Shown: piece by piece, positions 1-64,000 of the stretch
Layout: every line of letters starts with the position of its first letter
Position numbering within the stretch: position 1 is the stretch's first letter
Origin: Rhodospirillaceae bacterium
GTDB lineage: Bacteria; Pseudomonadota; Alphaproteobacteria; Rhodospirillales; Rhodospirillaceae
Assembly (NCBI GenBank): GCA_965229355.1
Contig: OZ245869.1
Span: 2,078,318 to 2,142,317, forward strand
Direction: 5' to 3'
DNA: 64,000 nucleotides
The notes under the pieces: model-generated
The model's database searches: none
What the model was told of the DNA's origin: nothing
The model's input: only the letters and a program-made list of their open reading frames with translations
Program-made: the position numbers and the translations under genes

Positions 1-338
1 CAACAGGGTTAGCGGCCTATCAACGTGTGCTAGCTAAGCTCACACACTTCTTTTTGTACTTTCTCATGTTCCTGCTACCGTTGTCGGGCTGGGCTGCCAT
101 GTCGGCCTTTGGTGAAGCGCCGTCGTATTTTTTCTGGATCGAGCCGTTGCCCTCCATCGTGCCTAAGGTGCCGCTGGATCATCCGTATGGCTATTCGTTC
201 TTCAGCCGCATCCATCACACCGCCATTAATGCGGGCGCAGTGTTGTTAACACTGCATGCGGTCGCGGCTCTGTGGCATCAGTTTGTCAAGAAAGATTCCG
301 TGCTGCGGCGCATGTGGCCGCTGGCAAATCCTGATTAA
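1..338 (+). CDS. cytochrome b561-family protein, C-terminal part (5' end outside window)
   Basis: Reading frame stays open to base 3. Hydrophobic helices carry conserved His residues (RIHHTAINAG, LHAVAALWH), as in CybB-type dihaem cytochromes. Confidence 0.6.
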   Translation, partial: TGLAAYQRVLAKLTHFFLYFLMFLLPLSGWAAMSAFGEAPSYFFWIEPLPSIVPKVPLDHPYGYSFFSRIHHTAINAGAVLLTLHAVAALWHQFVKKDSVLRRMWPLANPD

Positions 339-910
339 GGTCTTTCGCCCCAATTCCAGCCTGAACGCTTTCTGTAGGCATCCGCCAGGCGTGTGTCGGC
401 GGTGTCGAACATATCCGCACCGCTTAACTTCGCCCATGCCATCAGGCGTTCTTCGGTTGCGGCGTGTGGTTCAAGCGCGCCGTCGCCCAAAATATTGAGC
501 ACGGTTTGACCGCGCTCCTTCAACGCGCGTGCCACAAGCAGGCAGCGGTGACAATCCAGCGGATCACGTTCTGCGCACATGACTGCGATGACTTGCGTCG
601 CGGAACCTTTTTCCACACGACTTAAGCCTTCACAGAAATTCGGTGTCTGCGCGATGCGTTCATAGTCAGGCCGTTCAAAGCGCCACAGGGAAGGGTCAGC
701 GGGGCGTCCGCCCAACTGATCTTCCATGGCTACGTATTTCATACCGGCGATTTGGATCGCCTCTTTCAACGGTTCGCGATTGAACTGCGGATTGCGCCGC
801 GAATAGGGTGTGCTGCGCACATCAGCGACAGCCGTAATGCCGTGCTTGTTCAGAAGCGATAAGAAATAATCCAAGGCGTGATTGGAGTGCCCGATCGTGT
901 AAACGCTCAC
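335..910 (-). CDS. DUF488-family protein
   Basis: MSVYTIGHSNH N-terminus and ADVRSTPYSRRNPQFN match the DUF488 signature. It overlaps both neighbours by 4 nt. Confidence 0.7.
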   Translation of the reverse strand: MSVYTIGHSNHALDYFLSLLNKHGITAVADVRSTPYSRRNPQFNREPLKEAIQIAGMKYVAMEDQLGGRPADPSLWRFERPDYERIAQTPNFCEGLSRVEKGSATQVIAVMCAERDPLDCHRCLLVARALKERGQTVLNILGDGALEPHAATEERLMAWAKLSGADMFDTADTRLADAYRKRSGWNWGERP

Positions 911-1725
911 GCGGCGACTTCAGCCATCCAGTCGTTCACGACTTTGGCGAATCTGATCTTCTGGTCTTTACCCGCCACAACGTGCGCGACATCCAAAAGG
1001 TCGATACCTTTGGCCCCCGGAATGCCGTTCTGAATCGGTTTAGTCATGCGCGGGCCTGTCACTATATCTAAGTGGCTATGCACAATCAGTGTTGGGCATT
1101 TGATATTCTTCAACTGCGCTGTTACGTCGTGGCTTAAGCACGCGTTGATAAAGCGTTCGTGCGCGGGGTAACGGCCGCGTAATTCACGCCAGGGGCCTTG
1201 CGGGCCCAATAATTTCTGGTGGTTCTCGTTATAATATTCCGGCGAAAAGCTGAGGACGCACACAAGTTTTTGGAATGCTTCCCAGCCGGCATCACGATGC
1301 GCAGTTTGCAGCACGCGGATATGATCGACGAAGTGTTGGTCGGTCGTGTCGCACCATGCGCCCATGTTCATCATGGACTTCACCATGTCGGGGCGTTTGA
1401 TGGCGATGACTTGGCTGATGCACGCGCCCATGCCGACCAAGCCAATTAAATGTACATCTTTTTTGAAGCCCAAGTGCTCCAAAAGTTGAATGGCATCTTC
1501 GGCGTATAGATCAATTGACGAGGGAATACTTAAATCGTCATCGGACTCACCGATACCGCGATAATCAATAATCACAACGCGATTGGTATCGGTCAGGCCG
1601 CGCGGTAAGTGCACATGCCCGCCGTGACAAAACGTGCCCCAGCCTCCCATCAATAGAACTGGGTCCCCCTTATCGCCATGAATCTCGTAATACATCTGGT
1701 GATTGTTGATGTTTGCAATTGGCAT
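907..1725 (-). CDS. alpha/beta-fold hydrolase-like protein
   Basis: The layout HGDKGDPVLLMGGWG ... IDYRGIGES ... HLIGLVGMGACIS fits the alpha/beta hydrolase fold. No canonical GxSxG serine elbow is visible; the position reads GMGAC/GACIS. Confidence 0.6.
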   Translation of the reverse strand: MPIANINNHQMYYEIHGDKGDPVLLMGGWGTFCHGGHVHLPRGLTDTNRVVIIDYRGIGESDDDLSIPSSIDLYAEDAIQLLEHLGFKKDVHLIGLVGMGACISQVIAIKRPDMVKSMMNMGAWCDTTDQHFVDHIRVLQTAHRDAGWEAFQKLVCVLSFSPEYYNENHQKLLGPQGPWRELRGRYPAHERFINACLSHDVTAQLKNIKCPTLIVHSHLDIVTGPRMTKPIQNGIPGAKGIDLLDVAHVVAGKDQKIRFAKVVNDWMAEVAA

Positions 1726-1851
1726 GTTGGGGGCGCCACCTAAAGCGATTGAGCCTGTGAAAGAAGTATTACCTTATTTTCGTTATGCCTTTTGCCCGGA
1801 AAACTTAAGCCGAACAAGATGAGCACATTGTACAGCATACAAATTTTACCA

Positions 1852-1988
1852 CCCCTCTTGAAAGTCATTCTGTCGCGCTTATGTCGGCTATAACCCACGG
1901 TCCGGGCCCCTCTGGCAAGAGCTGCGCTGGCAATCTTGCGATGTCGGATCGCTTTCTGACATCACCGCCAGCACATTTTTAAGAGGGG
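1852..1988 (+). promoter_or_regulatory. structured 5' leader of the TerC gene (possible riboswitch or attenuator)
   Basis: CCCCTCTT (1852-1859) and GCCCCTCT (1906-1913) are complementary to the Shine-Dalgarno stretch AAGAGGGG (1981-1988), which lies 8 nt before the ATG. The gap upstream of the gene is about 270 nt and non-coding. Confidence 0.3.
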
Positions 1989-1996
1989 TCCCGCGT

Positions 1997-3004
1997 ATGG
2001 AATTTCCATTCATCGACACTGCGTTTCTCACGTCGCCCTGGCTTGGCAAGCCAGTCTGGATGTGGCTGGGCTTTCTCGGCCTTGTCACCACATTGCTCGC
2101 CTTTGACCTGGGTGTTTTGCACAAGAAAGACCGCGAAATTGGTGTTCGCGAAAGCCTGACACTCTCCGCTGTTTATATCGGTCTTGGCCTCACGTTTGGG
2201 GCTTGGGTGTGGTGGCAGCTTGGGGCTGAAAGCGGTATGGCTTACCTCACGGGCTTTGCCGTCGAGAAGACCCTAGCGATGGATAACGTGTTTGTTATCG
2301 CACTTATCTTCTCGTTCTTCGCCATACCGCGCGCCTACCAGCACCGCGTTTTGTTTTGGGGCATCATCGGTGTCATTGTTTTACGTGCGATCATGATCGG
2401 TATTGGCGCTGCGTTGGTGGCCTCGTTTAGCTGGGTTCTATACTTGTTTGCGGCGTTCCTGATTCTCACTGGCATCAAGATGCTGGTGTTTAAAGAAGGC
2501 AGCTACGATCTCGCGAATAACCCGCTGCTCGCTTTCTTGCGTAAGCATTTCAATGTGACCGACACACTGCAGGGCAATCATTTCTTCGTGCGTCAGCCCC
2601 ATCCGGTGACCGCTAAGCCCGTCTGGTTCATGACGCCCCTGTTTTTGGCGCTGGTCCTCATTGAAATTGCCGACGTTATTTTTGCGGTCGATAGCGTGCC
2701 GGCTATTTTTGCCCTCACGACAGACCCGTACATTGTCTACACGTCGAATATCTTCGCGATCTTGGGCTTACGGGCGCTCTATTTTGCGTTGGCCGCGATG
2801 ATTGAGCGGTTCAAATATTTAAAACCGGCGTTGGCGGTCGTGTTGATTTTCATTGGCTCGAAAATCTTTATCGCCGACGCGTTCAATCTGGCCAAATTTC
2901 CGGCGCTGGGCTCGCTCGGTATTACGATGGCAATTCTGGCGTTTGGGATTTTCTATAGCCTTTGGAAAACCCGCAATGATACGCCGCAGCAAAACTTATG
3001 CTAA
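1997..3004 (+). CDS. TerC/Alx-family integral membrane protein
   Basis: 335-aa polytopic protein with TerC-type motifs (LAMDNVFVIALIF, EIADVIFAVDSVPAIFA). Confidence 0.85.
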   Translation: MEFPFIDTAFLTSPWLGKPVWMWLGFLGLVTTLLAFDLGVLHKKDREIGVRESLTLSAVYIGLGLTFGAWVWWQLGAESGMAYLTGFAVEKTLAMDNVFVIALIFSFFAIPRAYQHRVLFWGIIGVIVLRAIMIGIGAALVASFSWVLYLFAAFLILTGIKMLVFKEGSYDLANNPLLAFLRKHFNVTDTLQGNHFFVRQPHPVTAKPVWFMTPLFLALVLIEIADVIFAVDSVPAIFALTTDPYIVYTSNIFAILGLRALYFALAAMIERFKYLKPALAVVLIFIGSKIFIADAFNLAKFPALGSLGITMAILAFGIFYSLWKTRNDTPQQNLC

Positions 3005-3642
3005 ATGCGCCCATGCCGGTGTGCATCGTCGGTTAGCAGCATCCCTTCCATGGTGGTGCGGTAAAGTTGCTTGAAGTTGGGGTCGTTGCGGTACACCCGC
3101 ACGACCTCAATGCCGCAGCGGGCGATCAGGCGTTGAGTGTGTGCTGAGCTGCTATTGCGCAATATGCCTGCGGCTTCAACTGCGCCAAAGCATTTACCCA
3201 GCATCTCGACGTACTGGTTGTGGGTTTTGGCGATCAGGTTGAATTCATCGTGGCCAATGCGCAGGAACAGGGCTTCGCCGTATTTTTCCCATAGCATCGG
3301 GTACATATCGATCACGCCGTACACGATTTCTGCGGGTGATTTGCCCTGAAGTTCTTTCATATGGCTGACGCCCGTTTGAAACACGGGGTCTAAAATATGA
3401 AACACCAAGTCACGCTTGCTGGTGAAAAAGCTATAGAAGGTGCTGCGGGCTAAGCCTGCGGTCGCCAGAATTTCCTCTACGCTCACGTTCTCGATGCCCC
3501 GGTCCAGGAACATCTTGGCCCCTACGCGCAGCACATTCTGGCGCATCCGTTCGCGACGCTGGGCCACCCGCGGGCTGCGTGAGAGTTGGTTGCGGTCCAG
3601 AGCGTCGTCGGTGTCTTCAACGTCAATGTTCATACAAATCAC
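3001..3642 (-). CDS. TetR/AcrR-family transcriptional regulator
   Basis: N-terminal helix-turn-helix VSVEEILATAGLARSTFYSFFTSKRDL. Size is typical of TetR repressors. Confidence 0.85.
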   Translation of the reverse strand: MICMNIDVEDTDDALDRNQLSRSPRVAQRRERMRQNVLRVGAKMFLDRGIENVSVEEILATAGLARSTFYSFFTSKRDLVFHILDPVFQTGVSHMKELQGKSPAEIVYGVIDMYPMLWEKYGEALFLRIGHDEFNLIAKTHNQYVEMLGKCFGAVEAAGILRNSSSAHTQRLIARCGIEVVRVYRNDPNFKQLYRTTMEGMLLTDDAHRHGRI

Positions 3643-3690
3643 CCCAAAGCATACACCGCTGTACGATATTGGGGCGGAACGCCTGTGTCA

Positions 3691-3704
3691 ATACACCTGT
3701 GTAT
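3691..3704. promoter_or_regulatory. palindrome ATACAC-CT-GTGTAT upstream of tetR (candidate operator)
   Basis: Perfect 6-bp arms, 49 bp upstream of the tetR start codon and 19 bp outside the transposon terminus. Confidence 0.4.
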
Positions 3705-3718
3705 GATTTCTGATCGGC

Positions 3719-3723
3719 CCTGG
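3719..3723. repeat. target-site duplication CCTGG (left copy)
   Basis: Identical pentamer abuts both transposon termini (3719-3723 and 39550-39554). Confidence 0.75.
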
Positions 3724-3799
3724 TGTCGCCAGACATTGCTCTTTGCCAAATGGACATATGGGCTTGCCCAATTCGGACTTCAGCTTTTGCCCAATTGCG
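3724..3799 (+). repeat. tnsA-proximal (R-like) transposon end: 8-bp terminus plus three contiguous putative TnsB sites
   Basis: TGTCGCCA is followed by the units GACATTGCTCTTTGCCAAATG (3732), GACATATGGGCTTGCCCAATTCG (3753) and GACTTCAGCTTTTGCCCAATTGCG (3776). Confidence 0.7.
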
Positions 3800-3847
3800 T
3801 AAAACACAACAGGTAGTAGATTGCGCCATCAACGAGGCTAGTTATCG

Positions 3848-4270
3848 ATGGCGGCAATTAACTACGAAGAAAAAGCCAAGTCGCTAGGAAAAGCGATCAA
3901 AGGAGTTCGCGAAGAGCGACAGCTTACGCAAGCTGAACTCGGTGATCTCGTGGGATTGAGCCGACCGGCGATCGCAGCTTTTGAAACTGGCCGCGTAACG
4001 CCTTCACTCGAACTTGTGGATGTAATTGCCAGGGCATTGAGCCTCCACCCCAGAGCACTCGTAAACACCTATCTTGACCCAAACGCTGACAGCCTAACGC
4101 AGTCTGATGACAAGACTTTGCGGCGGGTCATCGCAAAGGTTCAAAGCATGCCAAAGCCACAGCTCGAGAATACGTCGCGACTGCTTGATCTCGTTATCCT
4201 TCGAGATGGCCTGCCGCGAGATGTTCGTAGGCCCAGAGAGACTGCGCGCCGCAAAGAGCGCGTGTCGTAA
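3848..4270 (+). CDS. XRE-family helix-turn-helix regulator (first gene inside the transposon end)
   Basis: The helix-turn-helix region reads QLTQAELGDLVGLSRPAIAAFETGRVTPSL. An RBS-like GAGG lies upstream. Confidence 0.8.
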   Translation: MAAINYEEKAKSLGKAIKGVREERQLTQAELGDLVGLSRPAIAAFETGRVTPSLELVDVIARALSLHPRALVNTYLDPNADSLTQSDDKTLRRVIAKVQSMPKPQLENTSRLLDLVILRDGLPRDVRRPRETARRKERVS

Positions 4271-4296
4271 ACAGTCCAAACGTCATCAATAGGTTA

Positions 4297-4334
4297 TTAA
4301 TAGTATCACGTCATAGTAATCGTGATATTTTAAG
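4297..4334. promoter_or_regulatory. palindromic operator-like site (motif copy O1)
   Basis: TTAATAGTATCACG-N10-CGTGATATTTTAAG with a perfect TATCACG/CGTGATA core, about 60 bp upstream of the 4394 gene. Confidence 0.5.
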
Positions 4335-4393
4335 TAACTCATGTGGTCGCCAGTCTTAAGGCGTGCGCTTTTGTCGCCGCATGAACAGGGCGA

Positions 4394-4873
4394 ATGCGCA
4401 TGACCACAGGCAATACTGAGTTCAGTCTCAACGCTCTCATGAAGTACGTCAGTGCTTTGAGCTACGAGACCATATCGCGCAATCCTGAGTGTCCGATCCG
4501 AATTGCTGCCATAGGACTCGAGCATCGTCAGCGACTGATTGTTGCTGCGTCAACAATACGAAGCGTACACAAGTCGCCGGCAGGCCAATTCTGCAGGTGG
4601 ACCATTTGGACCATCGATGGATTTCCAGGAGCTGCAGAGCCCGAACCTCATCTCACCGGCATAAAGATAGTAGGTGGAACGAGGTCTTATCAGACCACAA
4701 GCGAGGTCGTTGCAATCGCCCACGACTTAAGCTGTGTGCTCACAAGAAGCGGCAAACTATACGAGATTACAGACGAGAGCCCCGAGCTCACAAACGACGG
4801 GTTTATGCAGGTCGTATCGACATTGATCGCGTGGGGCTATCAGAACGCTCTCAGGCTTCCGCCAATTTACTGA
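4394..4873 (+). CDS. hypothetical protein, paralog of 11490..11963
   Basis: 159 aa. The C-terminal half aligns with the 11490 product (HLTG, TTS.V..IA.DLS.V.T.SG.LYE, EL.ND.F, WG, LPP..Y). Confidence 0.6.
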   Translation: MRMTTGNTEFSLNALMKYVSALSYETISRNPECPIRIAAIGLEHRQRLIVAASTIRSVHKSPAGQFCRWTIWTIDGFPGAAEPEPHLTGIKIVGGTRSYQTTSEVVAIAHDLSCVLTRSGKLYEITDESPELTNDGFMQVVSTLIAWGYQNALRLPPIY

Positions 4874-4886
4874 TCCCGAGCGTGCT

Positions 4887-5363
4887 TTATGCGACTGGCG
4901 GAAAGCCTTTCGCAACGAGACCTGAAACGAGGAACGCCCATGCTTTATGTGGATAAGCTTCCCACAATGCTTCATCGGAGCGCGGCGCTTCAGGCAAACT
5001 CTTTCTCCACCATAGATGAAATGGGCTTTCAATTTTCACCACGACCGACGGAAGCCCTAATTGATCGGCAGTGATGTCGATGATGATCTCACCAACTCTA
5101 AGCCATCCGTGCCTGATCCGATCATAGCCGGCATCCGACAAAACTCCCGATATGACAAACGGTTTTAAGCGGAGTGCTTGATCCATGTATCTGCCGAGCA
5201 GATCAGACGTGGGATACGACGCAATGGCGGGATGGGGATAAGAAGCCAGTGCCGGGAACCGATCAAAGGGCTCTTCCAATCCAGCTGACCGGCCCGCTTC
5301 AAAGACCTCTCTCGCACTCGTCGCGAGCTTGGTGAGGAACTCAACAGACCCATATTCGCTCAT
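4887..5363 (-). CDS. hypothetical protein
   Basis: 158-aa ORF convergent with 4394..4873. I recognise no family. Confidence 0.5.
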   Translation of the reverse strand: MSEYGSVEFLTKLATSAREVFEAGRSAGLEEPFDRFPALASYPHPAIASYPTSDLLGRYMDQALRLKPFVISGVLSDAGYDRIRHGWLRVGEIIIDITADQLGLPSVVVKIESPFHLWWRKSLPEAPRSDEALWEAYPHKAWAFLVSGLVAKGFPPVA

Positions 5364-5421
5364 AGGGTTGGCTCAAACCTTCTGTGCTTTAGCGCGGCCC
5401 AGGAACGGTAGGCGATGATTA

Positions 5422-5438
5422 CGTGACACCATTAATAT
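5422..5438 (+). promoter_or_regulatory. operator-like motif copy O2 upstream of tnsA
   Basis: CGTGACACCATTAATAT. It matches O1 (reverse complement) at 12/14 positions and O3 at 13/17, and is embedded in GATGAT...ATCATC. Confidence 0.4.
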
Positions 5439-5660
5439 CATCGTAAGCAACAATTGTTATTATTAAAATCACAGCACATGCAAGGCGGGCGCTTATTACC
5501 ACATTGAAATATTGGGGTAATTTCGATTTTAAGCCTTCTCTCTCTTAACCCGTTACCTTTCGAGACCTCCGTAGCTGTGCGTCAGGTCTCGACCGACGTT
5601 CCAACATACACGTGACGAGGACTCATTGAGTCCATCTGCGAGCAAAGGCGGAGTTACGAT

Positions 5661-6359
5661 ATGAATGCGCACTACCGAGCACAAGGAGTTAGGGCAGAAG
5701 GGCCGACGCCTGTTCCTCTGATAACGCCCGTTCGCATGTTGGGTCTGAACCCAACGACGGCTTCGCGCCGGGGTGTGTTTCAGAGCCGGAAGGTCGACGC
5801 GAGCCTCCATCATGAGAGTGGCTTAGAGAAAAGTGCGTTCATGCGCTTTGAGGCCGACCCGCGGGTAAAATCCTACTGCCCACAACCTTTCACCTTGCGA
5901 TACTTTGAGGACGGTCAAGCAGCGTCCTCAACGCCTGACATCCTGGTGGAGACAGCGACTGGCAAGGTAACCGTCGAAGTAAAACCGCTTAGTAAGCTGT
6001 GTCTGCCTGACGTTGCGCGCAAAATTGCAGCCACGGCACATCTGCTCCGCCAACGCGGCGAAAAATATATCGTTCTCACAGAACGTGAAATCTATTCCCA
6101 ACCGGCCCATGAAAACTCGTTGCTCGTCGCGCGCTATCGTTGGTGGCCGCTAGATCCGGACGCACGCGAAAAAGTGCTGAGCTACTGCCAGGATTTCGAA
6201 CAGCTTCCGGCAAAGAACTTACTTTCATTCATGTCGTTCCTTGGGAATGACGCGCCGCACGTACTATTGACGATGATGGCCCAAGACTACTTCGACTTCG
6301 ACATTTCGATGTCGTTGGATATTGCGCTCACCCTACGCTTGAAGCAGAGCGCGAAATGA
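5661..6359 (+). CDS. tnsA: TnsA-like transposition endonuclease
   Basis: Restriction-endonuclease-like triad ESGLE ... TPDILVE ... VEVKP. Its stop overlaps the tnsB start (ATGA). Confidence 0.85.
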   Translation: MNAHYRAQGVRAEGPTPVPLITPVRMLGLNPTTASRRGVFQSRKVDASLHHESGLEKSAFMRFEADPRVKSYCPQPFTLRYFEDGQAASSTPDILVETATGKVTVEVKPLSKLCLPDVARKIAATAHLLRQRGEKYIVLTEREIYSQPAHENSLLVARYRWWPLDPDAREKVLSYCQDFEQLPAKNLLSFMSFLGNDAPHVLLTMMAQDYFDFDISMSLDIALTLRLKQSAK

Positions 6360-8428
6360 ATAAGCCACTTTCCCCATTTCGCCTCACGCCCGGCCAAACC
6401 GTAATTTTCCGCGGCAAGGAGTACAGAGTATTTGGAAAAACGAGAGCCGGCTGGGCGCTCACGGGCGATGGCATTCCAGCTGTTGAGATCGCCGATACAG
6501 AGCTATTGGAACTGCTGGCTGCGCGCGAAATAAGCTTTATCGCCAACACTGCGGTTCTCAAGACGGCGCATGGTGTTGTGGAGGGCACTCAGTGTATCGC
6601 TGTCCAAGATGAGGCGTCATGGAAGGAAGCCTCTCTTCGCGTCGAGTATGTCTTGATGCTCGAAGCGACTGCTCGCGGATTTCGCACCGGTCATCGTTTC
6701 CAACAGGAAATCGACGACCTCGCTTTAAAGCTCGGAGACAAAGATCCGCCTAAGCCTCGGACTGTACGCGAATGGGCAAGGACGTATCGGAAAGGCTGCC
6801 GCGCGCAGGACGCACTTGTAAAGCAATCGGCTAAGGTCAGCCTCCGCCGCAAACGCCGCGCAGACGCCGCTGTTGATGCCGCCGTGCACAAGTATTTCGG
6901 CGTTTACTTGAAAACGCCTAATTCCGTCCGCGGCATTGCGATCCGTGATGCTCAGCGAGAACTGGAACAGGCCAACGCGACTTGGGTTCCATGTCCCAAG
7001 TATTTTTATCGCCGTTTCGACGAGCTCGAAGGCTTTGGGCCGACGACCACGAAATTTGGAAAGCACACGGCTCGTCGCATGCGGCGCCATACGCTCAATA
7101 GCATCACAGCGTCCCGACCGTTGGAACTGGTGCTCCTGGATTCAACTACCCTTGATGTGTTCGCCGCGTACGGAAAGAAGGGAAAGAAGCGTCCTTTTTT
7201 AACTTTGGTCATTGATGTCTATTCCCGTTTCCCTATCGGCTATTACCTCGGCTTTCGTGACCCGAGCAGTTGGACATCCATCGAAGCGCTGAAGTGCGCG
7301 ATATTGCCTAAGGATTGGGTTCAAAAACATTTCCCCGAATTAGGCCCCTGGTTAGCCCAAGGCATGATGGAAGGTGTGGGCGCCGACAACGGTCGCGAGA
7401 ATTTGGCCGTCTTCGTTGATGGCTGCAACTCACTTGCCATCGACTACTACAGAACGCCTGTGAAAACGCCTTGGGCGAACGGCATTGTCGAAAGGCTTAT
7501 CGGTCGCTGCAATCAACTGCTCCAGAAACTCCCTGGCAGCGTGGGATCTGATCCAGCCCTTATCTATGAAAAAGGCGGCATGCGCGACGACTGCTTAACC
7601 CTTAAGCAGATTGAACGTGAGCTACTAAGAATCATTATTGAAGAGATGCAGAACGCTCAACACACGACGCTCGGTGATAATCCAGGCCGTGTTTGGCTTG
7701 AGGGCGTTGAGCGATTCAAGGTTCGCCCGCCGTGCAATATTGAAAAGCTGGACATGCTCACCGGCGAGCAGATGCGTCGCTCTGCGTCACCGAATGGCAT
7801 CAAATATGATGGCATTCGTTACAACGGTGTCGCCTTGGAAGCACTGCGATTGCGCGATATTCGGCCTCGTCATCCTGATGAAACGGATCGTCCAAAATAC
7901 ACGATCATGGTCTACGAGAACGACATCACGCACATCAAAGTGTTTAATGAGGTCGACAAACACTTCTATACAATTCCCGCGATTGAGCCCGATCTGTACG
8001 ACGGACTTTCGCGCGGTGAGCATCAACTCATTCGCTCACGAGCGCTGAAGCACGCAAAAAAACGGCACCCTGGCTCAGAGTATCGAGGCGTGCATTCTCG
8101 CGACGATTATCTCCGCGCCAAGAAAGAGATTCTTTCGATTCCAGATGAAATTGTGAGCGTCGCGCATCGCGAAGTCATGAGGGCGCGCCCAACGCGCTTG
8201 ACCGAACCACCATCGCAATCCGTCGACACCACTCACCTTCTTGCCGGCGAGGCATCGTACGTCCAATCGAGCATCGACATTTCGAACATAAGTTCGTGCC
8301 CACCTATCGACATGTCGTCGCAACAGACGGACGTGGCCGCTCCCAAGCCTGCCAAGAAGTCCAAGGCCCCAGAGGCCGACCCCACACCCATATCCGCAGA
8401 TCAGTTCACGACCCTCGACTCAGAATAA
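6356..8428 (+). CDS. tnsB: TnsB-like DDE transposase (Mu/retroviral-integrase fold)
   Basis: 690 aa. DDE candidates are LLDSTTLDV, GADNGREN and ANGIVERL. It sits between tnsA and an AAA+ gene. Confidence 0.85.
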   Translation: MNKPLSPFRLTPGQTVIFRGKEYRVFGKTRAGWALTGDGIPAVEIADTELLELLAAREISFIANTAVLKTAHGVVEGTQCIAVQDEASWKEASLRVEYVLMLEATARGFRTGHRFQQEIDDLALKLGDKDPPKPRTVREWARTYRKGCRAQDALVKQSAKVSLRRKRRADAAVDAAVHKYFGVYLKTPNSVRGIAIRDAQRELEQANATWVPCPKYFYRRFDELEGFGPTTTKFGKHTARRMRRHTLNSITASRPLELVLLDSTTLDVFAAYGKKGKKRPFLTLVIDVYSRFPIGYYLGFRDPSSWTSIEALKCAILPKDWVQKHFPELGPWLAQGMMEGVGADNGRENLAVFVDGCNSLAIDYYRTPVKTPWANGIVERLIGRCNQLLQKLPGSVGSDPALIYEKGGMRDDCLTLKQIERELLRIIIEEMQNAQHTTLGDNPGRVWLEGVERFKVRPPCNIEKLDMLTGEQMRRSASPNGIKYDGIRYNGVALEALRLRDIRPRHPDETDRPKYTIMVYENDITHIKVFNEVDKHFYTIPAIEPDLYDGLSRGEHQLIRSRALKHAKKRHPGSEYRGVHSRDDYLRAKKEILSIPDEIVSVAHREVMRARPTRLTEPPSQSVDTTHLLAGEASYVQSSIDISNISSCPPIDMSSQQTDVAAPKPAKKSKAPEADPTPISADQFTTLDSE

Positions 8429-8436
8429 GGCCAGCC

Positions 8437-9306
8437 ATGTTTGAGCACACTGAAATCCTCCGCAAGATCCGCGACCTCAAGACCAAACGCGTCAAGTATC
8501 CGCAATATGTTCAGGCGTGTAAGCGCTTGAGTGATTTTATCACCCTGTCGGAATGTGGGGACGCGACCTTGCTTATGGGCGAAAGCGGCGTCGGCAAAAC
8601 TGTAACAGCAGAAACGGTCTACGACGCCTGCAAGCAAGTGTATGTATCCGATGATCCAAAGCACATGCCGGTAGTGAAATGTCGCCTTCCATCTTCGACC
8701 GGAACTAAAAGTTTGCTTGAGGTGGTTCTGGAGGCCGTGAAGTATCCATTCATCACAAGTGCTACGAAGGAGACGGTGCTAAGCCGCATTGTGCGAGAAG
8801 CTTACGCCGAGCGTGGTGTACGCGTGCTGTTTATCGATGAAATGCAGCGTGCCAAGCACAGCGACAAACGGACAAGAATTCAAGAGGTCGCAAACGCATT
8901 TACCTCCCTTATTGATGAACTCGGTATCGCGGTCGTGATGGTTGGCACTGAGGATATGCAAAATTTCACGCAGCAGTTCGAGCCATTCCGACGCCGCGCA
9001 CTCAAGAGAGTCGTTCTTAGACCATTCGATATGGATACATCCGCCGGCCGCCAGGATGTTCGCAACTTCGTTGGTACTCTTGCTCAGCATTTGCCCGCCC
9101 CCATTGATGGGGCTCTGGTTCAAGAGGAAGGGTTAACGTTTCTCGAAAAAACTACGTCGGGAAAGGTGGGCGTGATTAATGAGCTATTGCGCATCGCTGC
9201 GGCCGAAGAGGTGCGTGTATGCGACGGGGTCCCCAACATCATCTCGTTTGCCCGCATCCGTGAAGCCGCGGATGGCATGGATGTTTCACGCACTCTTGCC
9301 AATTAA
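8437..9306 (+). CDS. tnsC: TnsC-like AAA+ ATPase
   Basis: Walker A GESGVGKT and Walker B LFIDEMQ. The ATG at 8437 lies 8 nt after the tnsB stop, and the longer ORF start at 8296 overlaps tnsB. Confidence 0.8.
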   Translation: MFEHTEILRKIRDLKTKRVKYPQYVQACKRLSDFITLSECGDATLLMGESGVGKTVTAETVYDACKQVYVSDDPKHMPVVKCRLPSSTGTKSLLEVVLEAVKYPFITSATKETVLSRIVREAYAERGVRVLFIDEMQRAKHSDKRTRIQEVANAFTSLIDELGIAVVMVGTEDMQNFTQQFEPFRRRALKRVVLRPFDMDTSAGRQDVRNFVGTLAQHLPAPIDGALVQEEGLTFLEKTTSGKVGVINELLRIAAAEEVRVCDGVPNIISFARIREAADGMDVSRTLAN

Positions 9307-9316
9307 ACGTCCGAGT

Positions 9317-11029
9317 ATGAACTTTGTAGTCCACCCCGTTATCGCGCAACTACAGCCTTTTCCCGATGAGTCATTATTAGGATTTGGCCTGCGGATTGCC
9401 GAGGCCAATTGGGCACCGACTGGCCTCCGCGCTATTGCGATGGCCATTCACACTGCCAAAGAATCACGCAGTGATTACTTGTCCCTTGTGTCGAATATTG
9501 ACGCGCTGAGCCAGCTTACCCAGATCCCAGTGGAAGACCTCCAAGCCATGGCGTTTTGGCATTTGCCGCGGGACGAGTGGCCGGCCAGTTTTAATATCGG
9601 CCGTCACGGGGGCACCGTTTCGACCACTTCACTATATCGCGGCTTCTCTCGCATCTGCGTTGAATGCTTGAAGGAGCAACCTTACACGCGGCGCCTATGG
9701 GATTTGAAGTTCTACCAAGCCTGTCACATTCATCACTGCAAGCTTATCTCTAACTGTCATGGTTGCTCGAGATCGCTGAGCTGGCATCGTCCAACGCTTA
9801 TGCGTTGTAAAGCGTGCCATGCTGATATTCGAGGGGCGTGTTCACAGGCGGCGACCCAGGCAGAAGTGAACTTTGCGGGGTTCATCGCGGGTTGTGTCAA
9901 AGGGAGTGGTTCTGATAGCGCTCAACATGTTAGCATCGCGCCGGAATTTAAAGACATCTCGATTGGCGATCTCGTGAATGTGCTTGGGTTTCTAGCTGGC
10001 TATGCCAAGGACGGTTGTCCCATTGGCGTGCGCGGCATGGTGAGTTCAGGGAACGAAGAACTTCTCGAAAACTTGCGGGAGTGCGAGCAATTATTCGCGG
10101 ATTGGCCTAACGCGCTTTACCGAATGATTGACGCGAATATGCATTCCAGTAACGACTGGTTGCCTCCAGAGAAGAAATTTCCTCACATCTATCGAGCTAT
10201 TGCCAGGACGCACAAGTCAGCCTACCCGTTGACGCGTTTGCGGCCTCTTATGGTGCGTTATCTTGCTGAGCGCCACGGATCATATGCTGCGCAATGCGGG
10301 TCGCGGCATGGTGCAATTGAAGAGGCGGCACGCATAGCTGGATACATTACTCTTGGAGAGGCAGCCAGGTTACAGCAAACGAGTGTTGGGCTTATCAAGC
10401 GCGCCGCCCCAATAGTGGGCGTCACCATTCATCACGGTGATCGCATGGCTACCGCCCGGATCTTAAAGGAGGATCTAAAGTTACTGAGCGAAGAGCTTTG
10501 GTTTTCTCGCAGATCAAGGCTGCCAACAGGAGCGTATGGCGACTGGGATGCTTTGCCTAAAGTGGAGCCCGCTGAATGTCAGGCATCAACGAAAGTGCGC
10601 CAATCTGACCCAATAATTCCTCGTCAGCCGCAGCCACACCGCGATGTAATTCGTCGCGAGCGCGTAGACATGAAGGGCATTGGTCTTTCGCTTGGCGTGT
10701 CCCCAGCGACCGCCGCGCGTTTGCGACGTGATAGCCTGTTCGGTGCTTATAATCCCAACCGGCCGACCACGATCGCTGACGTGCTCGGATACATGGATGC
10801 GCTGGAACGGGGCTGTACGCCGTCTGAAGACCCACTGTTGGTCCCGTTAATGATATTGGCAGAGAAAAACTCGGTTTACTGGCGGGTGGGGCTTCGGACA
10901 GCGCTTAATCTTATAAAATCCGGCAAGCTTCTCGTACGGGGCGTGGACACGCGGGCCACCGGCTTAAATCGCATACTTCTGTCCGACGCGGACTTGCGTC
11001 AGCTTAACGATGACTGTGAGCGAGGATAA
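9317..11029 (+). CDS. tniQ: TniQ/TnsD-like target-selection protein
   Basis: The N-terminus (PFPDESLLGFGLRIAEANW) is typical of TniQ, and a Cys/His cluster (CVECL...CHIHHC...CHGC...C..C) follows. 570 aa from the ATG at 9317. Confidence 0.75.
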   Translation: MNFVVHPVIAQLQPFPDESLLGFGLRIAEANWAPTGLRAIAMAIHTAKESRSDYLSLVSNIDALSQLTQIPVEDLQAMAFWHLPRDEWPASFNIGRHGGTVSTTSLYRGFSRICVECLKEQPYTRRLWDLKFYQACHIHHCKLISNCHGCSRSLSWHRPTLMRCKACHADIRGACSQAATQAEVNFAGFIAGCVKGSGSDSAQHVSIAPEFKDISIGDLVNVLGFLAGYAKDGCPIGVRGMVSSGNEELLENLRECEQLFADWPNALYRMIDANMHSSNDWLPPEKKFPHIYRAIARTHKSAYPLTRLRPLMVRYLAERHGSYAAQCGSRHGAIEEAARIAGYITLGEAARLQQTSVGLIKRAAPIVGVTIHHGDRMATARILKEDLKLLSEELWFSRRSRLPTGAYGDWDALPKVEPAECQASTKVRQSDPIIPRQPQPHRDVIRRERVDMKGIGLSLGVSPATAARLRRDSLFGAYNPNRPTTIADVLGYMDALERGCTPSEDPLLVPLMILAEKNSVYWRVGLRTALNLIKSGKLLVRGVDTRATGLNRILLSDADLRQLNDDCERG

Positions 11030-11155
11030 CGAGTGCGACGGATCGATGCATGGGCGTTAACGTTCGAATCTGTAGATGTTAATCAATGCTAATGAGGGTT
11101 AAACGCACAACTGGTATGGGGTCCGTTTGAAATTGCAGCCCTGCATCTTGCGGCG

Positions 11156-11204
11156 TTGACACTATAAATAACTATGGCACGAGTACGTGTTATCTATAGT
11201 AACA
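11156..11204 (+). promoter_or_regulatory. operator-like motif copy O3 (inverted pair) upstream of 11218
   Basis: TTGACACTATAAATAAC (11156-11172) matches the reverse complement of 4294-4310 at 14/17 positions. Its inverted partner is GTTATCTATAGTAA (11189-11202). Confidence 0.45.
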
Positions 11205-11217
11205 CAGGCGAATTGCC

Positions 11218-11481
11218 ATGCCCGAACCTAAATTCACTCAGATCGGTATAGTCTTATCAGCTGGCGATGCCGAAGCTCTCAAGAGAGCCACTCTTCATTT
11301 GCGTGAGCAGCTGGGGCCAATGTTCAATATGACAGATGGCCCAATTTGCGAAGCGGGCGTGTACGAGGTGAACTGTTCATTCGGATTGTTGCCATCATCG
11401 AAACGGCCTGATCTTGTTCTCGTGCAGGGCGGCCGAACTCGGGGTCAACGCTCTCATGTCCCCGATGCGAATTCCAAGTAG
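11218..11481 (+). CDS. hypothetical small protein
   Basis: 87-aa ORF ending 8 nt before the next gene, directly after the O3 palindrome. Confidence 0.45.
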   Translation: MPEPKFTQIGIVLSAGDAEALKRATLHLREQLGPMFNMTDGPICEAGVYEVNCSFGLLPSSKRPDLVLVQGGRTRGQRSHVPDANSK

Positions 11482-11489
11482 GGGGCTCT

Positions 11490-11963
11490 ATGAACCACGA
11501 GTCCATCGAAATGCTTACGGGGTACATAGACGCACTCAGCTTCACGACGATTGCTCGTGTGCCTGATCCGCCGGTAACTTTTGGGATACCGACCGCAGAG
11601 CTTCGAAAAAAACTCACAATCGACGTGACTGAGTTTAACCTCAAAAAGAACCGCTATCGCTTCAAAGGCCAAATTAAAAACTGGACGTTCTGGACATTCA
11701 CTGACAAAGCCGCGCCCGAGCAAACCAGCATCCACTTGACAGGTACGCTTACGAGTCAAAGGGGTCTCCATCCATATCTGACGACCAGCCAGGTGCTGGA
11801 AATTGCGAGCGACTTAAGTGGTGTGATCACCAAGAGTGGAAGCCTCTACGAGCTTTCGAATGAGCGCGGCGAGCTCAATAACGACGAGTTCGTTCACCTG
11901 ATCTGTGTCCTTAACTCATGGGGACTTGGGGCGGATTTAAATTTGCCACCCCTTCATTACTAG
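11490..11963 (+). CDS. hypothetical protein, paralog of 4394..4873
   Basis: 157 aa. By eye it is about 40-45% identical to the 4394 product over the C-terminal 75 or so residues. Confidence 0.6.
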   Translation: MNHESIEMLTGYIDALSFTTIARVPDPPVTFGIPTAELRKKLTIDVTEFNLKKNRYRFKGQIKNWTFWTFTDKAAPEQTSIHLTGTLTSQRGLHPYLTTSQVLEIASDLSGVITKSGSLYELSNERGELNNDEFVHLICVLNSWGLGADLNLPPLHY

Positions 11964-12004
11964 TCCAGGAAGCAATTAACATTCCGCCTCAATAGTAGAG
12001 CGCA

Positions 12005-12532
12005 GTGATGGTCGACTACATCTGCATCGACATCGAAGCGTCCGGGCTTCACAAGAATTGCTATCCGATTGAGGTGGCATTGGCTCTGCCGATAACGGCC
12101 CTTGAAAAGGCCTGGCTCATTGCGCCAACACCGGAGTGGCGTGACAATGGTATCTGGGAAGAGCAGGCGGAAGCTTTGCATGGCATCACTCGTGCTGACC
12201 TTTTTCGCAATGGCGTCCTACCGGAAGTCGTCGTTGGCGAGCTCATAGTTTGCATCGGCGAAAAACAGCTGGTGTCAGATTGTCCGAGTGCGGATGGAGG
12301 ATGGCTTCAGCAGCTTTTCGCCGCTGCGGACGTACATCGAGAATGGAGGATCCATGATCTCGACGAAGTTGCGCGCCGCATTACGTGGGGTAGGGGTGTG
12401 CATCATGAAGCAGCCTTATCGGCAGCCCGGACCTATGCTCAGACAGTCTGCCCTAAAATGCACCGCGCACTTCCAGACGCACGTCACAATGCTGCGATAC
12501 TTCAACACCTTAACGTGGCGCCGAGCTGTTAG
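12005..12532 (+). CDS. DEDDh (DnaQ-like) 3'-5' exonuclease
   Basis: Exo I motif CIDIEASG, Exo II region LVSDCPSADGGWL, Exo III motif HRALPDARHNA. The start is GTG 12005 or ATG 12008. Confidence 0.75.
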   Translation: MMVDYICIDIEASGLHKNCYPIEVALALPITALEKAWLIAPTPEWRDNGIWEEQAEALHGITRADLFRNGVLPEVVVGELIVCIGEKQLVSDCPSADGGWLQQLFAAADVHREWRIHDLDEVARRITWGRGVHHEAALSAARTYAQTVCPKMHRALPDARHNAAILQHLNVAPSC

Positions 12533-12864
12533 CCCCGGAGTGCCTCGGGAAGCGAATACCATTTTCTTATCGCGCGGTTTATTCGTTCCTAAGCGACTGG
12601 TGCTGGAGCGGTGCCAACGCGCCTAAGGATAAACACAATCTCGGGCCTGGGCAACAGGACGCGCTGGAATGAATTCGTTCACCCCCATAGCCTTGCCTTA
12701 GCTGCGTCCACAGCGAGTGAATTTTAGTGGTTTCACAGAGACCATACTAATGAGCAATAAGGCCTATTATCGCGCCAAACCAATATGGGCCGCTGATTAT
12801 GCTCAGGAGCAGCGCGCAACAGGTCGCTCCTGACTCCAGTCAGCTCTCATGATAGCCTGAATCC

Positions 12865-13425
12865 ATGATAGGCGAGAGCGACTATTGGAAAAAACCTCTC
12901 CTCACGGGGGCGAGGTTCATCCGGAAACATATGGATGTCGAAGATATTACCCCTTCGCAGTTCGCCCGGATTGAACGCGAAATTCTCATCGGCTTCTACT
13001 CGATTCGAAAATTGTTCGAGGCGACGGCAAAAGTCAGTCCTGAAACGCGCGATCTGAAAATCCAGCTAAAATTCTATCCGAAGCGTGCTGATCAGCCGCC
13101 TGTGGACTGGTTCAATCGGGACAAGTTCTGGGAGCTATACGACCTTGAAGTCGCTGGGGCTGAGCAGCGCGATCTGCTCTACGCCGCGCACCGGATGGTC
13201 CACAGCTTCGTCTTGCTGCTGTCGGGCGACGACGCCGGACATGGCGCATTTTTCACGAGTGATCGCGACAAGGAAGCACGCTTAAATTTCGTAAGCACGA
13301 GTGAGATTGTTCGCGTTTTTGAAGCCGTTGGAACCGACTATCCATCAGGCCTCAACGCATGGCGCGATGAGGCGACCGGCGAAATGAAGTGGGTGGTGCC
13401 GCCGTCGCCAGAGAGTGTGCGCTAG
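12865..13425 (+). CDS. hypothetical protein (gene 1 of a coupled three-gene operon)
   Basis: 186 aa. Its TAG stop overlaps the GTG start of the next gene (TAGTG). Confidence 0.55.
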   Translation: MIGESDYWKKPLLTGARFIRKHMDVEDITPSQFARIEREILIGFYSIRKLFEATAKVSPETRDLKIQLKFYPKRADQPPVDWFNRDKFWELYDLEVAGAEQRDLLYAAHRMVHSFVLLLSGDDAGHGAFFTSDRDKEARLNFVSTSEIVRVFEAVGTDYPSGLNAWRDEATGEMKWVVPPSPESVR

Positions 13426-13793
13426 TGAGAACGTCGATTGAGCTGGAAATCGCTGGGGTCTCCTTATCCTATGCCAAAAATTATATCGGGGTTGATTTTG
13501 GCTTCCTGTTTCAGGATGGCGACGAGACGCGACGTAGATCAGACGCCATCGACTATGAGTATTATGAGGATCACCCGGATGAGATCGCAGACCTAGAAGA
13601 GAGCGAGGCCGCTTTTGCCAGACCTCTTTCGCGCGTGCTGCCGCGTCTATCGCTCCTCGGATCCACGATACAAACCGCGCGTGCTGAATATGAGGCGGTG
13701 ATCGCGGAAGCTCTAGAAATGAGTTCTGGCGAAGGGCGCGAACTTGGCCTGCTGTCGTTCGATGAATTTTGCTTGCTTGCCGCTATCCGTTGA
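13425..13793 (+). CDS. hypothetical acidic protein (gene 2 of the coupled operon)
   Basis: 122 aa from GTG 13425. Its stop overlaps the next start (TGATG). The ORF-track start at 13389 would overlap gene 1. Confidence 0.5.
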   Translation: MRTSIELEIAGVSLSYAKNYIGVDFGFLFQDGDETRRRSDAIDYEYYEDHPDEIADLEESEAAFARPLSRVLPRLSLLGSTIQTARAEYEAVIAEALEMSSGEGRELGLLSFDEFCLLAAIR

Positions 13794-14689
13794 TGAGCCT
13801 CAGGGGCGGAGAGGAGTTTCACGACAAAGAAAAAGCTAAGGGCCGGCTTGCTGTAGAAGGTGACTTCGCGCGTCTGCCGTGGACCGATAACTCGGACAGC
13901 TTCTGGTCAGAGCGAAGCTACTTCGGCGCGAAGCTCACGTTGCTGAGTGCAGAGTCTATGCTTCAGGTGTTTAGCCTCAACGCCGAAAACCTGACGGCCG
14001 AGGTGACGTGGGAGTTCGGCACTCTCGTCAGTAGCGGTTGGGCCAGCCGCTCTGAGTTTCAGCCCGGCGCAAGGCGCGTTCAAAAAGTGTTGATCGCGAC
14101 CGAGGGAGCGTCCGACGCTCGGATTATCAAGCGTGCGCTTGAGGTCCTCCGCCCTGACGTCGCCGACTTTTTCAACTTTGTTGATGTGGATGAGCGCCAT
14201 CACTTTTGGGGTACCGGCAATCTCGTAAAATTTGCTGAAGGGCTTCTGCGCATCGACATCCAGAATATGGTTCTGTTCGTGTTTGATAATGACGCAGAGG
14301 GTGTTGATGCTTATCGCAAACTCGAAAATCTGAATCTCCCCGGCAACATGCGCTCGATGCTCTTGCCGAACCTAGACGAGTTTCGCAATTTTCGAGCGCT
14401 TGGGCCCGAAGGCGTTAGCATTTCCGACATAAACGGACGAGCCGCAGCAATCGAGTGCTATCTCGATCTTGAATTGCCGAACAATGCACCCGCGCAAGTG
14501 ATCTGGAGCAACTACAAGAAGGATATCGACGCGTGGCACGGAGCCTTGGAGTTCAAGGATTCCTATCAGCGTCATTTCTACGACCAGACTGACGGTACGC
14601 TTCGGAGTGGGCGTTATGACACTACGAAGCTCTTGAAAATGTTGGACGCAGTAATAGCGCAGGCATCTCTGGTGTCGCCTGTGGTGTAG
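13793..14689 (+). CDS. Toprim-domain protein (OLD/AriB/DUF4435-like nuclease candidate)
   Basis: VLIATEGASDARI (Toprim Glu) followed about 70 aa later by LFVFDNDAEG (DxD). The N-terminal 100 or so residues are unassigned. Confidence 0.6.
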   Translation: MSLRGGEEFHDKEKAKGRLAVEGDFARLPWTDNSDSFWSERSYFGAKLTLLSAESMLQVFSLNAENLTAEVTWEFGTLVSSGWASRSEFQPGARRVQKVLIATEGASDARIIKRALEVLRPDVADFFNFVDVDERHHFWGTGNLVKFAEGLLRIDIQNMVLFVFDNDAEGVDAYRKLENLNLPGNMRSMLLPNLDEFRNFRALGPEGVSISDINGRAAAIECYLDLELPNNAPAQVIWSNYKKDIDAWHGALEFKDSYQRHFYDQTDGTLRSGRYDTTKLLKMLDAVIAQASLVSPVV

Positions 14690-14953
14690 CTGTTTACATC
14701 TACTTCCAATTCATGAGTAAGCGGTCTCACGTCGCTCCAAGTTTTACACAGCGAAACTGAATGCTATTCTATAAAACGAGATAAGTGGCGAGTTTCATAG
14801 ACGCTCTAGTCCGATCAGATCGTACCCTCGTCCCATCTTTGATCATCAAACAATAGGATGAGCACACTGTCACTGATGGGTGCCTTGAGCGATAAACGCC
14901 ATTCTCGCATTCCAGATACCAAGCCGCCACGGAGGGCCTATCTGGAATGCGTA

Positions 14954-15199
14954 TCAGCCTGGCGAACGCTTCGGATCTGCTTTTCGCGGAAACGTGCGCT
15001 CTTCTTGGATTCTGCCATTTTGCTTTTGAATTTTGACAGATCCGCCATCAGTGCCAATAGCACGCTTTAACGCTCCACCAGCCGTTGCGTCGGACTTGTT
15101 TCCATATGACTTCACGGTTTTATCCGTTCGGTCATTCGTCAGATCCCACGTAGTCTTCTTCTCGTTGTACTCAAGAGTGAATTTCGGAAGTTTGGTCAC
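14954..15199 (-). CDS. small basic protein, DUF2188-like
   Basis: 81 aa. The pattern TWDL...KSYGNKSDA...GGSVKIQKQNGRIQEERTF resembles DUF2188. It lies 17 nt downstream of 15217..16017. Confidence 0.4.
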   Translation of the reverse strand: MTKLPKFTLEYNEKKTTWDLTNDRTDKTVKSYGNKSDATAGGALKRAIGTDGGSVKIQKQNGRIQEERTFPRKADPKRSPG

Positions 15200-15216
15200 G
15201 ATGTTACTCCTGATTA

Positions 15217-16017
15217 TTATAGAGACGGCTTAGCTAAGACACGTGAGCGTTCAACGAATGCTATCGAGATGACCTGTTCGCTGAGTTCTTTAACTGTGGG
15301 GATGCCCAACTCTGCCGACAAAAATAGAAGCCGCGCTTGAACTTCTTCCGGCACCTTCTTTAGCGTTACTCGCTTCGGAGATTGGCCCCTAAAAGCTTTT
15401 TGCGCTTCTTGATGCGCGTTGTTCAAAATAGTCCGAACATCATCGACTGAACGCTTGGCGCGCATGTGGTAGATTTCACGCGATGCGATATCCAGCGCTT
15501 GCTTCAGTCCGCTTTGCTCACTGTCATCGCCGGCTAAAGCCGTGCATAAGCCGTCGATCAAGTCAGCTGCGATCTGACCAGATAGTTTGGTTGCTTTAAT
15601 GTCTTGGACTATTCTGTCAGAGGATTGTTTTGCCGCCTCCGCTCGAAGGTCTGCCAGCCAAGAATCTCGTTGGAAATCTTTAGCACTCGGGACGACAACA
15701 TCGAGTGCACTTATGAAATTGATCATAGCTTCCTCCGCTGTGATTCCGGTGCCTCGCACCCCAAAGGGGCCTACGTCTGCGCAGTAAGCGATGTGCGTTC
15801 GTGTTTCCTTATGAAAGAACTGCATCACTTGCGCCGTCGCCAACGAATTTATCTCGGCGATTATGGCTTCCTCATCTCGCGTTACGTGAGGCGTCGCGAC
15901 TGCATCGTCATCAGCCGGCTGCTCGGTCCGATTCAACGCTTCGCGCCTTGCACGAACGAGCTGATCGCCCTTCACGCCCCGAGCTAAGAAACCATCCTTT
16001 TTGAAGCCTAAAATCAT
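15217..16017 (-). CDS. hypothetical protein with a HicB-like (UPF0150) segment
   Basis: HIAYCADVGPFGVRGTGITAEEAMINFISAL resembles the HicB antitoxin fold motif. The rest is helical and unassigned. Confidence 0.45.
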   Translation of the reverse strand: MILGFKKDGFLARGVKGDQLVRARREALNRTEQPADDDAVATPHVTRDEEAIIAEINSLATAQVMQFFHKETRTHIAYCADVGPFGVRGTGITAEEAMINFISALDVVVPSAKDFQRDSWLADLRAEAAKQSSDRIVQDIKATKLSGQIAADLIDGLCTALAGDDSEQSGLKQALDIASREIYHMRAKRSVDDVRTILNNAHQEAQKAFRGQSPKRVTLKKVPEEVQARLLFLSAELGIPTVKELSEQVISIAFVERSRVLAKPSL

Positions 16018-16028
16018 TTGGCACCTCT

Positions 16029-16060
16029 CAGTACCAAATATATACTATTTTTTGGTACTG
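16029..16060. promoter_or_regulatory. inverted repeat in a divergent promoter region
   Basis: CAGTACCAA-N14-TTGGTACTG with perfect 9-bp arms, between 15217..16017 (-) and 16133..17161 (+). Confidence 0.45.
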
Positions 16061-16132
16061 GCAACATTAAAGGTTGCACAATTCTGCGATTTCTTTCAGA
16101 GGTCAGGCCCAGTTCGACGGAAACGATGAGAC

Positions 16133-17161
16133 ATGATTGTTCGAGAGTTAACCATTCCAGGCCTTCCGGTCGCGGTACATCGCGCCATCCAGGCGAGTGG
16201 TCAACAACTCCACATCTCGAACTTGCCGGCGCTGGCGCACAGCTTATTACCAACCATAACTTCGAGACTGGATGCAAATGTGCAAGCCCAGTTGAAGCAA
16301 TCGATAAATGCCGCTGTTCCAAAGCTGGTCGTGAAGAATGCTTTCGCGATCGTCGACAATGCGCTCGGCCGTACGCCTGATGGCTTCATCAAACATCCAA
16401 GCGATCCGACGTGGTTGACGGCCGCAGTCTCCGCTTTGACGGTAATGAGCATAGCAGGATTGCAAGCGACCTCATTCGCTGGCGAAAATAAAGGTGAATT
16501 GTTCGTGCACTTGGTTCCGGAGAACACATCCGCGACCGGCCGAAACGCCGAGCAATCAACAGCATTTATGACGGGACATACGGACGCATTGCCGTTTCCA
16601 TTTCCGGCTGAATTTGATCCAGCCAACGTAAGTCTACCACCACCAGCTCCAGATTTCGTCGTTTTGGCGGCACTTCGCAATCCAGGTGACGTTCCTACAA
16701 CTGTGTCGCCTCTCGATGTTTTGCGCACGCACATGGCTGATGATCCTTCGTTCAATACGAAGGTTTCAGATGCACTCTTCCAACGGCACTTCGGTTTTAA
16801 GAGCCAGAGCAGTTGGGACATGGAGTATTATCTGCCGTCTGCACCGATTTTGATGGACGACCAACGCGGGACACTGATCCGGTTCAGTATCGGCGGTACT
16901 CAAGTTCTGCCGGGCGCGCCGGAAGAGGCGGTGACAGCGTACCATCTGCTTTCCGAGGCTTTGAAGCAAAATAGGCAGCAAGTTGTCTTGAAGCCGGGCG
17001 ATATCATGTTGATCAACAACAGGACTAGCCTGCACGGTCGCGAACGGGTGAGCTATTTGCCAGAGGGTAACTCTCGGTGGTTGCTGCGAACATATGGATA
17101 TTACTCATCCACACCACGTCGCATCATAAGTCCATATTGGACGAAGGCCGAGCCTTGTTAA
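16133..17161 (+). CDS. Fe(II)/2-oxoglutarate-dependent oxygenase, clavaminate-synthase/TauD-like
   Basis: The facial triad candidates are GHTDALPF (HxD) and NNRTSLHGRE (distal His). RWLLRTY follows, as in VioC/AsnO-type amino-acid hydroxylases. Confidence 0.65.
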   Translation: MIVRELTIPGLPVAVHRAIQASGQQLHISNLPALAHSLLPTITSRLDANVQAQLKQSINAAVPKLVVKNAFAIVDNALGRTPDGFIKHPSDPTWLTAAVSALTVMSIAGLQATSFAGENKGELFVHLVPENTSATGRNAEQSTAFMTGHTDALPFPFPAEFDPANVSLPPPAPDFVVLAALRNPGDVPTTVSPLDVLRTHMADDPSFNTKVSDALFQRHFGFKSQSSWDMEYYLPSAPILMDDQRGTLIRFSIGGTQVLPGAPEEAVTAYHLLSEALKQNRQQVVLKPGDIMLINNRTSLHGRERVSYLPEGNSRWLLRTYGYYSSTPRRIISPYWTKAEPC

Positions 17162-17679
17162 TCAGAGAAAAGAGATAGCAACCTAATCGTCATCGCTTGC
17201 ATGCTGACTTCGTAAAGTGAGGCCAACTTCCTCAGGTCTTCCTCACTGGTCATATCGATGTCCTGAGCGGCGACATCTTGCTTTAGCCACGCCGCCGGCA
17301 TGAGAAGATTAGCTGCAAACGCATTGGCCTCGCGTTCATCGAGGTGTTCCGCGGTCGTGGAGCGTATATCGCGAAGGTTGACACGAAACTCTTGGTCAAC
17401 GTGAACCTCTTCGCCGTCATGAAGCATCAAGTGCCCCAACTCGTGCGCAATCGTGAAGCGCTGACGCAAGTCATTGTGCAGAGAATTCACGACGATGACA
17501 TTGCCTGACTCAGCACGAAACAGAATTCCCGAAATGTCCTTTTCGAGTTCCATGCGCTTGATGGCGACATTATTCGCTTCAGCAATTGCCTCAACGTCGA
17601 CCGGAGGCTTGATCTGATCGGCAAGCAGTTCATCAACGCGTCGGCGAATACGGGTGTAACCAATCCGTACTCGGATCAC
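17158..17679 (-). CDS. ImmA/IrrE-family zinc metallopeptidase (CapP-like)
   Basis: HEXXH motif IAHELGHLMLH. It overlaps the upstream XRE gene by 4 nt. Confidence 0.8.
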   Translation of the reverse strand: MIRVRIGYTRIRRRVDELLADQIKPPVDVEAIAEANNVAIKRMELEKDISGILFRAESGNVIVVNSLHNDLRQRFTIAHELGHLMLHDGEEVHVDQEFRVNLRDIRSTTAEHLDEREANAFAANLLMPAAWLKQDVAAQDIDMTSEEDLRKLASLYEVSMQAMTIRLLSLFSD

Positions 17680-17978
17680 GACCCGCTCGCTTGTTCTGAC
17701 TTAATCGTGTCGATTACCTTCAGCACGTCCTCACGTCCCGCAAGTTTGTCAGCTGCTTTTTCTTCTCGCGCTTCGACCAACTGCGACGGATTTGCGTTCA
17801 GCGCTTTTGCGATGTCGACCATTTGATGGAGCAGCACGCGTTGGCGGCCGCTTTCAATATTTGTGATTGATGCGCGAGACAGAGACACGCGATTCGCGAG
17901 TTCTTCTTGGGTGATTTTTCGATTTTCGCGCAGCTCCTTCACCCGATTTCCGAATAGTTTATAAACGCGTTTTTCCAT
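17676..17978 (-). CDS. XRE-family helix-turn-helix repressor (CapH-like)
   Basis: 100 aa with the helix-turn-helix region ITQEELANRVSLSRASITNIESGRQ. It is divergent from the ubiquitin-like operon. Confidence 0.8.
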   Translation of the reverse strand: MEKRVYKLFGNRVKELRENRKITQEELANRVSLSRASITNIESGRQRVLLHQMVDIAKALNANPSQLVEAREEKAADKLAGREDVLKVIDTIKSEQASGS

Positions 17979-18058
17979 TGTGGCTCCCGGGGGTAGGCTT
18001 TTAAAGTTCTGATTTTAAATGATAATCTGGTTTGACAAGCCTTTCAATAAGGCTTTTA

Positions 18059-18103
18059 TTACAAACAGTTTGTAAAAGCGTTAATGAGGCAATGTTTGTA
18101 ATA
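18059..18103. promoter_or_regulatory. operator/promoter region of the Bil-like operon
   Basis: Perfect palindrome TTACAAAC-A-GTTTGTAA (18059-18075), then ATGTTTGTAATA (18092-18103) overlapping a TTGACA box (18104-18109). Confidence 0.55.
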
Positions 18104-18165
18104 TTGACATTTCGTTTTCGTTTGCATACGGTCACTCCATCGCAACTTACCGATAGGAGCTCCAA

Positions 18166-18657
18166 ATGGAAAAGCCGGATAGCAAGGAATTGGTGGAAAT
18201 CTTGTTCGCCCAAGAAGGCCATCGTGATCCGAAGGTGGATAAAGTTGGCTCTAAAGTCACGGTCAGTGACTTCTTGAAACACGTCACCCAGGGTGACCCC
18301 GCCGAGTTTGAGTTTTCGAGCGAAGATGCCAACGAACCGATCGGAAACGACCTCCTGATCGGTGATGTTGCCCGTCGCGGTGGCCAAGCTGTGTTCCACG
18401 TTTCGCGTCGCGGCCTCATCGCAGTTCATGTGACGTTCAACGGCCGCGTTATCAGCAAAGACTTCCGCCCGAACGTGACGATGAACACGATTGTGATTTG
18501 GGCAATGCGTGAACTCCGTCTCGACGGCGTGCCATCGGACTACCAACTCAAATACCGCGACCAGCTTTTGCCCCCGGGTGATCACTTGGGGCAAATCACG
18601 CATGGCGCCAAGGAAATCAAGCTCACTCTTGTCATGAAGATTAAGCCGCAGGGGTAA
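18166..18657 (+). CDS. bilA: tandem ubiquitin-like (beta-grasp) protein ending in Gly (BilA-like)
   Basis: 163 aa, enough for two beta-grasp-sized halves. The C-terminus is ...MKIKPQG followed directly by the stop codon. AGGAG lies 7 nt before the ATG, and the E2-like gene starts 3 nt downstream. Confidence 0.75.
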   Translation: MEKPDSKELVEILFAQEGHRDPKVDKVGSKVTVSDFLKHVTQGDPAEFEFSSEDANEPIGNDLLIGDVARRGGQAVFHVSRRGLIAVHVTFNGRVISKDFRPNVTMNTIVIWAMRELRLDGVPSDYQLKYRDQLLPPGDHLGQITHGAKEIKLTLVMKIKPQG

Positions 18658-18660
18658 ATC

Positions 18661-19173
18661 ATGAGCTTGGACGAAACTGCATTGAACGCCTCGATCGCGA
18701 GTTCGAGTTTTCGGATCGGGGTGGCGCGTAGCAAATGGCGGCACGTGAAAACTGATTTCCCTCACGTGTACTTCCAAATTGCTCTGCCGAAAAATAAACC
18801 GGGTCCAGAATGGGTTCTCATTCGGGTCAAGTGCGATGGCTTTCCAGCCATCGCGCCTACTGCTCAGCTTTGGGACGCCCGCACAAACGCGGCACTGCCT
18901 GACAACCTCCGCCCCTTTGGTGCTACGGGGTTGCTGATCCAGTTCTCAGCCTGGGGAGCATGTCTCTATCACCCGATTGACCGTGTCGCCCGCGACCATT
19001 GGCCTGGCAAATTCCAGGAACTGGTGTGGTTGCCAGGCTCATCCATCGCTGCATTTTTGGAAGTGGTTCATGATCTCTGCAATGATTCGGCGTATGTCCG
19101 CTGCGATGCGCCCGCAGCAGCGGCTGAAATGCAACAAGTTCCTCTGGAAGAAATTGCTGCTCAAGCTGCGTGA
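18661..19173 (+). CDS. bilB: E2-like ubiquitin-conjugating protein (BilB-like)
   Basis: 170 aa. The candidate active site is FSAWGACLYHPIDR. It sits between the ubiquitin-like and JAB genes. Confidence 0.65.
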   Translation: MSLDETALNASIASSSFRIGVARSKWRHVKTDFPHVYFQIALPKNKPGPEWVLIRVKCDGFPAIAPTAQLWDARTNAALPDNLRPFGATGLLIQFSAWGACLYHPIDRVARDHWPGKFQELVWLPGSSIAAFLEVVHDLCNDSAYVRCDAPAAAAEMQQVPLEEIAAQAA

Positions 19174-19576
19174 ACGCGGGCAAGGGCGCCAGGAAAGCGG
19201 TGCTTTTTTGCTGGGTCGCGAGATTGATGGCGTTCGGGTCATTGAAGATTTCATTCTTTATGACGACGTCGATCCGAACGCCTTGCGCGGTATCATCATG
19301 TTTGATGGCTCCAAAATGGATAAGGTTTGGCAACGCTGCGAAGCCACTGGACTACAAGTGGTTGCGGATGTGCACACTCATCCATACGGATATCAGCAAA
19401 GCCACATCGATCAAGCGAACCCGATGATTCCACAATCAGGGCACATCGCGATGATCGTTCCCAATTTTGCTCAGCAGTTGTTCGGCCCCGAGCAAGTCGG
19501 CATTTTCGAGTACCGGGGTAAGGGGCGCTGGAAAGATCACAGCGCCACGCGGTATCTCGCATTGTCATGGTGGTAA
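19106..19576 (+). CDS. bilC: JAB/JAMM metallo-isopeptidase (BilC-like); start uncertain
   Basis: JAMM motif ESGAFLLG ... DVHTHPYGYQQSHIDQ. In-frame starts at 19094, 19106 or 19154 all overlap the E2 gene's 3' end. Confidence 0.75.
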   Translation: MRPQQRLKCNKFLWKKLLLKLRERGQGRQESGAFLLGREIDGVRVIEDFILYDDVDPNALRGIIMFDGSKMDKVWQRCEATGLQVVADVHTHPYGYQQSHIDQANPMIPQSGHIAMIVPNFAQQLFGPEQVGIFEYRGKGRWKDHSATRYLALSWW

Positions 19577-19577
19577 A

Positions 19578-20885
19578 ATGAATCATCCCCTCTTCAGCGA
19601 CCGCCCTGCTCAAGCGCTCATGGCGCGAGACCAGGATCTCGACTACGCATCCGCGCGCCTTAAGTTGGAAACGGCATCCGTGGTATTGACCGTGGATGAT
19701 GAGATGTCGGACTGGCATCAGGCAGCGCTGATTGCGTTCGTCGCCTGCGGATCGCGGATGTTCCAGGGCGGCGTATTTTTACAAGATTTTCCTGACGCGG
19801 CCACGCGCGTTGGCCATCAGCAGCGCCTCTCGATTACTCGTGTACTGATCCGAGGTGGCGCCAGGCCAGGGCAGCGCCCACCTGGGGCTCTTCGTATTCA
19901 CTTTGGATCTAAGGGAAGTGCCGACCTTTACGTGCAGTGTGAAGGTTGGACCGCGCATGTCGGACCCATTCCCATCGAAACGACAGGTCACTCAAACAGT
20001 AACGTGGTCGTCGGCGCGTTCGCGGCGGCGCTCGGCGCGACGGCTGCATTTCGTCAACTGATCTTCAATGACGTTCGAGCCTCTAGATTTCAGCAGTCGC
20101 ACAAGTTGATGACCTCTGATGAAGTGGATCAAAGTGGAACAATTACAGCCTTACCAAAGCATCTGTGGTTGCTAGGGGCTGGCAACTTGGGCCAGGCGGT
20201 GCTGATGATTCTCGGTCTGTTGCCGTGGAAGGATTGCGAAGACTTCCACTTGCACATCAACGACGGGGACATCGTTGGGCCAGAAAATGTAATGGTCCAA
20301 GTGCTCACACAATCGAATTGGATTGGCTCCAAAAAAGCGCGTGTTGTTGCGAGTTGGGCGGAGGCACAGGGCTTTAAAACGAGTATCGATGAGCGCTTAT
20401 TTGGCTCATATACCCATCCCATGCCATACGAGCCACGCGTAGCTCTGGTATGCGTCGATAACGTGGACGCACGACGCGCTGCCTCCATGGCCGGGTTTGA
20501 CTTGGTGATTGATGGCGGTCTTGGCGCCACAGCTGCTGATCTGTTTGATTTACGTGTTCATGCGTTCCCGAGTGACCTTGATATTGACCGCATCTGGCCA
20601 TTGGACACTACCTCCGCTGTCAGCGAACTTCCTGCCAACCTGAAAGCTATGGTTGGACAAGGGCAACTTGATGACTGCGGCGCAACAACGATTGCGGGCA
20701 AAAGCGTGGGCGTACCTTCGACCGCAATGGCGTGCGCGGCGTTGCAAGTCGCACAGTTATTGTCAGTTCTAATGACGGGACGTTGCGCCAAGACGGTTGA
20801 TGCAAGCCTTGCCGACATAAAGCGGGCACACGCTGTTATGATGGCCGACGATACGCGCGTTCATTTGGCGCGGTTGAGTTGTTAG
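19578..20885 (+). CDS. bilD: E1-like adenylating enzyme, ThiF/MoeB fold (BilD-like)
   Basis: Rossmann motif LLGAGNLGQAVLMILG. 435 aa from the ATG at 19578, 1 nt after the JAB stop codon. Confidence 0.75.
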   Translation: MNHPLFSDRPAQALMARDQDLDYASARLKLETASVVLTVDDEMSDWHQAALIAFVACGSRMFQGGVFLQDFPDAATRVGHQQRLSITRVLIRGGARPGQRPPGALRIHFGSKGSADLYVQCEGWTAHVGPIPIETTGHSNSNVVVGAFAAALGATAAFRQLIFNDVRASRFQQSHKLMTSDEVDQSGTITALPKHLWLLGAGNLGQAVLMILGLLPWKDCEDFHLHINDGDIVGPENVMVQVLTQSNWIGSKKARVVASWAEAQGFKTSIDERLFGSYTHPMPYEPRVALVCVDNVDARRAASMAGFDLVIDGGLGATAADLFDLRVHAFPSDLDIDRIWPLDTTSAVSELPANLKAMVGQGQLDDCGATTIAGKSVGVPSTAMACAALQVAQLLSVLMTGRCAKTVDASLADIKRAHAVMMADDTRVHLARLSC

Positions 20886-22567
20886 CGCGGATATCTGCAG
20901 CGGCCACGGTACTCGCCGTCTGACTCGAAGAAGATGCACTCAAGGTCAAATTCTTTGGCAGGCTCAATGATGTCGTCTTCTACGTGCGCGCGTGCCTCGG
21001 CCTCATTACGGTGCACGACAATGTGAGGTAGATGCGCCATGAGCAAGTCACTGCTCGGATTGCTGCTGCTTGTGGCGTTCAGCACCATGTGACCAATGAC
21101 ATTTCTTGCTTGACCGTCCTCGGGCAGCGAGTTCTTGCGCAAGATAAGCTCCGTGACCCAAACGAAGTGCGGTAACGCTCGATCAATGAGGCCCGCTTTA
21201 ACGTCATCGCTCAAATTTGTCTCTGCGATGTGGCGGCGATATTTGCCGGCGGTCGTCAGATAAGTTCGTTGAACCAATTCGCCGGCAGCAAATAAATCCA
21301 AGAAAGCATTAATGAAGGGCAGGATGTGTGCCTTCTTCTCTTGGATCCTTGCAATCAGCTCCGGGTCATTGTTGGTGGCCAATTTTTCAAGGTAATCACG
21401 AACCACCAAGTTTGCGCGGTCTGCACTGATTAACACGCGGTTCGGTAACGCGACAAACATGTGGGACACTGCTTGGTCCACAGTCAGAATTTTACCGTGG
21501 TCATTGAGCAGTCGGTCTTTTGGCAAGTGCTCGATGTCTTTTTCTGTCAGAGGCATATAGCGGTACGGACCACGCTGATCATCATGAACGATCAATGCTC
21601 GCACAAAGCAATCATAGGAACTGCCCTCGCGGACGGCGCCACCACGATCTTCGATATATCCTACCGCCGTTATTGCATGTTCTATGTCGTCCAGCGCGAG
21701 TACGACACCCAAGCCCCCATCGATGTAGCGCAAGATTGTTTCAGCGGCCTCTGGTGACGGAGCCGCAATTTTCGCCGCCTCCAATGCTGGTCCAGATTTC
21801 AATCGCGCTGATTCGAGGCGCTCTTGATCGCGGAACAAGTAATACAAAGGTTGGTGGCCCATACCACGCAGCGCTCTGATGATATGCAGTGGATTGAGGC
21901 CAGCTGACCCCGCCGGTAGTGATTGGCTTAAGGCTACATCCGTCGGTGTCGTGGCGTGCTGCGTGATTTCGGTGACGGAGTGCCATGTCGCTCGGGGATA
22001 ACGAAGATGGATCGGTCGTGCTGCCATCCAGATTGCTGCCTGCGCACAGGCGCCGACGCGCGTATCTTGCTGGATAAACGGTGCAACGTCCGGAATCGAG
22101 AATGTGTGGCCGCGCAGCTGTGCTGAAATTCCAGCGCGCGCTCCAGCGCGAACGACGTAACTGTCCGTACTAGCAGGGTACGGCAGATTAGTTCGCCCGA
22201 TTGGGCCCTGGCCGATGGGGCGCACGACGAGAAATCCAAGATATTCTGTTTTCTTAAACTCTGCTGATTGCTCAGCAAGTGGCTTGCCGACGATCGCGCT
22301 CACATCGGCCTTGAAGAAGTGCACACGTTTCGTAAACCGCGGGTACTCGTGAAATGCGGTAGCGTAGAAGCTCCAATAATCAGTCGAGTAATCGAGATCG
22401 GTGTATGGATATTCGACGATGGCGTAAGTGGCGCCAATGTCTTTTAGGTGCTCAACAATCGCTGACGCGCAAACGCTTGAGCCTCCTTCCTTAAGGCCGA
22501 CAAACAGTGCGCGAATGATGTTAAAGCCGTCGGGATCTAGAGCGATCCCCTTGATTTCGATGCGCAT
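20882..22567 (-). CDS. 561-aa hypothetical protein with a putative papain-like cysteine-peptidase core
   Basis: FIQQDTRVGACAQAAIWMA (Gln then Cys) and about 120 aa later DDIEHAITAVGY...HDD (His then Asp) resemble a C39/papain-fold arrangement. Its stop codon overlaps the bilD stop. Confidence 0.45.
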   Translation of the reverse strand: MRIEIKGIALDPDGFNIIRALFVGLKEGGSSVCASAIVEHLKDIGATYAIVEYPYTDLDYSTDYWSFYATAFHEYPRFTKRVHFFKADVSAIVGKPLAEQSAEFKKTEYLGFLVVRPIGQGPIGRTNLPYPASTDSYVVRAGARAGISAQLRGHTFSIPDVAPFIQQDTRVGACAQAAIWMAARPIHLRYPRATWHSVTEITQHATTPTDVALSQSLPAGSAGLNPLHIIRALRGMGHQPLYYLFRDQERLESARLKSGPALEAAKIAAPSPEAAETILRYIDGGLGVVLALDDIEHAITAVGYIEDRGGAVREGSSYDCFVRALIVHDDQRGPYRYMPLTEKDIEHLPKDRLLNDHGKILTVDQAVSHMFVALPNRVLISADRANLVVRDYLEKLATNNDPELIARIQEKKAHILPFINAFLDLFAAGELVQRTYLTTAGKYRRHIAETNLSDDVKAGLIDRALPHFVWVTELILRKNSLPEDGQARNVIGHMVLNATSSSNPSSDLLMAHLPHIVVHRNEAEARAHVEDDIIEPAKEFDLECIFFESDGEYRGRCRYPR

Positions 22568-22632
22568 ACGCTTCTCAGTGGGGCGGTATTTTCCCTACCT
22601 TAAGGCGCAAACTGCGGAATCTCTAGTGGCTA

Positions 22633-22857
22633 TCAGCGGATAGCAAAAATCGACGCTGTGGCGATCACCAAGCTCGCGCGCTTTTCTTTGCGCGCAATTT
22701 CTTTCAGGCCATTTTCCGTTACGTAACCAAACGTGCCAGAAGAACTGAGCTTCACGGTGTTGTCCGCGAGCTCGGTGCGTTTAGGGTTCAGCGTTTGAAC
22801 CTTTTTTTGATCGGGCATTTGCGACGCATTTTCAGTGTTGGTTTTGTCGGGGCACAT
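22633..22857 (-). CDS. possible small tail-anchored protein (weak)
   Basis: 74-aa ORF upstream of 20882..22567 on the same strand. It has a hydrophobic C-terminus (ASLVIATASIFAI) and no clear RBS. Confidence 0.25.
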   Translation of the reverse strand: MCPDKTNTENASQMPDQKKVQTLNPKRTELADNTVKLSSSGTFGYVTENGLKEIARKEKRASLVIATASIFAIR

Positions 22858-23007
22858 CGATCTCTTGCCTTGTGAAAAAGGGGGAAAACTCGAGTACCGC
22901 GCGCATTCATGGCATTACTTGCGCGCACCGTACAATCGCCAACTTTAAGAAGTGGTTGATCGTAATGCTGAATTTGAACGCTTGTAGTGAGCGACACGTT
23001 CCAAATA

Positions 23008-23143
23008 AATATGTTTACAATGCAAACATATTCAAGCGGCAAAAACCCGAGATCTCAATTTTACCTCATTTTGCAGGGTTCTTTTAGACGCTGATAACGT
23101 GAGTAATAGGGTATAACGTTAGTGATATGTTTGTAATACAAAC
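23008..23143. promoter_or_regulatory. two palindromes sharing the GTTTGTAA half-site of the Bil operator
   Basis: AATATGTTT-N7-AAACATATT (23008-23032) and GTTTGTA-A-TACAAAC (23129-23143). ATGTTTGTAATA at 23127-23138 is identical to 18092-18103. Confidence 0.5.
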
Positions 23144-23360
23144 CTAGCAACGGCCTTGACCACGCAACCACTTTTTTTGCGAGTAAGTCGCCAAACGAGC
23201 AATTTTGATGTCGCGTGTGGTCCTCAACGCGAGATTTTCGGTTCGACGCGATGCGGCGCGAGTCTGGCAGTGCTGTAAAATTCATCCGGACGCTATCGGT
23301 GCGCGCTCTATTCGCACTGATTTCAAAAGCCTTACTCGTTCGAACTGTGAATTCGCGTCG

Positions 23361-23768
23361 CTATGCCGCGGCCGCTGACAGCGCTTCGATGATGCGGCAG
23401 TCCTTGATATTGCCACCTTTACACTGCCTGATGACACGCTTCAGTTCGTGAGCTAAGCGCGAAAGGTCTGCAACTTTCTGTTCCACATCGGCCAGATGCG
23501 TTCGAGCGATATCATCGACTGTGCAGCAGTCGTTGGTACCCGTTTCGGTCATGTTGAGCAGATCGCGTATTTGTTGAAGTGTGAAGCCGAGTGACCGTGC
23601 TCTCCGCACGAATGACAGCCGCTCCAAATGCTGCTGACCGTAGGCTCTGTAGTTACCTTTGGTGCGCGGCGGCGCCGGCAATATTCCCATGCCTTCATAG
23701 TATCTGATCGTCACAACCTTTGTGTCTGTGCGCTTGGCGAGTTCACCAATCGTAAAAGGAGCGTCCAT
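23361..23768 (-). CDS. MerR-family heavy-metal-responsive regulator (ZntR/CadR-like)
   Basis: The N-terminal helix-turn-helix is FTIGELAKRTDTKVVTIRYYEGMGIL. C-terminal Cys residues (NDCCTV, RQCKGGNIKDC) could bind metal. Confidence 0.85.
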   Translation of the reverse strand: MDAPFTIGELAKRTDTKVVTIRYYEGMGILPAPPRTKGNYRAYGQQHLERLSFVRRARSLGFTLQQIRDLLNMTETGTNDCCTVDDIARTHLADVEQKVADLSRLAHELKRVIRQCKGGNIKDCRIIEALSAAAA

Positions 23769-23771
23769 GGC

Positions 23772-23804
23772 TTGACCCTATAGTTCCTATAGACCTCATA
23801 TTAC
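23772..23804 (+). promoter_or_regulatory. MerR-type promoter with a 19-bp spacer
   Basis: TTGACC (23772-23777), dyad CTATAG-TTC-CTATAG (23778-23792), CATATT (23797-23802). It lies between merR-like (-) and the CDF gene (+). Confidence 0.7.
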
Positions 23805-23833
23805 CCGTAAATACGCAAAATCACGAGGTCCCC

Positions 23834-24475
23834 ATGGGCGCAAGTTGTTGCGGCGGTACGCCGCCCAAGATCGAAATAAAGCACGACGAAAAATACCGCC
23901 GCATACTTTGGATCGTGCTGGCTATCAACGCAGCCATGTTTGTCGCTGAGATCACAGCAGGGATGCTTGCGGGCTCCGTATCGTTGCAGGCAGACGCTCT
24001 CGACTTTCTCGGCGACGCAGCAAATTACGGGATCAGCTTGTTCGTGATTGGAATGTCGCTGCGGTATCGCGCAACGGCGGCGCTCATCAAAGGCGTATCG
24101 ATGGGAGTATTTGGGTTCTGGGTCACAGGCTCGACGTTGGTCCAGCTTGCCAACGGTGCCGTTCCACAAGCTGAGACGATGGGTGTCGTGGGCGCGGTCG
24201 CATTGTTGGCGAACGTCGCGTGTTTTGGCCTTTTGTGGGCCTACCGCAACGGGGATTCAAATATGCGTTCAGTATGGATTTGCTCGCGAAACGATGCACT
24301 CGGCAATGTCGCGGTTCTATTCGCAGCAGCCGGTGTGTTTGGCACTCAACAAGGATGGCCAGATATTCTGGTCGCCGGAGTGATGGCTGCGTTAGCGCTG
24401 CAAGGTGCGTGGATTACTATTCGTGCTGCGACGATGGAATTAAAAGAGCCGGAGGCCCAGGCCTCCGGCTCTTAA
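23834..24475 (+). CDS. cation-diffusion-facilitator transporter, short form (membrane domain only)
   Basis: AEITAGMLAGSVSLQADALDFLGD matches the CDF TM2 signature. At 213 aa it has no cytoplasmic C-terminal domain. Confidence 0.8.
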   Translation: MGASCCGGTPPKIEIKHDEKYRRILWIVLAINAAMFVAEITAGMLAGSVSLQADALDFLGDAANYGISLFVIGMSLRYRATAALIKGVSMGVFGFWVTGSTLVQLANGAVPQAETMGVVGAVALLANVACFGLLWAYRNGDSNMRSVWICSRNDALGNVAVLFAAAGVFGTQQGWPDILVAGVMAALALQGAWITIRAATMELKEPEAQASGS

Positions 24476-24487
24476 TTCCGTTTTACC

Positions 24488-24592
24488 TTAGCAGGGGCAA
24501 ATCGGGCAGATCATCGACAACGTGTTCACGACGTCGGCCATTGCTGTGCCGGCCATCAGAACGCCTGTCAAAGCGAGAGCTAATACTTTCAT
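24488..24592 (-). CDS. 34-aa secreted Cys-rich peptide (not in the ORF track)
   Basis: MKVLALALTGVLMAGTAMA/DVVNTLSMICPICPC. A strong SD (AAGGGAGG) ends about 6 nt before the ATG. It lies downstream of the HXXEE gene on the same strand. Confidence 0.5.
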   Translation of the reverse strand: MKVLALALTGVLMAGTAMADVVNTLSMICPICPC

Positions 24593-24690
24593 AGAAACCT
24601 CCCTTTGTAGTTTGAGCCTGCTCACAATACGCGAAAATATGACCGTATGGTCAGTTTTCTAAAGGGGACCGCAGTTCGGTCGCTTTTGGC

Positions 24691-25254
24691 TTAGCTGGCG
24701 GCCCAGCAGGGCATTTTAAGGCGAATGAGACCCCACCAAGCCGCCGGTACCAGGGGCACAACAGTCGCCATACCAGGGAAGTAGCCGTAGGGGCTGCCGG
24801 TAAAAAGCGGGAATGCGAAATGAGCCAATTCGATGACGCCCATGGACGTGAAGAAAGTCCAGGCTAGAAACCAACCGAACTCACGACCTCGCTTCATCAA
24901 GTACGGGATCAGCAGCCACGCGCCTGACAAAGCGTAAAGGGCAAAAACCATCGGCGAACTGGTGTCCGGCATTGGCACGCCAGTAATTTTTGAAAGAGCA
25001 GGGAAGAAGTCCATGTAGCGCTCTTCGATTTTGTGAAGTGCGAAGAATAGAAGCGTAATCCAATACGCCGTTCGAATGCGCTCGAAGCGTGCGTGTGCAG
25101 GGACAACAACCCACAAAATGAATCCGCCAACAAAGCCCAGCGTGAAGAGCAGTGCTGGCAAAAGTCCAAGCATCAAGTAACCAAGAACAACGACTGCGCC
25201 AGTGTAAGTAGCTGCGCCAGCAACTGTGAAAGATCGCTTCACGGCAATGACCAA
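24691..25254 (-). CDS. HXXEE-domain membrane protein
   Basis: Polytopic, 187 aa, with FALHKIEERYMDFF (HXXEE motif). Confidence 0.7.
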   Translation of the reverse strand: MVIAVKRSFTVAGAATYTGAVVVLGYLMLGLLPALLFTLGFVGGFILWVVVPAHARFERIRTAYWITLLFFALHKIEERYMDFFPALSKITGVPMPDTSSPMVFALYALSGAWLLIPYLMKRGREFGWFLAWTFFTSMGVIELAHFAFPLFTGSPYGYFPGMATVVPLVPAAWWGLIRLKMPCWAAS

Positions 25255-25584
25255 GGGTTATGTTTCACGCCACTCACAGTTAATCCGGCCGTGAGATTTA
25301 AATACAACGGATGAGGATGCCTGGGGTTCACACTGCGTCCAAAGTAACTGTTTGAGCCAGGCGTCAACATAGGAAGCGGCACGAAAAATTGTTATTTGTA
25401 TAAGATGGCACTGGCTGATCAGTTGCGCCCGCGCCCGCGCATGAAAGTTAACGAGTGACAAAGCGATGAGCGCTCAACGGTTTACGATACATGAGGCCAC
25501 ATCACTCGATGCGTCCAGTGTCCGAAACACGGTGTTACAAACCCGCGCTTGCGCTTTTTTTCGAAGCAGCCCTATATAAACGCT

Positions 25585-25938
25585 ATGAAACGCTTTTTCG
25601 CCATCATTGCGATTTTGCTTGCCGTTGGGTTCCTCAACGGCGGCAATGCTGTTTCTGCTCATCAAATGAATAGTGTTGTCGTTGAAATCGAAGCGACGAA
25701 CGATCAATTTTTCGTCGCAGCTGACAGCGAATCGCATCACGAAGATGAGAAAGGTTGCTGCTGGGATAGTTTGTGCTTCAGCGCAAATCATTGCCATCAT
25801 GCTGGTGGCTCAGGCGCCTTTCTGAGCTTTGCCGACACCGTGACGGGACCGGTCACTTCAAGTGCGTTTGAAGCAACATCGGACAGCGTCCGCGCGCTCG
25901 CACTTACTTATCTCCTTATAGATCCTCCTAGAGCCTAA
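25585..25938 (+). CDS. small secreted His/Cys-rich protein (CzcI-like position)
   Basis: Signal peptide MKRFFAIIAILLAVGFLNGGNAVSA, then SESHHEDEKGCCWDSLCFSANHCHH. It lies immediately upstream of czcC-like. Confidence 0.6.
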   Translation: MKRFFAIIAILLAVGFLNGGNAVSAHQMNSVVVEIEATNDQFFVAADSESHHEDEKGCCWDSLCFSANHCHHAGGSGAFLSFADTVTGPVTSSAFEATSDSVRALALTYLLIDPPRA

Positions 25939-26020
25939 TCGCATCTCTGCGCCGCAATAGCGGCGCGAACTCCGATGGTGCGACTTGTTGCACCGAGTTT
26001 AATGCGACGAAAGGCTACCT

Positions 26021-27325
26021 ATGTTTACGCGATTATTTTTTGGCGCGCTGCTGAGCGCGACAGCATGCACGGCTGTACTGCCGGCTTTTGCTCAAGTTCA
26101 AGGTCAATCCCAATCTGAGTTGGGTCTGTTACAGCCCGGCGCCCCTGTCACGCTGCGCGATGCGATCAATCGCGTATTAGAAGTGAACCCGAAATTAGCG
26201 GGCCAGAAATTCGCTTTAGCCGCCGCCGACGCACGCCGAAATCAGGCGGCACTGCGTCCCGCTTATGAAGTGGGTGTCGAGATCGAAGATATCTTCGGCA
26301 CAGACAAACTCTCAACGTTCAACGATTCCCAGATAACGCTTCAGCTCAGCACGGTCATTGAGATGGGTGGCAAGCGTGGCAACCGTATTGGTGCGGCAGA
26401 CCGCGAGCGAGACCTGCTCCTCACCGAACAAGATGCTGAGAAACTCGATACCATTGCCGAAGTAACGCGCCGCTATATCCGTCTGGTCGCCGCACAGCGT
26501 GAGGTCACGCTTGCTGCCCGATCCTACGAGCTTGCGTCAAATACACGAAAAGTCGTGGGCCAGCGGGTTTCAGCCGGCCGCGCCGCTGCCGCTGAAGATC
26601 GCAATGCTGACATCGCGCTCGCACGTGCACAAATTCAACGCGCCCGTGCAGATAGTGCCGTCACTCAAGCATCGCAAAGCCTTGCTGCGATGTGGGGCGG
26701 CGATAGCGTGGGTAAAATAGAGACATCTGCGGAACTGTTTACGCTGCCAGTGCTCGTCGCAGAACCTGCTCTCGGAACGCTGCTCGAGCAGAACCCAAAT
26801 CTTGTGCGGTTTGCTTCGGAACGTCGCGTCCAAGAAGCGAAAATTCGATTAGCCGAAAGCCAAGCGGCGCCTGACTTAACGGTCGGTGCCGGTGTGCGTC
26901 GCGTTCAAAGCAATCGGAGCAACGCTTTCGTCATGTCGGTCTCCGTGCCACTCGGCACCGGCAATCGTGCGGCCCCGTACGCTGCCGAAGCGCGCAGTAA
27001 CCTTCAAGTCGTTGACTTCAAGGAAAAGGCCGCGCGGGCGGAGCTGTCCGCAACCCTGTCAGCTTTCTACCAAGAAGCTCAGCAGCGTCAGGCGGAGGTG
27101 GAGATCCTGCGCCAGAGCGCAGTGCCACAGGCGGAAAGTGCCGCTGACCTTACGCGCAATGGGTTCGGCCAAGGGCGGTTCTCATTCCTCGAGCTTCTAA
27201 ACTCGCAGCAGCAACTCGTCGATGTGCAGCGCGCAGCCATCGATGCGGCCGTCGCGTACCACAACGCTGTCATTGAAATCGAACGTTTGACCGCGCGCGC
27301 TGTCTCCCAAGCCGGCGCTCAGTAG
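26021..27325 (+). CDS. czcC: outer-membrane efflux protein (CzcC/TolC family)
   Basis: 434 aa with a signal peptide and a two-repeat OEP-like sequence. It is the first gene of the C-B-A order. Confidence 0.8.
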   Translation: MFTRLFFGALLSATACTAVLPAFAQVQGQSQSELGLLQPGAPVTLRDAINRVLEVNPKLAGQKFALAAADARRNQAALRPAYEVGVEIEDIFGTDKLSTFNDSQITLQLSTVIEMGGKRGNRIGAADRERDLLLTEQDAEKLDTIAEVTRRYIRLVAAQREVTLAARSYELASNTRKVVGQRVSAGRAAAAEDRNADIALARAQIQRARADSAVTQASQSLAAMWGGDSVGKIETSAELFTLPVLVAEPALGTLLEQNPNLVRFASERRVQEAKIRLAESQAAPDLTVGAGVRRVQSNRSNAFVMSVSVPLGTGNRAAPYAAEARSNLQVVDFKEKAARAELSATLSAFYQEAQQRQAEVEILRQSAVPQAESAADLTRNGFGQGRFSFLELLNSQQQLVDVQRAAIDAAVAYHNAVIEIERLTARAVSQAGAQ

Positions 27326-27334
27326 GAAACAAAA

Positions 27335-31533
<4,199 letters not shown>

Positions 31534-31551
31534 GATCGGAAAGGAAAACCA

Positions 31552-31983
31552 ATGATTAAAACCAAAGTGATCCTGCTCTCAACGATGTTGGCTTTTGCAA
31601 TGGGTGCTGCCCCAGCAATCGCAAGTGAACAACATAATCATGGGGCTGGCGGTGCGATGACGTTTCCGTCGGCATCAGCAGGTTTGAAAACGATCGACGA
31701 ACTTATCGCTGAAGCTAAGGCAAAGATCGCCAAAGGCGATTTCGAGGGTCTGCATGAATCCTCTGAAGAATTCCAATCGGCCTCGAAGGGCTTGAATAGT
31801 CGCCTCTCCGACATTCCGCAGGCGAACGCAGAACGCTTCAAGTTCAATGTCGAGCAAATCCGCTCACTCGGCGCGCAACTTGAAGAGGCTCATGAGAGCA
31901 AGAACAAGGCAGAGGCCGATACCGTAATCAAACGTCTGGAAGGTGTTCGCGATCGCCTGAAGTCGCTCACAGTTCCGAGTTAA
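31552..31983 (+). CDS. secreted helical protein of unknown function
   Basis: Signal peptide ...GAAPAIAS, then EQHNHG, and a predicted helical bundle. It starts 18 nt after czcA. Confidence 0.55.
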   Translation: MIKTKVILLSTMLAFAMGAAPAIASEQHNHGAGGAMTFPSASAGLKTIDELIAEAKAKIAKGDFEGLHESSEEFQSASKGLNSRLSDIPQANAERFKFNVEQIRSLGAQLEEAHESKNKAEADTVIKRLEGVRDRLKSLTVPS

Positions 31984-32007
31984 CTCACAAGCAGAACCGC
32001 TTGTGAG
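31984..32007 (+). terminator. stem-loop after the czc operon (weak terminator candidate)
   Basis: CTCACAAGC-agaacc-GCTTGTGAG. A second hairpin CCCCCAA...TTGGGGG follows. There is no clear U-tract. Confidence 0.3.
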
Positions 32008-32093
32008 TAGGGAAGTCTCCGGCACTCCCCAAAACCCCCAAAACCTAGTGTTGGGGGCTTCCCTGGCCCTATTTGCAAAAGGTGAGACATCTC

Positions 32094-32600
32094 ATGACCC
32101 GAAAGTCAGAACTGCTAAAAGCAATTGTCCTTGCAATCCCCTTCACTGGTATTTTGGCAGGGTGTGCAACTTCATCTGAGCCTTGCTCTAGCGCATCGCC
32201 AGCGTCTTCTGTTGTCGGAGGTATCGACGACACCAAACGTTTTCGTCGCGATTGGCGAGAATTACACGATCATCTAACCGCTCTAGAGGAGGCGGCAGAG
32301 CGCCGAGATGATCAGGCGTGGAAAGTTTCGGCGGCGTCTCTCGGTAAAGCAATGTGGGAGCTGACCCGCTACGCGCCTCGCTATGGCGGCCGATCCTGCG
32401 AGGCTGTCGGTGCATACGCCACAGAAGTTGTGACGATCGCTGCTAACTTGAAAGAAAATGATGCCGAATTCAGTTGGACTCGCGCATCCGACGTCACACA
32501 GCAGGTGCGACAGCTCTCTACCAGCCTGAGGGCCGCGCTGCCGGAATGGTGGTTTCTCAGCAATCATCGGCATGGGCGCAAAATGCACAGAGGCACGTAG
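32094..32600 (+). CDS. putative lipoprotein
   Basis: Lipobox FTGILAGC. ATG 32094 is preceded by AAAGGTGAG. Confidence 0.55.
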   Translation: MTRKSELLKAIVLAIPFTGILAGCATSSEPCSSASPASSVVGGIDDTKRFRRDWRELHDHLTALEEAAERRDDQAWKVSAASLGKAMWELTRYAPRYGGRSCEAVGAYATEVVTIAANLKENDAEFSWTRASDVTQQVRQLSTSLRAALPEWWFLSNHRHGRKMHRGT

Positions 32601-32603
32601 CGT

Positions 32604-33215
32604 ATGAAACGTGCGCTCGTCTCCATAATCGGTGTCGCCCTAATGTCGTTCATATCCGCCGCCCACGCGGAAAAGCCGGCATTTTGTGCGACACCGAACC
32701 AGGCACAACTGATTCAAGCAAAGTACAAAAGTCTCCCAGGTAGTCGGCCCTCCAATATCGGGGCAGCATTGAGCCTTCCGGAGGCAACGGTGTTGAGTGG
32801 GCTACCGGTAGATCAGTCAGTGGCTGTTCGCGCCAGTGAGTTAGCTCTCGTCTGGGCATCGCTGTCAAAATGGACCAATGCCCTTACTCTCGTCTCACGC
32901 GATGGACATGATTTCGAAATCAATGGTCCAGTGCATGCTGGTGAGATGGACGACAAAGGTAAGTTTCACTTGGCGACAATCGGCTGGGGTGCGGCGGGGC
33001 ATCTCAATGCAAATGAAATCGGAGGCATTTTTGCATTGTCATTGCCGACGCATACTAACCTACGCATTAACGGAGTGCTTTTCACAAATCGGGATGGCGC
33101 TTCAAGCTTCGCGATCATGGTTCCGACTGTGAATGGTCAGCCATCGAGAACTGTAACTTCTGATTACTACGAAACAGCCGCTTTGATGCGGACTCTCCCA
33201 AAGCTGTGTTCTTAG
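32604..33215 (+). CDS. secreted ChuX/HutX-like protein (paralog 1)
   Basis: It has a signal peptide. LPEATVLSGLP...WASLSKW...FEINGP...GHLNANEIGGIFAL...GASSFAIMV matches the HutX/ChuX haem-carrier pattern. Confidence 0.6.
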   Translation: MKRALVSIIGVALMSFISAAHAEKPAFCATPNQAQLIQAKYKSLPGSRPSNIGAALSLPEATVLSGLPVDQSVAVRASELALVWASLSKWTNALTLVSRDGHDFEINGPVHAGEMDDKGKFHLATIGWGAAGHLNANEIGGIFALSLPTHTNLRINGVLFTNRDGASSFAIMVPTVNGQPSRTVTSDYYETAALMRTLPKLCS

Positions 33216-33283
33216 GTGCGCTCGTAAGGTGGATCGGCCAGTAGGCTGCTAACTCATTAGGCTTAACGTTTCGGTATTTTGAT

Positions 33284-35287
33284 ATGAATGATCATTCAGG
33301 CCACGACCATGATAGTTCAGCGGATCATACAGGCCACGATCACGCCCATGGGGCGATCTTCGGCGAACACACTGAACTGCTTTTTGCCATTGGTTGTGGC
33401 GTTGCGCTTGGCGCGGGCTACTTCATTGAACGCTCCACAGGCGCGGATGGTGGCCTCTCGTTCGCGCTCTATCTTCTCGCCTACTTCCTGGGCGGCTTTT
33501 ACACAGTTAAGGAAGCCATCGACAACTTAAGACTGAAGCGTCTGGAGATTGACTCGTTGATGCTGCTGGCTGCCATTGGCGCCGCTGCGCTGGGGGAGTG
33601 GGCTGAAGGCGCACTTCTTCTGTTTCTCTTCAGCATCGGTCATGCTCTCGAGCACTACGCTATGGGGCGCGCGCGCAAAGCCATCGAAGCCTTGGCCAAG
33701 CTTGCTCCAAAGATGGCTGAGGTCCGAAGAAACGGCGCGGTAACTGAGGTGTTTGTCGAAGAGCTGGTGGTGGGAGACATCGTCCTCGCGCGGCCTAATA
33801 GTCGCATTCCAGCTGATGGCTTCGTCATCCTTGGAGTGAGCAGCGTCAATCAGGCCCCGGTTACTGGTGAGAGCATGCCTGTTGATAAGGAGCCGGTGCC
33901 GGATCATGGCCGCGCGTCCTCTAAGCCCGAGGCCGTGTCGTCAAAGCACCGCGTATTTGCGGGGACCATCAACGGTGCTGGAGCGCTCGAGATTTTCGTC
34001 ACGCGCTTATCGGCCGACAATACGCTTGCCCGAGTGGTCAAAATGGTCAGCGAGGCGGAAGCACAAAAATCGCCGACACAACGATTGACTGACAAGTTCG
34101 AGCGCATCTTTGTGCCAGTGGTTCTTTCATTCGTGGTGTTGTTGCTGTTTGCTGGTTTTGTGATTGATGAGGCATTCCGCGACACATTTTACCGCGCCAT
34201 GGCTGTACTGGTTGCGGCGAGCCCCTGTGCATTAGCCATAGCGACCCCAAGCGCCGTGTTATCGGGCGTGGCGCGCGCGGCGCGCGGCGGAGTGCTCATC
34301 AAGGGCGGGGGCCCACTGGAGATGTTGGGAACATTGCGCGCTATAGCATTTGATAAAACCGGCACTCTCACTGAAGGACAGCCTAAAGTGATCGACGTCG
34401 CGCGCGCGGAGGGATCGGAGGAGTCCGAATTCGTGCGTGTTGCGATCGCTGTCGAGCGTCAAAGCGACCACCCGCTTGCGGCGGCGGTCGTCCGCGATCT
34501 CGAGAAACGGCTTATCGAGAATACCGACATTCCAACCGCCACCGACGTTAACGCCATTACGGGCCGAGGTCTGTCGGCGACGGTGGGCGGCGACGTCGTT
34601 CACATTGGTAAGATCGAGTTATTCACAGAAGTTCCTGGCGCTCCCGTGCCTGCTGATGTGAAGGCAACAGTAGATAGGTTGGCGGCGGCTGGACGCACGA
34701 CAATGATCGTCCGGAAAGGTGGCAAGTACCTAGGTGTTTTGGGACTGATGGACACGCCACGTCCCGCCGCCAGGGCGGTGATTGAGAAGCTACGCGCGCT
34801 CGGTATCGATCGCATGATCATGCTCTCGGGTGACAACTCTGTGGTTGCTAAGAACGTGGCGCAGGAAGTGGGTCTCGATGAAAGCCGCGGCGACCTTATG
34901 CCCGACGACAAGGTGAATACTATCAAGGCGCTGCGCGCGGAACAGAAGGTCGCAATGGTAGGCGACGGCGTAAACGACGCACCGGCCATGGCCAACGCCG
35001 ATGTAGGCATCGTGATGGGTGCCGCGGGTTCGGACGTGGCGCTAGAGACGGCCGACGTGGCGTTGATGGCAGATGACTTAAATCATTTACCATTTGCAGT
35101 CGGACTGAGCCGGCAGGCGAGTGGCGTCATCCGCCAGAACTTATGGATGAGCTTAGGGATGGTCGCATTCTTAATTCCTGCGACGCTATTCGGGCTCCAA
35201 ATCGGGTTTGCTGTTCTTCTTCATGAAGGATCTACCCTTGTGGTCGTCATCAACGCACTGCGCCTGTTGGCGTACCGCAAGGAATAA
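33284..35287 (+). CDS. P1B-4-type heavy-metal ATPase (CzcP/CoaT-like)
   Basis: SPC motif (VAASPCAL), DKTGTLT, GDGVNDAP and HEGST in the last TM helix. The N-terminus is His-rich (HSGHDHDSSADHTGHDHAHG). At 667 aa it has no ferredoxin-like metal-binding domain. Confidence 0.9.
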   Translation: MNDHSGHDHDSSADHTGHDHAHGAIFGEHTELLFAIGCGVALGAGYFIERSTGADGGLSFALYLLAYFLGGFYTVKEAIDNLRLKRLEIDSLMLLAAIGAAALGEWAEGALLLFLFSIGHALEHYAMGRARKAIEALAKLAPKMAEVRRNGAVTEVFVEELVVGDIVLARPNSRIPADGFVILGVSSVNQAPVTGESMPVDKEPVPDHGRASSKPEAVSSKHRVFAGTINGAGALEIFVTRLSADNTLARVVKMVSEAEAQKSPTQRLTDKFERIFVPVVLSFVVLLLFAGFVIDEAFRDTFYRAMAVLVAASPCALAIATPSAVLSGVARAARGGVLIKGGGPLEMLGTLRAIAFDKTGTLTEGQPKVIDVARAEGSEESEFVRVAIAVERQSDHPLAAAVVRDLEKRLIENTDIPTATDVNAITGRGLSATVGGDVVHIGKIELFTEVPGAPVPADVKATVDRLAAAGRTTMIVRKGGKYLGVLGLMDTPRPAARAVIEKLRALGIDRMIMLSGDNSVVAKNVAQEVGLDESRGDLMPDDKVNTIKALRAEQKVAMVGDGVNDAPAMANADVGIVMGAAGSDVALETADVALMADDLNHLPFAVGLSRQASGVIRQNLWMSLGMVAFLIPATLFGLQIGFAVLLHEGSTLVVVINALRLLAYRKE

Positions 35288-35382
35288 GAGGTGATGATGA
35301 TCATCATCACCACCATCACCACCGGCGGCGGTGACGCCGCCGTCATCATGTTCCGTGAATAAATTCAACAGGGGGATTAACG

Positions 35383-36015
35383 ATGAACTTTACAAAACTG
35401 AAAACCGTAACTTGGATTAGTGCCGCAACGGTTCTTGCTGCCATTAATGTGGCATCGGCCGCCGACAGTCCTTTATGTGCCTCGCCAGAACAAGCGGCCA
35501 AAGTCTCGGAGGCCTATAAGGCGTCGCCGGGTGGGCTACCTTTTATGGTGAATAAGCAACTTGGGTTGACGGAATCTCAAGTGGTAAGTGCGCTGCCACA
35601 AGGCCAGGCAATTGGCGTCGCAACGAGTGAGTTCGCCAAGGTTTGGGATACTCTAACCAAGTGGGAACATGGCGTCGTGCTGGTGGTCACCGGCGGCCAG
35701 GTTCTTGAAATCCACGGGCCGATTAAAAGTGGCGCGCCTTCCACACGGAGCAAGAACTTCAACCTTTCCACAGATGGCGATGGAATGTCCGGGCATTTAC
35801 GTCCTGATCTGCTGTCAGCGATCTATGCAATTTCTCTCCCTGGCAAAGACGATAACAAAACGCGTGGCGTAATGTTCATGGACGCTGAAGGAAAATCTGC
35901 GTTCGGCGTCTTCATGCCGACCGAGGCCAAACCGCTGACGCAAGCGCAGATCGCACAGTTCGATGCGACCTGGGATGCGATGAAGGGTATGCCGTCGGCC
36001 TGCGCCAAGAACTAA
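35383..36015 (+). CDS. secreted ChuX/HutX-like protein (paralog 2)
   Basis: It has a signal peptide and the same motif order as 32604..33215 (CASPEQAAKV, LTKW, LEIHGP, GHLRPDLLSAIYAI, GKSAFGVFMP). Confidence 0.6.
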   Translation: MNFTKLKTVTWISAATVLAAINVASAADSPLCASPEQAAKVSEAYKASPGGLPFMVNKQLGLTESQVVSALPQGQAIGVATSEFAKVWDTLTKWEHGVVLVVTGGQVLEIHGPIKSGAPSTRSKNFNLSTDGDGMSGHLRPDLLSAIYAISLPGKDDNKTRGVMFMDAEGKSAFGVFMPTEAKPLTQAQIAQFDATWDAMKGMPSACAKN

Positions 36016-36041
36016 TACGAATGAACTAGGAATTACGCACA

Positions 36042-37100
36042 ATGTCTTCAGCGCAGAACAGCACACCCCACGTTCTTTCCGGTGAGAGAGAGCCGTTCTG
36101 GTCAAGCGTTCCTGCGAGCAAAGGTTTGCTGTGGGGCGTGGTGTTCTGCGTCGGATATGTCGCGCTGATTAAAGGGTTGGCTCCTTATCTTCCACCAATC
36201 GACTTCGCACCCGACACCGGATTTGCGCACTATTATTGGAAATTACCCAATCCAACCTTCCTGAGTCATTTCACGGCCTGGAGCGGTTACATACTGCATC
36301 AACTGGTGTCTTGGGGCTTAATGTATTGGGCCCAGGAAAAGGGGCTCAAATACTCGGACAAACTTCAACCGGTTAACCTTATTGCTCTTGGAGCTAACGC
36401 AGCCTTCGTGCTGCTGCATTTGCTTCAGACGCACTACTTCTATGATGGGCTGGCTCAAGACACTCACATCTTCGCATCTCAAGCGTCGGTCATGCTTTTG
36501 CTTGGCATGGTGCTTGTCATGGAAAATCAAAGGCGCGGTTTAGCGCTGGGTGCCAAAGCGCCGTTTATGCAAGAAGCCGGTCGCGTACTACGAAAGTACC
36601 ACGGCTACATCTTCTCCTGGGCTATCGTCTTCACGTTTTGGTACCACCCCATGGAGTCCAGTTATGGGCATCTCTTGGGAACGTTCTACACGACACTCAT
36701 CATGGTTCAGGGCAGCCTATTCTTCACGCGCATGCACACCAACAAATGGTGGACGCTCGTCATGGAGGTTACCGTTCTCATACATGGAACGTTAGTGGCT
36801 GTGATGATGGCGAACGGGCAGTGGGCGCAATTCTTATTCGGGTTCTTAGGCATGTTTGTCATCACCCAAATGTACGGATTGCGGCTTCCGCAGTGGCTGC
36901 GTTGGGCTTTCTGGTTGGCCTATATCGGCGGCATCGCCGCCGTCTATCAATTCGTCCGTGGATGGGGAGCGGTGAGCGAAGTGTTCAACGTGCCGGCAGT
37001 GTTGTACGCGCTGTCGTTCGGGATCGCATTCATCACTTGGGGTATTCTCGTTCTCGCGCGCGCGTGGATCACGCGCAAATTGCCCGCAAAGGAAGCGTAG
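36042..37100 (+). CDS. polytopic membrane protein of unknown function
   Basis: 352 aa with about 8 hydrophobic segments and several conserved-looking His/Trp residues. It is the last + strand gene of the metal block. Confidence 0.55.
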   Translation: MSSAQNSTPHVLSGEREPFWSSVPASKGLLWGVVFCVGYVALIKGLAPYLPPIDFAPDTGFAHYYWKLPNPTFLSHFTAWSGYILHQLVSWGLMYWAQEKGLKYSDKLQPVNLIALGANAAFVLLHLLQTHYFYDGLAQDTHIFASQASVMLLLGMVLVMENQRRGLALGAKAPFMQEAGRVLRKYHGYIFSWAIVFTFWYHPMESSYGHLLGTFYTTLIMVQGSLFFTRMHTNKWWTLVMEVTVLIHGTLVAVMMANGQWAQFLFGFLGMFVITQMYGLRLPQWLRWAFWLAYIGGIAAVYQFVRGWGAVSEVFNVPAVLYALSFGIAFITWGILVLARAWITRKLPAKEA

Positions 37101-37101
37101 A

Positions 37102-37413
37102 TCAGTGCTCGAGCACGTACACGATCAACGGCGTCAGCACAAAGAATGCTTGTAAGCCTGTGCGGTGCTTAACGCCAAACCGTTGTCCACTCCAACGAGA
37201 ACCGAAGTAGACGCCAGCTATAACGATGACTGTAAGTGCAACTGCGATGATGCCGCGCTGTACGATCGCGTCAGTGACAGCATTCGATTGTACGGCAGGG
37301 ACGATGCGGTCGTAAGAATGGCGGATGATGTCGATGCATGCTCCCATAACAAATGCCGTTAGATAGGCGAGGCCCAATAACCATAGCGGCGCTGACGGTT
37401 GCACTTGTGTCAT
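37102..37413 (-). CDS. small membrane protein of unknown function
   Basis: 103 aa with three hydrophobic segments. Confidence 0.4.
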   Translation of the reverse strand: MTQVQPSAPLWLLGLAYLTAFVMGACIDIIRHSYDRIVPAVQSNAVTDAIVQRGIIAVALTVIVIAGVYFGSRWSGQRFGVKHRTGLQAFFVLTPLIVYVLEH

Positions 37414-37459
37414 TGTTTATCCCCGTTGGTGATGCGCGAGGGCGCATGTGGATGTGTGT

Positions 37460-38737
37460 TTAAAGCAGATCTTGAGCAGCGCGTGTTTCTGCATGTTCGA
37501 ATGCTTCTTTAAACGCCGATGCTTCCTCAGGTGTCATGCCTAAGCGGTACGCTTCGTCTTTCCATTGGCTCACGGCCGAGTAGAGTTCCCCAAGTATCTG
37601 AAGGGCCCTTGCCTCTTTAATTTTGAAGTAAGGCAGCACTGACATGAGGGCTGACATGGTGGCGTCAGGCCCGACTTCTTCCGATATCCATGTCTTGAGT
37701 TCGCGCACACGATCAGGGAATGGATTCACGTCAAAGGTTGGAGAGAGCGTCCACAGCCCATTTTCAACATGGATAAATCCATGATTGTGAAGGTGATCAT
37801 CCACATTAGTGATCAGAATTGAGAAGCCTATGCGACGCCACAGCTCCTCAATGTCTTCAGTGACGTGTCGACCATTTTGACGGATCACATCAACGATCTC
37901 GGTGTAGCTGCGGGGATCAGGATCTGCCGCGTCCACGCCGAGCATGGTGGCGGCTGACACATACATGTGGCGATCACCATTGGCCGTTCTGTCGAAACGG
38001 CGAATGAGGGCGACGGGCAGGCCGTCGCTGTCCACGATACGCGCGTCAGCAGTTCTAATGCCAGCCATCTTGGCCAAGTTCAATGCAAGGACTTCACCTT
38101 TGGTGACGGCCCTTTCATCTGAAACACTGGGGAATTTGCCGATCGCTAAATGCCCATCTGTATCAATGATCGTGCACTTGGGCCGCATTCCGCCGAGCGA
38201 TGTTCCGCGGCCGCGCAGGTAGGCCAGATCGGCTTCGGTGTCTTTGTTTAGCTCGACCGCTCTTGTGGCCGCTAAAAGATGCCGGAGTTCAATGAGCGGC
38301 GGTGTACCTCGCCCTTGCCCCTCAATGGTTCTTTGGTAGAGCCCATTTTCATCACGCATCCGTAATGCACCAATGCGGCTCATGTCATCGACGGCCAAAA
38401 GGTAGTCCATTTCGTTTAATGGACGATCATCGAATGGTGTTTTCGTTCGACGCGCCTGGTCCCGGCGCTTCACATGATCCCGGTTTATAACTCGACGTGC
38501 CCAGCCATCAGGTTCTGTATCGGAAATAGCGCCGTGGAAAATTGAGGCGTCCTTGCTCTTGGTGCGAAATTGCGGACCAGAGACCAATTGTAGCGTGGGA
38601 TCAATCGCGTATCTGTCAGCATTGGCCAACCAATCCGCTGAATACTCAAATGATGCGTTCTCGCGCGCGCCCTGTTGATTGTAGAAGAGTTTCCCAACCG
38701 GTGTTTCGTTGATATCGATTTGGATCTCGCGTTTCAT
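37460..38737 (-). CDS. hipA: HipA-family Ser/Thr kinase toxin
   Basis: LGGMRPKC, LIRRFDR and ITNVDDHLHNHGF motifs. It overlaps the upstream helix-turn-helix gene by 4 nt. Confidence 0.85.
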   Translation of the reverse strand: MKREIQIDINETPVGKLFYNQQGARENASFEYSADWLANADRYAIDPTLQLVSGPQFRTKSKDASIFHGAISDTEPDGWARRVINRDHVKRRDQARRTKTPFDDRPLNEMDYLLAVDDMSRIGALRMRDENGLYQRTIEGQGRGTPPLIELRHLLAATRAVELNKDTEADLAYLRGRGTSLGGMRPKCTIIDTDGHLAIGKFPSVSDERAVTKGEVLALNLAKMAGIRTADARIVDSDGLPVALIRRFDRTANGDRHMYVSAATMLGVDAADPDPRSYTEIVDVIRQNGRHVTEDIEELWRRIGFSILITNVDDHLHNHGFIHVENGLWTLSPTFDVNPFPDRVRELKTWISEEVGPDATMSALMSVLPYFKIKEARALQILGELYSAVSQWKDEAYRLGMTPEEASAFKEAFEHAETRAAQDLL

Positions 38738-39066
38738 GATGGGCCCCGCTGCCGTGCTGGGCGCACTTTACGCGGTAAGCGCTCTGCTTCGAGCAGCAGA
38801 CCTTGATCATCATTCTTCGCGTCCAGCACTTCGCCAAAGTTCACGCGCATACCCAGCACGAAAAGGATCATCGCGTAGACCCCAATCCCCACCGTGGGGT
38901 CACCAGTCTGGGCCCGTTGGTAAGTCGCCATCGATACCCCAACGCGCTCGCTCATCATGGCCATCGTGAGCCTGCGCTTTTTGCGCGCAATCTCGATGTC
39001 CTCTCCAAGCTTTTTGAGAGAACGCCTGACCGATGTCGGCAGTATATCGTGGACAGCTCCGCGCAT
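38734..39066 (-). CDS. hipB: HipB-like XRE-family antitoxin
   Basis: Helix-turn-helix region RRLTMAMMSERVGVSMATYQRAQTG. It is the first gene of the hipBA pair. Confidence 0.75.
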   Translation of the reverse strand: MRGAVHDILPTSVRRSLKKLGEDIEIARKKRRLTMAMMSERVGVSMATYQRAQTGDPTVGIGVYAMILFVLGMRVNFGEVLDAKNDDQGLLLEAERLPRKVRPARQRGPS

Positions 39067-39071
39067 GATTT

Positions 39072-39116
39072 ACTCATATATAAGTCAATATGGCTTATAT
39101 ATACTTATATATGAGT
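39072..39116. promoter_or_regulatory. hipBA operator-like perfect inverted repeat
   Basis: ACTCATATATAAGT-N17-ACTTATATATGAGT, starting 6 bp upstream of the hipB start codon. Confidence 0.55.
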
Positions 39117-39411
39117 ATTATACTTCCATCAATGCCTGACCAGAGTTGTCTGAAGCTCAGATAATATGTTCATGAGAAGGGGCGGTAAGAGGTAAAAAAT
39201 ACCCCTATAGACATCCCTACATTGTAAAAGATATTTAAAATCAATGTATTAGGAGAATTCGATCCCCAGCGCAAAATACCAGGATCGGGGTCTCATAGAG
39301 ATATAGAGTCTGGAATTTGCAGCCGCGCTTTATAGCTTCAAAATCAGAGGGTCGCGTTGCTCATCCGATGGGAGTTAACGCCATAAAATCCTTTATTTAT
39401 CAATAACTTAA

Positions 39412-39549
39412 CTTTTGGCAATAATTAGCGTCCGAAACCACGCTGTTGGCAATAATTAGGGTTCGGCTTGGGCAATACCCAAATGTCCGAAAACTGCTAA
39501 GGCGCTGGACTCATTGAATCGACTTGGCGGAATTTAAAGTCCGGCGTCA
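39412..39549 (-). repeat. distal (L-like) transposon end: four spaced putative TnsB sites plus the terminus
   Basis: The + strand units are TTGGCAATAATTAGCGTC (39415), TTGGCAATAATTAGGGTTC (39446), TTGGGCAATACCCAAATGTC (39468) and TTGGCGGAATTTAAAGTC (39524), followed by CGGCGTCA. Confidence 0.7.
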
Positions 39550-39554
39550 CCTGG
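39550..39554. repeat. target-site duplication CCTGG (right copy)
   Basis: It directly follows the terminal ...GGCGTCA and is identical to 3719-3723. Confidence 0.75.
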
Positions 39555-39602
39555 AATCGTAGCGGTGAGCAGTACCGCCAAGGTTGATCCGCCCGTTATT
39601 TT

Positions 39603-40181
39603 TCATGATCTGCACGTCTTGCCATCATTTGCAGTTGGCAGTTTCGCGAAGACACGCACAGTGTTGTCCTTTCCTGACATTGTGCTGCTCATCCCCAGAG
39701 CTTTTGCTAAAGCAAGCATGGGCTGATTGTCATTCAGAACCGTGCCCCAAAGCTCTCGCAGACCATAGAGTTTCGCGAGTTTGAGGAGATGCTGCATAAG
39801 GGCGTATCCAAGGCCTCTTCCATGAAAATCTGACCGAACAGCCACGGCAAATTCTGCTGCGGTACCAGTCTTATCCAGATGAAATCGGGCAATAGCGCTA
39901 GGCTCGTGTGTATGGATATCAGTAGCCAGTATTGCCACGCCCTGGGTTGGATCGGTTTGGGCAAGTTGCGTAGCAAGCTTTTTATCCATTTGGCGTACGG
40001 GAACCAGAAACCTCAAGCGCCGGTCTTCGGGTGATAATGCGTTAACGAAGCGTTCGATTAGACAGGCATCAACGGGTGTAAGTGGGCGAACATGAAACTG
40101 CGCACCTGCTCGCGTAACTAAATCGCACTGAAGCAGTGAAGGATCAATTGAGTGGGCCATACTCTTGATCCATACCTCCAT
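39603..40181 (-). CDS. GNAT-family N-acetyltransferase
   Basis: FAVAVRSDFHGRGLGYALMQHLL is the acetyl-CoA-binding motif A (R/Q-x-x-G-x-G/A). Confidence 0.8.
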   Translation of the reverse strand: MEVWIKSMAHSIDPSLLQCDLVTRAGAQFHVRPLTPVDACLIERFVNALSPEDRRLRFLVPVRQMDKKLATQLAQTDPTQGVAILATDIHTHEPSAIARFHLDKTGTAAEFAVAVRSDFHGRGLGYALMQHLLKLAKLYGLRELWGTVLNDNQPMLALAKALGMSSTMSGKDNTVRVFAKLPTANDGKTCRS

Positions 40182-40316
40182 GAAGTCTGGCTGCGTGTAT
40201 TATGCGTTTAAGGTGCCGCGTAAACGCTTAACGATTTTTTGCCGCGCATTGTTTTTTGCAGCGTGTGGGCTCGTTTCATTCAATCCTCGCTTCATTCAAC
40301 CGAAGCCCAGTTAATA

Positions 40317-40330
40317 TTGATCCTGATCAA
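40317..40330. promoter_or_regulatory. FixK/FNR box TTGATCCTGATCAA
   Basis: Perfect TTGAT-N4-ATCAA, ending 66 bp upstream of the hemerythrin-like gene. Confidence 0.7.
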
Positions 40331-40396
40331 TGAAGGTAAGTTGCCCCAAAAGTAAAATGTTTTGGTGGCGCACCAACTGCCGCTGCGGATGATATC

Positions 40397-40900
40397 ATGG
40401 ATCACGAAATATTGGAGCGCCTGCGGCATGAGCATTGTCATTTCGAACGTATTTTCAGTGCGATTGAAGCAGAGTGTTCCCGTTTAGAGGTCGGCATCAC
40501 CGCTAATATTGAGCGCCTCAAATCGATTGTTGCATATCTCGGTAAATATGCGTTCCCAGCGCATCATGCGCTGGAGGATGCAATATTTGAAAAACTTGAG
40601 CAGCATGTTCCACTGTTTCGCCAGGATATTTTTGACCTGACTGAAGATCACGAAATAAGCCGGCATGAATTTAGTATGTTTTCGAACATGTTGAACGCTA
40701 CAGATTCAGCTTTATCAGACGCTGGCCGCTCTTTTGTCGCGAACGAGCGTGGTCATTTCATTTCCGAAGAAGAAATTTTCTTTAAATACGCGCTAAAACA
40801 CTTAGCGCCATCTCAGTGGAGTGAACTACAGCAGCGTTGGCCTTGCGAAAGAGTAGACTTAAGGGCTGTGTTTCCCTTAATAGAGGATTTGCTCGATTAG
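40397..40900 (+). CDS. hemerythrin-like domain protein
   Basis: The His/Glu pattern (HEHCHFERIF, HHALEDAIFEKL, HEISRHEF) is typical of hemerythrin HHE domains. Confidence 0.7.
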   Translation: MDHEILERLRHEHCHFERIFSAIEAECSRLEVGITANIERLKSIVAYLGKYAFPAHHALEDAIFEKLEQHVPLFRQDIFDLTEDHEISRHEFSMFSNMLNATDSALSDAGRSFVANERGHFISEEEIFFKYALKHLAPSQWSELQQRWPCERVDLRAVFPLIEDLLD

Positions 40901-41508
40901 TGGTTGGTCTCAGTTGTCATTACCATCCGCACCAACTCTGATAGGCTGTGGGCTTGCGTTTTTTGCATAATGCGAGCGCGATGTGTTTCCACTGTTCTAA
41001 CGCTCATCCCCAGTTCATGCGCAGTGATCTTGTTTAGTTTTCCCATAACAAGACATTGCAATACTTCCATTTCTCGTGGGGTGAGTGACGCCAGACGCTC
41101 TGCTGCCTCATGGTTTTGCTGAGCGAGAGAACGCGGTAACTGCTGGCGAGCTGCGGTGTTCACGGCGTCGATTAGAATTTGGTCGTCAAATGGCTTCTCA
41201 ATAAAGTCAGAGGCGCCTGCCTTAATGGCTTGGACGGCCATCTGGACGTCACCATGCCCTGTGATGAAAATCAGGGGTATATGAATTTTAAGACTATTCA
41301 ATCGTTGTTGCAGCTCAAGTCCGTCAATGCCAGGCATGCGTATGTCGCTAATGATAACTCCGTTACTGACCGATGAAGCCGCGTCTAGAAAGTCGGTGCC
41401 TGATCTAAATGCGCGTACAGCAAAGCCCGCTTCAGCGAGTAAAATGGTAAGGCCATCGCGCACACCATCGTCGTCATCGATTAAATGAACTGTTATTGTT
41501 TCATTCAT
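40897..41508 (-). CDS. fixJ: FixJ-type response regulator (receiver plus LuxR helix-turn-helix)
   Basis: VHLIDDDDGVRD...ISDIRMPGIDGLEL is the receiver and LTPREMEVLQCLVMGKLNKITAHELGMSVRTVETHR is the helix-turn-helix. The start is ATG 41508 or 41514, overlapping the fixL stop. Confidence 0.85.
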   Translation of the reverse strand: MNETITVHLIDDDDGVRDGLTILLAEAGFAVRAFRSGTDFLDAASSVSNGVIISDIRMPGIDGLELQQRLNSLKIHIPLIFITGHGDVQMAVQAIKAGASDFIEKPFDDQILIDAVNTAARQQLPRSLAQQNHEAAERLASLTPREMEVLQCLVMGKLNKITAHELGMSVRTVETHRARIMQKTQAHSLSELVRMVMTTETNH

Positions 41509-43045
41509 GGTCATCTGCGGCCTCATCAATTGCGCGCGCTAAACTAAAGCGGAAAGTCGTCCCTCCGCCGGGATTATCTTCAGCATGAAGACGACCGCCA
41601 TGTGCTTCTATAATAGTTCTACAGATTGCGAGCCCGACGCCCATTCCATGTTGTTTTGTCGTAACGAATGGCTGAAATAGACGTTCCTTCACGTCGGGCG
41701 GTATGCCAGCGCCAACATCTGTTACAGACACTTCCACCATCTCGTCGTTTGGGCGCGTAGAGATTCTGAGAATGGGGGCTTTAAGGCCTTCCATGGCTTC
41801 AAGGCCATTTCTGACAAGATTCAATATAACCTGCTGAATCTGAACTTTGTCCGCCAAAACGGCAGGGGTGTCAGCGAAGTCAATCTCTACCTTGGTATTG
41901 CCAAATCTATTGCTAATACGCGCAAGCGCGACCGCTTCATTGACGATAACATCGATTGGCACCTCTGCTTTTTCTGTATCGCCACGGGACGCAAACTCTC
42001 GTAGCCGTCGTATAATTTCGCCCGCCCGTAGCAACTGTTGCGTAGCTTTTTCAACTGCATCACGCGCCCGCCCAATAGCTGCGGGATCGCCGACTTCCAG
42101 CATTCTTCGCGTCGCTTGAAGAAGGCTGCTGGCTCCGGTAAGCGGCTGGTTAAGCTCGTGTGCGAGTGAGGATGCCATCTGACCCATGCCGCTCACGCGC
42201 GAAACTTGAAGCAGCTCATTTTGTAATTCGCGTAGCTGGCGTTCGGTTTCTTGCTGCGCGGTTATGTCGTGAATGATTCCGACATAGATGCTTTCGCCCT
42301 CTAAATTGCCTTCGCCCACTGAAAGGTACATTGGAAATATCGAACCATCTTTGCGTCTACCCAGAACTTCGCGGCCGACCCCGATGATCTTTTTCTCATG
42401 TGTCTCTTGGTACCTATGAATATACCGATCATGCTCGTCACGGTATGGCGATGGCATAAGGAGGCTTACATTTTGGCCTTTAATCTCATTTTCCGTGTAT
42501 CCGAATTGTCGTTCTGCGGCTGTACTGAACGATTGGATGCGTCCGCGTTGATCAATCACGATGATCGCGTCAGGAACAGTTTCGAGAATGGTGCGTAGAC
42601 GTGTTTCCTGCTGCTTAAGAGCTGTGTTTGATTCTCGGCGTTCGCGGATATCCTCACTTAAGGTAATGACGCCGCGAATGTTTCCTTGTGAGTCATGAAG
42701 AGGGGCAGCTGAGTACCGCACGAGTGCTTTCTCGCCATCCTTGCGTAAGCGCTCTATTTCGACATCGCGAATGACTTGCCCAGCCAGAATTTTCTCGAAC
42801 ATCGCATGAAATGTCGCGGCTTGATGCGGTGAGTCTGGAAATGGTCGACCAAGAATATCGTCAGCAGTGTACCCGTAGAGATATGTGGCAGCATTATTCC
42901 AATGTGTGATGCATTTATCGAGATCGAGACCAATAATTGCGCTTGGCGAACCATCGACGATTGCTTCCAGCAATTCGTTTGTCTCGCGGAGTGCATCGGT
43001 GTCTGAAATCATGTCTAACGCTGCCGTCTTGCGAATAGTCGGCAT
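41501..43045 (-). CDS. fixL: FixL-type haem-PAS sensor histidine kinase
   Basis: DAIIVIDQRGRIQSFSTAAERQFGY...PYRDEHDRYIHRY...GSIFPMYLSVGE closely parallels the FixL haem-PAS domain. The H-box is SLAHELNQP. Confidence 0.85.
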   Translation of the reverse strand: MPTIRKTAALDMISDTDALRETNELLEAIVDGSPSAIIGLDLDKCITHWNNAATYLYGYTADDILGRPFPDSPHQAATFHAMFEKILAGQVIRDVEIERLRKDGEKALVRYSAAPLHDSQGNIRGVITLSEDIRERRESNTALKQQETRLRTILETVPDAIIVIDQRGRIQSFSTAAERQFGYTENEIKGQNVSLLMPSPYRDEHDRYIHRYQETHEKKIIGVGREVLGRRKDGSIFPMYLSVGEGNLEGESIYVGIIHDITAQQETERQLRELQNELLQVSRVSGMGQMASSLAHELNQPLTGASSLLQATRRMLEVGDPAAIGRARDAVEKATQQLLRAGEIIRRLREFASRGDTEKAEVPIDVIVNEAVALARISNRFGNTKVEIDFADTPAVLADKVQIQQVILNLVRNGLEAMEGLKAPILRISTRPNDEMVEVSVTDVGAGIPPDVKERLFQPFVTTKQHGMGVGLAICRTIIEAHGGRLHAEDNPGGGTTFRFSLARAIDEAADDHE

Positions 43046-43201
43046 ATGCTTCCACGGATAATCGCTCAGTGGTCAATTGCGCCGGCTCTTTGCGTCCCAC
43101 GCGTTTGTTGTGACAAACGCTGCCCAGGGCGAAATGTACAATGTTTCTCGTGAATTTCCAGGGCTGGCAGTGTTAGGGCGGGAAATTCGTTGCTTAGAAA
43201 T

Positions 43202-43597
43202 CTATTGGGCGTCCGCCGCGGCTGGATTGGGATGCCACGCATCAACAGAACGCACCTTAAAGGTTCGCTGGATCTTATCGTGTTCTGTAATCGAAATATA
43301 TTCACCTGGGATAAAACGATGGTCTCCTAAGCGGAATATTCCTTCGTCGTCGTCTTCTCCAGGTGCATAGGAGATGACCCATTGGCCTTGTTTGTTGAGG
43401 ATGAGTAAACCGACTTCCACCCGAAGACCATTTGCGATGCGATGAACACTGCATAATGGCTTAAACTTATGCCACTGATCGCGGTCAAGCTGCGAGTTTG
43501 TATCAAGCGGGGCCCGGACAATGTACCCGTGATTTGGATCGCCAGATGGGTGCGTAGAATCACGCGCAAGTTCCAAGCTGATTACTTTCAGAGGCAT
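43202..43597 (-). CDS. hypothetical protein
   Basis: 131 aa from ATG 43597 (MPLKVISLE), which is preceded by AGGAGA. I recognise no family. Confidence 0.5.
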   Translation of the reverse strand: MPLKVISLELARDSTHPSGDPNHGYIVRAPLDTNSQLDRDQWHKFKPLCSVHRIANGLRVEVGLLILNKQGQWVISYAPGEDDDEGIFRLGDHRFIPGEYISITEHDKIQRTFKVRSVDAWHPNPAAADAQ

Positions 43598-43670
43598 ATT
43601 TTCTCCTACGGGGTTCAAATCCAAGAACGTGCGTGAGGTAAAGTGCTGGCCCTATTTAAAAGCGCCTTAT

Positions 43671-43886
43671 TTAAAATACGGTTCGCAAGCGTCCGCCGTT
43701 GCGCTCGGCTCGGTTGGCCGGATTCCAGCCAAGTTTCATGCAGTGTGTCTCAGCAGCCGCCTTGCCCATGGCTTCAGTATCAAACGTTCCGGGTAACACT
43801 GCGATGCGGCCGCGAAATGCAATAACGACACGTTTAGAAGATGCGTCGTAGGTGATTGTCATTCCAGGCTCATAAACATTGCTCAC
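43671..43886 (-). CDS. hypothetical small protein
   Basis: 71-aa ORF between fixK and 43202..43597 on the same strand. Confidence 0.4.
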   Translation of the reverse strand: MSNVYEPGMTITYDASSKRVVIAFRGRIAVLPGTFDTEAMGKAAAETHCMKLGWNPANRAERNGGRLRTVF

Positions 43887-43931
43887 GAGTGCTTTGCCTT
43901 CTTAGAAAGTGCGTTGTTCCGTTGTCCGCAG

Positions 43932-44654
43932 CTATGCGTTTTGAAGTGAGTCTTCAAGCGCATAACGATTCACCAACTTGATACGATTTAGGCTGGCTTC
44001 AATAATTGCGCGCGACTTCTTTAGTTTTGTGAAGTTGCGGCTCACTGTTTCATGTGCCATGCCCAGATAATCGGCAATATCAACGCGCGACATGGGTAAC
44101 TCAACCCAGCCGTCATCGTTATGTGCACGGTCCGACATTGACAGAAGGAATAACGCAAGCCGGTCGTGCGCCGACCGATGGCAAAGCCGAACCATGTGGG
44201 CATACGCGCCTGTCAGCCCTTTCATCGTCAACGACTGCAGTTCGCATGCGAAGACTGGGTCTGTTCGAATGATCGCATCCAGATCTTTTCGGCGGTAGCG
44301 AACCAAAGTGCAGTCCTGCAAGGCCTCCGCTGTGAACTCATGGACGTCTGAGTTCGTGAACCCGACTAAATCGCCTGCCAAGCTGAAATCGCAAATTTGA
44401 CGATGACCGTCGCCGATAATTTTGATCAAACGCAGGCTACCGCTCGTTACTTTGTAGAAGTAGGTCGTGTCATCGCCTTCGTGGAAGATTGTACTGCCAG
44501 ACTTTATTTTTAGTTGAGTTTCGTAGGGTCGTGCCGCAAGTGGTTTTGCCGTGTTGGCGCCCGACCATGCCGACGGCGGCGCTTGAATGTGACGGGCTTG
44601 AACAGCGGTCTGTAACATCGTGAAACCCCATGGTCCTGCAATTTCGATGGTCAA
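43932..44654 (-). CDS. fixK: Crp/Fnr-family regulator, FixK type
   Basis: It has a cNMP-binding-like barrel and the C-terminal helix-turn-helix RVDIADYLGMAHETVSRNFTKL. There is no N-terminal Cys cluster. Confidence 0.8.
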   Translation of the reverse strand: MTIEIAGPWGFTMLQTAVQARHIQAPPSAWSGANTAKPLAARPYETQLKIKSGSTIFHEGDDTTYFYKVTSGSLRLIKIIGDGHRQICDFSLAGDLVGFTNSDVHEFTAEALQDCTLVRYRRKDLDAIIRTDPVFACELQSLTMKGLTGAYAHMVRLCHRSAHDRLALFLLSMSDRAHNDDGWVELPMSRVDIADYLGMAHETVSRNFTKLKKSRAIIEASLNRIKLVNRYALEDSLQNA

Positions 44655-44768
44655 GAGGTACGGCTATTTTGGGGCTGTCGATACTTGTTGGTTCCCCGTC
44701 CGTATTTATACGTACGCCCTATAAGGGCGGCACAAGCATGCCCAAATCGTCGTCGAGTGGGGCGACAA

Positions 44769-45617
44769 TTAGTGCGCGTAAAGGACCGGCATATCTGCGA
44801 ACTTCAACATATACTCGGTCACACCGCCTAAAACGAATTGGCGTAGACGACTATGCGTATACGCGCCGATTACCAAAAGGTCAGCGCCCTCAGCATTTGC
44901 AACTTGAAGAAGGAGTTGTCCTGTTTGCCGCGATGCATCCGGAAATTTACAGACTTTAGGCTTTAAGCCGTGCCAGGTGAGATAGGCGGCTAAATGTTCG
45001 CTCGTTGATCCGTGTACGCGGATGTCACCAAACTGAATAATGGTCACTTCAGCGCCGCGAGGGAGAAGATCGATGGCAGATTCAACTGCGTTCGAAGCTT
45101 CCAGGCTGCCATTCCAACCAATAGCAGCTTTATGTGCAAACTCACCTACGTGCTCAGGCAAAGTCAGGACCGGCCGCTGAACCGTGAACAGGGCCTCTTC
45201 GATTGTTGCTCTGTCTAATATGCCGGTCTCGGCATCGGGCTGCGGTACAACGACCAAGTCGGTGAGCAATCCCAGATTTGTGATGGCTGTGCCGTCGAAC
45301 GTTTTTGCGTCAATCCACGTTGCCGAAGGCAAATGCACACTGTCTTCAGATATCCCTGACTTTTCTACTGCGTGCTTATAAATGCTGTGCGCCTGGGCGC
45401 GCCTGCACGCGTAGGCGTGTTCCAGCGCTTTGTGTGCAGCCTCATAATATAAGGGCATTATTGCCGATTCTGTATCTGCGTTTAGGCCAATGCTGTGCGC
45501 CGCTGCTGTAAAGGAAACATGTGCCGAAAGGCGCTTCGCGAGATTTATCGCAGCAATTGCAGCGTTCTCGACATCTCGGCCCCCGGCCAGAGCGGCGAGA
45601 ATTTGCTTTATAGCCAT
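44769..45617 (-). CDS. tandem universal stress protein (UspA family)
   Basis: 282 aa, two Usp halves, with the C-terminal motif LLVIGAYTHSRLRQFVLGGVT. Confidence 0.8.
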   Translation of the reverse strand: MAIKQILAALAGGRDVENAAIAAINLAKRLSAHVSFTAAAHSIGLNADTESAIMPLYYEAAHKALEHAYACRRAQAHSIYKHAVEKSGISEDSVHLPSATWIDAKTFDGTAITNLGLLTDLVVVPQPDAETGILDRATIEEALFTVQRPVLTLPEHVGEFAHKAAIGWNGSLEASNAVESAIDLLPRGAEVTIIQFGDIRVHGSTSEHLAAYLTWHGLKPKVCKFPDASRQTGQLLLQVANAEGADLLVIGAYTHSRLRQFVLGGVTEYMLKFADMPVLYAH

Positions 45618-45730
45618 TTATATAACTCCCGTAGAAGCATGTGAGATACGGGAGTACGACAAACTTTCGCGATTATAAATTTCGTTACTACGCGTACGTA
45701 TTTCTACTGAGAGGCCTGCATGACTTCCAG

Positions 45731-45744
45731 TTGACTCTGGTCAA
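45731..45744. promoter_or_regulatory. FixK/FNR-like box TTGACTCTGGTCAA
   Basis: TTGAC-N4-GTCAA in the divergent usp-usp intergenic region, ending 61 bp upstream of ATG 45806. Confidence 0.6.
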
Positions 45745-45805
45745 TGCGGCGCTTGGCGCTGGACCTATAATGCACGTTGTTCCGTGTAAAATGTCGGAGG
45801 CTAAT

Positions 45806-46663
45806 ATGACAATTAAATCCATCGTTGTGCCATTGACTGGTATCGCTGAAGCCAAGAACGTTGTGGCTGTGGCCCTTAACTTGGCGCGCCACTTCGATGC
45901 GGCGCTCACGGGTTATGATGCTGTGCCAGAGCCCGAGCTTTTTGTCGATCAGGGTGCGTTCGGCACAATGGCTGCCGGATATGAAGAAATTTACAAGATC
46001 AATCTTAAACTTGCCAATGATCGGCGGATTGCTGCGAAACGCATGTTCGAGGCAGCATGTAAAAGTGCCGCTCTGCCGGTGAGCGCGCGTTTGAACTCAA
46101 AGGGGACATCAGCCGCATGGTCGTCGACCGAGAAAATAGCTTCGGGCGATATTTTTATGCTGATGCGCTGTGCCGATCTGATTGTGTCCAAACTCCCATC
46201 GCAAGAACACCAATTTGCTGATCTCGATCTATTAGAGAAGTGTGTGTTTGCGACGGGCCAGCCTGTGCTGGCTGTCCCCCAGGGGGGAGGAACCACATTC
46301 TCGGGTCGTACCGCGATTGCCTGGAACGGAAGCGTAGAAGCGATGCGTGCAGTGAAGGGCGCGTTGCCACTTCTGCAACTCGGTAAAGGTGTCGAGATCA
46401 TCCAGGTCGGCGATGTGCCTACGGCTGATGCAGAGTTATTAGCCATTTACCTTGGACGGCACGGCATTAAAGCGAAAATTCAGAATCTGAAGGACCAGAA
46501 GCGCCGTACTGGTCAGTTAATTTTTAATGCGGCAACGGATGCTAATTGCGAGTTGCTCGTAATGGGTGCGTATACGCATAGTCCCATGCGCGAATTCATC
46601 TTGGGCGGGGTCACGCGCTACATGTTCGACAATGCCAATATACCGGTGTTACTCGCGCATTAA
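45806..46663 (+). CDS. tandem universal stress protein (UspA family)
   Basis: Start MTIKSIVVPLTG is preceded by GGAGG. The C-terminal motif is LLVMGAYTHSPMREFILGGVT. Confidence 0.8.
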   Translation: MTIKSIVVPLTGIAEAKNVVAVALNLARHFDAALTGYDAVPEPELFVDQGAFGTMAAGYEEIYKINLKLANDRRIAAKRMFEAACKSAALPVSARLNSKGTSAAWSSTEKIASGDIFMLMRCADLIVSKLPSQEHQFADLDLLEKCVFATGQPVLAVPQGGGTTFSGRTAIAWNGSVEAMRAVKGALPLLQLGKGVEIIQVGDVPTADAELLAIYLGRHGIKAKIQNLKDQKRRTGQLIFNAATDANCELLVMGAYTHSPMREFILGGVTRYMFDNANIPVLLAH

Positions 46664-46686
46664 AACAAGTGGATCGGAGATCTGCT

Positions 46687-47223
46687 ATGGCAAAAGTCCT
46701 TATACTATACGCCACCACAGAAGGACAAACCCGCAAGATTGCACAGTTTCTTGCGGACCGTGCCGCATATCGCGATCATGCCGTCGATATGCATGATGTT
46801 ACATGCCTACCGGCTCAATTGGATCTTGAGAGCTATGATGGTGTGATCCTCGCCGCGTCCTTGCACATGGACCAGCATCAGCCTGCGATGCACCATTTTG
46901 TGGTCAGTCACTTGCTAACGCTTCAAAACGTGAAAACTGCTTTTCTGTCTGTCAGCCTCAGCGCTGCAGGCGATAAGTCTGATCAAAGCGTCGCATACAC
47001 ATGCATGGAACGCTTTTTGCTCGAAACGCGGTGGTCGCCCAAAAAAAGAATGATGGTAGCAGGGGCATTGCGTTTTCCAGAGCATGACTTTTTTCGGCGC
47101 TGGATGTTAAGACGGATTGCAAAAGTAAAGCATGCTCCGGCGGACGCTTCAGGTGATCATGAATTCACAGATTGGGAGGCGTTAAGCAAATTCTTCGATG
47201 AATTCATGGCTACCTCATATTAG
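46687..47223 (+). CDS. hemG: flavodoxin-like protein, HemG-family protoporphyrinogen oxidase candidate
   Basis: MAKVLILYATTEGQTRKIA ... VAGALRFPEHDFFRRWM ... EFTDWEAL parallels E. coli HemG. Confidence 0.6.
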   Translation: MAKVLILYATTEGQTRKIAQFLADRAAYRDHAVDMHDVTCLPAQLDLESYDGVILAASLHMDQHQPAMHHFVVSHLLTLQNVKTAFLSVSLSAAGDKSDQSVAYTCMERFLLETRWSPKKRMMVAGALRFPEHDFFRRWMLRRIAKVKHAPADASGDHEFTDWEALSKFFDEFMATSY

Positions 47224-47437
47224 CAACAGCTATGATGGCGCATATAGAGCGTTAGTAGAGTCAACGCATTAGTCGATCAAATGTCTTGCCCCATATTTGC
47301 ACGCTGAATTGGGAGGCCGGATACTCAGTGATGGCACTGTCGTCGCCGGTCTTATCGAGCCTAATACAGGGCCCTCGCGGATCGTGCATATCCACAGGCT
47401 GAGTCATTTAGCGTAAGCAAGGAAAGATATTCTGGTA

Positions 47438-47890
47438 ATGCGACAAATTGTCTGCTGCGAGTGCGAGGCGGTGAATCGCGTATCGGTCGAGCGCGACCCT
47501 GCTGTCGCCAGATGCGGGCGTTGCCGTCAGCCGCTATTTAATGCTGCGCCAGCGGATGTTTCGCAGGCTGCGTTTGAAAAACATATTCGTTCTTCCGTAG
47601 GTATAAGTCTCTTGGTTGATGTGTGGGCGCCCTGGTGTGGGCCTTGCAAGGCTATGGCGCCGCATTTTATGAAAGCAGCCGCATCGCTTGAACCAGAAGT
47701 TCGTTTGCTAAAATTAAATGCCGATACGGCCCCTCAAGTTATGGCGAATTATCATATCTCCGGAATTCCGACCCTGTTGCTGTTTCAGGCGACACGCCTT
47801 ATTGGCAGGCGTTCTGGCGCGTTGAGCCTTGATCAAATTGTGACGTGGACGCGGCAAACAATCGCGCAAGGCGGCTCAGTGTCTGACTAG
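47438..47890 (+). CDS. trxC: thioredoxin 2 type (N-terminal zinc finger plus WCGPC)
   Basis: CCECEAVNRV...CGRCRQPL is the zinc finger and WAPWCGPCK is the active site. Confidence 0.85.
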   Translation: MRQIVCCECEAVNRVSVERDPAVARCGRCRQPLFNAAPADVSQAAFEKHIRSSVGISLLVDVWAPWCGPCKAMAPHFMKAAASLEPEVRLLKLNADTAPQVMANYHISGIPTLLLFQATRLIGRRSGALSLDQIVTWTRQTIAQGGSVSD

Positions 47891-48102
47891 AGTGAAGTGA
47901 TCGCGGGTTGAGTTGATTTCGACTTTCCACACTTTCATCTCTGTCCACACTTTCATCCAACTGTTACCCGTATACCACCCGACTTCACATCGGCCGGGAA
48001 GAAGGGTTGCTGTTGTAAGATAGTCAGCGCGCCACAGGCAAAAAAGTTTCTCCTCACCGCCGCCTAAGCCTACGGCATACTTTTTTCTCAACCAAAGCAG
48101 CG

Positions 48103-48933
48103 CTAAAACGCCGGCAAAGGTGGTGCATTATAATATGCCGACAACTCATCGATTTCCTGCGGCGTCAACCTTTTCGCAATAACCCTCATGCGGCTATAAA
48201 GGTCATTCCGACGTACACCGCTCGCGAAGGCATTCATTTGCGTTTCAAAATATGGTCGGTATTGCCCCGTTAAATTGGGTGCTTCAAGCGGTCCGCCTGT
48301 GCGGCGCTCGTGGCAGGATGTGCAAGCCGGCAGTGCGCGCGCTGTATCCCCGCGTAAAACCAAATCGAGTGTCTTTTGCGACACCGGGATACTCGCCAAG
48401 TTGTCCTGATTGCGCGGGCGAAGGCTGCTGTAATAAGCCGCGACATCACTCATCTGCTGGTCGTCAAGTACGTCGGCGATCGGCTTCATGACATCACTTA
48501 TCCTGACGCCAGCTTTAATATCCTTTAGCTGTTTGTAGATTGCCCGTGCAGATTGCCCCGTGATCGCCGGTGTTATCTTCGGATCGGACACGAGGCTATT
48601 GGGGAGATGGCATGACACGCACACGTCGGCCGCGTATGCGCGACCTCTGGCGATATCTCCGCCTGCGAGAAGGCCAAGCGTGTTGCTATCAAACGCGACC
48701 GTAGATCCGCGCGTTTGTCCCGTCACTTGTGTTGGAGCTTCTTGTTCCAGACCAAGTGCGCGGCAAAGAGCGGAGAATACATCCAGACCATCCTCGTAGC
48801 TTTGCGCCGCAGGAAAGATCACGAAGCTGAGCAGACCAGCCATAATGGCCGTTGTGCCGATAACGGCGACGGCCTTACCGCTGAATGAACTTTGGCCACC
48901 CGGCGTGGCGTTGCGAGATTTATTCTTGTCCAT
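48103..48933 (-). CDS. dihaem c-type cytochrome
   Basis: Two CxxCH motifs (CVSCH, CTSCH) and an N-terminal membrane anchor. ATG 48933 overlaps the stop of oxidase subunit I. Confidence 0.75.
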   Translation of the reverse strand: MDKNKSRNATPGGQSSFSGKAVAVIGTTAIMAGLLSFVIFPAAQSYEDGLDVFSALCRALGLEQEAPTQVTGQTRGSTVAFDSNTLGLLAGGDIARGRAYAADVCVSCHLPNSLVSDPKITPAITGQSARAIYKQLKDIKAGVRISDVMKPIADVLDDQQMSDVAAYYSSLRPRNQDNLASIPVSQKTLDLVLRGDTARALPACTSCHERRTGGPLEAPNLTGQYRPYFETQMNAFASGVRRNDLYSRMRVIAKRLTPQEIDELSAYYNAPPLPAF

Positions 48934-50575
48934 TGACGCGATGCACCAAAGCTTGTGGCGGAGCCACGATAAAGGAATGAGCAATTGGCAGTGCGTAGGC
49001 CGCTGCCATGAGAATCAGAACGAGAATGTTCCACAGACGAAATCCATTGAGCGCTGCGGGAACGAGGCCGCCGTGCAGTGGAGCGGCATATCGCATCGGC
49101 TCAGCGTCGGGCTTCAGTTTGATGGTGTCGGTGTGGAAGGCGGCGATATTCCAGATAAACAGCACAGCGCTGTACACCATGATCGCGCCACCAATCAGCG
49201 ATGCAATCATCCACGGGGCCCACCACGAAATATTAGGATCACTATAATCAAACTGAGCTACACGCCGCCATTGACCGAACATCCCCAACAGGTGCCATGG
49301 CAGGCTGAGCAGCATCATGCCGATAGCCCAAGACCAAAGTTGGATTCGCTGATTTTTAACGGAGGGTGCTGCGCGGCCAGTCAGTTTGGGCCAAATTTCA
49401 TAAGCGATGGCGAAGTACATGATGACGACACTGCCGCCAAAGATCATGTGGAAGTGAGCAGTAACCCACGACGTATTATGAACCATAGCATTCATGCCAT
49501 AGCTCATGTTGATGAGACCGCCGAACCCGCCAAACCAAAGCATAAAGAATGACAGCCCGGTTGCGAGCACCATGGGTTCCTCCCAAGGCAGGGCCTTCAC
49601 CCAGCCGAGTGCACCCTTGCCGCCGCGCAACCGACCGGCAATTTCCATTGAGGCACAAACGGTGAATACGGTCAGCAATGTTGGGACGGCCACAAGAACA
49701 GTGAGAACCATCTGAACCGCCTTAAACCCGCTAGAGGGATGCGGATCCATAAAGAGGTGGTGCAGACCAACCGGGAGCCCGTAAATGAGAAAAGCAACAA
49801 AACTGATGCGGGCCATCAAGTCGCTATAAAGACGACCGCCAGCACGTTGTGGTGCCATGGTATAAAAAGCGATGTAAGCAGGCACGAGCCAGAAGTAGAC
49901 GATCGCGTGTAGCGTCCATGAAAACAGCGTGCGTGTCAGTCCCACGTCAACGGCATCGGTCCAGCCGAAGGCTGCGGGCAGCACGACAAAAAGCAGTTCA
50001 ACGGCCACGCCGACTGTTGTCCATAACCACAGGACCGCATTGGCTGTGGTAGCGAACATGGCTAACGGCACTGATTGCCCCGGGTTCTCCCGTTTCCACT
50101 GCGCCATCGCGATAAGCATCAGCGCACACCATATCCATGAGGCAACGACAACGAGAACTAAGCCTACGTAAAACCACGGGCTTGCCGTTAATGGCGGATA
50201 GAAGGTGAAAAGCACGGTCGCGCGGCCACTCAGGATCGTCGCGACAACGAGTGCAACGCCAATTAAGCCGCCGTAAAGACCCGCCCAGGCCAGCTTTGGA
50301 AAAGGCAGGTCGCGTTTCAGTGCGGTTTCTGCGACGAAGTAGCCGAAACCCATGATGAAAAAAGTCGTAAGAACATACGCCATAGCCGAGCCGTGTGCCG
50401 TGACGGAAATGAAATAGTTCTCCGACGACGACAGCGGCGCAGCCAGCGGGCTTCGGACCCACATCTGCCAAAGACCCAAAAGGATTGCGACGGCGAACGC
50501 GCCGAACGCGGTCCACAGATGGGCGAGAATAAGACGGTTAACGCTCCTCACAGGACGCTCTCCCATTTTCATCAA
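48920..50575 (-). CDS. cbaA: haem-copper oxidase subunit I, B family (ba3-like)
   Basis: WTLHAIVYFWLVPAYIAFY (His-Tyr crosslink region as in ba3 HPIVYFWLLPAY) and HFHMIFGG. Confidence 0.8.
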   Translation of the reverse strand: MMKMGERPVRSVNRLILAHLWTAFGAFAVAILLGLWQMWVRSPLAAPLSSSENYFISVTAHGSAMAYVLTTFFIMGFGYFVAETALKRDLPFPKLAWAGLYGGLIGVALVVATILSGRATVLFTFYPPLTASPWFYVGLVLVVVASWIWCALMLIAMAQWKRENPGQSVPLAMFATTANAVLWLWTTVGVAVELLFVVLPAAFGWTDAVDVGLTRTLFSWTLHAIVYFWLVPAYIAFYTMAPQRAGGRLYSDLMARISFVAFLIYGLPVGLHHLFMDPHPSSGFKAVQMVLTVLVAVPTLLTVFTVCASMEIAGRLRGGKGALGWVKALPWEEPMVLATGLSFFMLWFGGFGGLINMSYGMNAMVHNTSWVTAHFHMIFGGSVVIMYFAIAYEIWPKLTGRAAPSVKNQRIQLWSWAIGMMLLSLPWHLLGMFGQWRRVAQFDYSDPNISWWAPWMIASLIGGAIMVYSAVLFIWNIAAFHTDTIKLKPDAEPMRYAAPLHGGLVPAALNGFRLWNILVLILMAAAYALPIAHSFIVAPPQALVHRVNGQE

Positions 50576-51080
50576 GTTTGAAATCGCTCATGGGCACAAC
50601 GCGCACTTTCGCGAGCATTTGGCTGTGGCCAATTCCACAGAATTCGTGGCATGGCATCAGCATTTCGCCAGCTTCGGCAAAGCGCGTGCGGACACGGCTG
50701 ATATAGCCGGGGATGACCATGGAATTGACGTTAGTGCCGACAATCATAAGGCCGTGCACAACGTCGGGGCTGACCACACGGAAGGTGACAGGGGTATCCT
50801 GTGGCACAACCACACAAGCTGGTGAGAACGCAAACTGTGTGGTGACGATGCGGACTGTTAAGCCACCCTTCGGGTCAAGGCGTGTGCCGAGATTTTCTTC
50901 GACGAACTCGCCGCTGACGTGAATGGTTGCTGGATCAATTGTTTCAACATTCGACGGTGGGGTAAGGTGCAGCCCCAAGGCGGCATAAATAATCGCCACA
51001 AGAAGCACGACCGTAACACCAACCATGGCGACGGCCCATTTACGCTCGCTGCGTTCAACTGAGATCGCGTCAACACCCAT
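50538..51080 (-). CDS. cbaB: oxidase subunit II with CuA centre (single TM, ba3-like)
   Basis: 180 aa. CuA motif CHEFCGIGHSQM. Confidence 0.8.
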   Translation of the reverse strand: MGVDAISVERSERKWAVAMVGVTVVLLVAIIYAALGLHLTPPSNVETIDPATIHVSGEFVEENLGTRLDPKGGLTVRIVTTQFAFSPACVVVPQDTPVTFRVVSPDVVHGLMIVGTNVNSMVIPGYISRVRTRFAEAGEMLMPCHEFCGIGHSQMLAKVRVVPMSDFKLDENGRASCEER

Positions 51081-51081
51081 A

Positions 51082-51264
51082 TCAACCTACCTGTCCGCGT
51101 TGCAGGAAGATCAGGAAGTAGACGAGAAGCCACGCGATCAGCAGTAAACCAACTGCGGTACCGGCTAGCGCAAATGCGCCTTGCGGAACCGCATCAAGCT
51201 GGTCCGAGGCAGCAATGATCTCTGCGTCACTATTTTTCTGGTGACTTTGCGTGTCATTCATCAA
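51082..51264 (-). CDS. oxidase small subunit IIa-like
   Basis: The C-terminal TM segment QGAFALAGTAVGLLLIAWLLVYFLIFLQRG resembles Thermus CbaD. It ends 1 nt before the subunit II start codon. Confidence 0.55.
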   Translation of the reverse strand: MMNDTQSHQKNSDAEIIAASDQLDAVPQGAFALAGTAVGLLLIAWLLVYFLIFLQRGQVG

Positions 51265-51318
51265 TTCAACCCTTTATCCTGTTGCCGCCGAGAGTGGCTG
51301 AGGATAGCGGCGTTAACA

Positions 51319-51332
51319 TTGATCGAGATCAA
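51319..51332. promoter_or_regulatory. FixK/FNR box TTGATCGAGATCAA (oxidase operon side)
   Basis: Perfect consensus, starting 54 bp upstream of the 51264 start codon. Confidence 0.7.
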
Positions 51333-51361
51333 CCTTCCGCGGGCCTATAGGTTAGGTGCTG

Positions 51362-51375
51362 TTGACATAGATCAA
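51362..51375. promoter_or_regulatory. FixK/FNR box TTGACATAGATCAA (51422 gene side)
   Basis: Near-consensus, ending 46 bp upstream of GTG 51422. Confidence 0.65.
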
Positions 51376-51421
51376 CGCACCGCGCGCGGGTTGTCGGTTG
51401 AATAGCTCACTTTAAACGGGA

Positions 51422-52975
51422 GTGGATGTGACAGGTTATAGTTCAGCGACGGCGTCGCAGATTGCGACCCCAACTCTTATTCTTCGCCGCGTGGGGCTTC
51501 AAACTTACAGCGAGTATGTTGCGTTTTTGAGCTCTGCGTGTTTGGCGTACAAGCCCGAGTCATTTGCGAATATCAACAAGATTGAAATCACCGGATCGAC
51601 AGGCCGCACTGTCGTCGCGACATTGAATATTGTCGAAAATGGCGACCTCTTAGATCCTCTAAGCTTGGGCCTTTCCTCAAATGCGTTTAAAGCGTTGGGC
51701 GAACCAGAAGGAAGTAAAGTCGCAATTCAGCTGTCCCGTCCGCCGCTCAGTATGGATTTCGTACGTCGGAAGATTCGCGGCGAGGTGCTGCGGCCTTCAG
51801 AGATTAAAGAAATCATTGCCGATATCGCCGCGCACAGATACTCGAAGGCTGAAATCACAGCATTTTTGGTGGCTAGCGCTGCTTTCCTCACCAGCGAAGA
51901 GGTGTTGTCGCTGACCAAAGCAATGGCGGACGCAGGTACACGCATCTCATGGAACAAGCCGCCATGCGATTTCTCAGTCGTCATGGATAAACACTGTGTT
52001 GGCGGCATTCCAGGGAATCGCACGTCTATGATTGTTGTGCCCATCATTGCGGCGTGTGGGCTACCAATACCAAAAACATCGTCACGTGCCATCACTTCGC
52101 CAGCGGGTACAGCAGATACGATGGAGGTTTTGGCGAATGTCGATGTCGACTTGCATCGAATGCAAGAAATCGTGAATGCGCACAAGGGATGCTTGGTGTG
52201 GGGTGGCCACGTCAATCTATCGCCCGCGGATGATGTTCTGATTTCGGTTGAAAGGCCATTGGGTATCGATACGCCCGAGCAGATGGTTGCCTCCATCCTT
52301 TCAAAAAAAGCCGCAGCTGGGTCGACACATCTTTTAATCGACATCCCGGTTGGGCCGACGGCAAAAGTCCGCACGACCCGCGAGGCAGCCCGCTTAAGCA
52401 AACTTTTTCAATTTGTTGGGCGCGCCATGGGTATAGAACTCGACGTCCTGCTTACCGACGGAACTCAGCCCATTGGCAACGGCATCGGACCATTTTTAGA
52501 GGCTCGCGATGTCATGGCTGTGCTGAAAAACGAGGTGGGGGCACCGAAAGATTTGCGTGATAGAGCGCTTCAATTGGCTGGCGCTATCCTTGAGTTGCAC
52601 CCCTCGGTGAGAGGCGGAAAGGGGATGGTGCTCGCGCTGAAAATGCTTGAAAGCGGAGAAGCGCTGAGCTCGATGATGAGGATTATGAGTGCGCAGGGGC
52701 TTCCCCCGCATGAGGTTGCGCTGGGGGTGCATACTAAAGAGGTCTGTGCGGCCCGCAGCGGAAAGATCGCCGCGATTGACTGTGAGCGCATTGGACGCAT
52801 CGCGCGGCTCGCGGGGGCGCCTGTGTCTAAGGGGGCTGGTCTCTATCTTCTCAAAAAACTGGGGGATAGCGTTCAGCAGGGAGAGCCGCTTTATCGAATT
52901 CACGCTTCTGTAGACACCGATTTCATGTTCGCAACGGAGATGGCTCGTGACGTGTGTGGCTATGAAATACGGTAA
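51422..52975 (+). CDS. thymidine-phosphorylase-family protein (long AMP-phosphorylase-like form)
   Basis: DKHCVGGIPGNRTSMIVVPI...SSRAITSPAGTADTME matches the TP/AMP-phosphorylase core. The start is GTG 51422 or 51428. Confidence 0.75.
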   Translation: MDVTGYSSATASQIATPTLILRRVGLQTYSEYVAFLSSACLAYKPESFANINKIEITGSTGRTVVATLNIVENGDLLDPLSLGLSSNAFKALGEPEGSKVAIQLSRPPLSMDFVRRKIRGEVLRPSEIKEIIADIAAHRYSKAEITAFLVASAAFLTSEEVLSLTKAMADAGTRISWNKPPCDFSVVMDKHCVGGIPGNRTSMIVVPIIAACGLPIPKTSSRAITSPAGTADTMEVLANVDVDLHRMQEIVNAHKGCLVWGGHVNLSPADDVLISVERPLGIDTPEQMVASILSKKAAAGSTHLLIDIPVGPTAKVRTTREAARLSKLFQFVGRAMGIELDVLLTDGTQPIGNGIGPFLEARDVMAVLKNEVGAPKDLRDRALQLAGAILELHPSVRGGKGMVLALKMLESGEALSSMMRIMSAQGLPPHEVALGVHTKEVCAARSGKIAAIDCERIGRIARLAGAPVSKGAGLYLLKKLGDSVQQGEPLYRIHASVDTDFMFATEMARDVCGYEIR

Positions 52976-53891
52976 TCGCGATGACATAGCGGTGCCCGAC
53001 GTCGTCTACGCCTTCCCCGACGGCGAACAGCAGGCCCAAGCTTTCGCGCAACGCTGTCGTGCTCAAATCGGCACCTGTCAAATCCATCACTTCCCAGACA
53101 GGGAAACGCTTGTCACAGTTGCACCCTCGACGTCTCTGGCAGGTCGCACTGTCGCGATCTATCGTTCGTTACATGAACCAAACGCCAAATTTATAGAACT
53201 TCTACTGGCGGCGGATGCGCTGCGGGCTCTTGGTGCTGCGAAGCTTATTCTGATCGCGCCATACTTGCCGTATATGCGTCAGGACCGCGCATTCAAGCCA
53301 GGACAATCCGTCAGCCAAAAGACGATTGGCAGGCTCTTGGCCAATGCTTTTGATGCACTGATCACTGTCCAGCCACACCTTCATCGCACAAAATCACTCT
53401 CGGCGATTTTTGACGATAAGCCCGCGCGCGACTTAAGTGCTGGGCGTATCATTGGTGCTCATCTTCAGGCAAATTCCGCATCCCCTAGCATTATTGTTGG
53501 CCCTGATGAGGAGTCGGAAGACCTTATTCGCGGCGTCACCAATGTCGTAGGGTTCGGCTGGTTTGTCGCGCGCAAGGTGCGTCATGGAGATGACCACGTT
53601 GACATAGAGCTTCCCGCAGATCTGAACATTGATCATCGACCAATTGTCATCGTGGATGACATTATAAGTTCCGGTGGAACGATCGCGACCCTGGCTCGGG
53701 CCCTTAAGGTGGCGGGTGCTGGTGATATCACAGTCTATGTTGTTCACGCGCTGTTCGATGAAAAAGCGGCTGCGTTAATGTCAGGCGCGGGTGTTTCAAG
53801 GGTCATCTCATTAAATACGGTGCCCCATGTCACGAACGTGATTGATGTTGTCGATCTGATCTGCGCTGATTTAGGTTGGGCGAGTGCATAG
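52962..53891 (+). CDS. ribose-phosphate pyrophosphokinase-family protein
   Basis: PRPP-binding loop VIVDDIISSGGTIATL. ATG 52962 overlaps the upstream stop. Confidence 0.7.
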   Translation: MKYGNRDDIAVPDVVYAFPDGEQQAQAFAQRCRAQIGTCQIHHFPDRETLVTVAPSTSLAGRTVAIYRSLHEPNAKFIELLLAADALRALGAAKLILIAPYLPYMRQDRAFKPGQSVSQKTIGRLLANAFDALITVQPHLHRTKSLSAIFDDKPARDLSAGRIIGAHLQANSASPSIIVGPDEESEDLIRGVTNVVGFGWFVARKVRHGDDHVDIELPADLNIDHRPIVIVDDIISSGGTIATLARALKVAGAGDITVYVVHALFDEKAAALMSGAGVSRVISLNTVPHVTNVIDVVDLICADLGWASA

Positions 53892-53962
53892 TAAACACAT
53901 GCAGAATTGTGGCGTGCCCACGATGACTCTTGAATAAAATGACCCTTGAATAATAAGTGTGG

Positions 53963-55414
53963 TTAAGGGGCTTCGACCTTGGGGCGGTTCCACCAGCCCC
54001 CGCCCAACGCCTGATAAAGCGCCACCACATCGGAAAACCGAGCAGCCTGGGCTTTGGCGAGGTTCATGCGTGCTTGTAGATGCGCGCGCTCTGTCTCCAT
54101 CAGTGCAAGCCGCGAGGTTTCACCCGCACCGTACTGTTTTTCCATCAGCGTGAGTTGTTGGCTGGCCGCCTGTTCCGCCGTCGCTGCGGCATGCAAAGCT
54201 TTTGCATCCCAGTCGATAGCCAGCAGCGCGTTAGAAACGTCGTGGAAAGCTCCAATCACAGTTTCTTTATAGGTGGCTTCGGCTTGGTCGCGTTCAGCCT
54301 TGGCAATTTTGCGTTGATGGCGCATCGCAAAAACGCCAGTGATCGGAATGTTGGCGGTCGACTGCACAACCCATGCTGTGTCGTTGACACCGGGAATGGA
54401 CGTGGTTGCGGCACCATACGCACCACCTAACGTGATTTGCGGAAACATGCGGGCTTCCACAATGCCAATCGCCGCATTGGCCGCGTGCAAATACGCTTCA
54501 GCCGCGCGCACATCGGGGCGCTGTTGCACCAGTTGCGATGGTAAGCTGACCGGCAAATCCGCTGGCAACGTCAGTGCGTCTAATGAAAAAGTTTCCGGCA
54601 ATAACTTGTCTGGGAACTGTCCTGTCAATTTCGTCAGCGCATTGCGATGTTGTTCCAGCGCCTTTTCAAGCGTGATCAAATCGGTCTGGTTTTTAGCAAA
54701 TTGGGTTTCTAGCGCCAGCACAGACGATCGCGCTGTGTTGCCTTGCGCGACTTCTTGTTTCAGCAATTGAATATGCGTGGCGTCGGCAGCAACAACATCA
54801 CGTAAAGCAGACACCTGCGCACGTAGCGAGGCTTCCTCAATCGCTGCAACGGCGACGTTAGAGGCAAGCGTTAAGTATGTTGCTTCAAGCCGGAATCGCG
54901 CGGCCTCGGCTTTGGCTTCTGTCGACTCAATGATACGACGCCGTTCGCCAAACAGGTCGACTTGGTAGGTGATCAGCAGTGCGGCTGTGGCCAGACTGAA
55001 GGGTGTTAACACAGTTGGCGCACCCGTGGTGCTGATCGAAAGCTTCTCACGTGCGGCCAACGCTGATGCCGACAGATCAGGATAGGCCAGCACCTTTTGC
55101 AATGTGACGTTGGCGGTGTTTGCGTCTAATGCGACTTGCGCACTCTGCACACTGGGGCTGTTTTTAAGAGCCTGCTCAATCACACTATTTAAGGCGGCGG
55201 ATTGGAATAGCGTCCACCATTGGGCAGGGATATCCATTTTCGTCACAAAGCGCTGCTCGCTGCCATGCGTACCGGCTGTTGCGGTGGTTTCACCGGGCAG
55301 CGTGCGTGCCGTATAGCCAGTGACTTTCGGGGTGGCTGGCGGAACCCAATCTGGGCCAGCGGTGCAACTTGTCAGCGCATAACCCAAAATGATGCTCTGT
55401 AATGTGCGCGACAT
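53963..55414 (-). CDS. NodT-family outer-membrane efflux lipoprotein
   Basis: Lipobox GYALTSC and an OEP two-repeat architecture. The start is probably MSRTLQS at 55414. Confidence 0.8.
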   Translation of the reverse strand: MSRTLQSIILGYALTSCTAGPDWVPPATPKVTGYTARTLPGETTATAGTHGSEQRFVTKMDIPAQWWTLFQSAALNSVIEQALKNSPSVQSAQVALDANTANVTLQKVLAYPDLSASALAAREKLSISTTGAPTVLTPFSLATAALLITYQVDLFGERRRIIESTEAKAEAARFRLEATYLTLASNVAVAAIEEASLRAQVSALRDVVAADATHIQLLKQEVAQGNTARSSVLALETQFAKNQTDLITLEKALEQHRNALTKLTGQFPDKLLPETFSLDALTLPADLPVSLPSQLVQQRPDVRAAEAYLHAANAAIGIVEARMFPQITLGGAYGAATTSIPGVNDTAWVVQSTANIPITGVFAMRHQRKIAKAERDQAEATYKETVIGAFHDVSNALLAIDWDAKALHAAATAEQAASQQLTLMEKQYGAGETSRLALMETERAHLQARMNLAKAQAARFSDVVALYQALGGGWWNRPKVEAP

Positions 55415-55556
55415 GCGCACGCGGCCTTTTGGCGGGCCTGTCACAACATTTCTCACCGCAACGCACCTCTATCAACTTGGCTGTTATGAGTGGTACCAGA
55501 GCGTGAGCGGTTAGGATATAGACGGTAAATCGTAAGTAAAAGGTACCGGGGCTGGC

Positions 55557-56330
55557 ATGGGGCGCATTATTTCCACACACTCGTACCGTGGTGGGACGGG
55601 CAAATCCAACATCACGGCGAATCTTGCAGTTATGCAGGCGGCTGCCGGAAAGCGCGTGGCGATAATCGATACGGATTTGCCGTCCCCTGGCGTGCACATG
55701 CTGTTTGGCTTGGACGAACAGCCCGTGAAGCACACGCTCAACGACTATTTGTGGAATACATGTTCCATTGCTGATGCGGTGTCGGACGTGTCGCACGTCA
55801 TGACGTCTGAACAACAAGCTGCTGGCGGCAAAATATTTTTGGTCCCGGCCAGTATGCGTGCGCAGGATTTAACCCGCATTGTGCGTGAAGGCTACGATGC
55901 CAACGTGCTGAATGATGGCTTGTTTGAGCTGCTCGATAATCTTGAGCTTGATTATTTGTTTATCGATACACACCCCGGCTGCAATGAAGAGACATTGCTG
56001 GCTGTTGCTGTGTCAGACCTTTTGATTGTTCTTCTGCGCCCAGACCGGCAGGACTTTCAAGGTACGGCCGTAGTGGTTGATGTCGCGCGCAAGCTTGATG
56101 TGTCAAATATGCGCATCGTCATCAACAAGGTGCCGCCGCTGGTGGATGCGGCCGCATTAAAGCAAAAAGTAACCGCAGCCTATGACGTGCCGGTGGCTGG
56201 GCTTTTACCGCTGACGACGGATATGGCGGAATTGGGCAGTGCAGGTATTTTTTCATCGCTTCAGCCCGATCACGTGCTGACGGCAGAATTCCAGCGCATC
56301 AATGCGGCTGTGACAGATGCGACGCGTTAA
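55557..56330 (+). CDS. MinD/ParA-family P-loop ATPase
   Basis: Deviant Walker A SYRGGTGKSN and Walker B-like YLFIDTHPG. Confidence 0.7.
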   Translation: MGRIISTHSYRGGTGKSNITANLAVMQAAAGKRVAIIDTDLPSPGVHMLFGLDEQPVKHTLNDYLWNTCSIADAVSDVSHVMTSEQQAAGGKIFLVPASMRAQDLTRIVREGYDANVLNDGLFELLDNLELDYLFIDTHPGCNEETLLAVAVSDLLIVLLRPDRQDFQGTAVVVDVARKLDVSNMRIVINKVPPLVDAAALKQKVTAAYDVPVAGLLPLTTDMAELGSAGIFSSLQPDHVLTAEFQRINAAVTDATR

Positions 56331-57044
56331 TTAACGATTGGTGCGACGCGCGCGTAGGGCGGCGGCACGTTCCGTGAGTGCTTTGAACTCGGGCGTTTCG
56401 GTAATCGCGGCCACTTGATGCTTTTTGCGCTCAACGTCGATCTCGACTTTAAGCTCGCGCACTTCGTCTTGTAGTTTGGCTTCCCGTTCGCGAACGGTTT
56501 TCATCATATCTCCAAAAGCACGCGCAAAGGCACCTACTTCATCGTCACGTGCGGCCATGGTTTCGGGTACTTCGATCCGGAACGAGTCATTGCGCAATGC
56601 TTGTGCCATGGTTTTGAAATACGTAATGGCTTCGACGTTCTGCTCAAGCCGCGACGCCATCAGGCGCATAATCGTTAAGCCAAAACTCGGAGAACGTGCG
56701 GCCAAATCCTCCATGGCGGTGCGGGTCAGCACCAGAACGTGGCAGTCACTCGCCGCAACTACCGTCGCGGTACGAGGAGAATCGCATAACAGCCCAATCT
56801 CACCCACCAAAGCGCCCGCCGTCAGGGTTGCGACTGTAATGGGCCCCAGTTCCAGGGTCACAATAACGTCAGCCGCACCTGATAGGATGATGAGGGCGTG
56901 TTGCTCGATAGCCCCTTGCTGCATGAGCACGCCCGTTTTGGGGTGTGTCGTATGCTTACAAACCCCTGCAATAGACCGTAGGTCGTGTTCAGACAGGTGC
57001 GCAAAGGCAGCGACGTTGCGCAAGATCTCAAGTTCGGATGTCAC
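56331..57044 (-). CDS. cyclic-nucleotide-binding domain protein with a C-terminal coiled coil
   Basis: The cNMP-binding barrel contains GALVGEIGLLCDSPRTATVVA. A HAMP-like segment DEVGAFARAFGDMM follows. Confidence 0.65.
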   Translation of the reverse strand: MTSELEILRNVAAFAHLSEHDLRSIAGVCKHTTHPKTGVLMQQGAIEQHALIILSGAADVIVTLELGPITVATLTAGALVGEIGLLCDSPRTATVVAASDCHVLVLTRTAMEDLAARSPSFGLTIMRLMASRLEQNVEAITYFKTMAQALRNDSFRIEVPETMAARDDEVGAFARAFGDMMKTVREREAKLQDEVRELKVEIDVERKKHQVAAITETPEFKALTERAAALRARRTNR

Positions 57045-57170
57045 AAGAAGATCCCACCCATAGGAACTTGCGGCAAATGTTGGTTTCGCCGTAGTTTACG
57101 GTTTCGGCCATGCAAGGGAAGCAAGATTGTCTGGTTTGGCTGACTTACGGGTGTTTTTCGCTTCATTTCA

Positions 57171-57980
57171 ATGACCGCTCCAACAGAACAACCGGCACTC
57201 ATCCGGCTTACCGATATTCGCAAACATTACGGCGAAGGCGAAGCGCGCGTTGATGCCTTGAAGGGCATTAACCTGCAAGTCAGTGCTGGTGAAGTCGCTG
57301 TGCTGGCGGGCAAAAGTGGCTCGGGCAAAAGCTCGCTTCTCAACATTATTGGCTGCATCCTGCCGCCCAGCAGTGGGCGCATGGAATTGGACGGCGCGGT
57401 GATCACCGACGACGGCTTTAGTGCAACCGATCAGCGCGCCCTGCGTTTGCATAAAATCGGCTTCATTTTTCAGTTCCATAATCTGATCCCGTTCCTGAAC
57501 TGTGTGCAGAACATAGAACTGGTCATGACGCTGGCGGGACAAAGTAAAACCGCAGCGAAAGCGCGGGCCATGGAGCTTTTAAGTTATCTCGATGTTGCCC
57601 ACCGCGCGGAGAAGATGCCCTATCAGCTCAGTGGTGGTGAAGCGCAGCGTGTGGCCATTGCGCGTGCGCTGGCCAATCGCCCGCGCATTATCTTGGCTGA
57701 TGAGCCCACGGCGTCGCTTGATTCAAACCGCACCATTGCGGTGGTTGATCTGTTACGCCGGGTTGCGCGCGAGCAAGGGGCCGCAGTGCTGATCGTGACG
57801 CATGACGAGCTTGTGATGAACCGGTGTGACCGCATTTATAACATGAGTGGTGGCGTCATCGAGGGCGGCACGGCGGACGATATGTATTTCGCGAAGTTCA
57901 AGCAGATGCGAAATCGCCGACCGACAAAAATTGAATCGAAAAATGAACAGAGTGAGCCGAGCGGACTTCCGCCGAGCTAA
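57171..57980 (+). CDS. ABC transporter ATP-binding protein (DevA/MacB/LolD type)
   Basis: Walker A GKSGSGKSS, signature LSGGEAQRV, Walker B IILADEPT. Confidence 0.85.
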   Translation: MTAPTEQPALIRLTDIRKHYGEGEARVDALKGINLQVSAGEVAVLAGKSGSGKSSLLNIIGCILPPSSGRMELDGAVITDDGFSATDQRALRLHKIGFIFQFHNLIPFLNCVQNIELVMTLAGQSKTAAKARAMELLSYLDVAHRAEKMPYQLSGGEAQRVAIARALANRPRIILADEPTASLDSNRTIAVVDLLRRVAREQGAAVLIVTHDELVMNRCDRIYNMSGGVIEGGTADDMYFAKFKQMRNRRPTKIESKNEQSEPSGLPPS

Positions 57981-58009
57981 GTTACAGCAGTCTTGGGGCT
58001 GCACGGGGT

Positions 58010-59098
58010 ATGATGATCGATATACGCGGTAAACATCAGTACACACTCATCGCGGCTGCGGTTGGCGTGATCTTCATGGGTTGGATCGTGTGGAGTTCCA
58101 CGCGGCCCCAAGAGGTGACGGTGCTTCAGCCTGTCACAAATTTGCCCGTGACCATTGTCGCCATTGGCAATGTCGATGCGGAACGTGTGGCGCAAACAGG
58201 ATTTGAAGTGCCAGGGCGTCTTGCCGATGTTCTGGTGCGCGTGGGCGATCAGGTGAAAGCTGGCCAGGTGCTGGCCACGCTGGATCAAGCGCAGCAGGAA
58301 TTGGTTGTTTCAGCTGCTGAAGAAGCTGCCGCCGCTGCAGAGGCAACATCGACCTTGAAGCAGCAGTTGGTGGGCCGTGCGCGCGGTATGGACGAGCGCG
58401 GAACAGGGTCAAAGGCCGCTGTGGCAGATGCAAATGCCGAAGCCGCAATTGCGCGCGCCACTGCTCGCAAGGCCCAAGCCACGCTGAACTTGGAACGCAC
58501 GCGCTTGGAACGCCAAAGCCTCACTGCGCCATTCGATGGTGTCGTGACGGCAGTTACACAAGCCAAAGGCTCAGTCATTCAAGCTGGTGCGCCGTTAGTG
58601 ACCGTGGCGGAGTTGGCGAGCTATCGCATTCTGGCGAATGTCGATGAAGCACGTGCCGGTATGATTACGCACGGACAGCTTGCAAAAATAACACTCCGCT
58701 CACGTCCGCAAGAGCCGCTTCAAGGCAAGGTGGAGCGCATCGCGCCACAAAGTGACAAGGTTGCCGAAGAACGGCAGATCGCGGTGGTTCTGGATGGCGC
58801 CAGCACTGGACTTTATCTGGCCGAACAAGCCGAGGTTGAAGTGACGGTCGGCAACATTGCGCGCGGTGTAGCGTTGCCCGAACGCGTGATTCGCGAACGC
58901 CGCGCCAGCGAAGGTCGCGTCTGGGCTGTGAAAGGTGATGTGCTGGTTGATCTGCCTGTGCGTCTGGGCCGTCGCCTGATTGATGGCCGGGTGGAGCTTA
59001 TATCCGCCCTGCCTGAGGATACAAAAATTATCGCCACGCGCTTAGATGAGGCGAAAGCGGGAGAGACTGTCAGCATCGTGGATGAGCCCAAGCCATGA
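58010..59098 (+). CDS. HlyD-family periplasmic adaptor (DevB-like)
   Basis: It has an N-terminal TM helix, a lipoyl-like segment (VKAGQVLATLD), a coiled coil and a beta-barrel. Confidence 0.8.
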   Translation: MMIDIRGKHQYTLIAAAVGVIFMGWIVWSSTRPQEVTVLQPVTNLPVTIVAIGNVDAERVAQTGFEVPGRLADVLVRVGDQVKAGQVLATLDQAQQELVVSAAEEAAAAAEATSTLKQQLVGRARGMDERGTGSKAAVADANAEAAIARATARKAQATLNLERTRLERQSLTAPFDGVVTAVTQAKGSVIQAGAPLVTVAELASYRILANVDEARAGMITHGQLAKITLRSRPQEPLQGKVERIAPQSDKVAEERQIAVVLDGASTGLYLAEQAEVEVTVGNIARGVALPERVIRERRASEGRVWAVKGDVLVDLPVRLGRRLIDGRVELISALPEDTKIIATRLDEAKAGETVSIVDEPKP

Positions 59099-60225
59099 TG
59101 TTGGCGCTGTATGATCTGTGGCGCAAGCTGCCGCGGTTCTTAGCAACCACAACGGCTGTCGCGCTTCTGATCGGCATGGTGATGCTGCAAGCCACGATTT
59201 ATCGGGGCTTGGTCGCAGACTCATTATCCCTCGTACGAATGTTGAATGCCGACCTGTGGGTGGTGCAACCTAACAGATTTGGCCCCTTCACCGAAGTTTC
59301 GGGCGTTCCTGAATCCTTGAAGAATGATGTGCAGCTGATCCCCGGTGTGGAAAGTGCTGAACCCATTATCGTGACCACAGCCCTGGCCGACATTGGTGGC
59401 CCCATGAGTGTGACGGTGTTGGGATACGACATCAAAAGTATGCCGTTCCCTGCGACGTTGGTGGAAGGCCGCACGTTGTCGCGGCCGCGATCTGAAGTGG
59501 TGGTGGATCGCACCATCGGGTTAAAGATTGGCGAGACGGTCGATTTACGCGGGCGTAAATTCACGATTGTCGGTTTAGCTGCGCGCGCGGTGGGCATTGC
59601 GGGCGAGCCTATTGCATTTTTGTCGCTGGCGGATGCGCGTGATGTGGCGGCCAAAACCACCCCCGGTGAAATCAGGCGTGATCGCCTGCTTGGGGGCTCA
59701 GGTCTGTTAAGCCCCACGGTCAATGCAATTCGCATTCAGTTGACAGAGGCGGCTGACTTGGAAACGGTGCGCACCGACATACAAAAATGGAAAGATGTTG
59801 ATGTCATTTCACGCGGCGAGCAGCTGGATGACATTATGTACCAGCGCATTGTGCGGGTGCGCCAAACATTGCTGCTATTTGCGGTGATCCTGATGTTCGC
59901 GGCTTCAGCCATTATCGCGCTGACGATTTACAGCCTCACCGCTGATAAGGTGCGCGAGATCGCCACCCTCAAGCTGATTGGCGCTGCCGACCGGGTGATT
60001 GTCGGCATGATCATGTGGCAGGCCGCTCTCATCGGAATCGGGGGATGTACGCTTGGCACGGGCATTATGTTGCTCGAAAAAAGTGTTTTTCCGGGCTATG
60101 CCGAAGCGCACGTCATGGATTGCGTGATCATTTCAGCCATCTCCATGGTAGCCTGTTTCCTCGCCAGCATAATTGGCGTACGTGTTGCCTTGCGTGTGGC
60201 CCCCAATCAAGCTCTCTCAGGCTAA
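59095..60225 (+). CDS. FtsX-like ABC permease (DevC-like)
   Basis: 376 aa with an N-terminal TM helix, a large periplasmic loop and a C-terminal 3-TM FtsX module. It overlaps the upstream gene at ATGA. Confidence 0.8.
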   Translation: MMLALYDLWRKLPRFLATTTAVALLIGMVMLQATIYRGLVADSLSLVRMLNADLWVVQPNRFGPFTEVSGVPESLKNDVQLIPGVESAEPIIVTTALADIGGPMSVTVLGYDIKSMPFPATLVEGRTLSRPRSEVVVDRTIGLKIGETVDLRGRKFTIVGLAARAVGIAGEPIAFLSLADARDVAAKTTPGEIRRDRLLGGSGLLSPTVNAIRIQLTEAADLETVRTDIQKWKDVDVISRGEQLDDIMYQRIVRVRQTLLLFAVILMFAASAIIALTIYSLTADKVREIATLKLIGAADRVIVGMIMWQAALIGIGGCTLGTGIMLLEKSVFPGYAEAHVMDCVIISAISMVACFLASIIGVRVALRVAPNQALSG

Positions 60226-60245
60226 TTTTTCCGATCGATAGTCAT

Positions 60246-61511
60246 ATGCTGCTCACTCAATCACGCTTTCTGCCTCTGTTCATTGTCCAGTTCTTGGCTG
60301 CGTTTAACGACGCATTCTTCAAAACCGCTGTGGTGATGTTGATCGTCTACAAGCGTGTCGTGGCTGACGGTGAAGCAGCAGCGATTTTATCTGCGCTTGT
60401 TTGGGCGCTTTATATGTTCCCGTACTTTGCGTTTTCAGCACCTGCGGGCCAATTATCCGAACGTATGGATAAAGCAAAGCTGATCCGCGCTTTGAAAATT
60501 GTTGATTTGGTTTTGGCGGGCGCTGTGCTGGCCGGCTTTTTGATGGATGACCTGACCATTTTATTGGTGTCATTGGCAGCAAAGGGTGTGACCAGTACAT
60601 TCTTCGGCCCTATCAAGTACGCCATTTTGCCAGAACGTTTGCGCCCCGAAGAATTGATTGCCGGAAATGCGTTGGTTGAAGGCGGCACTTATCTGGCCAT
60701 TCTGCTGTCTACCATCATGGGTGGACTGTTGATTTTGCAAACCAACGGCCCAGTGCTGGTGGCTTGGACTTTCGTGGGCGTTGCCGTGGTAGGGGGGGTG
60801 ACGGCGTGGTTCATCGCACCGGCCAATCTTCCGCTGCCGAAAGTTCCCATCCGGTGGACAATTGCAGCGGAAACAGCCGCCATCATGCGCAGTGCCGCTA
60901 AAGACCCGATGGTCCTATGGGCGATCTTAGGCGTGTCATGGTTCTGGATGTTTGGCACCGTGATCATGTCGGAACTTCCCGCACTCACCAGCAAATCCAT
61001 GACAGCCTCGGGCGAAGTTGTGCCGATTTTGCTAACGATCTTCTCTGCGGGCACCGGTGTCGGCCTGGCGCTGTTCGCGAAGTTACTGAAGGGCAAAATC
61101 TCGACCATCTATGTGCCGATGACAGGCTTACTGATGTCACTGGCCAGTGTCGATGTGTGGGTGGCGTGCATGAGCATCGAGCCCACGGCATCGCCGCTTT
61201 CAACCGCCGAATTCTTCAGTGATCCCACACGGTTGCGTGTCGTCGCAGATTTATTTTTGATGGCCATGGCAGGCGGTGGTTTTACCGTGCCGCTGTCAGC
61301 TATGTTGCAAACACGCACGCCAGTAAATGAACGCTCCAGAATGATTGCAGCCAGTAACGCGATTAATTCGTTGATGACGGTGTGTGCGTTGGCTGGCGCT
61401 ATGGTGGCGCTGTCTTATGGTTTATCGCTGCCAGAGTTGTTCGTGACGATGGCTGTGCTGAATATGTTGGCTGCGATTCTGCTGAGTTACGTGCTCAATA
61501 AAGCGCGGTAA
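60246..61511 (+). CDS. MFS transporter, LplT (lysophospholipid transporter)-like
   Basis: FIVQFLAAFNDAFFK...FGPIKYAILPE parallels LplT. ATG 60246 avoids overlap with the permease gene. Confidence 0.7.
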   Translation: MLLTQSRFLPLFIVQFLAAFNDAFFKTAVVMLIVYKRVVADGEAAAILSALVWALYMFPYFAFSAPAGQLSERMDKAKLIRALKIVDLVLAGAVLAGFLMDDLTILLVSLAAKGVTSTFFGPIKYAILPERLRPEELIAGNALVEGGTYLAILLSTIMGGLLILQTNGPVLVAWTFVGVAVVGGVTAWFIAPANLPLPKVPIRWTIAAETAAIMRSAAKDPMVLWAILGVSWFWMFGTVIMSELPALTSKSMTASGEVVPILLTIFSAGTGVGLALFAKLLKGKISTIYVPMTGLLMSLASVDVWVACMSIEPTASPLSTAEFFSDPTRLRVVADLFLMAMAGGGFTVPLSAMLQTRTPVNERSRMIAASNAINSLMTVCALAGAMVALSYGLSLPELFVTMAVLNMLAAILLSYVLNKAR

Positions 61512-61589
61512 GCCTTTTTCTTGCGCGATTGGCGCACACAGAGTAGTTCTGACCGCGCTGTTTTTGATGTGTGAGGCAAAGGTTTATCA

Positions 61590-62381
61590 ATGAGTGGTGC
61601 GATTAAAACGTTGTCGCAAGACGAAGCAAGCCGTTACAACCGCCGCAACATCCTGCGCTCCGAGCGCATGTACGGCTACGGTTTCCAAAGCCCCGGCCAA
61701 TTGCCGTTGATGAAGACCTTTACCGGTCGCCTTGATATTAAGCCCGGCATGAACGTGCTGGATATCGGCAGTGGCTTAGGTGGCGCGGCGTTTTACTTTG
61801 CCGATCAGTTCAAATCAAAAGTGACAGGCATTGATATTGCACCCGCGATGGTCGAGATCAGCGCGGAACGTGCCGCCGAAAAGCCATCATCCGGCGTGAA
61901 GTTCTTGGAAGGCGATATCCGCACCATTGATTTGCCGCCCGCCAGCTTCGATCTGGTCTGGAGCCGCGATTGCATTCTGTACGTGCCTGAAAAAGATCTG
62001 GTGTGGAAAGCCATTCACCGCGTCACAGCACCGGGTGGCCAAGTATTCATCACCGATTTCTGCCGCCGACCTGATGCGGTCTCGCCGTTGTTCGAGGATT
62101 ACCTTGAGCAATGCCACTACCACCTGCAAGACGTTGATGCTTATGCAGCGGGTATGAAAGCCGCTGGTCTTGACGTGAATGTGGCCGAAGACATCACGCC
62201 GCTGTTCATTCAGCTAATGGAAAAAGAGCAGAGCGACCTGCGCGCGCGCCGCAACGAATTCCTGCAAGATTACACCGAAGAAGATTATGATTATCTGATC
62301 AATCGGTGGGACAGCAAATTGAAGTTCTGCCGTGAGGGTGACTTCCGCTGGGGCTTGTTTATCGCCCGTCGCCCTGGCTAG
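61590..62381 (+). CDS. SAM-dependent methyltransferase, phosphoethanolamine N-methyltransferase-like
   Basis: SAM motif VLDIGSGLGGAAFYFA and a PEAMT-like N-terminal region RSERMYGYGFQSPGQ. Confidence 0.65.
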   Translation: MSGAIKTLSQDEASRYNRRNILRSERMYGYGFQSPGQLPLMKTFTGRLDIKPGMNVLDIGSGLGGAAFYFADQFKSKVTGIDIAPAMVEISAERAAEKPSSGVKFLEGDIRTIDLPPASFDLVWSRDCILYVPEKDLVWKAIHRVTAPGGQVFITDFCRRPDAVSPLFEDYLEQCHYHLQDVDAYAAGMKAAGLDVNVAEDITPLFIQLMEKEQSDLRARRNEFLQDYTEEDYDYLINRWDSKLKFCREGDFRWGLFIARRPG

Positions 62382-62391
62382 GACGCCCCTC

Positions 62392-62841
62392 TTGTCTGAT
62401 AACGCACCAGTTTGGGTCTATGTTGATGTGGTCTTTGACCTTTTTCACAGCGGCCATGTCGAATTCCTGCGCCAATCGCGGGCGTTCGGCGACAAGCTGG
62501 TGGTAGGCTTGGTGAGTGACGACGATGTTGCCACCTACAAACCACGCCCGATTATGAGCATGGAAGAGCGTGCGGCTGTAGTGTCGGCCTGCCGCTATGT
62601 CGATAAGGTTGTCACCAACGCGCCGTTACATTGCACCGCGCCATTCTTAGATCAGATCGGCGCATCGTTCGTTTGTCATGGCGATGACTTCACGCCAGAG
62701 CAGCTTGAATACTGGTACGGCGATCTTAAAAAAACCGGTCGCTTGAAAGTCGTGCCTTATACGGCGGGCATTTCCTCGCGCGATATTATCGCGCGCATTG
62801 CGGCGCGGCTGCGCGACGGCAGTTTGCGGATTCAGCTTTAG
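62392..62841 (+). CDS. cytidylyltransferase (CCT/ECT-like HxGH family)
   Basis: YVDVVFDLFHSGHVEFL (HxGH) and ACRYVDKVV. The probable TTG start at 62392 lies just after the upstream stop. Confidence 0.65.
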   Translation: MSDNAPVWVYVDVVFDLFHSGHVEFLRQSRAFGDKLVVGLVSDDDVATYKPRPIMSMEERAAVVSACRYVDKVVTNAPLHCTAPFLDQIGASFVCHGDDFTPEQLEYWYGDLKKTGRLKVVPYTAGISSRDIIARIAARLRDGSLRIQL

Positions 62842-62852
62842 GCTTTTCGATT

Positions 62853-63935
62853 TCAAGCTGGGCAAACGGCGGCAATCGCCGCCAGCAGCCGGTCCATATC
62901 AGCATCGTGCAAATCGCCCATGGTCGAGATGCGGAACATCTCGCTACTCAAATTTCCTTGGCCTGCATAAATCACGAAGCCGGTTTCTTTCAGGCGGTCG
63001 TGCAGCGAGTCGTAGGTGACGCCTTTGGGTAAATGATACGCCGTCAGCACGCACGACGATGCATCGGCCGCTAAGAATGTGCTGATGCCAAGGCGTTGCA
63101 AACCGGCCATCACTTTGCCAGCCAGCGCGCGGTATTGCGCTTGGCGTTGGGCCTGGCCGCCAGCCTCTTCAAACTCACGCAACGCTTCTTGAAGCGCGTA
63201 AAGAGATTGGATCGCTGGCGTGAACGGCGGCTCTCCCTTGTCCCAACCTTGCGCGTATTTGTGCAGATCGAGATATAAGCTCGTCGCACCTGAGGCGCGC
63301 TCAAAGGCGGTGGTGCGTGTGACAACAAACGCAATGCCCGGCACACCGTGCAGGCATTTGTTAGCGGTGGCCGCACAGCCTTCGATGTTCCAGTTTGCAA
63401 AGTCGATATCTTCCGCACCAAAGCTGCTGACGGCATCAAGCAACAAATTCACATTATGCTTTTTACAAAGTGCTGCGACATCGGCGATGGGATTTAAACG
63501 GCCTGTGGTGGTTTCGTGATGAACGATGGCGGCATGGGTGAAGGCTTTGCCCGCACTTAAAGCGCGCTCGATTTCATTTAAATCCAGCGGTGTGGTCCAG
63601 GAGCCCTTCAACACCACGTGCTCTTTACCGTGGCGGGCCAGCATGTCGGCCATGCGCTCGCCGTACACACCGTTGGCAATCACAAGCACGCGGCCATTTT
63701 TTGGCACCAGGGAGCCAATCATGGCTTCAACCGCAGCTGTGCCAGAACCGGAGATGAGGATCGGGCGGTAGTGCGCCGCACTTGCCGGATACACATGCGC
63801 CAAACGCATCTGCACGTCGCGTTGTAAATCGCGGTAATCAGCCTCGCGGTGGCAGAGGTCTGGGTTCAGCAGCGCGCGACGTACGCGGTCTGATAATGTG
63901 ATAGGGCCGGGGTTCAGCAACAGCATACGGCTCAT
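62853..63935 (-). CDS. phnW: 2-aminoethylphosphonate:pyruvate aminotransferase
   Basis: LLLNPGPITLS, HHETTTGRLNPIADV, ATANKCLHGVPGIAFV and LKETGFVIYAG closely parallel PhnW. Confidence 0.85.
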   Translation of the reverse strand: MSRMLLLNPGPITLSDRVRRALLNPDLCHREADYRDLQRDVQMRLAHVYPASAAHYRPILISGSGTAAVEAMIGSLVPKNGRVLVIANGVYGERMADMLARHGKEHVVLKGSWTTPLDLNEIERALSAGKAFTHAAIVHHETTTGRLNPIADVAALCKKHNVNLLLDAVSSFGAEDIDFANWNIEGCAATANKCLHGVPGIAFVVTRTTAFERASGATSLYLDLHKYAQGWDKGEPPFTPAIQSLYALQEALREFEEAGGQAQRQAQYRALAGKVMAGLQRLGISTFLAADASSCVLTAYHLPKGVTYDSLHDRLKETGFVIYAGQGNLSSEMFRISTMGDLHDADMDRLLAAIAAVCPA

Positions 63936-64000
63936 GGCTTTGCCCCAATCCAACTTTCAAAGCGCCGGGCTGCGGCATCAGGTGTGATGCTCGGGCGGGG
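63932..64000 (-). CDS. 3' end of an upstream gene (partial; possibly phosphonopyruvate decarboxylase by synteny)
   Basis: The open frame reads ...PRPSITPDAAARRFESWIGAKP then stop. The stop overlaps the phnW ATG (ATGA). Too short to identify. Confidence 0.3.
   Translation of the reverse strand, partial: PRPSITPDAAARRFESWIGAKP

Follow-up and report, generated by a model that had tools for sequence, protein, structure and literature searches.

The 64,000-nucleotide stretch of Rhodospirillaceae DNA analyzed here (the window) very probably carries a genuine, single, and apparently intact cut-and-paste transposon of the Tn7 family, 35.8 kb long, that carries genes for phage defense and metal resistance, is guided by protein, and homes to the region upstream of a tetR gene. 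Read from the sequence, the element occupies positions 3724–39549 (35,826 bp) between two copies of CCTGG. Its anatomy, the family of its four core proteins, its paired repeat arrays, and the repeated occupation of its site by related elements are direct observations.

The CCTGG copies (3719–3723 and 39550–39554) cannot be extended on either side and constitute a 5-bp target-site duplication, as in the Tn7 family. The termini read TGTCGCC... from 3724 and ...GGCGTCA to 39549, with 5'-TG/CA-3' at both ends. A 19–21-bp repeat, GGAC-N8/9-YYGCC(C)AA, is confined to the two ends of the element, as three contiguous copies on the tns side and four spaced, inverted copies on the far side. The tns-proximal end (3724–3794, + strand; the "right end" by Tn7 convention), with terminus TGTCGCCA, holds candidate TnsB sites at 3731–3749, 3752–3771, and 3775–3794 (offsets 7, 28, and 51), and the distal end (39415–39549, − strand; the Tn7 "left end"), with terminus TGACGCCG read inward, holds candidate sites at 39524–39542, 39468–39488, 39446–39464, and 39415–39433 (offsets 7, 61, 85, and 116). 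The motif G[AG]AC-N8/9-[TC][TC]GCC(C)AA occurs six times in 64 kb on both strands, compared with 0.4 expected from shuffles; all six copies, together with one AGAC variant, sit in the two ends in opposite orientations, an arrangement far beyond chance. At each end, 7 bp separate the outermost unit from the terminus, and when the termini are set by this 7-bp rule the flanking 5-mers are identical (CCTGG). Multi-repeat inverted ends with TG...CA termini are thus present, as is typical of the family.

A first-pass annotation of this DNA had drawn the same boundaries, giving every coordinate and string correctly, including the repeat units (GAC at 3732, 3753, and 3776 on the + strand; units at 39415, 39446, 39468, and 39524 on the − strand). 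It relied on a 19/30 terminal match plus the 5-bp direct repeat, figures that hold but do not carry the weight placed on them: enumeration of all pairs shows that the window contains 60 position pairs scoring at least this high, six of them when TG...CA ends are also required, so this match with its repeat is by itself no better than chance. Stronger evidence comes from the GGAC repeats, from a second element that becomes homologous at the predicted terminus, and from the apparently intact core proteins. The annotation's comparison with Tn7 is right as to contiguous versus spaced sites, but the counts, three contiguous plus four spaced, are the reverse of the four plus three in Tn7.

The four core transposition genes lie at 5661–11029 on the + strand, where they had been annotated, and all four proteins were identified. 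TnsA, the endonuclease subunit (5661–6359; 232 aa), matches PF08722 above cutoff (8e-9, 36.3 bits) and NF033179 below its cutoff (1.5e-17), and retains the E/D/K motif positions when aligned to PseCAST TnsA. The DDE transposase TnsB (6356–8428; 690 aa) had no Pfam match below 1e-3 (rve reached only 0.008), and was identified by phmmer against PDB, where CAST TnsBs match at 1.5e-29 (PseCAST) to 4e-15, with Tn6677 TnsB at 4e-23 and Tn7 TnsB at 6e-5; its triad D262/D344/E379 is invariant, and 2144 family matches fall below 1e-10. TnsC (8437–9306; 289 aa; gene call in L001) is a minimal AAA+ regulator that matches PF05621 (TniB) at 7.7e-21 and, as its best PDB match, ShCAST TnsC at 2.5e-12, with Vch TnsC also matched; Walker A (GESGVGKT) and Walker B (IDE) are present. 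The fourth gene, tniQ (9281–11029; 582 aa; PF06527 7.3e-19), encodes the presumed target selector, of TnsD length. None of the four ORFs is truncated, and their catalytic and Walker motifs are preserved.

TniQ comprises a TniQ/zinc-finger core with visible CxxC motifs, followed by a C-terminal extension of ∼370 aa in which domain and profile searches detected no DNA-binding domain by sequence. It is homologous over its full length to the 570-aa TniQ of a related element (L021) and matches I-F3 TniQ over the core only (1.4e-8); a word-indexed search returned no close relative, and a single-sequence AF2 model reached an unusably low pLDDT of 39. We found no CRISPR array, Rfam CRISPR match, or tRNA, and no Cas Pfam family among the gene calls, which rules out a CRISPR-associated transposon (CAST).

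The first gene inside the tns-proximal end (3848–4270, + strand; 140 aa) encodes an Xre-family HTH protein (PF01381/PF13560), closest, below cutoff, to the RstR repressor subfamily. An Xre gene holds this position in all four related elements, and its products are 26–32% identical between lineages sharing the tetR site. It is probably the element's regulator. Two small uncharacterised genes follow, at 4400–4873 (+ strand; 157 aa) and 4887–5363 (− strand; 158 aa); family searches gave no match for either, and both have homologues in the related elements L010 and L021.

The host tetR gene (3001–3633, − strand; 210 aa from the ATG at 3633; PF00440) turns its 5' end toward the transposon and has orthologues 64–94% identical in 14 other loci. 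Its upstream region (3634–3718), the candidate att sequence, contains an operator-like block with inverted-repeat arms at 3646–3663 and 3692–3709 and GTCAA at 3686–3690. The block, TACA..CA.AC..TGTATG..GTCAAG, is kept in the tetR loci of all relatives, and divergence begins just past it. The insertion point is separated from the block by ∼30 bp and from the tetR start by 90 bp, and the element's tns-proximal end is the one turned toward the block. Twelve related tetR loci show no element; eleven of them are clearly unoccupied, and one (L008), which ends 49 bp upstream of tetR, is uninformative. Unoccupied loci include those of the host's closer relatives, L020 (TetR 94% identical) and L002 (91%), so the insertions are independent rather than inherited. 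The L020 locus is colinear with the left flank, and its homology fades a few base pairs from 3718.

The predicted empty site reads GATCGGCCCTGGAATCGTAG. The first-pass annotation had proposed looking for a tetR–GNAT empty site in related genomes, and none was found. The data searched contain no base-level empty site, owing to the orphan status of the right-flank GNAT gene: 5.8 billion protein clusters include no relative of it, and in every relative's genome a different gene lies upstream of tetR. The tetR–GNAT empty site is probably absent from public data. As the right flank also shows no similarity to the relatives' tetR upstream regions, the distal boundary rests on evidence from within the window.

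The tns-proximal boundary is fixed to the base by an element in another Rhodospirillaceae genome (L010), whose TnsA, TnsB, and TnsC are 59%, 56%, and 61% identical to those of the window. The L010 element adjoins a tetR orthologue (79.5% identical) in the same syntenic flanking context. The homology shared by the two elements sets in precisely at the TGT predicted as terminus, and the repeat offsets are 7, 28, and 51 in both. A third lineage (L022–L024), with TnsB ∼30% identical and unrelated end repeats, shares its host species with L010 (flanks 99.1% identical), and the junctions of the two fall within 1 bp. Three diverged lineages (TnsB 100%, 56%, and ∼30%) have inserted in the same orientation within ∼12 bp, just past the operator-like block upstream of orthologous tetR genes, which is the site- and orientation-specific use of a conserved att site known from Tn7-like elements. 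Measured from the block, the window insertion is ∼10–12 bp more distant than its counterparts in L010 and L022; the distance therefore varies within the family.

The first-pass annotation had stated that relatives carrying the tns genes with different junctions would speak against its claim. L010 and L022 formally present that situation, but they are diverged elements inserted independently ∼10–12 bp away, and they argue for a dedicated attachment site, not against the boundaries; the annotation's reading of a Tn7-like transposon is supported by the core proteins, the end architecture, the L010 terminus, and the L020 left flank. A fourth lineage (L021) lies beside mraZ, ∼45 bp beyond three TGGG(A/T) boxes of 10-bp period upstream of that gene. 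In the two other tetR-site elements tniQ is truncated, so an intact selector is documented by the window element alone. Its TnsB cluster is one sequence, found only on this genome's two records (ENA and NCBI), and beyond the window/P0002 pair the closest TnsB shows ∼30–32% identity.

Like Tn7, the element combines a heteromeric TnsA+TnsB transposase with the ATPase TnsC and a selector of the TniQ family that is as long as TnsD, has TG...CA termini with a 5-bp duplication, and carries several TnsB-type repeats per end, contiguous in the tns-proximal end and spaced in the distal one. Its insertion is likewise oriented, the tns-proximal end facing conserved host sequence a few tens of base pairs off, which is how Tn7 is positioned with respect to the TnsD site in glmS. 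It differs in its only marginally similar TnsB, the minimal ∼290-aa form of its TnsC (555 aa in Tn7), the lack of TnsE, the Xre gene inside the end, and an att site within regulatory DNA 5' of a regulator gene instead of the 3' end of a housekeeping gene. The I-F3 CASTs (Tn6677 and PseCAST/Tn7016) are the closest solved relatives of its TnsB, TnsA (5e-6), and TniQ core, and their TnsC is among the PDB matches, although the best TnsC match is of type V-K (ShCAST). They share an element-encoded Xre-family regulator, which in I-F3 lies between tnsC and tniQ and not at the end, and their TniQ is ∼400 aa, in contrast to 582 aa with a long extension. Since cas genes and a CRISPR array are absent, targeting in the window element must rely on proteins.

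Protein-guided Tn7-like families with other att sites (comM/Tn6022, yhiN/Tn6230, tRNA, and others) are described in the surveys of Benler 2021 and Faure 2023. The window element resembles them in its dedicated chromosomal att, presumably read by a TniQ/TnsD-type selector, and in its large variable cargo rich in defense and resistance genes, and differs in lacking a TnsF-type partner. With the Tn5053/Tn402 family (TniA-TniB-TniQ-TniR) it has in common TniQ and a small ATPase of TniB type (PF05621), but it has multi-repeat ends and a chromosomal att target, not res sites. Membership of that family, which lacks TnsA, is ruled out by the presence of TnsA and by the absence of a resolvase among the element's annotated genes.

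Downstream of tniQ, everything from 11.2 to 39.1 kb (11218–39066) is cargo of one mobile unit. It begins with small conserved ORFs (11218–11963), a DEDDh exonuclease (12005–12532), a HEPN/Toprim gene split into two ORFs (13389–14689), a TauD-like gene (16133–17161), and an IrrE/M78 + Xre pair (17158–17978). The first-pass annotation's description of the cargo (defense-like genes, a Bil-like operon, a metal-efflux block, and hipBA) is right. The remainder comprises a complete BilABCD defense operon (18166–20885); a metal-efflux block with MerR (23361–23768), a CDF transporter (23834–24475), a CzcCBA-type RND pump (26021–31533), and a P-type ATPase (33284–35287), accompanied by two ChuX_HutX-domain genes (32604–33215 and 35383–36015); and the toxin gene hipA (37460–38737) with an upstream hipB-like ORF, the putative antitoxin (38734–39066). 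The split HEPN/Toprim gene hints at some decay.

That the boundaries are right while the element is an immobile fossil, no longer transposing, is unlikely though hardly negligible: besides the split cargo gene and the TnsB cluster of a single sequence, the truncated tniQ genes of both other tetR-site elements indicate that decay is common in this clade. Weighing against it are the full-length core ORFs with their intact motifs, the perfect duplication, the good preservation of all seven end repeats, and the retention of the long TniQ. It is distinctly improbable that the target is chosen via a host transcription factor bound to its own operator (TetR; MraZ in L021) or with the element's Xre as selector. 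This would suit the placement of all four lineages next to regulatory DNA 5' of autoregulated transcription-factor genes (three tetR, one mraZ), the invariant position of Xre as first gene inside the end, and a TniQ extension with no detectable DNA-binding domain. It would also suit the insertion within 1 bp of two elements with unrelated ends, whose Xre proteins, known only by comparison with that of the window, are 81% and 26% identical to it. Yet the long TniQ is the size of the TnsD-like selectors known to bind att sites directly, truncation is the simplest account of the short TniQs, Xre identity is just 26–32% between lineages sharing the tetR site, and the Xre proteins of I-F3 CASTs are regulators, not selectors; moreover, the operator of a conserved regulator is a conserved sequence, just what a TnsD-type protein would evolve to read.

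A larger or composite mobile unit, in which 39549 is an internal or neighboring end and the low-GC GNAT/hemerythrin region was also inserted, is very unlikely. In its favor, synteny with relatives is absent to the right of 39555, GC content drops to 0.49 between 39.5 and 42 kb, the GNAT gene is an orphan, and several Tn7-like elements can accumulate at one att site (Benler et al. 2021). However, 39555–64000 holds no further copy of the end motif, 48–64 kb is ordinary chromosomal DNA, and the CCTGG duplication implies that the DNA beginning at 39555 adjoined the tetR upstream region before this element inserted. Coincidental similarity of the ends, with the tns genes a remnant lacking defined ends, could appeal to the 60 chance pairs, but is effectively refuted by seven motif copies in two inverted clusters bracketing the tns genes, by the identical repeat offsets in L010, and by inter-element homology that starts at the predicted terminus.

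For the protein-guided Tn7-family transposon that we favor, TnsB (DDE) and TnsA (endonuclease) would cut the element out at the TG...CA ends, the TnsD-length TniQ would choose the target, acting through the TnsC ATPase, and joining would yield the 5-bp CCTGG duplication. The element would home in one orientation to an att site in regulatory DNA 5' of a conserved tetR, with the repressor-like Xre gene inside its tns-proximal end probably controlling expression of the transposition genes. Long TniQ/TnsD proteins read att sites directly in Tn7-like elements (Faure et al. 2023, PMC10293859), and we infer that TniQ is the reader of the tetR upstream block and that the element is active. In the searchable literature we found neither a tetR-proximal nor an mraZ-proximal att site for Tn7-like elements. 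The clade to which the element belongs is very sparsely sampled, and its members have inserted time and again within the same few bases before a TetR regulator gene.

Copies of CCTGG lie at 3719–3723 and 39550–39554, and the duplication cannot be extended on either side. They enclose 35,826 bp (3724–39549) with the same GC content as the left flank (0.535), beginning with TGTCGCC at 3724 and closing with GGCGTCA at 39549, with 5′-TG/CA-3′ at both ends; the 30-nt termini are identical at 19 of 30 positions. All of this bears out the first-pass annotation's description of the sequence. Its main argument, the terminal match combined with a 5-bp repeat, proved no better than chance: when all 2.35 million window position pairs sharing a 5-bp direct repeat were enumerated, 60 had an inverted identity of at least 19/30, and 6 did so when TG...CA ends were required.

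The repeat arrays, by contrast with shuffled sequence, are decisively beyond chance. The motif G[AG]AC-N8/9-[TC][TC]GCC(C)AA occurs six times in the 64 kb (both strands) compared with 0.4 expected from shuffles, all six copies lie inside the claimed ends, and one AGAC variant adds a seventh unit. Three contiguous units occupy the plus strand at one end (3731–3749, 3752–3771, and 3775–3794) and four spaced units the minus strand at the other (39524–39542, 39468–39488, 39446–39464, and 39415–39433), whereas Tn7 has four and three. The outermost unit is 7 bp from the terminus at both ends. If this 7-bp rule sets the termini independently of the flanks, identical flanking 5-mers would be expected by chance about 1 time in 1000. 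Support for the predicted distal boundary comes from the repeat array together with the duplication, and we consider it very probable that 3724–39549 is one Tn7-like element.

The earlier interpretation as a Tn7-like transposon is likewise supported, as the element shows every defining feature of the Tn7 family that can be tested on sequence. The tnsA gene (5661–6359) passed the PF08722 search and keeps the E/D/K motif positions in alignment to PseCAST TnsA. The product of tnsB (6356–8428), for which Pfam gave no match below 1e-3, matches solved TnsB chains (PseCAST, 1.5e-29; Tn6677, 4e-23; ShCAST, 4e-15; Tn7, 6e-5), and its DDE triad (D262/D344/E379) is invariant across relatives. The tnsC gene (8437–9306; 289 aa) encodes an AAA+ protein of the TniB type that carries both Walker motifs (A and B) and most resembles the TnsCs of CASTs, and tniQ (9281–11029; 582 aa) joins a PF06527 TniQ zinc-finger core (1.4e-8 to I-F3 TniQ) to an extension of ~370 aa in which no domain was detected. 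The nearest solved relatives of the element are I-F3 CAST proteins. CAST identity was rejected: the window holds no CRISPR array, tRNA, or Cas gene, and the lack of an array and Cas gene makes this a protein-guided Tn7-like transposon rather than a CAST; it falls outside Tn5053 as well. Tn7-like transposons with readable ends are routine, thousands having been catalogued, and the mechanism class is known; the clade and its target are apparently new, the element differing from described families in its att site, in the Xre gene at its end, and in its arrangement of three contiguous and four spaced sites.

On database evidence, sampling of the clade is extremely sparse. With TnsB as query, a word-indexed search covering 5.8 billion clusters returned one relative at 56% (P0002) and nothing else above 30%. 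HMMER, run exhaustively against 1.84 billion representatives, placed 2144 family members below 1e-10, the nearest other cluster being at 32%; 223 TnsB representatives had E-values below 1e-30. Only one other sequence among ~15 billion proteins is at least 50% identical to TnsB. A metagenome scan with TnsB gave no match, and a TniQ homologue search returned the query itself only.

The element encoding P0002 (L010–L012) adjoins a tetR orthologue at 79.5% identity, and its flank is syntenic with that in the window (abhydrolase, Ni_hydr_CYTB, DUF4112, hydantoinase). Homology between the two elements starts exactly at the predicted terminus (window TGTCGCCAGAC; L010 TGTTTCCGGAC), and the three end repeats of L010 lie at the window's offsets of 7, 28, and 51, which together fix the tns-proximal boundary to the base. 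The xre promoter and 5′ end are ~90% identical DNA (window 3795–3860, L010 6716–6780), an inverted repeat GCCATC...GATGGC spans the xre start codon in this conserved stretch, and Xre is 81% identical although TnsA/B/C are 56–61% identical. The comparison of this region points to strong constraint or to recombination of a regulatory module.

P0040 represents one of the two next-nearest TnsB lineages (32% in the HMMER search, ~30% by tblastn). Its element (L022–L024) occupies the same tetR site in the same orientation as the window element, and its host flank is 99.1% identical to that of L010 up to the junction, so the L022 and L010 hosts are the same species. The element start (L022:8380–8620) falls within 1 bp of that in L010 (L010:6400–6700), and the four copies of its end repeat (AGAGTGTCNC) are unrelated to the GGAC-N8-YYGCC repeats of L010. 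Unrelated ends at most 1 bp apart in such similar flanks indicate that, in different samples, a single host species carries one or the other element at this site.

The P0041 element (L021) has the same gene order, Xre-TnsA-B-C-long TniQ, with a TnsB 29–32% identical and a 570-aa TniQ homologous to the window TniQ over its full length; its end shows a TGT terminus followed by three contiguous repeats with a 21-bp period. This element (L021:8180–8445 and L021:8442–14794) borders mraZ on its 5′ side, where the dcw cluster begins, and is inserted ~45 bp past a set of three direct repeats, TGGG(A/T), that recur every 10 bp and that we take to be MraZ boxes. The site used by this sister lineage may point to operator regions being targeted more broadly. 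An Xre-family gene is the first gene inside the tns-proximal end in four of four elements. Small ORFs without family match flank the core genes (window 4400–4873, 4887–5363, 11218–11481, and 11490–11963). Two of them are paralogues of 157 aa that share 38% identity; the others are an ORF of 158 aa on the opposite strand and one of 87 aa. Identity to their homologues in L021 reaches 71%, against only 29% for TnsB, and the ORFs may be either a conserved accessory module of the clade or exchanged cargo.

The window comes from a metagenomic contig of 4.44 Mb that looks circular (ENA ERZ25074234), onto which the fetched loci L001, L013, and L014 map, L013 being identical to the window over its full length; the relatives are Rhodospirillaceae MAGs from fresh water. 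The comparison covered 14 related tetR loci. An operator-like block, TACA..CA.AC..TGTATG..GTCAAG, containing palindromes of the ATACA-N4-TGTAT type, is common to all tetR loci, which diverge directly after it. The elements are placed just beyond this block with their tns-proximal end facing it, the same geometry as Tn7 at attTn7 (the TnsD pathway). Three lineages, with TnsBs down to ~30% identical, use this tetR 5′ regulatory site, and the window element probably homes to a tetR-proximal att site. The searchable literature contains no mention of a tetR- or mraZ-proximal Tn7-like att site, and the tetR site is apparently undescribed so far. In one close relative (L008; TetR 90% identical) the contig breaks off within the operator block, 49 bp upstream of the tetR gene (L008:1–49); a variable or repeated element inserted there may have interrupted the assembly.

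Could the window and L010 hosts have inherited a single ancestral insertion? Hosts closer to the window's than L010's (L020 and L002) are unoccupied; element proteins are 48–61% or ~30% identical compared with 80–84% for host proteins; and the junction lies 31 bp past the conserved GTCAA in the window and 21–22 bp past it in L010 and L022. The unoccupied closer relatives, this ~10–12 bp junction shift, and the higher divergence of the element proteins rule out common inheritance and argue for separate insertions converging on a stretch of ~12 bp.

One side of tetR (minus strand, 3001–3633) is conserved in the relatives (TetR, an abhydrolase gene, usually TerC); in the window this left flank also carries a terC RNA motif upstream of the TerC gene (1894–1956; Rfam RF03067, 54.4 bits). 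On the other side, gene content differs among unoccupied lineages, and none of those genes is in the window. The closest relative, L020 (TetR 94%, TerC 93%, and abhydrolase 97% identical), has no tns genes and is colinear with window 12–3706 at 81% DNA identity, with residual similarity by eye to ~3717; blastn with L020 returned the left-flank block only and no match right of the element. The window's right flank (containing AATCGTAGCGGTGAGCAGTACCGCC) had no similarity above shuffles to the relatives' tetR upstream regions, its first gene product, a 185-aa GNAT, had no homologue below 1e-20 in 5.8 billion clusters, and exact look-ups gave no result for the GNAT or the GTG-start TetR and the source genome only for the ATG-start TetR. 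The loci obtained included no unoccupied one from the L010/L022 host species. Given the differing upstream genes and the lack of right-flank and GNAT matches, the empty tetR–GNAT site predicted by the first-pass annotation (TGATCGGCCCTGGAATCGTAGCGG) is not findable in these data, and a base-level empty site appears in none of the relatives compared.

Judged by gene order, the tetR-upstream region is a synteny breakpoint in the host group. From the CCTGG duplication it follows that the tetR upstream region and the GNAT flank were already contiguous before the element arrived. No part of 39555–64000 is syntenic with any relative's tetR neighbourhood, which marks the tetR-upstream region as a hotspot of recombination or integration in the host group. 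Within 39555–42000, GC is lower (0.49 vs 0.54), and the orphan GNAT gene is followed by a hemerythrin-like gene.

The best-supported model is the standard TnsABC plus TnsD-like pathway. The long TniQ would bind the conserved tetR upstream block and, once bound, would recruit TnsC, and TnsA/TnsB would then insert the element a fixed short distance from the block, duplicating CCTGG. Long TniQ/TnsD proteins are direct att readers, whereas short TniQs need a partner (Faure et al., PMC10293859). The other tetR-site TniQs are short (235 aa in L011, 151 aa in L022–L024), and for L011 and L022 an architecture pairing a short TniQ with an unknown partner was considered. The L022–L024 proteins break inside the zinc-finger motif (genes at L022:12992–13562, L023:9684–10135, and L024:4648–5099), and three independent contigs stop within ~115 bp of the break, suggesting that a repeat or IS has inserted there or that the junction varies between strains; the L011 TniQ stops just after the core. 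We therefore judged the short forms to be truncations, leaving the window element as the only tetR-site one with an intact selector.

That TniQ reads the operator block directly is, in our estimate, an even bet; a single-sequence AlphaFold (AF2) model of TniQ was unusable (mean pLDDT 39). Machinery that senses an operator-bound host regulator, or that uses Xre as selector, is less likely. Xre is closest to phage-type repressors of the RstR subfamily, below cutoff; given the analogous Xre regulators in I-F3 CASTs, it probably represses the transposition genes. A more ambitious reading makes the window element the only intact sampled member of an undescribed Xre-TnsA-TnsB-TnsC-long TniQ clade of freshwater Alphaproteobacteria that homes to operator/promoter DNA of autoregulated transcription-factor genes (tetR, and mraZ in the sister lineage) and not to the 3′ end of a housekeeping gene, and that may sense the operator-bound regulator or use a new selector domain; taken as a whole, we think it improbable.

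The first-pass annotation described the cargo correctly. It includes a DEDDh exonuclease gene (12005–12532) and a HEPN/Toprim gene split into two ORFs (13389–14689). The HEPN/Toprim N-terminal domain PF18871 runs across the overlapping ORFs 13389–13793 and 13769–14689 (profile positions 3–113 and 143–221), pointing to a defence-type gene that has been frameshifted or pseudogenised, or to an error in the assembly. Next to a TauD-like gene (16133–17161), a minus-strand pair encoding a 100-aa Xre-HTH protein and a 173-aa IrrE/ImmA-type M78 peptidase (17158–17978) lies just upstream of a complete BilA-BilB-BilC-BilD operon (18166–20885; PADLOC E-values 6e-25 to 1.5e-92), and may act as a switch that regulates the adjacent defence genes. 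Genes for MerR, a CDF transporter, a CzcCBA-type RND pump, two ChuX_HutX-domain proteins, and a P-type ATPase occupy 23361–36015. Upstream of hipA (37460–38737; PF07804), a 110-aa ORF (38734–39066) with a weak sub-threshold HTH_3 match (E 0.007) is read from its position as a putative hipB-like antitoxin gene. Several further cargo ORFs have no family match, and neither the small conserved ORFs nor the cargo proteins of 561 and 352 aa matched anything in Pfam, NCBIfam, PHROGs, or PADLOC.

Three lineages converging on the tetR site with transposases down to ~30% identical and unrelated end repeats make a clean natural system for Tn7-type target reading. With I-F3 CAST proteins as its closest solved relatives, the clade also provides a protein-guided outgroup close to the CRISPR-guided transposons. 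The exact boundaries mean that the BilABCD ubiquitin-like defence system, the heavy-metal efflux block, and the HipA toxin gene, together with its putative hipB antitoxin, move as a single unit of 35.8 kb, carried by an uncultured freshwater bacterium.

What the first reader, a model, noticed from the sequence alone, without database searches (positions are those of the whole stretch)
12865..14689. Translationally coupled three-gene operon ending in a Toprim-domain protein: candidate uncharacterised defence or toxin module
The three ORFs are chained by overlapping stop and start codons: TAGTG at 13423-13427 and TGATG at 13791-13795. The last protein (298 aa) carries a Toprim signature, VLIATEGASDARI followed by FVFDNDAEG. 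This is the catalytic module of OLD/Gabija GajA and PARIS AriB-type nucleases. The ABC/AAA ATPase that accompanies Toprim nucleases in those systems is absent here. Instead there are two proteins without recognisable motifs, one of 186 aa and one acidic protein of 122 aa. The operon sits in Tn7 cargo between an exonuclease cassette and the Bil-like locus.
Basis: partly seen in the sequence, partly recalled or inferred. Interest (0 to 1): 0.7.

Follow-up and report, generated by a model that had tools for sequence, protein, structure and literature searches.

The report
Frameshift-split Toprim nuclease gene with partner
The supposed three-gene operon is really two genes: a small protein of unknown fold, plus one catalogued but untested Toprim nuclease gene of the kind found in defence islands, which a four-base deletion has cut into two reading frames here.

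Summary
The three-gene reading does not.

- **ORF2 and ORF3 are one gene.** They match the two halves of a single Pfam domain, PF18871 (HEPN/Toprim N-terminal domain 1). Homologues are almost all single proteins of about 424 aa. The split comes from a 4-nt loss in a TTGC tract at 13769-13780. Restoring it gives FDEFCLLACRYPL, which matches the family consensus.
- **The family is catalogued but untested.** It was described by computation in 2013, is large, and is absent from PADLOC. It usually stands alone on plasmids, prophages and islands, next to AbiE, TIR, Shedu, restriction-modification and integrase genes.
- **ORF1 is the new element.** It belongs to an unannotated family with a confident predicted fold that has no structural neighbour. 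It is translationally coupled to the nuclease gene in 11 loci, including very divergent pairs. It is absent from 77 of 80 species-level loci.
- **This copy may not work.** It could be a recent pseudogene, a tolerated two-chain version or an assembly error. The restored protein shows no other decay.

Interest is moderate to low.

The parts
12865..13425 (+). ORF1: a 186-aa protein of an unannotated family, the upstream partner gene.
   Evidence: It has 92 homologue clusters, mostly 183-186 aa, with a conserved N-terminus MI[TG]ES.YWKKPLL. That supports the start at 12865 rather than the 164-aa public gene call. It has no Pfam, NCBIfam, PADLOC or PHROGs match. The AlphaFold2 model has pLDDT 90.8, and Foldseek finds no neighbour in PDB or BFVD. 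Its stop overlaps the nuclease gene's start by 1 nt here and in L002, L011, L014, L162 and L163.
13425..13781 (+). 5' part of the NTD1-Toprim gene in its original frame (codons 1-119).
   Evidence: It matches PF18871 positions 1-113 of 223, E 1.7e-29. It aligns with residues 1 to about 121 of the 424-aa homologues.
13769..13780 (+). Frameshift site: the tract TTGC TTGC TTGC, with one 4-nt unit inferred to be lost.
   Evidence: All 31 homologous loci inspected have five codons, C-x-L-x-[C/R/N], between the aromatic residue and R-[Y/H]-P. The window has 11 nt where 15 are expected. Adding one TTGC gives FDEFCLLACRYPL, which matches the family consensus FCxLACRYPL.
13782..13793 (+). Out-of-frame tail of 'ORF2' (A-I-R-stop). 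This is not native protein sequence.
   Evidence: Translations, compared with the homologues.
13778..14689 (+). It encodes the second half of PF18871, the Toprim core (TEGASD ... DNDAEG) and a conserved C-terminal region (GPEG ... AAIECYLD).
   Evidence: It matches PF18871 positions 144-221, E 3.9e-17. It is 70-81% identical to proteins of 424-430 aa. E230, D291, D293 and K381 are invariant. Family members give weak Toprim matches in Pfam. The top Foldseek hit is the RNase M5 Toprim domain.

Best explanation
The locus is a two-gene cassette carried next to Tn7-type transposition genes.

**Gene 2 (13425-14689).** It belongs to the HEPN/Toprim-NTD1 + Toprim family. This is normally one polypeptide of about 424 aa. 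It has an N-terminal alpha+beta domain (PF18871), inferred to act as sensor or regulator. It also has a C-terminal Toprim metal-dependent nuclease with an invariant Glu and a DxD motif. The family behaves like a stand-alone abortive-infection or defence effector on mobile elements. By inference, a trigger sensed through NTD1 releases the Toprim nuclease to cut nucleic acid, either DNA or, as in AriB and RNase M5, an RNA. That would arrest the cell or the invader.

**The split.** In this window a 4-nt deletion in a TTGC tract cuts the gene at the boundary between the two halves of NTD1. This produces the apparent 'ORF2' and 'ORF3'. This copy is most likely a very recent pseudogene, or at best a two-chain version.

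**Gene 1 (ORF1, 186 aa).** It is a lineage-restricted accessory protein with an undescribed fold. It is translated from the same message, with a conserved 1-nt stop/start overlap. By inference it modulates the nuclease as an inhibitor, antitoxin or co-sensor. It is not essential to the family.

**Shown versus inferred.** Shown: the gene structure, the frameshift, family membership, the Toprim motifs, the ORF1 linkage and the genomic contexts. Inferred: nuclease activity, substrate, trigger, defence role and the role of ORF1.
For: **One gene, not two**
- ORF2 and ORF3 match PF18871 positions 1-113 and 144-221 respectively.
- 1805 homologues were found. Nearly all of the 120 listed are 421-446 aa and 67-81% identical to ORF3.
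- There are 1389 representatives at the 50% clustering level; those listed in full length are mostly about 400-450 aa.
- In all 80 species-representative loci, the junction region lies inside one uninterrupted ORF.
- The codon-level comparison shows 4 nt missing.
- The restored 422-aa protein keeps 103 of 104 columns that are invariant in 30 intact homologues.

**Toprim**
- E230, G231, D291, D293 and G296 are invariant in 59 members that go down to about 28% identity.
- Of those 59 members, 18 hit Toprim_2 (best E 1e-4), 14 hit Toprim, 14 hit Toprim_4 and 7 hit OLD-like_TOPRIM.
- The best PDB fold matches are the RNase M5 Toprim domain, 6tg6 and 6z2b, at probability 0.93-0.94.
- The family profile gives a weak match to the T7 primase DxD region.

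**Defence or mobile-element context**
- Immediate neighbours in the 80 genomes include AbiEii, Abi_C, TIR_2, Shedu SduA_N, MmeI, AAA_15, integrases, resolvases and T4SS coupling proteins. No partner is constant.
- The gene is on 55 plasmid records and 7 IMG/VR contigs, and sits next to phage tail genes in L172.
- Here it follows TnsA, a TnsB-like gene, TniB and TniQ.
- The published computational prediction places it as an Abi-like fusion (PMC3710099).

**ORF1 linkage**
- ORF1 lies upstream and overlapping in the window, L002, L011, L014, L082-L085, L162 and L163.
- The pairing persists where the nuclease has diverged to 25% identity: the Gluconobacter plasmid locus L169, and L085.
Against: - No experiment exists for any family member.
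- The family is absent from PADLOC.
- The Toprim evidence is individually weak: Foldseek E about 0.06, Pfam E of 1e-4 or worse, and a model with pLDDT of only 75.9.
- ORF1 is missing from 77 of 80 loci. Distant ORF1 relatives sit in other contexts or alone, so its functional tie to the nuclease may be loose.
- Pseudogene status is not proven. Both fragments are otherwise intact, and their conservation ratio equals that of intact pairs.
- Similar breaks recur near the same site in other lineages.
Confidence: 0.75

Rival explanations
1. This is a genuine functional fission, and so a working three-gene operon. The break at the sub-domain boundary is tolerated or selected, and the N-terminal 119-residue piece acts as a separate regulatory or antitoxin-like chain. 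The C-terminal Toprim piece is translated by coupling at TGATG.
For: - Independent breaks occur at the same Ala|Cys codon pair in L162 (-1 nt) and L164 (-1 nt). Others lie within about 15 codons: L163, P0368, the in-frame stop in L168, and the truncation in L165.
- A start codon overlaps or abuts the new stop in the window, L162 and L164.
- Both window fragments keep all catalytic and invariant residues, and show no relaxed conservation.
Against: - All 80 species-level loci are uninterrupted at this site.
- The indels differ from case to case, as random mutations would.
- L162 also has a frameshift in ORF1, which points to decay.
- The cases were found by searching with the window's own fragments, and one search returned only short proteins, so ascertainment favours this site.
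- Given that bias, three hits in one 2-codon bin are not significant by my estimate (about 0.3).
Confidence: 0.13
2. The frameshift is an assembly or consensus error, and the organism carries an intact two-gene cassette.
For: - The source is one metagenome-assembled circular contig, ctg13296_50x_c, seen in only one assembly.
- The missing bases lie in a short tandem tetranucleotide tract.
- The rest of the gene is flawless.
Against: - A 4-nt unit loss at about 50x coverage is not the usual homopolymer-type error.
- Comparable breaks occur in unrelated assemblies made with other technologies, namely NCBI isolate or MAG records and Logan short-read contigs.
- This cannot be tested here.
Confidence: 0.12
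3. This is a classical type II toxin-antitoxin pair, with ORF1 as the antitoxin that neutralises a constitutively toxic Toprim nuclease. Loss of the toxin by frameshift would then be ordinary toxin-antitoxin decay.
For: - A small upstream gene has a conserved 1-nt stop/start overlap with a nuclease gene.
- The setting is plasmids and mobile elements.
- Toxin genes often pick up inactivating mutations.
Against: - 77 of 80 loci carry the nuclease gene with no ORF1 and no other constant neighbour. Close relatives differ in this (L003 versus L002), so the nuclease is not lethal on its own.
- ORF1 has no recognised DNA-binding or antitoxin domain.
- ORF1 is better conserved than its partner in divergent pairs, which is unusual for antitoxins.
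Confidence: 0.15
4. The Toprim protein is a housekeeping RNA-processing or replication enzyme (RNase M5-like or primase-like), not a conflict-system effector.
For: The top structural neighbours are the RNase M5 Toprim domain and the T7 primase.
Against: - Its distribution is patchy, on plasmids, prophages, Tn7-type cargo and variable islands, with no conserved neighbourhood.
- The similarity is limited to the roughly 100-residue Toprim core.
- There are frequent broken copies.
Confidence: 0.03

Closest known systems
HEPN/Toprim-NTD1 + Toprim proteins (Pfam PF18871 HEPN_Toprim_N; NCBI name 'HEPN/Toprim-associated domain-containing protein'; prototype Aeromonas veronii HMPREF1167_01188; Anantharaman et al. 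2013, PMC3710099)
   Same: The domain order and length match once the frame is restored (422 aa). Identity to family members is 60-81%. The same invariant Glu, DxD and C-terminal motifs are present, and so is the same mobile-element or defence-island setting.
   Different: Here the gene is cut in two by a 4-nt deletion. It is also preceded by a coupled ORF1 gene that the 2013 description does not mention and that most members lack.
OLD-family Toprim nucleases of defence systems (P2 Old, Gabija GajA, PARIS AriB)
   Same: Both have a Toprim catalytic core with Glu and DxD and a defence-type context. By analogy the target may be DNA or tRNA; AriB is reported to cleave tRNA (PMC12409363 abstract).
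   Different: There is no ABC/AAA ATPase, fused or adjacent. The window's three proteins give no PADLOC hit, and only 1 of 59 family members gives a marginal AriAB match at E 0.002. The OLD-like_TOPRIM Pfam model is hit by only 7 of 59 members, at E of 0.014 or worse. The N-terminal partner domain is PF18871 instead.
RNase M5 Toprim domain (PDB 6tg6, 6z2b)
   Same: It is the best structural match to the predicted catalytic core, at probability 0.93-0.94 and TM about 0.5 on the target.
   Different: The match covers only about 110 residues at 19-21% identity and E about 0.06-0.09. RNase M5 is a housekeeping 5S rRNA maturase with a different C-terminal domain and partner, ribosomal protein uL18 (from my own knowledge).
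Two-gene toxin-antitoxin and abortive-infection modules with overlapping genes (for example AbiE, type II toxin-antitoxin pairs)
   Same: A small upstream gene is translationally coupled to a predicted nuclease on mobile DNA.
   Different: The partner is dispensable across most of the family. ORF1 has no known antitoxin or DNA-binding domain and has a fold with no known neighbour.

Membership tests
HEPN/Toprim-NTD1 + Toprim family (PF18871) | An N-terminal PF18871 domain scoring above Pfam's gathering score | tested here: met
   ORF2 scores 103.8 bits (model positions 1-113) and ORF3 scores 63.4 bits (positions 144-221), against a cut-off of 25.
HEPN/Toprim-NTD1 + Toprim family (PF18871) | A C-terminal Toprim core with a conserved Glu and a DxD motif | tested here: met
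   TEGASD and DNDAEG are present. These columns are invariant in 59 diverse members. Weak Toprim Pfam hits occur in up to 18 of 59 members. The top Foldseek hit is the RNase M5 Toprim domain.
HEPN/Toprim-NTD1 + Toprim family (PF18871) | A single polypeptide of about 400-440 aa | tested here: not met
   The gene is split into 122-aa and 298-aa ORFs by a 4-nt deletion. This is a lesion in a family member, not a different family: the restored sequence is 422 aa and keeps 103 of 104 invariant columns.
OLD / Gabija GajA / PARIS AriB class | An ABC-type ATPase fused to, or encoded next to, the Toprim nuclease | tested here: not met
   There is no ATPase domain in ORF1-3 or in the adjacent genes.
OLD / Gabija GajA / PARIS AriB class | A match to the profile models for these systems | tested here: not met
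   The window proteins give no PADLOC hits. One of 59 family members hits AriAB marginally at E 0.002.
Type II toxin-antitoxin module | The toxin is always accompanied by its cognate antitoxin gene | tested here: not met
   ORF1 is absent from 77 of 80 species-representative loci, and nothing else takes its place consistently.
Type II toxin-antitoxin module | The antitoxin binds and neutralises the toxin | not testable with these tools
   This needs co-expression, pull-down or a complex prediction.
Anti-phage defence system (generic) | Protection against phage, or abortive-infection toxicity on trigger | not testable with these tools
   There is only contextual support and a published prediction.
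Tn7-like transposon cargo | A location between mapped transposon ends, downstream of the tnsABC/tniQ genes | tested here: inconclusive
   The TnsA, TnsB-like, TniB and TniQ genes lie at about 5661-11029 in the same orientation. No terminal repeats were found.

The most novel reading that the evidence does not exclude
The NTD1-Toprim gene may be recurrently and tolerably split at the boundary between its two NTD1 sub-domains. The N-terminal roughly 120 residues would then act as a detachable inhibitor or sensor chain, a toxin-antitoxin-like pair created by gene fission.
Probability: 0.1. Interest if true: 0.6.

Novelty: new variant of a known kind. Interest (0 to 1): 0.33.

Why it matters
- **Annotation.** The analysis corrects an attractive but wrong reading. 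The 'acidic 122-aa protein' and the second stop/start overlap are products of a frameshift. The public record's three gene calls (164, 122 and 298 aa) should be two genes, one of them disrupted.
- **An untested candidate defence family.** The NTD1-Toprim family is large, with about 1,400 clusters at 50% identity. It is spread over plasmids, prophages and islands, and it is absent from PADLOC. No experimental study turned up in the searched literature. Intact copies exist on Aeromonas, Arcobacter and E. coli plasmids, which makes it a reasonable candidate for a single-gene defence or abortive-infection effector.
- **ORF1.** This conserved, coupled partner of unknown fold has not been described. 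It could reveal how such nucleases are held in check.
- **Limit.** This particular copy is broken, so the window itself is a poor experimental starting point.

Tried and rejected
**ORF1: searches that found nothing**
- Sequence profile against PDB: no hits.
- Foldseek against PDB and BFVD: best E 0.14-0.2, TM below 0.35.
- Pfam on 26 members: only SprT-like at E of 0.0035 or worse. I reject this because the first His of the would-be HExxH motif is not conserved; only H113 is invariant.
- PHROGs, NCBIfam and PADLOC: no hits.
- hhalign of the ORF1 family against the nuclease family: no relationship, probability 1%.
- HEPN idea: rejected. There is no conserved Rx4-6H motif, and the predicted fold is alpha/beta rather than a helical bundle.

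**The nuclease family**
- Family profile against PDB sequences: only noise plus a weak match to the T7 primase DxD region.

**Constant partners**
- Constant partner for the nuclease: none found.
- NTD1 or Toprim neighbour for distant ORF1 relatives: none found.

**Other features**
- Tn7 end repeats: not found.
- Promoter and terminator scan: no more sites than in shuffled sequence.
- Programmed ribosomal frameshifting: rejected. The breaks in different lineages are different indels at different bases, and intact homologues need no recoding.

**Literature**
- Searches for PF18871, HEPN Toprim, Toprim-associated and Toprim-NTD1 found only the 2013 paper.
Full report
**1. The observation**

The three ORFs are at the stated coordinates:
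- ORF1, 12865-13425, 186 aa.
- ORF2, 13425-13793, 122 aa, with a GTG start.
- ORF3, 13793-14689, 298 aa.

TAGTG lies at 13423-13427 and TGATG at 13791-13795. ORF3 contains VLIATEGASDARI and FVFDNDAEG.

The window matches a 4.44-Mb metagenome-assembled contig, ENA ERZ25074234 ctg13296_50x_c. Its public gene calls are 164, 122 and 298 aa. The 186-aa start for ORF1 is the better one, because the first residues, MI[TG]ES.YWKKPLL, are conserved across the family.

**2. ORF2 and ORF3 are one gene**

- **Domain evidence.** Pfam places ORF2 on positions 1-113 and the N-terminus of ORF3 on positions 144-221 of the same 223-position model, PF18871 'HEPN/Toprim N-terminal domain 1' (E 1.7e-29 and 3.9e-17).
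- **Homologue length.** ORF3 has 1805 homologues. Nearly all of the 120 listed are single proteins of 421-446 aa, 67-81% identical. Where a source names them, the name is 'HEPN/Toprim-associated domain-containing protein'.
- **Family size.** An exhaustive search finds 1389 representatives at the 50% clustering level; the full-length ones listed are mostly about 400-450 aa.
- **Other genomes.** In all 80 loci fetched from species-representative genomes, the region homologous to the ORF2/ORF3 junction lies inside one uninterrupted ORF.
- **The lesion.** All 31 loci inspected read F-[ED]-[EDK]-[FY]-[C/S]-x-L-[A/V]-[C/R/N]-R-[Y/H]-P, for example ttt tgc aat ctt gct tgc cgc tat cca. The window reads ttt tgc ttg ctt gc|c gct atc cgt tga. 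It has 11 nt where 15 are expected.
- **The tract.** The bases at 13769-13780 are TTGC x3. Adding a fourth unit restores FDEFCLLACRYPL, which matches the family consensus FCxLACRYPL.

So the 'acidic 122-aa protein' is the first half of NTD1 plus a three-residue out-of-frame tail. The TGATG overlap is a by-product of the frameshift.

**3. State of the broken gene**

The restored protein is 422 aa. It keeps 103 of the 104 columns that are invariant among 30 intact homologues. The one exception is Gly2 to Arg, next to the GTG start.

Its ratio of N-part identity to C-part identity against homologues is 0.85. Intact pairs of similar divergence give the same value. There is therefore no decay beyond the indel.

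That is compatible with a very recent pseudogene, with a consensus error in the assembly, or with a tolerated two-chain form. I cannot separate these without reads or experiments.

**4. The Toprim assignment**

No single result is strong, but they agree:
- Across 59 members down to about 28% identity, the invariant columns include T-E230-G and D291-N-D293-x-E-G.
- Scanned individually, 18 of 59 hit Toprim_2 (best E 1e-4), 14 hit Toprim, 14 hit Toprim_4, 7 hit OLD-like_TOPRIM and 2 hit Toprim_3.
- The AlphaFold2 model of the intact homologue P0013 has pLDDT 75.9. Its best PDB matches are the RNase M5 Toprim domain, 6tg6 and 6z2b, at probability 0.93-0.94. T7 primase, a small Toprim protein and a topoisomerase rank lower.
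- A conserved C-terminal block, GPEG...DINGRAAAIECYLD...W...K381, follows the DxD motif. It may add acidic ligands, but that is inference.

**5. What the family looks like elsewhere**

- **No constant neighbour.** Nothing recurs next to the gene.
- **Immediate neighbours.** In the 80 genomes they include:
  - AbiEii (5 loci), Abi_C, TIR_2, Shedu SduA_N, MmeI, AAA_15 and RhuM;
  - integrases, resolvases, T4SS coupling proteins and a phage tail tube protein.
- **Mobile carriers.** The gene is on 55 plasmid records, including Aeromonas, Arcobacter, Sinorhizobium, Klebsiella and E. coli plasmids. It is on 7 IMG/VR contigs. It sits next to a tape-measure gene in an Aeromonas plasmid.
- **Literature.** The only paper found is Anantharaman et al. 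2013 (PMC3710099). It defined HEPN/Toprim-NTD1 on an Aeromonas veronii protein and noted its fusion to two HEPN families, to Toprim and to an Mrr-type REase. It argued for an Abi-like role.
- **PADLOC.** There is no model for the family. A few members graze the RT-Toprim and AriAB models at E about 1e-3.

**6. ORF1**

- **Family and fold.**
  - There are 92 homologue clusters, mostly 183-186 aa.
  - No family-library match was found.
  - The model is confident, at pLDDT 90.8. It shows two long N-terminal helices followed by a mixed sheet.
  - It has no structural neighbour in PDB or BFVD.
- **Conserved residues.** E37, Y45, K49, N84, Y92 and H113-S114 are invariant. R48 and D133-R-D135 are nearly invariant. 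This suggests a defined binding or active site.
- **Linkage to the nuclease gene.** ORF1 sits directly upstream of an NTD1-Toprim gene, with the stop overlapping the start, in the window, L002, L011, L014, L082-L085, L162 and L163. In L085 and on a Gluconobacter plasmid, ORF1 is about 50% identical while the nuclease is only about 25% identical. Many further contigs carry both families.
- **Limits of that linkage.**
  - Only 3 of 80 species-level loci have ORF1.
  - On a tree of the nuclease, ORF1-bearing genes form one clade plus scattered relatives whose sisters lack it.
  - ORF1 relatives at 35-45% identity have no NTD1 or Toprim neighbour.
  - Some of these relatives lie beside AbiJ_NTD4, DUF7014/Abi_C, a weak RiboL-PSP-HEPN match or AAA_15 proteins, and some appear to be solitary.

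ORF1 is thus a real but dispensable accessory.

**7. How it most likely works**

The gene structure and contexts are shown. The rest is inferred.

I read the module as a single-chain sensor-plus-nuclease effector of the abortive-infection type. NTD1 would hold the Toprim nuclease off until a trigger appears, and ORF1 would tune that switch in one lineage.

The substrate is unknown. Toprim nucleases in defence cut DNA (GajA, from my own knowledge) or tRNA (AriB, PMC12409363 abstract). The nearest fold, RNase M5, is an RNase.

In this window the effector is probably inactive.

**8. An unexplained pattern**

Other broken copies have their lesions close to the same place:
- L162 and L164 each lack 1 nt in the same Ala|Cys codon pair.
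- L163 and P0368 have -1 shifts 13-16 codons upstream.
- L168 has an in-frame TAA six codons downstream.
- L165-167 are truncated at about codon 110.

Breaks elsewhere also exist, at about codons 146, 177, 375 and 385.

These cases were found with the window's own fragments as queries, and the ORF2 search returned only short proteins. Ascertainment bias is therefore strong. L162 also has a frameshifted ORF1, which points to decay. I leave this open.

**9. Verdict**

The Toprim and 'no ATPase' points stand.

The three-gene architecture is an artefact of a frameshift in a gene from an already catalogued, experimentally untested family. The only new element is the coupled ORF1 partner of unknown fold.

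I rate it a new variant of a known kind, of moderate to low interest.

Noticed in passing
Codons ~106-128 of the NTD1-Toprim gene: window 13769-13781; L162:3980-4007; L163:1105-1168; L164:3345-3393; L168:2410-2460; L165:3300-3405: Independent frameshifts, one nonsense codon and one truncation cluster near the boundary between the two halves of PF18871 in unrelated lineages. Three of them fall in the same Ala|Cys codon pair. This could be a tolerated fission point, a hotspot or search bias.
   Followed up: partly
window 5661-11029: A run of Tn7-type transposition genes in the same orientation as the cassette: TnsA-like, a 690-aa TnsB-like protein (only a weak rve match), TniB and TniQ. I could not find terminal repeats or transposon ends, so 'Tn7 cargo' is plausible but unmapped.
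   Followed up: partly
window 12931 versus 12865: The public gene call for ORF1 is 164 aa, starting at 12931. The family alignment shows a conserved N-terminus that begins at the ATG at 12865, giving 186 aa.
   Followed up: yes
window 12005-12532: A 175-aa ORF with a DIEASG-type motif and only weak RNase_T / Rv2179c-like matches (E 0.002-0.006). The two small ORFs before it, 11218-11481 and 11490-11963, have no family match.
   Followed up: partly
window ~17158-17978 (- strand): A Peptidase_M78 (ImmA/IrrE-type) gene paired with an HTH_3-type repressor gene. This is a typical mobile-element or prophage regulatory switch.
   Followed up: no
window ~19578-20885: A 435-aa gene with a BilD_N match and a faint ThiF match. 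It is flanked by unannotated genes of 168 and 561 aa.
   Followed up: no
window 14954-16017 (- strand): A DUF2188 protein (81 aa) and an unannotated 266-aa protein are encoded convergently, just downstream of the cassette.
   Followed up: no
L101:3161-5611, also L102 and L103: A distant ORF1 relative (about 41% identity) sits between an AbiJ_NTD4 protein, whose stop abuts its start, and a DUF7014/Abi_C (HEPN-type) protein. This suggests the ORF1 family associates with several kinds of Abi-type nuclease genes.
   Followed up: partly
L029:12461-13282: A second, divergent NTD1-Toprim family member lies about 5 kb downstream of the first in Motilimonas cestriensis (E 3.6e-23 against the family profile).
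   Followed up: no
L162:2967-3618: In this Logan contig ORF1 is itself split by a frameshift, in addition to the break in the nuclease gene. The whole cassette appears to be decaying there.
   Followed up: partly

Follow-up and report, generated by a model that had tools for sequence, protein, structure and literature searches.

A predicted type I Bil antiphage operon with a shifted BilB cysteine and a convergent gene for a papain-fold protein in a Rhodospirillaceae genome

The closest described relative of the locus analysed here is the type I BilABCD antiphage system of Collimonas sp. OK412, in which the genes follow the order Ubl-E2-JAB-E1 (Millman 2022; Hör et al., 10.1101/2023.09.04.556158) and the modifier BilA has 163 aa, comprises two ubiquitin-like domains and ends in G163 (10.1101/2023.09.04.556158; PMC10557695). 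The type II (CEHH/6C) system of Ensifer aridi TW10 shares the four-gene order and the cascade logic (PMC10557695; PDB 8tyx, 8tyz), but its E2 carries the CEHH motif and its BilA is a single beta-grasp domain with one residue, Ala98, beyond the conserved Gly; type II BilA proteins generally extend up to nine residues past that Gly (PMC10557695). Bub (6E/DUF6527) operons likewise encode a Ubl-E2-E1 cascade and a JAB peptidase, together with a second, unrelated conjugate-stripping peptidase, BubE (PMC11601596). Regulators of the CapH/CapP type are divergent from 15% of type II Bil operons (PMC10557695), and CapH/CapP-like regulators accompany 31% of Bub operons (PMC11601596). In CapH/CapP and ImmR/ImmA, the genes for an XRE HTH protein and an M78 zinc peptidase overlap, and the pair is divergent from the immune operon across a common promoter region with palindromic sites (10.1101/2022.04.27.489752; 10.64898/2026.05.16.725639).

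The window, that is, the whole 64,000-nucleotide stretch of Rhodospirillaceae DNA under analysis, contains a four-gene operon at 18166–20885 on the plus strand, in the order bilA-bilB-bilC-bilD. Sequence, structural models and analogy together indicate that it is very probably a type I (Collimonas-like) Bil antiphage system, a known kind, for which conjugation and phage defence are predicted. The features of the locus and its surroundings are as follows.

5661–11029, plus strand: Tn7-like transposition module, 7 kb upstream of the bil locus and in the same orientation
5661–6359, plus strand: tnsA-like gene (Pfam Tn7_TnsA-like_N, 8.2e-09)
6356–8428, plus strand: tnsB, 690-aa rve-type transposase (weak rve match, 0.0082)
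8296–9306, plus strand: tniB/tnsC (Pfam TniB, 7.7e-21)
9179–11029, plus strand: tniQ/tnsD (Pfam TniQ, 7.3e-19)
17158–17679, minus strand: M78 (ImmA/IrrE/CapP-like) zinc peptidase, 173 aa, HELGH (Pfam Peptidase_M78, 5.5e-23)
17676–17978, minus strand: XRE-family HTH repressor (CapH/ImmR-like), 100 aa (Pfam HTH_19/HTH_31/HTH_3, ~1e-12; PADLOC capH, 6.6e-13)
17979–18165, no strand: divergent control region, 187 bp between the HTH gene and bilA
18166–18657, plus strand: bilA, 163-aa ubiquitin-like modifier (PADLOC BilA, 5.6e-25)
18661–19173, plus strand: bilB, 170-aa E2-like conjugating enzyme (PADLOC BilB, 6e-43)
19094–19576, plus strand: bilC, JAMM/JAB isopeptidase (PADLOC BilC, 1.3e-63)
19578–20885, plus strand: bilD, 435-aa E1 activating enzyme (PADLOC BilD, 1.8e-92)
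20882–22567, minus strand: p561, 561 aa, uncharacterised, convergent to bilD (AlphaFold and Foldseek)
22633–22857, minus strand: gene for a 74-aa small protein ending ...IFAIR, directly upstream of p561

A first-pass annotation had placed the locus among Bil systems from its motifs and had named a PADLOC search as a check. The PADLOC Bil profiles give full-length matches to all four proteins, with E-values from 6e-25 to 2e-92, and the bilA-B-C-D order is kept in 80 related loci drawn from a 185,579-species genome collection; the profile, fold and comparative tests all support that placement, and at the level of sequence the profile and motif matches are far beyond chance. The start codon of bilA is an ATG with AGGAG 7 nt upstream, and its product ends in ...MKIKPQG before a TAA. 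Gaps of 3 nt and 1 nt separate bilA from bilB and bilC from bilD, respectively. The bilC gene lies in the frame of an open reading frame at 18977–19576 with likely starts at ATG 19070, 19094 or 19106, and overlaps bilB by 68–104 nt depending on the start chosen. Every sequence feature that the annotation had listed for the four-gene operon, gaps and overlap included, was found where it had been placed. Its coordinates took in the four bil genes and missed the regulator pair and the convergent two-gene partner. It had also described the operon as Tn7 cargo: the tnsA-tnsB-tniB-tniQ module is indeed present upstream, but no terminal inverted repeats, TnsB-site arrays or target-site duplication were found to mark transposon ends, and cargo status is plausible.

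The AlphaFold model of BilA (pLDDT 95.1, pTM 0.87) consists of two tandem beta-grasp domains, for which Foldseek returns linear di-ubiquitin and ISG15 as the top matches over ~157 columns. The two domains proposed earlier for this protein are thereby confirmed, and the fold on which the first reading had been made to depend is present. The exposed C-terminal Gly had also been recognised: Gly163 directly precedes the stop codon and is invariant, being the final residue in 31 of 34 homologs, while the remaining three carry 1–5 residues beyond it, as in unprocessed pro-forms. BilD combines a BilD_N domain (PF27312 is on record for bilD) with a ThiF-type adenylation domain and contains the LLGAGNLGQ motif from which a ThiF-fold E1-like protein had been proposed. 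In the homolog alignment (A2), the nucleotide loop GxGxLGQ at 200–206, Asp229, Lys253, Arg299 and the Cys367-Gly368 pair are invariant. The best structural matches of the BilD profile are E. aridi BilD (8tyz_A, 3.4e-07), then NEDD8 and ubiquitin E1s, and the identity of BilD to any relative found is at most about 45–47%. BilC has the full JAMM motif of the isopeptidase anticipated there (E34, H94-T-H96-P...S103..D106, numbered from the 19094 start), of which E34, H94, H96, S103 and D106 are invariant in 81/81 sequences, and matches E. aridi BilC (PDB 8tyx_B) at 6.3e-06.

With family membership, fold and catalytic-residue conservation in place, a course of conjugation can be proposed by analogy with the Collimonas and Ensifer systems. 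BilD would adenylate the exposed Gly163 of BilA and then hold BilA on Cys367 as a thioester. From there BilA would be transferred to a cysteine of BilB, which would link it to lysine residues of a structural protein of the phage (the central tail fibre in the Collimonas system), and the JAMM peptidase BilC could take it off again.

BilB, which matches Pfam PF24702 (BilB-like) at 3.9e-29, departs from the Collimonas-like pattern at its cysteine. The E2-like protein and its GACLYHP had been noted correctly, but this Cys lies outside the column used by most type I BilB. Among 80 BilB sequences, 59 have a Cys at column 106, the LPC-DR cysteine (ALYLPCDR), and 15 have cysteines at both columns 101 and 106. 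The window's BilB has Ile at column 106 and its Cys five residues earlier, at column 101 (CLYHPIDR), within the motif C101-LYHP-I106-DR...H113-W. This arrangement is clade-wide: all 18 non-redundant relatives in the clade have Cys at column 101 and none at column 106, with CLYHP[IVL]DR in 17 and CLYWPVDR in one (L029). The nucleophile of the window's BilB is most likely Cys101 instead of the LPC-DR cysteine; were Cys101 unable to substitute, the cascade would stall at the E1. The locus otherwise resembles Collimonas type I in the length, domain number and terminal Gly of BilA, the conserved E1 catalytic Cys and the presence of a JAMM DUB, and differs further in its attached HTH/M78 regulators and its convergent p561 and small-protein genes. 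We are confident that the operon falls in a sub-clade of its own, marked by the shifted BilB Cys, the repressor/protease pair and the convergent p561 and 74-aa pair.

Other placements of the operon fit less well. Assignment to type II Bil (CEHH/6C) or Bub (6E) in place of type I is very unlikely, even though the Ubl-E2-DUB-E1 order is common to type II Bil, BilC and BilD show remote homology to their E. aridi counterparts (6e-06 and 3e-07) and CapH/CapP-like regulators occur with both families. Searches with phmmer gave no match of BilA, BilB or BilD to the E. aridi type II chains, of which profile searches reached BilD but neither BilA nor BilB. Moreover, BilB has no C-x5-E-x-H-x4-H (CEHH) pattern, and the two-domain BilA has no extension past its Gly. 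Bub operons, in which CapH/CapP regulators are frequent, are also flanked by the p561 family when of the Bub-like Multi_ubiq/Prok-E2_E/JAB-E1 kind; the window, however, has neither Ubl-E2 or JAB-E1 fusions nor a DUF6527 gene, and both its E1, where the Cys is invariant, and its E2 retain cysteines. It is exceedingly improbable that the E1-like and beta-grasp proteins form a MoeB/ThiF and MoaD/ThiS sulfur-carrier pair for cofactor biosynthesis. BilD does have a weak ThiF-family Pfam match (2.2e-05, under the curated cut-off), and its A2 profile reaches E. coli ThiF at 2e-3, but E. aridi BilD and the E1s of NEDD8 and ubiquitin come first. The operon also includes an E2-like protein and a JAMM peptidase, and the modifier is a tandem ubiquitin fold of 163 aa as opposed to a sulfur carrier of 80 aa. 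Thiamine or molybdopterin biosynthesis partners, the neighbours by which the first-pass annotation would have recognised a MoeB/ThiF ortholog, flank neither the window locus nor any of the 80 related loci.

The regulator pair is arranged as in CapH/CapP and ImmR/ImmA: the M78 and HTH genes share 4 nt at the stop of the latter, the HTH gene is transcribed divergently from bilA, and homologs of both occupy the same position in the closest Bil loci. The peptidase matches PADLOC capP at 7.8e-36, covering only profile positions 4–153 of 242. Short and lacking both a GAF domain and any Cys that could serve as a switch, it is therefore nearer the short ImmA type, and the CapP ssDNA/cysteine-switch mechanism is not simply transferable to it. 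The control region contains a perfect palindrome, TTACAAAC-a-GTTTGTAA, at 18059–18075, a third half-site, TGTTTGTAATA, at 18093–18103, two TTGACA boxes (18032 and 18104) and, on the minus strand, a promoter-like site at 18047–18019, all of which we regard as putative operator/promoter elements. On the model of CapH/CapP and ImmR/ImmA, the HTH repressor would probably keep the bil operon off by binding the TTACAAAC/GTTTGTAA operators, and cleavage of the repressor by the ImmA-like M78 peptidase would turn the operon on.

Downstream, p561 and bilD have a common 4-nt TTAG at 20882–20885, within which their stop codons overlap; p561 is on the opposite strand and therefore lies outside the bil transcript. 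The protein has no Pfam, PADLOC or NCBIfam match, the 74-aa protein has no Pfam match, and no published description of the pair was found. In the AlphaFold model of p561 (pLDDT 85.9, pTM 0.88), a central domain with a C39/UfSP-like papain fold is flanked by two domains without fold assignment. Foldseek matches include the ComA C39 domain, ZUFSP, UfSP, Josephin clippase and UCH at modest E-values (best 1.6e-3); the central domain superposes on the ComA C39 domain with a TM score of 0.69 (normalised to the target) and a probability of 1.0. The core residues are Q166-Q167, C174, H297 and D329-D330, and the Gln...Cys...His...Asp set is invariant among relatives and follows the order seen in C39 peptidases (ComA, PCAT1) and in UfSP, ZUFSP and Josephin. 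Half of the relatives (20/40) have a weak Peptidase_C39_2 match. The differences from these enzymes are the lack of an ABC transporter at the window locus, the two extra conserved domains, a long Cys-to-His insertion and a sequence similarity under Pfam thresholds. C39, UfSP, ZUFSP and Josephin enzymes cleave after small C-terminal Gly motifs. We tentatively suggest that p561 is a thiol peptidase whose substrates are BilA conjugates or precursors. Such an enzyme would be functionally analogous to the BubE of Bub operons, with a thiol-peptidase fold as opposed to the beta-sandwich serine protease of BubE. Induction of the bil operon may lower the p561 level by transcriptional collision.

The p561 and 74-aa pair accompanies the window's Bil sub-clade and also Bub-like operons. 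In the genome collection, p561 is present in 6 of 9 evaluable CLYHP-clade loci and in none of 55 other loci. In a metagenome scan, 31 of the 47 p561 homologs with enough flank adjoin an E1: those with at least 46% identity are convergent to bilD in 10/10 cases, and another 21 are convergent to the ThiF-type E1 of Multi_ubiq/Prok-E2_E operons, which have an E2 without a conserved Cys and no DUF6527 BubE gene. No E1 match is nearby in the other 16, and some relatives of this kind lie beside a KAP NTPase (L111) or unrelated genes (L131, L137, L143); on this ground the pair may be a module that stands alone. That it is indeed an independent defence or toxin-type module, merely near E1 operons and without a role in BilA conjugation, would also suit its location on the strand opposite to the bil genes, where it presumably has a promoter of its own, and the absence of p561 and the regulators from three Bil loci of the same BilB clade (L012–L014). 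We consider this unlikely, however, since adjacency, convergence and the 4-nt stop-region overlap are kept from 100% down to ~33% identity and across three different Ubl-E2-JAB-E1 operon families, p561 keeps to the CLYHP clade among Bil loci of the genome collection, and thiol proteases specific for Ubl proteins (UfSP, ZUFSP, Josephin, UCH) are among its nearest folds.

Ubiquitin ligation is known from papain-fold enzymes with a Cys-His-Asp set, for example Legionella SidC and MavC. An E3-like p561, that is, a cysteine-dependent ligase or transglutaminase that moves BilA from BilB to a target while its flanking domains recognise phage proteins, would make use of the invariant Cys-His-Asp set and the two extra conserved domains, and p561 co-occurs with exactly the BilB clade that lost the usual cysteine column. 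Bil operons, moreover, encode no E3 (PMC11601596). This role is nonetheless quite improbable: the closest folds are those of peptidases and not ligases, p561 also accompanies the Bub-like operons whose E2 lacks a conserved Cys, and its transcription is separate from that of the cascade.

The small gene travels with p561. By tblastn, 9 related loci have a copy of the 74-aa gene in the equivalent place (E 3e-08 to 9e-04), and small open reading frames ending in F-x-x-R or G-x-F-x-x-G precede p561 relatives across the family.

The first-pass annotation had described four tightly packed, co-oriented genes at 18166–20885 as a ubiquitin-like conjugation operon. All four are present in the ORF calls with the spacing it gave, and each of the motifs it quoted (GACLYHP, HTHPYGYQQSHID, and LLGAGNLGQ) is found in the sequence. 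The genes are adjacent and follow the order Ubl-E2-JAB-E1, which is kept in related loci:

18166–18657 (+), bilA, 163 aa; AGGAG 7 nt before the ATG; C-terminus ...MKIKPQG, then TAA
18661–19173 (+), bilB, 170 aa; 3-nt gap after bilA; contains GACLYHP
ending at 19576 (+), bilC; candidate ATG starts at 19070, 19094, and 19106, giving an overlap with bilB of 68–104 nt
19578–20885 (+), bilD, 435 aa; 1-nt gap after bilC; contains LLGAGNLGQ

In the public annotation of this contig, which is circular, metagenomic, and 4.44 Mb long, bilC starts at 19070. Each of the four proteins matches its own PADLOC Bil profile over approximately its full length (BilA 5.6e-25, BilB 6e-43, BilC 1.3e-63, BilD 1.8e-92). 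BilB also matches Pfam PF24702 (DUF7665/BilB-like) at 3.9e-29, BilC and BilD have sub-threshold Pfam matches to Prok-JAB and ThiF, respectively, and PF27312 (BilD_N) is assigned to BilD in the precomputed annotation of the source contig. The four-gene core is a Bil operon, and so an already known kind of system. The Bil interpretation, originally made from motifs, was correct, as the profiles, the fold of BilA, and the related loci bear out. Among bacterial systems, Bil most clearly parallels the ubiquitin/ISG15 conjugation that eukaryotes direct against viruses. When 185,579 species were scanned with one genome each, 458 relatives of BilD were found, the best only ∼45% identical, and the closest are from Alphaproteobacteria, for example Phenylobacterium, Caulobacteraceae, Sphingomonas, and Sphingopyxis. 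A megablast search of 17100–22600 against E. coli genome and plasmid collections returned no near-identical DNA. The same cluster occurs in a second sample (locus L002, on ENA contig ERZ25074273 at 2x coverage) with a 100% identical BilA; there, BilC and BilD are shortened and p561, the 561-aa protein encoded downstream of bilD, is split, most likely through low-coverage assembly errors.

The individual proteins carry the folds and catalytic residues expected from the motifs. The AlphaFold model of BilA, computed from a 34-sequence alignment (pLDDT 95.1, pTM 0.87), consists of two successive beta-grasp units, both beta-beta-alpha-beta...beta, as had been supposed from the length of the protein. 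The best Foldseek matches in the PDB are linear di-ubiquitin, ISG15, and the tandem Ubl of OASL, with ∼157 of the 163 residues aligned. The C-terminal Gly is indeed exposed: Gly163 is the last residue, its column is invariant in 34/34 aligned sequences, and it is terminal in 31 of these, the other three having 1–5 residues beyond it. A word-indexed homolog search with BilA returned only BilA itself, and an exhaustive HMMER search of 1.84 billion cluster representatives found 60 relatives. In BilC, the JAMM isopeptidase motif (E...HxH...S..D) is complete and its residues (E34, H94, H96, S103, and D106) are invariant in 81/81 sequences; the protein can be aligned with the E. aridi BilC structure (8tyx_B, 6.3e-06). 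The assignment of BilD as a ThiF-fold E1-like protein likewise holds. Its nucleotide loop (G200-x-G202-x-L-G205-Q), D229, K253, R299, and C367-G368 are invariant among 38 sequences, and its profile first matches residues 5–267 of E. aridi BilD (8tyz_A, 3.4e-07), followed by the NEDD8, ubiquitin, and ISG15 E1s, all ahead of ThiF. Single-sequence searches of the PDB with BilA, BilB, and BilD gave no meaningful match, and the BilA and BilB profiles did not reach the E. aridi chains; the only PDB hint for BilB, an alignment to UBC9 at E of about 1, is too weak to rely on.

The operon was compared with the characterised systems. Type I BilA from Collimonas sp. OK412 is a two-domain protein of 163 aa ending in G163, and the cognate E1 and E2 cysteines are C385 and C113 (10.1101/2023.09.04.556158). 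The E1 of this type combines an inactive N-terminal domain, to which BilD_N corresponds here, with an active adenylation domain (GxGxxG). The window operon shares with it the two-domain BilA with terminal G163, the Ubl-E2-JAB-E1 order, a JAMM-type BilC, and an E1 with a cysteine, C367 being the probable equivalent of catalytic C385; it differs in that BilB has Ile106 instead of Cys in the LPC-DR column, named for the motif of most type I BilB proteins. In type II Bil, formerly CEHH/6C and represented by E. aridi, the E2 bears a C/E/H/H signature and BilA continues for at most nine residues past the conserved Gly, that of E. aridi being a single beta-grasp domain (PMC10557695). Unlike type II, the window operon encodes a two-domain BilA with no residues beyond the Gly and a BilB without the CEHH spacing, and the similarity of its chains to those of E. 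aridi is only remote or absent; it therefore matches type I Bil. Bub operons carry a DUF6527 BubE gene, their E1 has no catalytic cysteine, and they show fusions of Ubl with E2 and/or of JAB or E2 with E1 (PMC11601596). A Bub (6E) operon is ruled out here by the four separate genes, the lack of a DUF6527 match, and the invariant Cys367. A sulfur-carrier system, which the first-pass annotation had kept in view, is ruled out by the E2 and JAMM genes, the di-ubiquitin fold built from beta-grasp units, and the lack of cofactor-biosynthesis genes both here and in related loci.

The principal departure within the core concerns the active site of BilB. The GACLYHP motif read as E2-like is present and its cysteine is kept clade-wide, but this cysteine lies outside the LPC-DR column. 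In an alignment of 80 BilB sequences, L102, Y103, P105, D107, R108, H113, and W114 show little or no variation. A cysteine occupies the column of window Ile106 (ALYLPCDR) in 59/80 sequences and that of window Cys101 in 36/80, with 15/80 having both (CLYLPCDR). In the window protein and all 18 of its non-redundant clade relatives, column 101 is Cys and column 106 is not; the motif is CLYHP[IVL]DR in 17 of the relatives and CLYWPVDR in L029. In the Burkholderiales homologs L015, L016, and L039, the LPC-DR cysteine falls at residue 111–112, and the sole further cysteine of L015 BilB is residue 150, so Collimonas C113 almost certainly falls in the LPC-DR column, an assignment that follows the numbering of these homologs and not the Collimonas sequence itself. 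Given that the validated position lacks a cysteine and that the entire clade has one five residues upstream, Cys101 is the probable E2 nucleophile. Sequences with both cysteines are intermediates, and this natural relocation offers a way to study the construction of E2 active sites in bacteria.

What is shown here is membership of the family, the folds, and the conservation of catalytic residues and gene neighbourhoods; a reaction sequence can be proposed from the characterised systems. BilD would adenylate Gly163 of BilA and then form a thioester at Cys367, BilA would pass to BilB with Cys101 as the proposed acceptor and would subsequently be ligated to a phage structural protein, and BilC would reverse the conjugation.

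Divergent from bilA is a regulator gene pair that is kept in sister loci, and the 187-bp region between bilA and the HTH gene contains candidate operators and promoters:

17158–17679 (−), M78 peptidase gene, 173 aa; overlaps the HTH gene; PADLOC capP, 7.8e-36
17676–17978 (−), XRE HTH gene, 100 aa; divergent from bilA; PADLOC capH, 6.6e-13
18032–18037, second TTGACA; candidate promoter element
18059–18075, perfect palindrome TTACAAAC-a-GTTTGTAA; candidate operator
18093–18103, third half-site, adjoining a TTGACA at 18104–18109; candidate operator
intergenic region (−), promoter-like site scoring 10/12; candidate promoter

As in CapH/CapP, an XRE HTH protein and an M78 peptidase are encoded divergently from an immune operon. 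In CapP, ssDNA is sensed by a cysteine-switch loop together with a GAF domain at the C-terminus, leading to cleavage of CapH (10.1101/2022.04.27.489752; 10.64898/2026.05.16.725639). Unlike CapP, the window peptidase has neither the GAF-domain region nor the switch cysteine: it covers only capP profile positions 4–153 of 242 and contains no cysteine at all. From its sequence we class it as a short ImmA-like form, for which the trigger of CapP should not be assumed. By analogy, the M78 peptidase would remove the HTH repressor upon a signal, and the presence of a short switch in place of full CapP raises the question of which signal turns the system on. CapH/CapP is linked to 15% of type II Bil operons (PMC10557695) and 31% of Bub operons (PMC11601596); we found no statement on its association with type I Bil in the literature on these systems. 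The M78 peptidase gene is abutted by a gene for an Fe(II)/2-oxoglutarate dioxygenase (16133–17161; TauD/CsiD-like), whose best NCBIfam matches, arginine and enduracididine beta-hydroxylases, are far below cut-offs. In the Bradyrhizobium locus L086, too, the bil cluster has a TauD-family gene within a few kb.

Downstream of the operon lies a second gene pair:

20882–22567 (−), p561 gene, 561 aa; downstream of and convergent to bilD
22633–22857 (−), 74-aa gene, directly upstream of p561; position conserved in related loci

The ends of bilD and p561 share TTAG at 20882–20885, within which both stop codons overlap. It is speculative, but induced bil transcription could interfere with p561 expression through this convergent overlap. 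Searches with p561 against Pfam, PADLOC, and NCBIfam gave no match, and its relatives, of which there are at least 299, are all unnamed. Homologs with 46–52% identity occupy the same convergent position in L003, L004, L005, L007, L008, and L009. Across the genome collection, p561 is present in 6/9 evaluable Bil loci of the CLYHP clade vs 0/55 other Bil loci, a count that is unbiased because these loci were found through BilD. Linkage was also tested in the reverse direction by scanning metagenomes with a p561 profile, which gave 47 loci with enough downstream flank. Ten are convergent to bilD, and these comprise every homolog at ≥46% identity; 21 are convergent to a ThiF-type E1, and the remaining 16 have no E1 match. 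The ThiF-linked operons encode a Multi_ubiq protein, a Prok-E2_E protein without a conserved Cys, a divergent HTH protein, and JAB and E1 either fused or separate. They look like 6E/Bub-type cascades, and no DUF6527 BubE gene was found in them. L083, L084, L085, and L090, with about 34% identity, show the 4-nt overlap of 3′ ends as well.

Throughout the family, small ORFs lie ahead of p561 relatives; their products end in F-x-x-R where the clade is Bil- or Bub-like-linked and in G-x-F-x-x-G in distant clades. In L083–L085, L088–L089, and L105–L129, the pair stands in Bub-like operons in place of the DUF6527 BubE; the Multi_ubiq protein of these operons ends ...NDDNS with no terminal Gly, and several adjoin restriction-modification, Ku, UvrD, or T5orf172 genes. 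In L111–L113, p561 relatives (33% identity) sit beside a KAP-family P-loop NTPase and an unannotated 463-aa protein, with no E1, so the pair is not exclusive to Ubl operons. Among viral contigs, p561 has a single distant relative (23% identity). No description of the pair was found in the literature on Bil, Bub, and bacterial Ubl systems, nor was a fifth Bil gene ("BilE"), a search term confounded by "bile"; the accounts consulted describe only four genes, and no thiol-peptidase partner appears in the list of Iyer et al. 2006.

The AlphaFold model of p561 (pLDDT 85.9, pTM 0.88) suggests what the protein may do. Its central domain matches the C39 peptidase domain of ComA in Foldseek (probability 1.0, E 1.6e-3, target-normalised TM 0.69), with weaker matches to ZUFSP, UfSP, the Josephin ubiquitin clippase, and UCH enzymes; a viral fold library gave only endolysin-type peptidases. 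At the sequence level, p561 has no match in the PDB, and Peptidase_C39_2 (PF13529) matches 20/40 relatives weakly (best 0.0042) and the window protein not at all. Q166, Q167, C174, H297, D329, and D330 are invariant, and each of two flanking domains, for which no fold could be assigned, has invariant residues of its own.

We see close to an even chance that p561 is a thiol peptidase whose substrates are BilA conjugates or precursors. Such a role parallels that of BubE, the second peptidase that removes conjugates in Bub operons (PMC11601596), and agrees with the lack of BubE in the Bub-like operons linked to p561. Replacement of a missing JAB was considered and rejected, as the p561-linked operons have a JAB, E1-fused or separate. 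Bil as now described comprises four genes and no E3; a thiol-peptidase-like protein common to Bil and Bub-like operons could be the missing control or specificity factor. That p561 is itself an E3-like thiol ligase we regard as improbable. It is unlikely, too, that the pair is an independent neighbouring module; the clade-restricted linkage speaks against that reading and the p561 loci without E1 speak for it. The remaining probability falls outside these three readings. If p561 has no role, the locus is just another Bil operon among hundreds.

Taking these features together, we tentatively propose, at somewhat less than even confidence, that the locus typifies an undescribed Bil subtype. In it, the E2 nucleophile would have moved from LPC-DR to C-LYHP, and the p561 pair would be a functional fifth and sixth component, with p561 acting either as a Ubl-specific thiol deconjugase that replaces BubE without being homologous to it or as an E3-like thiol ligase. 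The pair would serve at least three families of Ubl-E2-JAB-E1 operons, including Bub-like ones with oxyester intermediates. The two members of the pair are p561, a three-domain protein whose Cys-His-Asp core is C39/UfSP-like, and a protein of ∼70 aa in which the terminal F-x-x-R/G is conserved. What makes this variant worth testing is the shift of the BilB cysteine, the short ImmA-like switch, and, most of all, the p561 and small-protein pair that Bub-like operons also have.

The operon had also been described as cargo of a Tn7 element, whose putative core module is present upstream:

5661–11029, tnsA-like gene, gene for a 690-aa transposase, tniB, and tniQ, in the same orientation; Pfam TnsA-like, TniB, and TniQ matches

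The rve match of the transposase is weak (0.0082). The bil cluster is located 7 kb past tniQ, on the side that carries cargo in Tn7-like elements, together with HEPN/Toprim, exonuclease-like, metal-efflux, and hipA genes, and GC content falls to 46% at 39–41 kb. Neither TGT...ACA terminal inverted repeats with TnsB-site arrays nor a 5-bp target duplication around the cargo turned up. Within the window, no boundary was returned by inverted and direct repeat finders, 11-mer matching, or blastn-short, by a scan for TGT/ACA with a 5-bp duplication, by 20-mer matching (≤4 mismatches), or by Smith-Waterman alignment to candidate far ends with shuffles, and a tRNA scan found no tRNA target. It is possible that the far end is degenerate or too divergent, or that the window stops short of it. 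As no ends were found and sister Bil loci have no Tn7 genes within 10 kb, cargo status is plausible but unproven.

Several other features of this region were recorded. At 39415–39480, two exact TTGGCAATAATTAG direct repeats 31 bp apart, accompanied by a related TGGGCAATACCCAA, are each followed by GTCCGAAA and resemble iterated protein-binding sites; no inverted counterpart of TTGGCAATAATTAG was found near tnsA. Paralogy (38% identity, E 3e-32) links the ORF at 4394–4873 (+), left of tnsA, with that at 11490–11963 (+), right of tniQ; neither has a known domain. A 17-nt inverted repeat, TATTAATRGTRTCACGT, at 4295–4311 and 5421–5437 flanks the ORFs at 4394–4873 and 4887–5363, where 0.14 such matches are expected by chance. 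Within the putative cargo, the HEPN/Toprim N-terminal domain protein is encoded by two adjacent ORFs (13425–13793 and 13793–14689), which may represent one split gene or two separate genes. A hipA toxin kinase gene with an upstream gene is located at 37460–38737 (−), near a 21-nt near-perfect palindrome at 39071–39117, and the drop in GC content lies just beyond. Directly beyond the bil cluster, 23361–35287 is a heavy-metal resistance block with merR-family, CDF efflux, OEP/MFP/RND (Czc-like), and P-type ATPase genes, among which two ChuX/HutX-like genes are interspersed.
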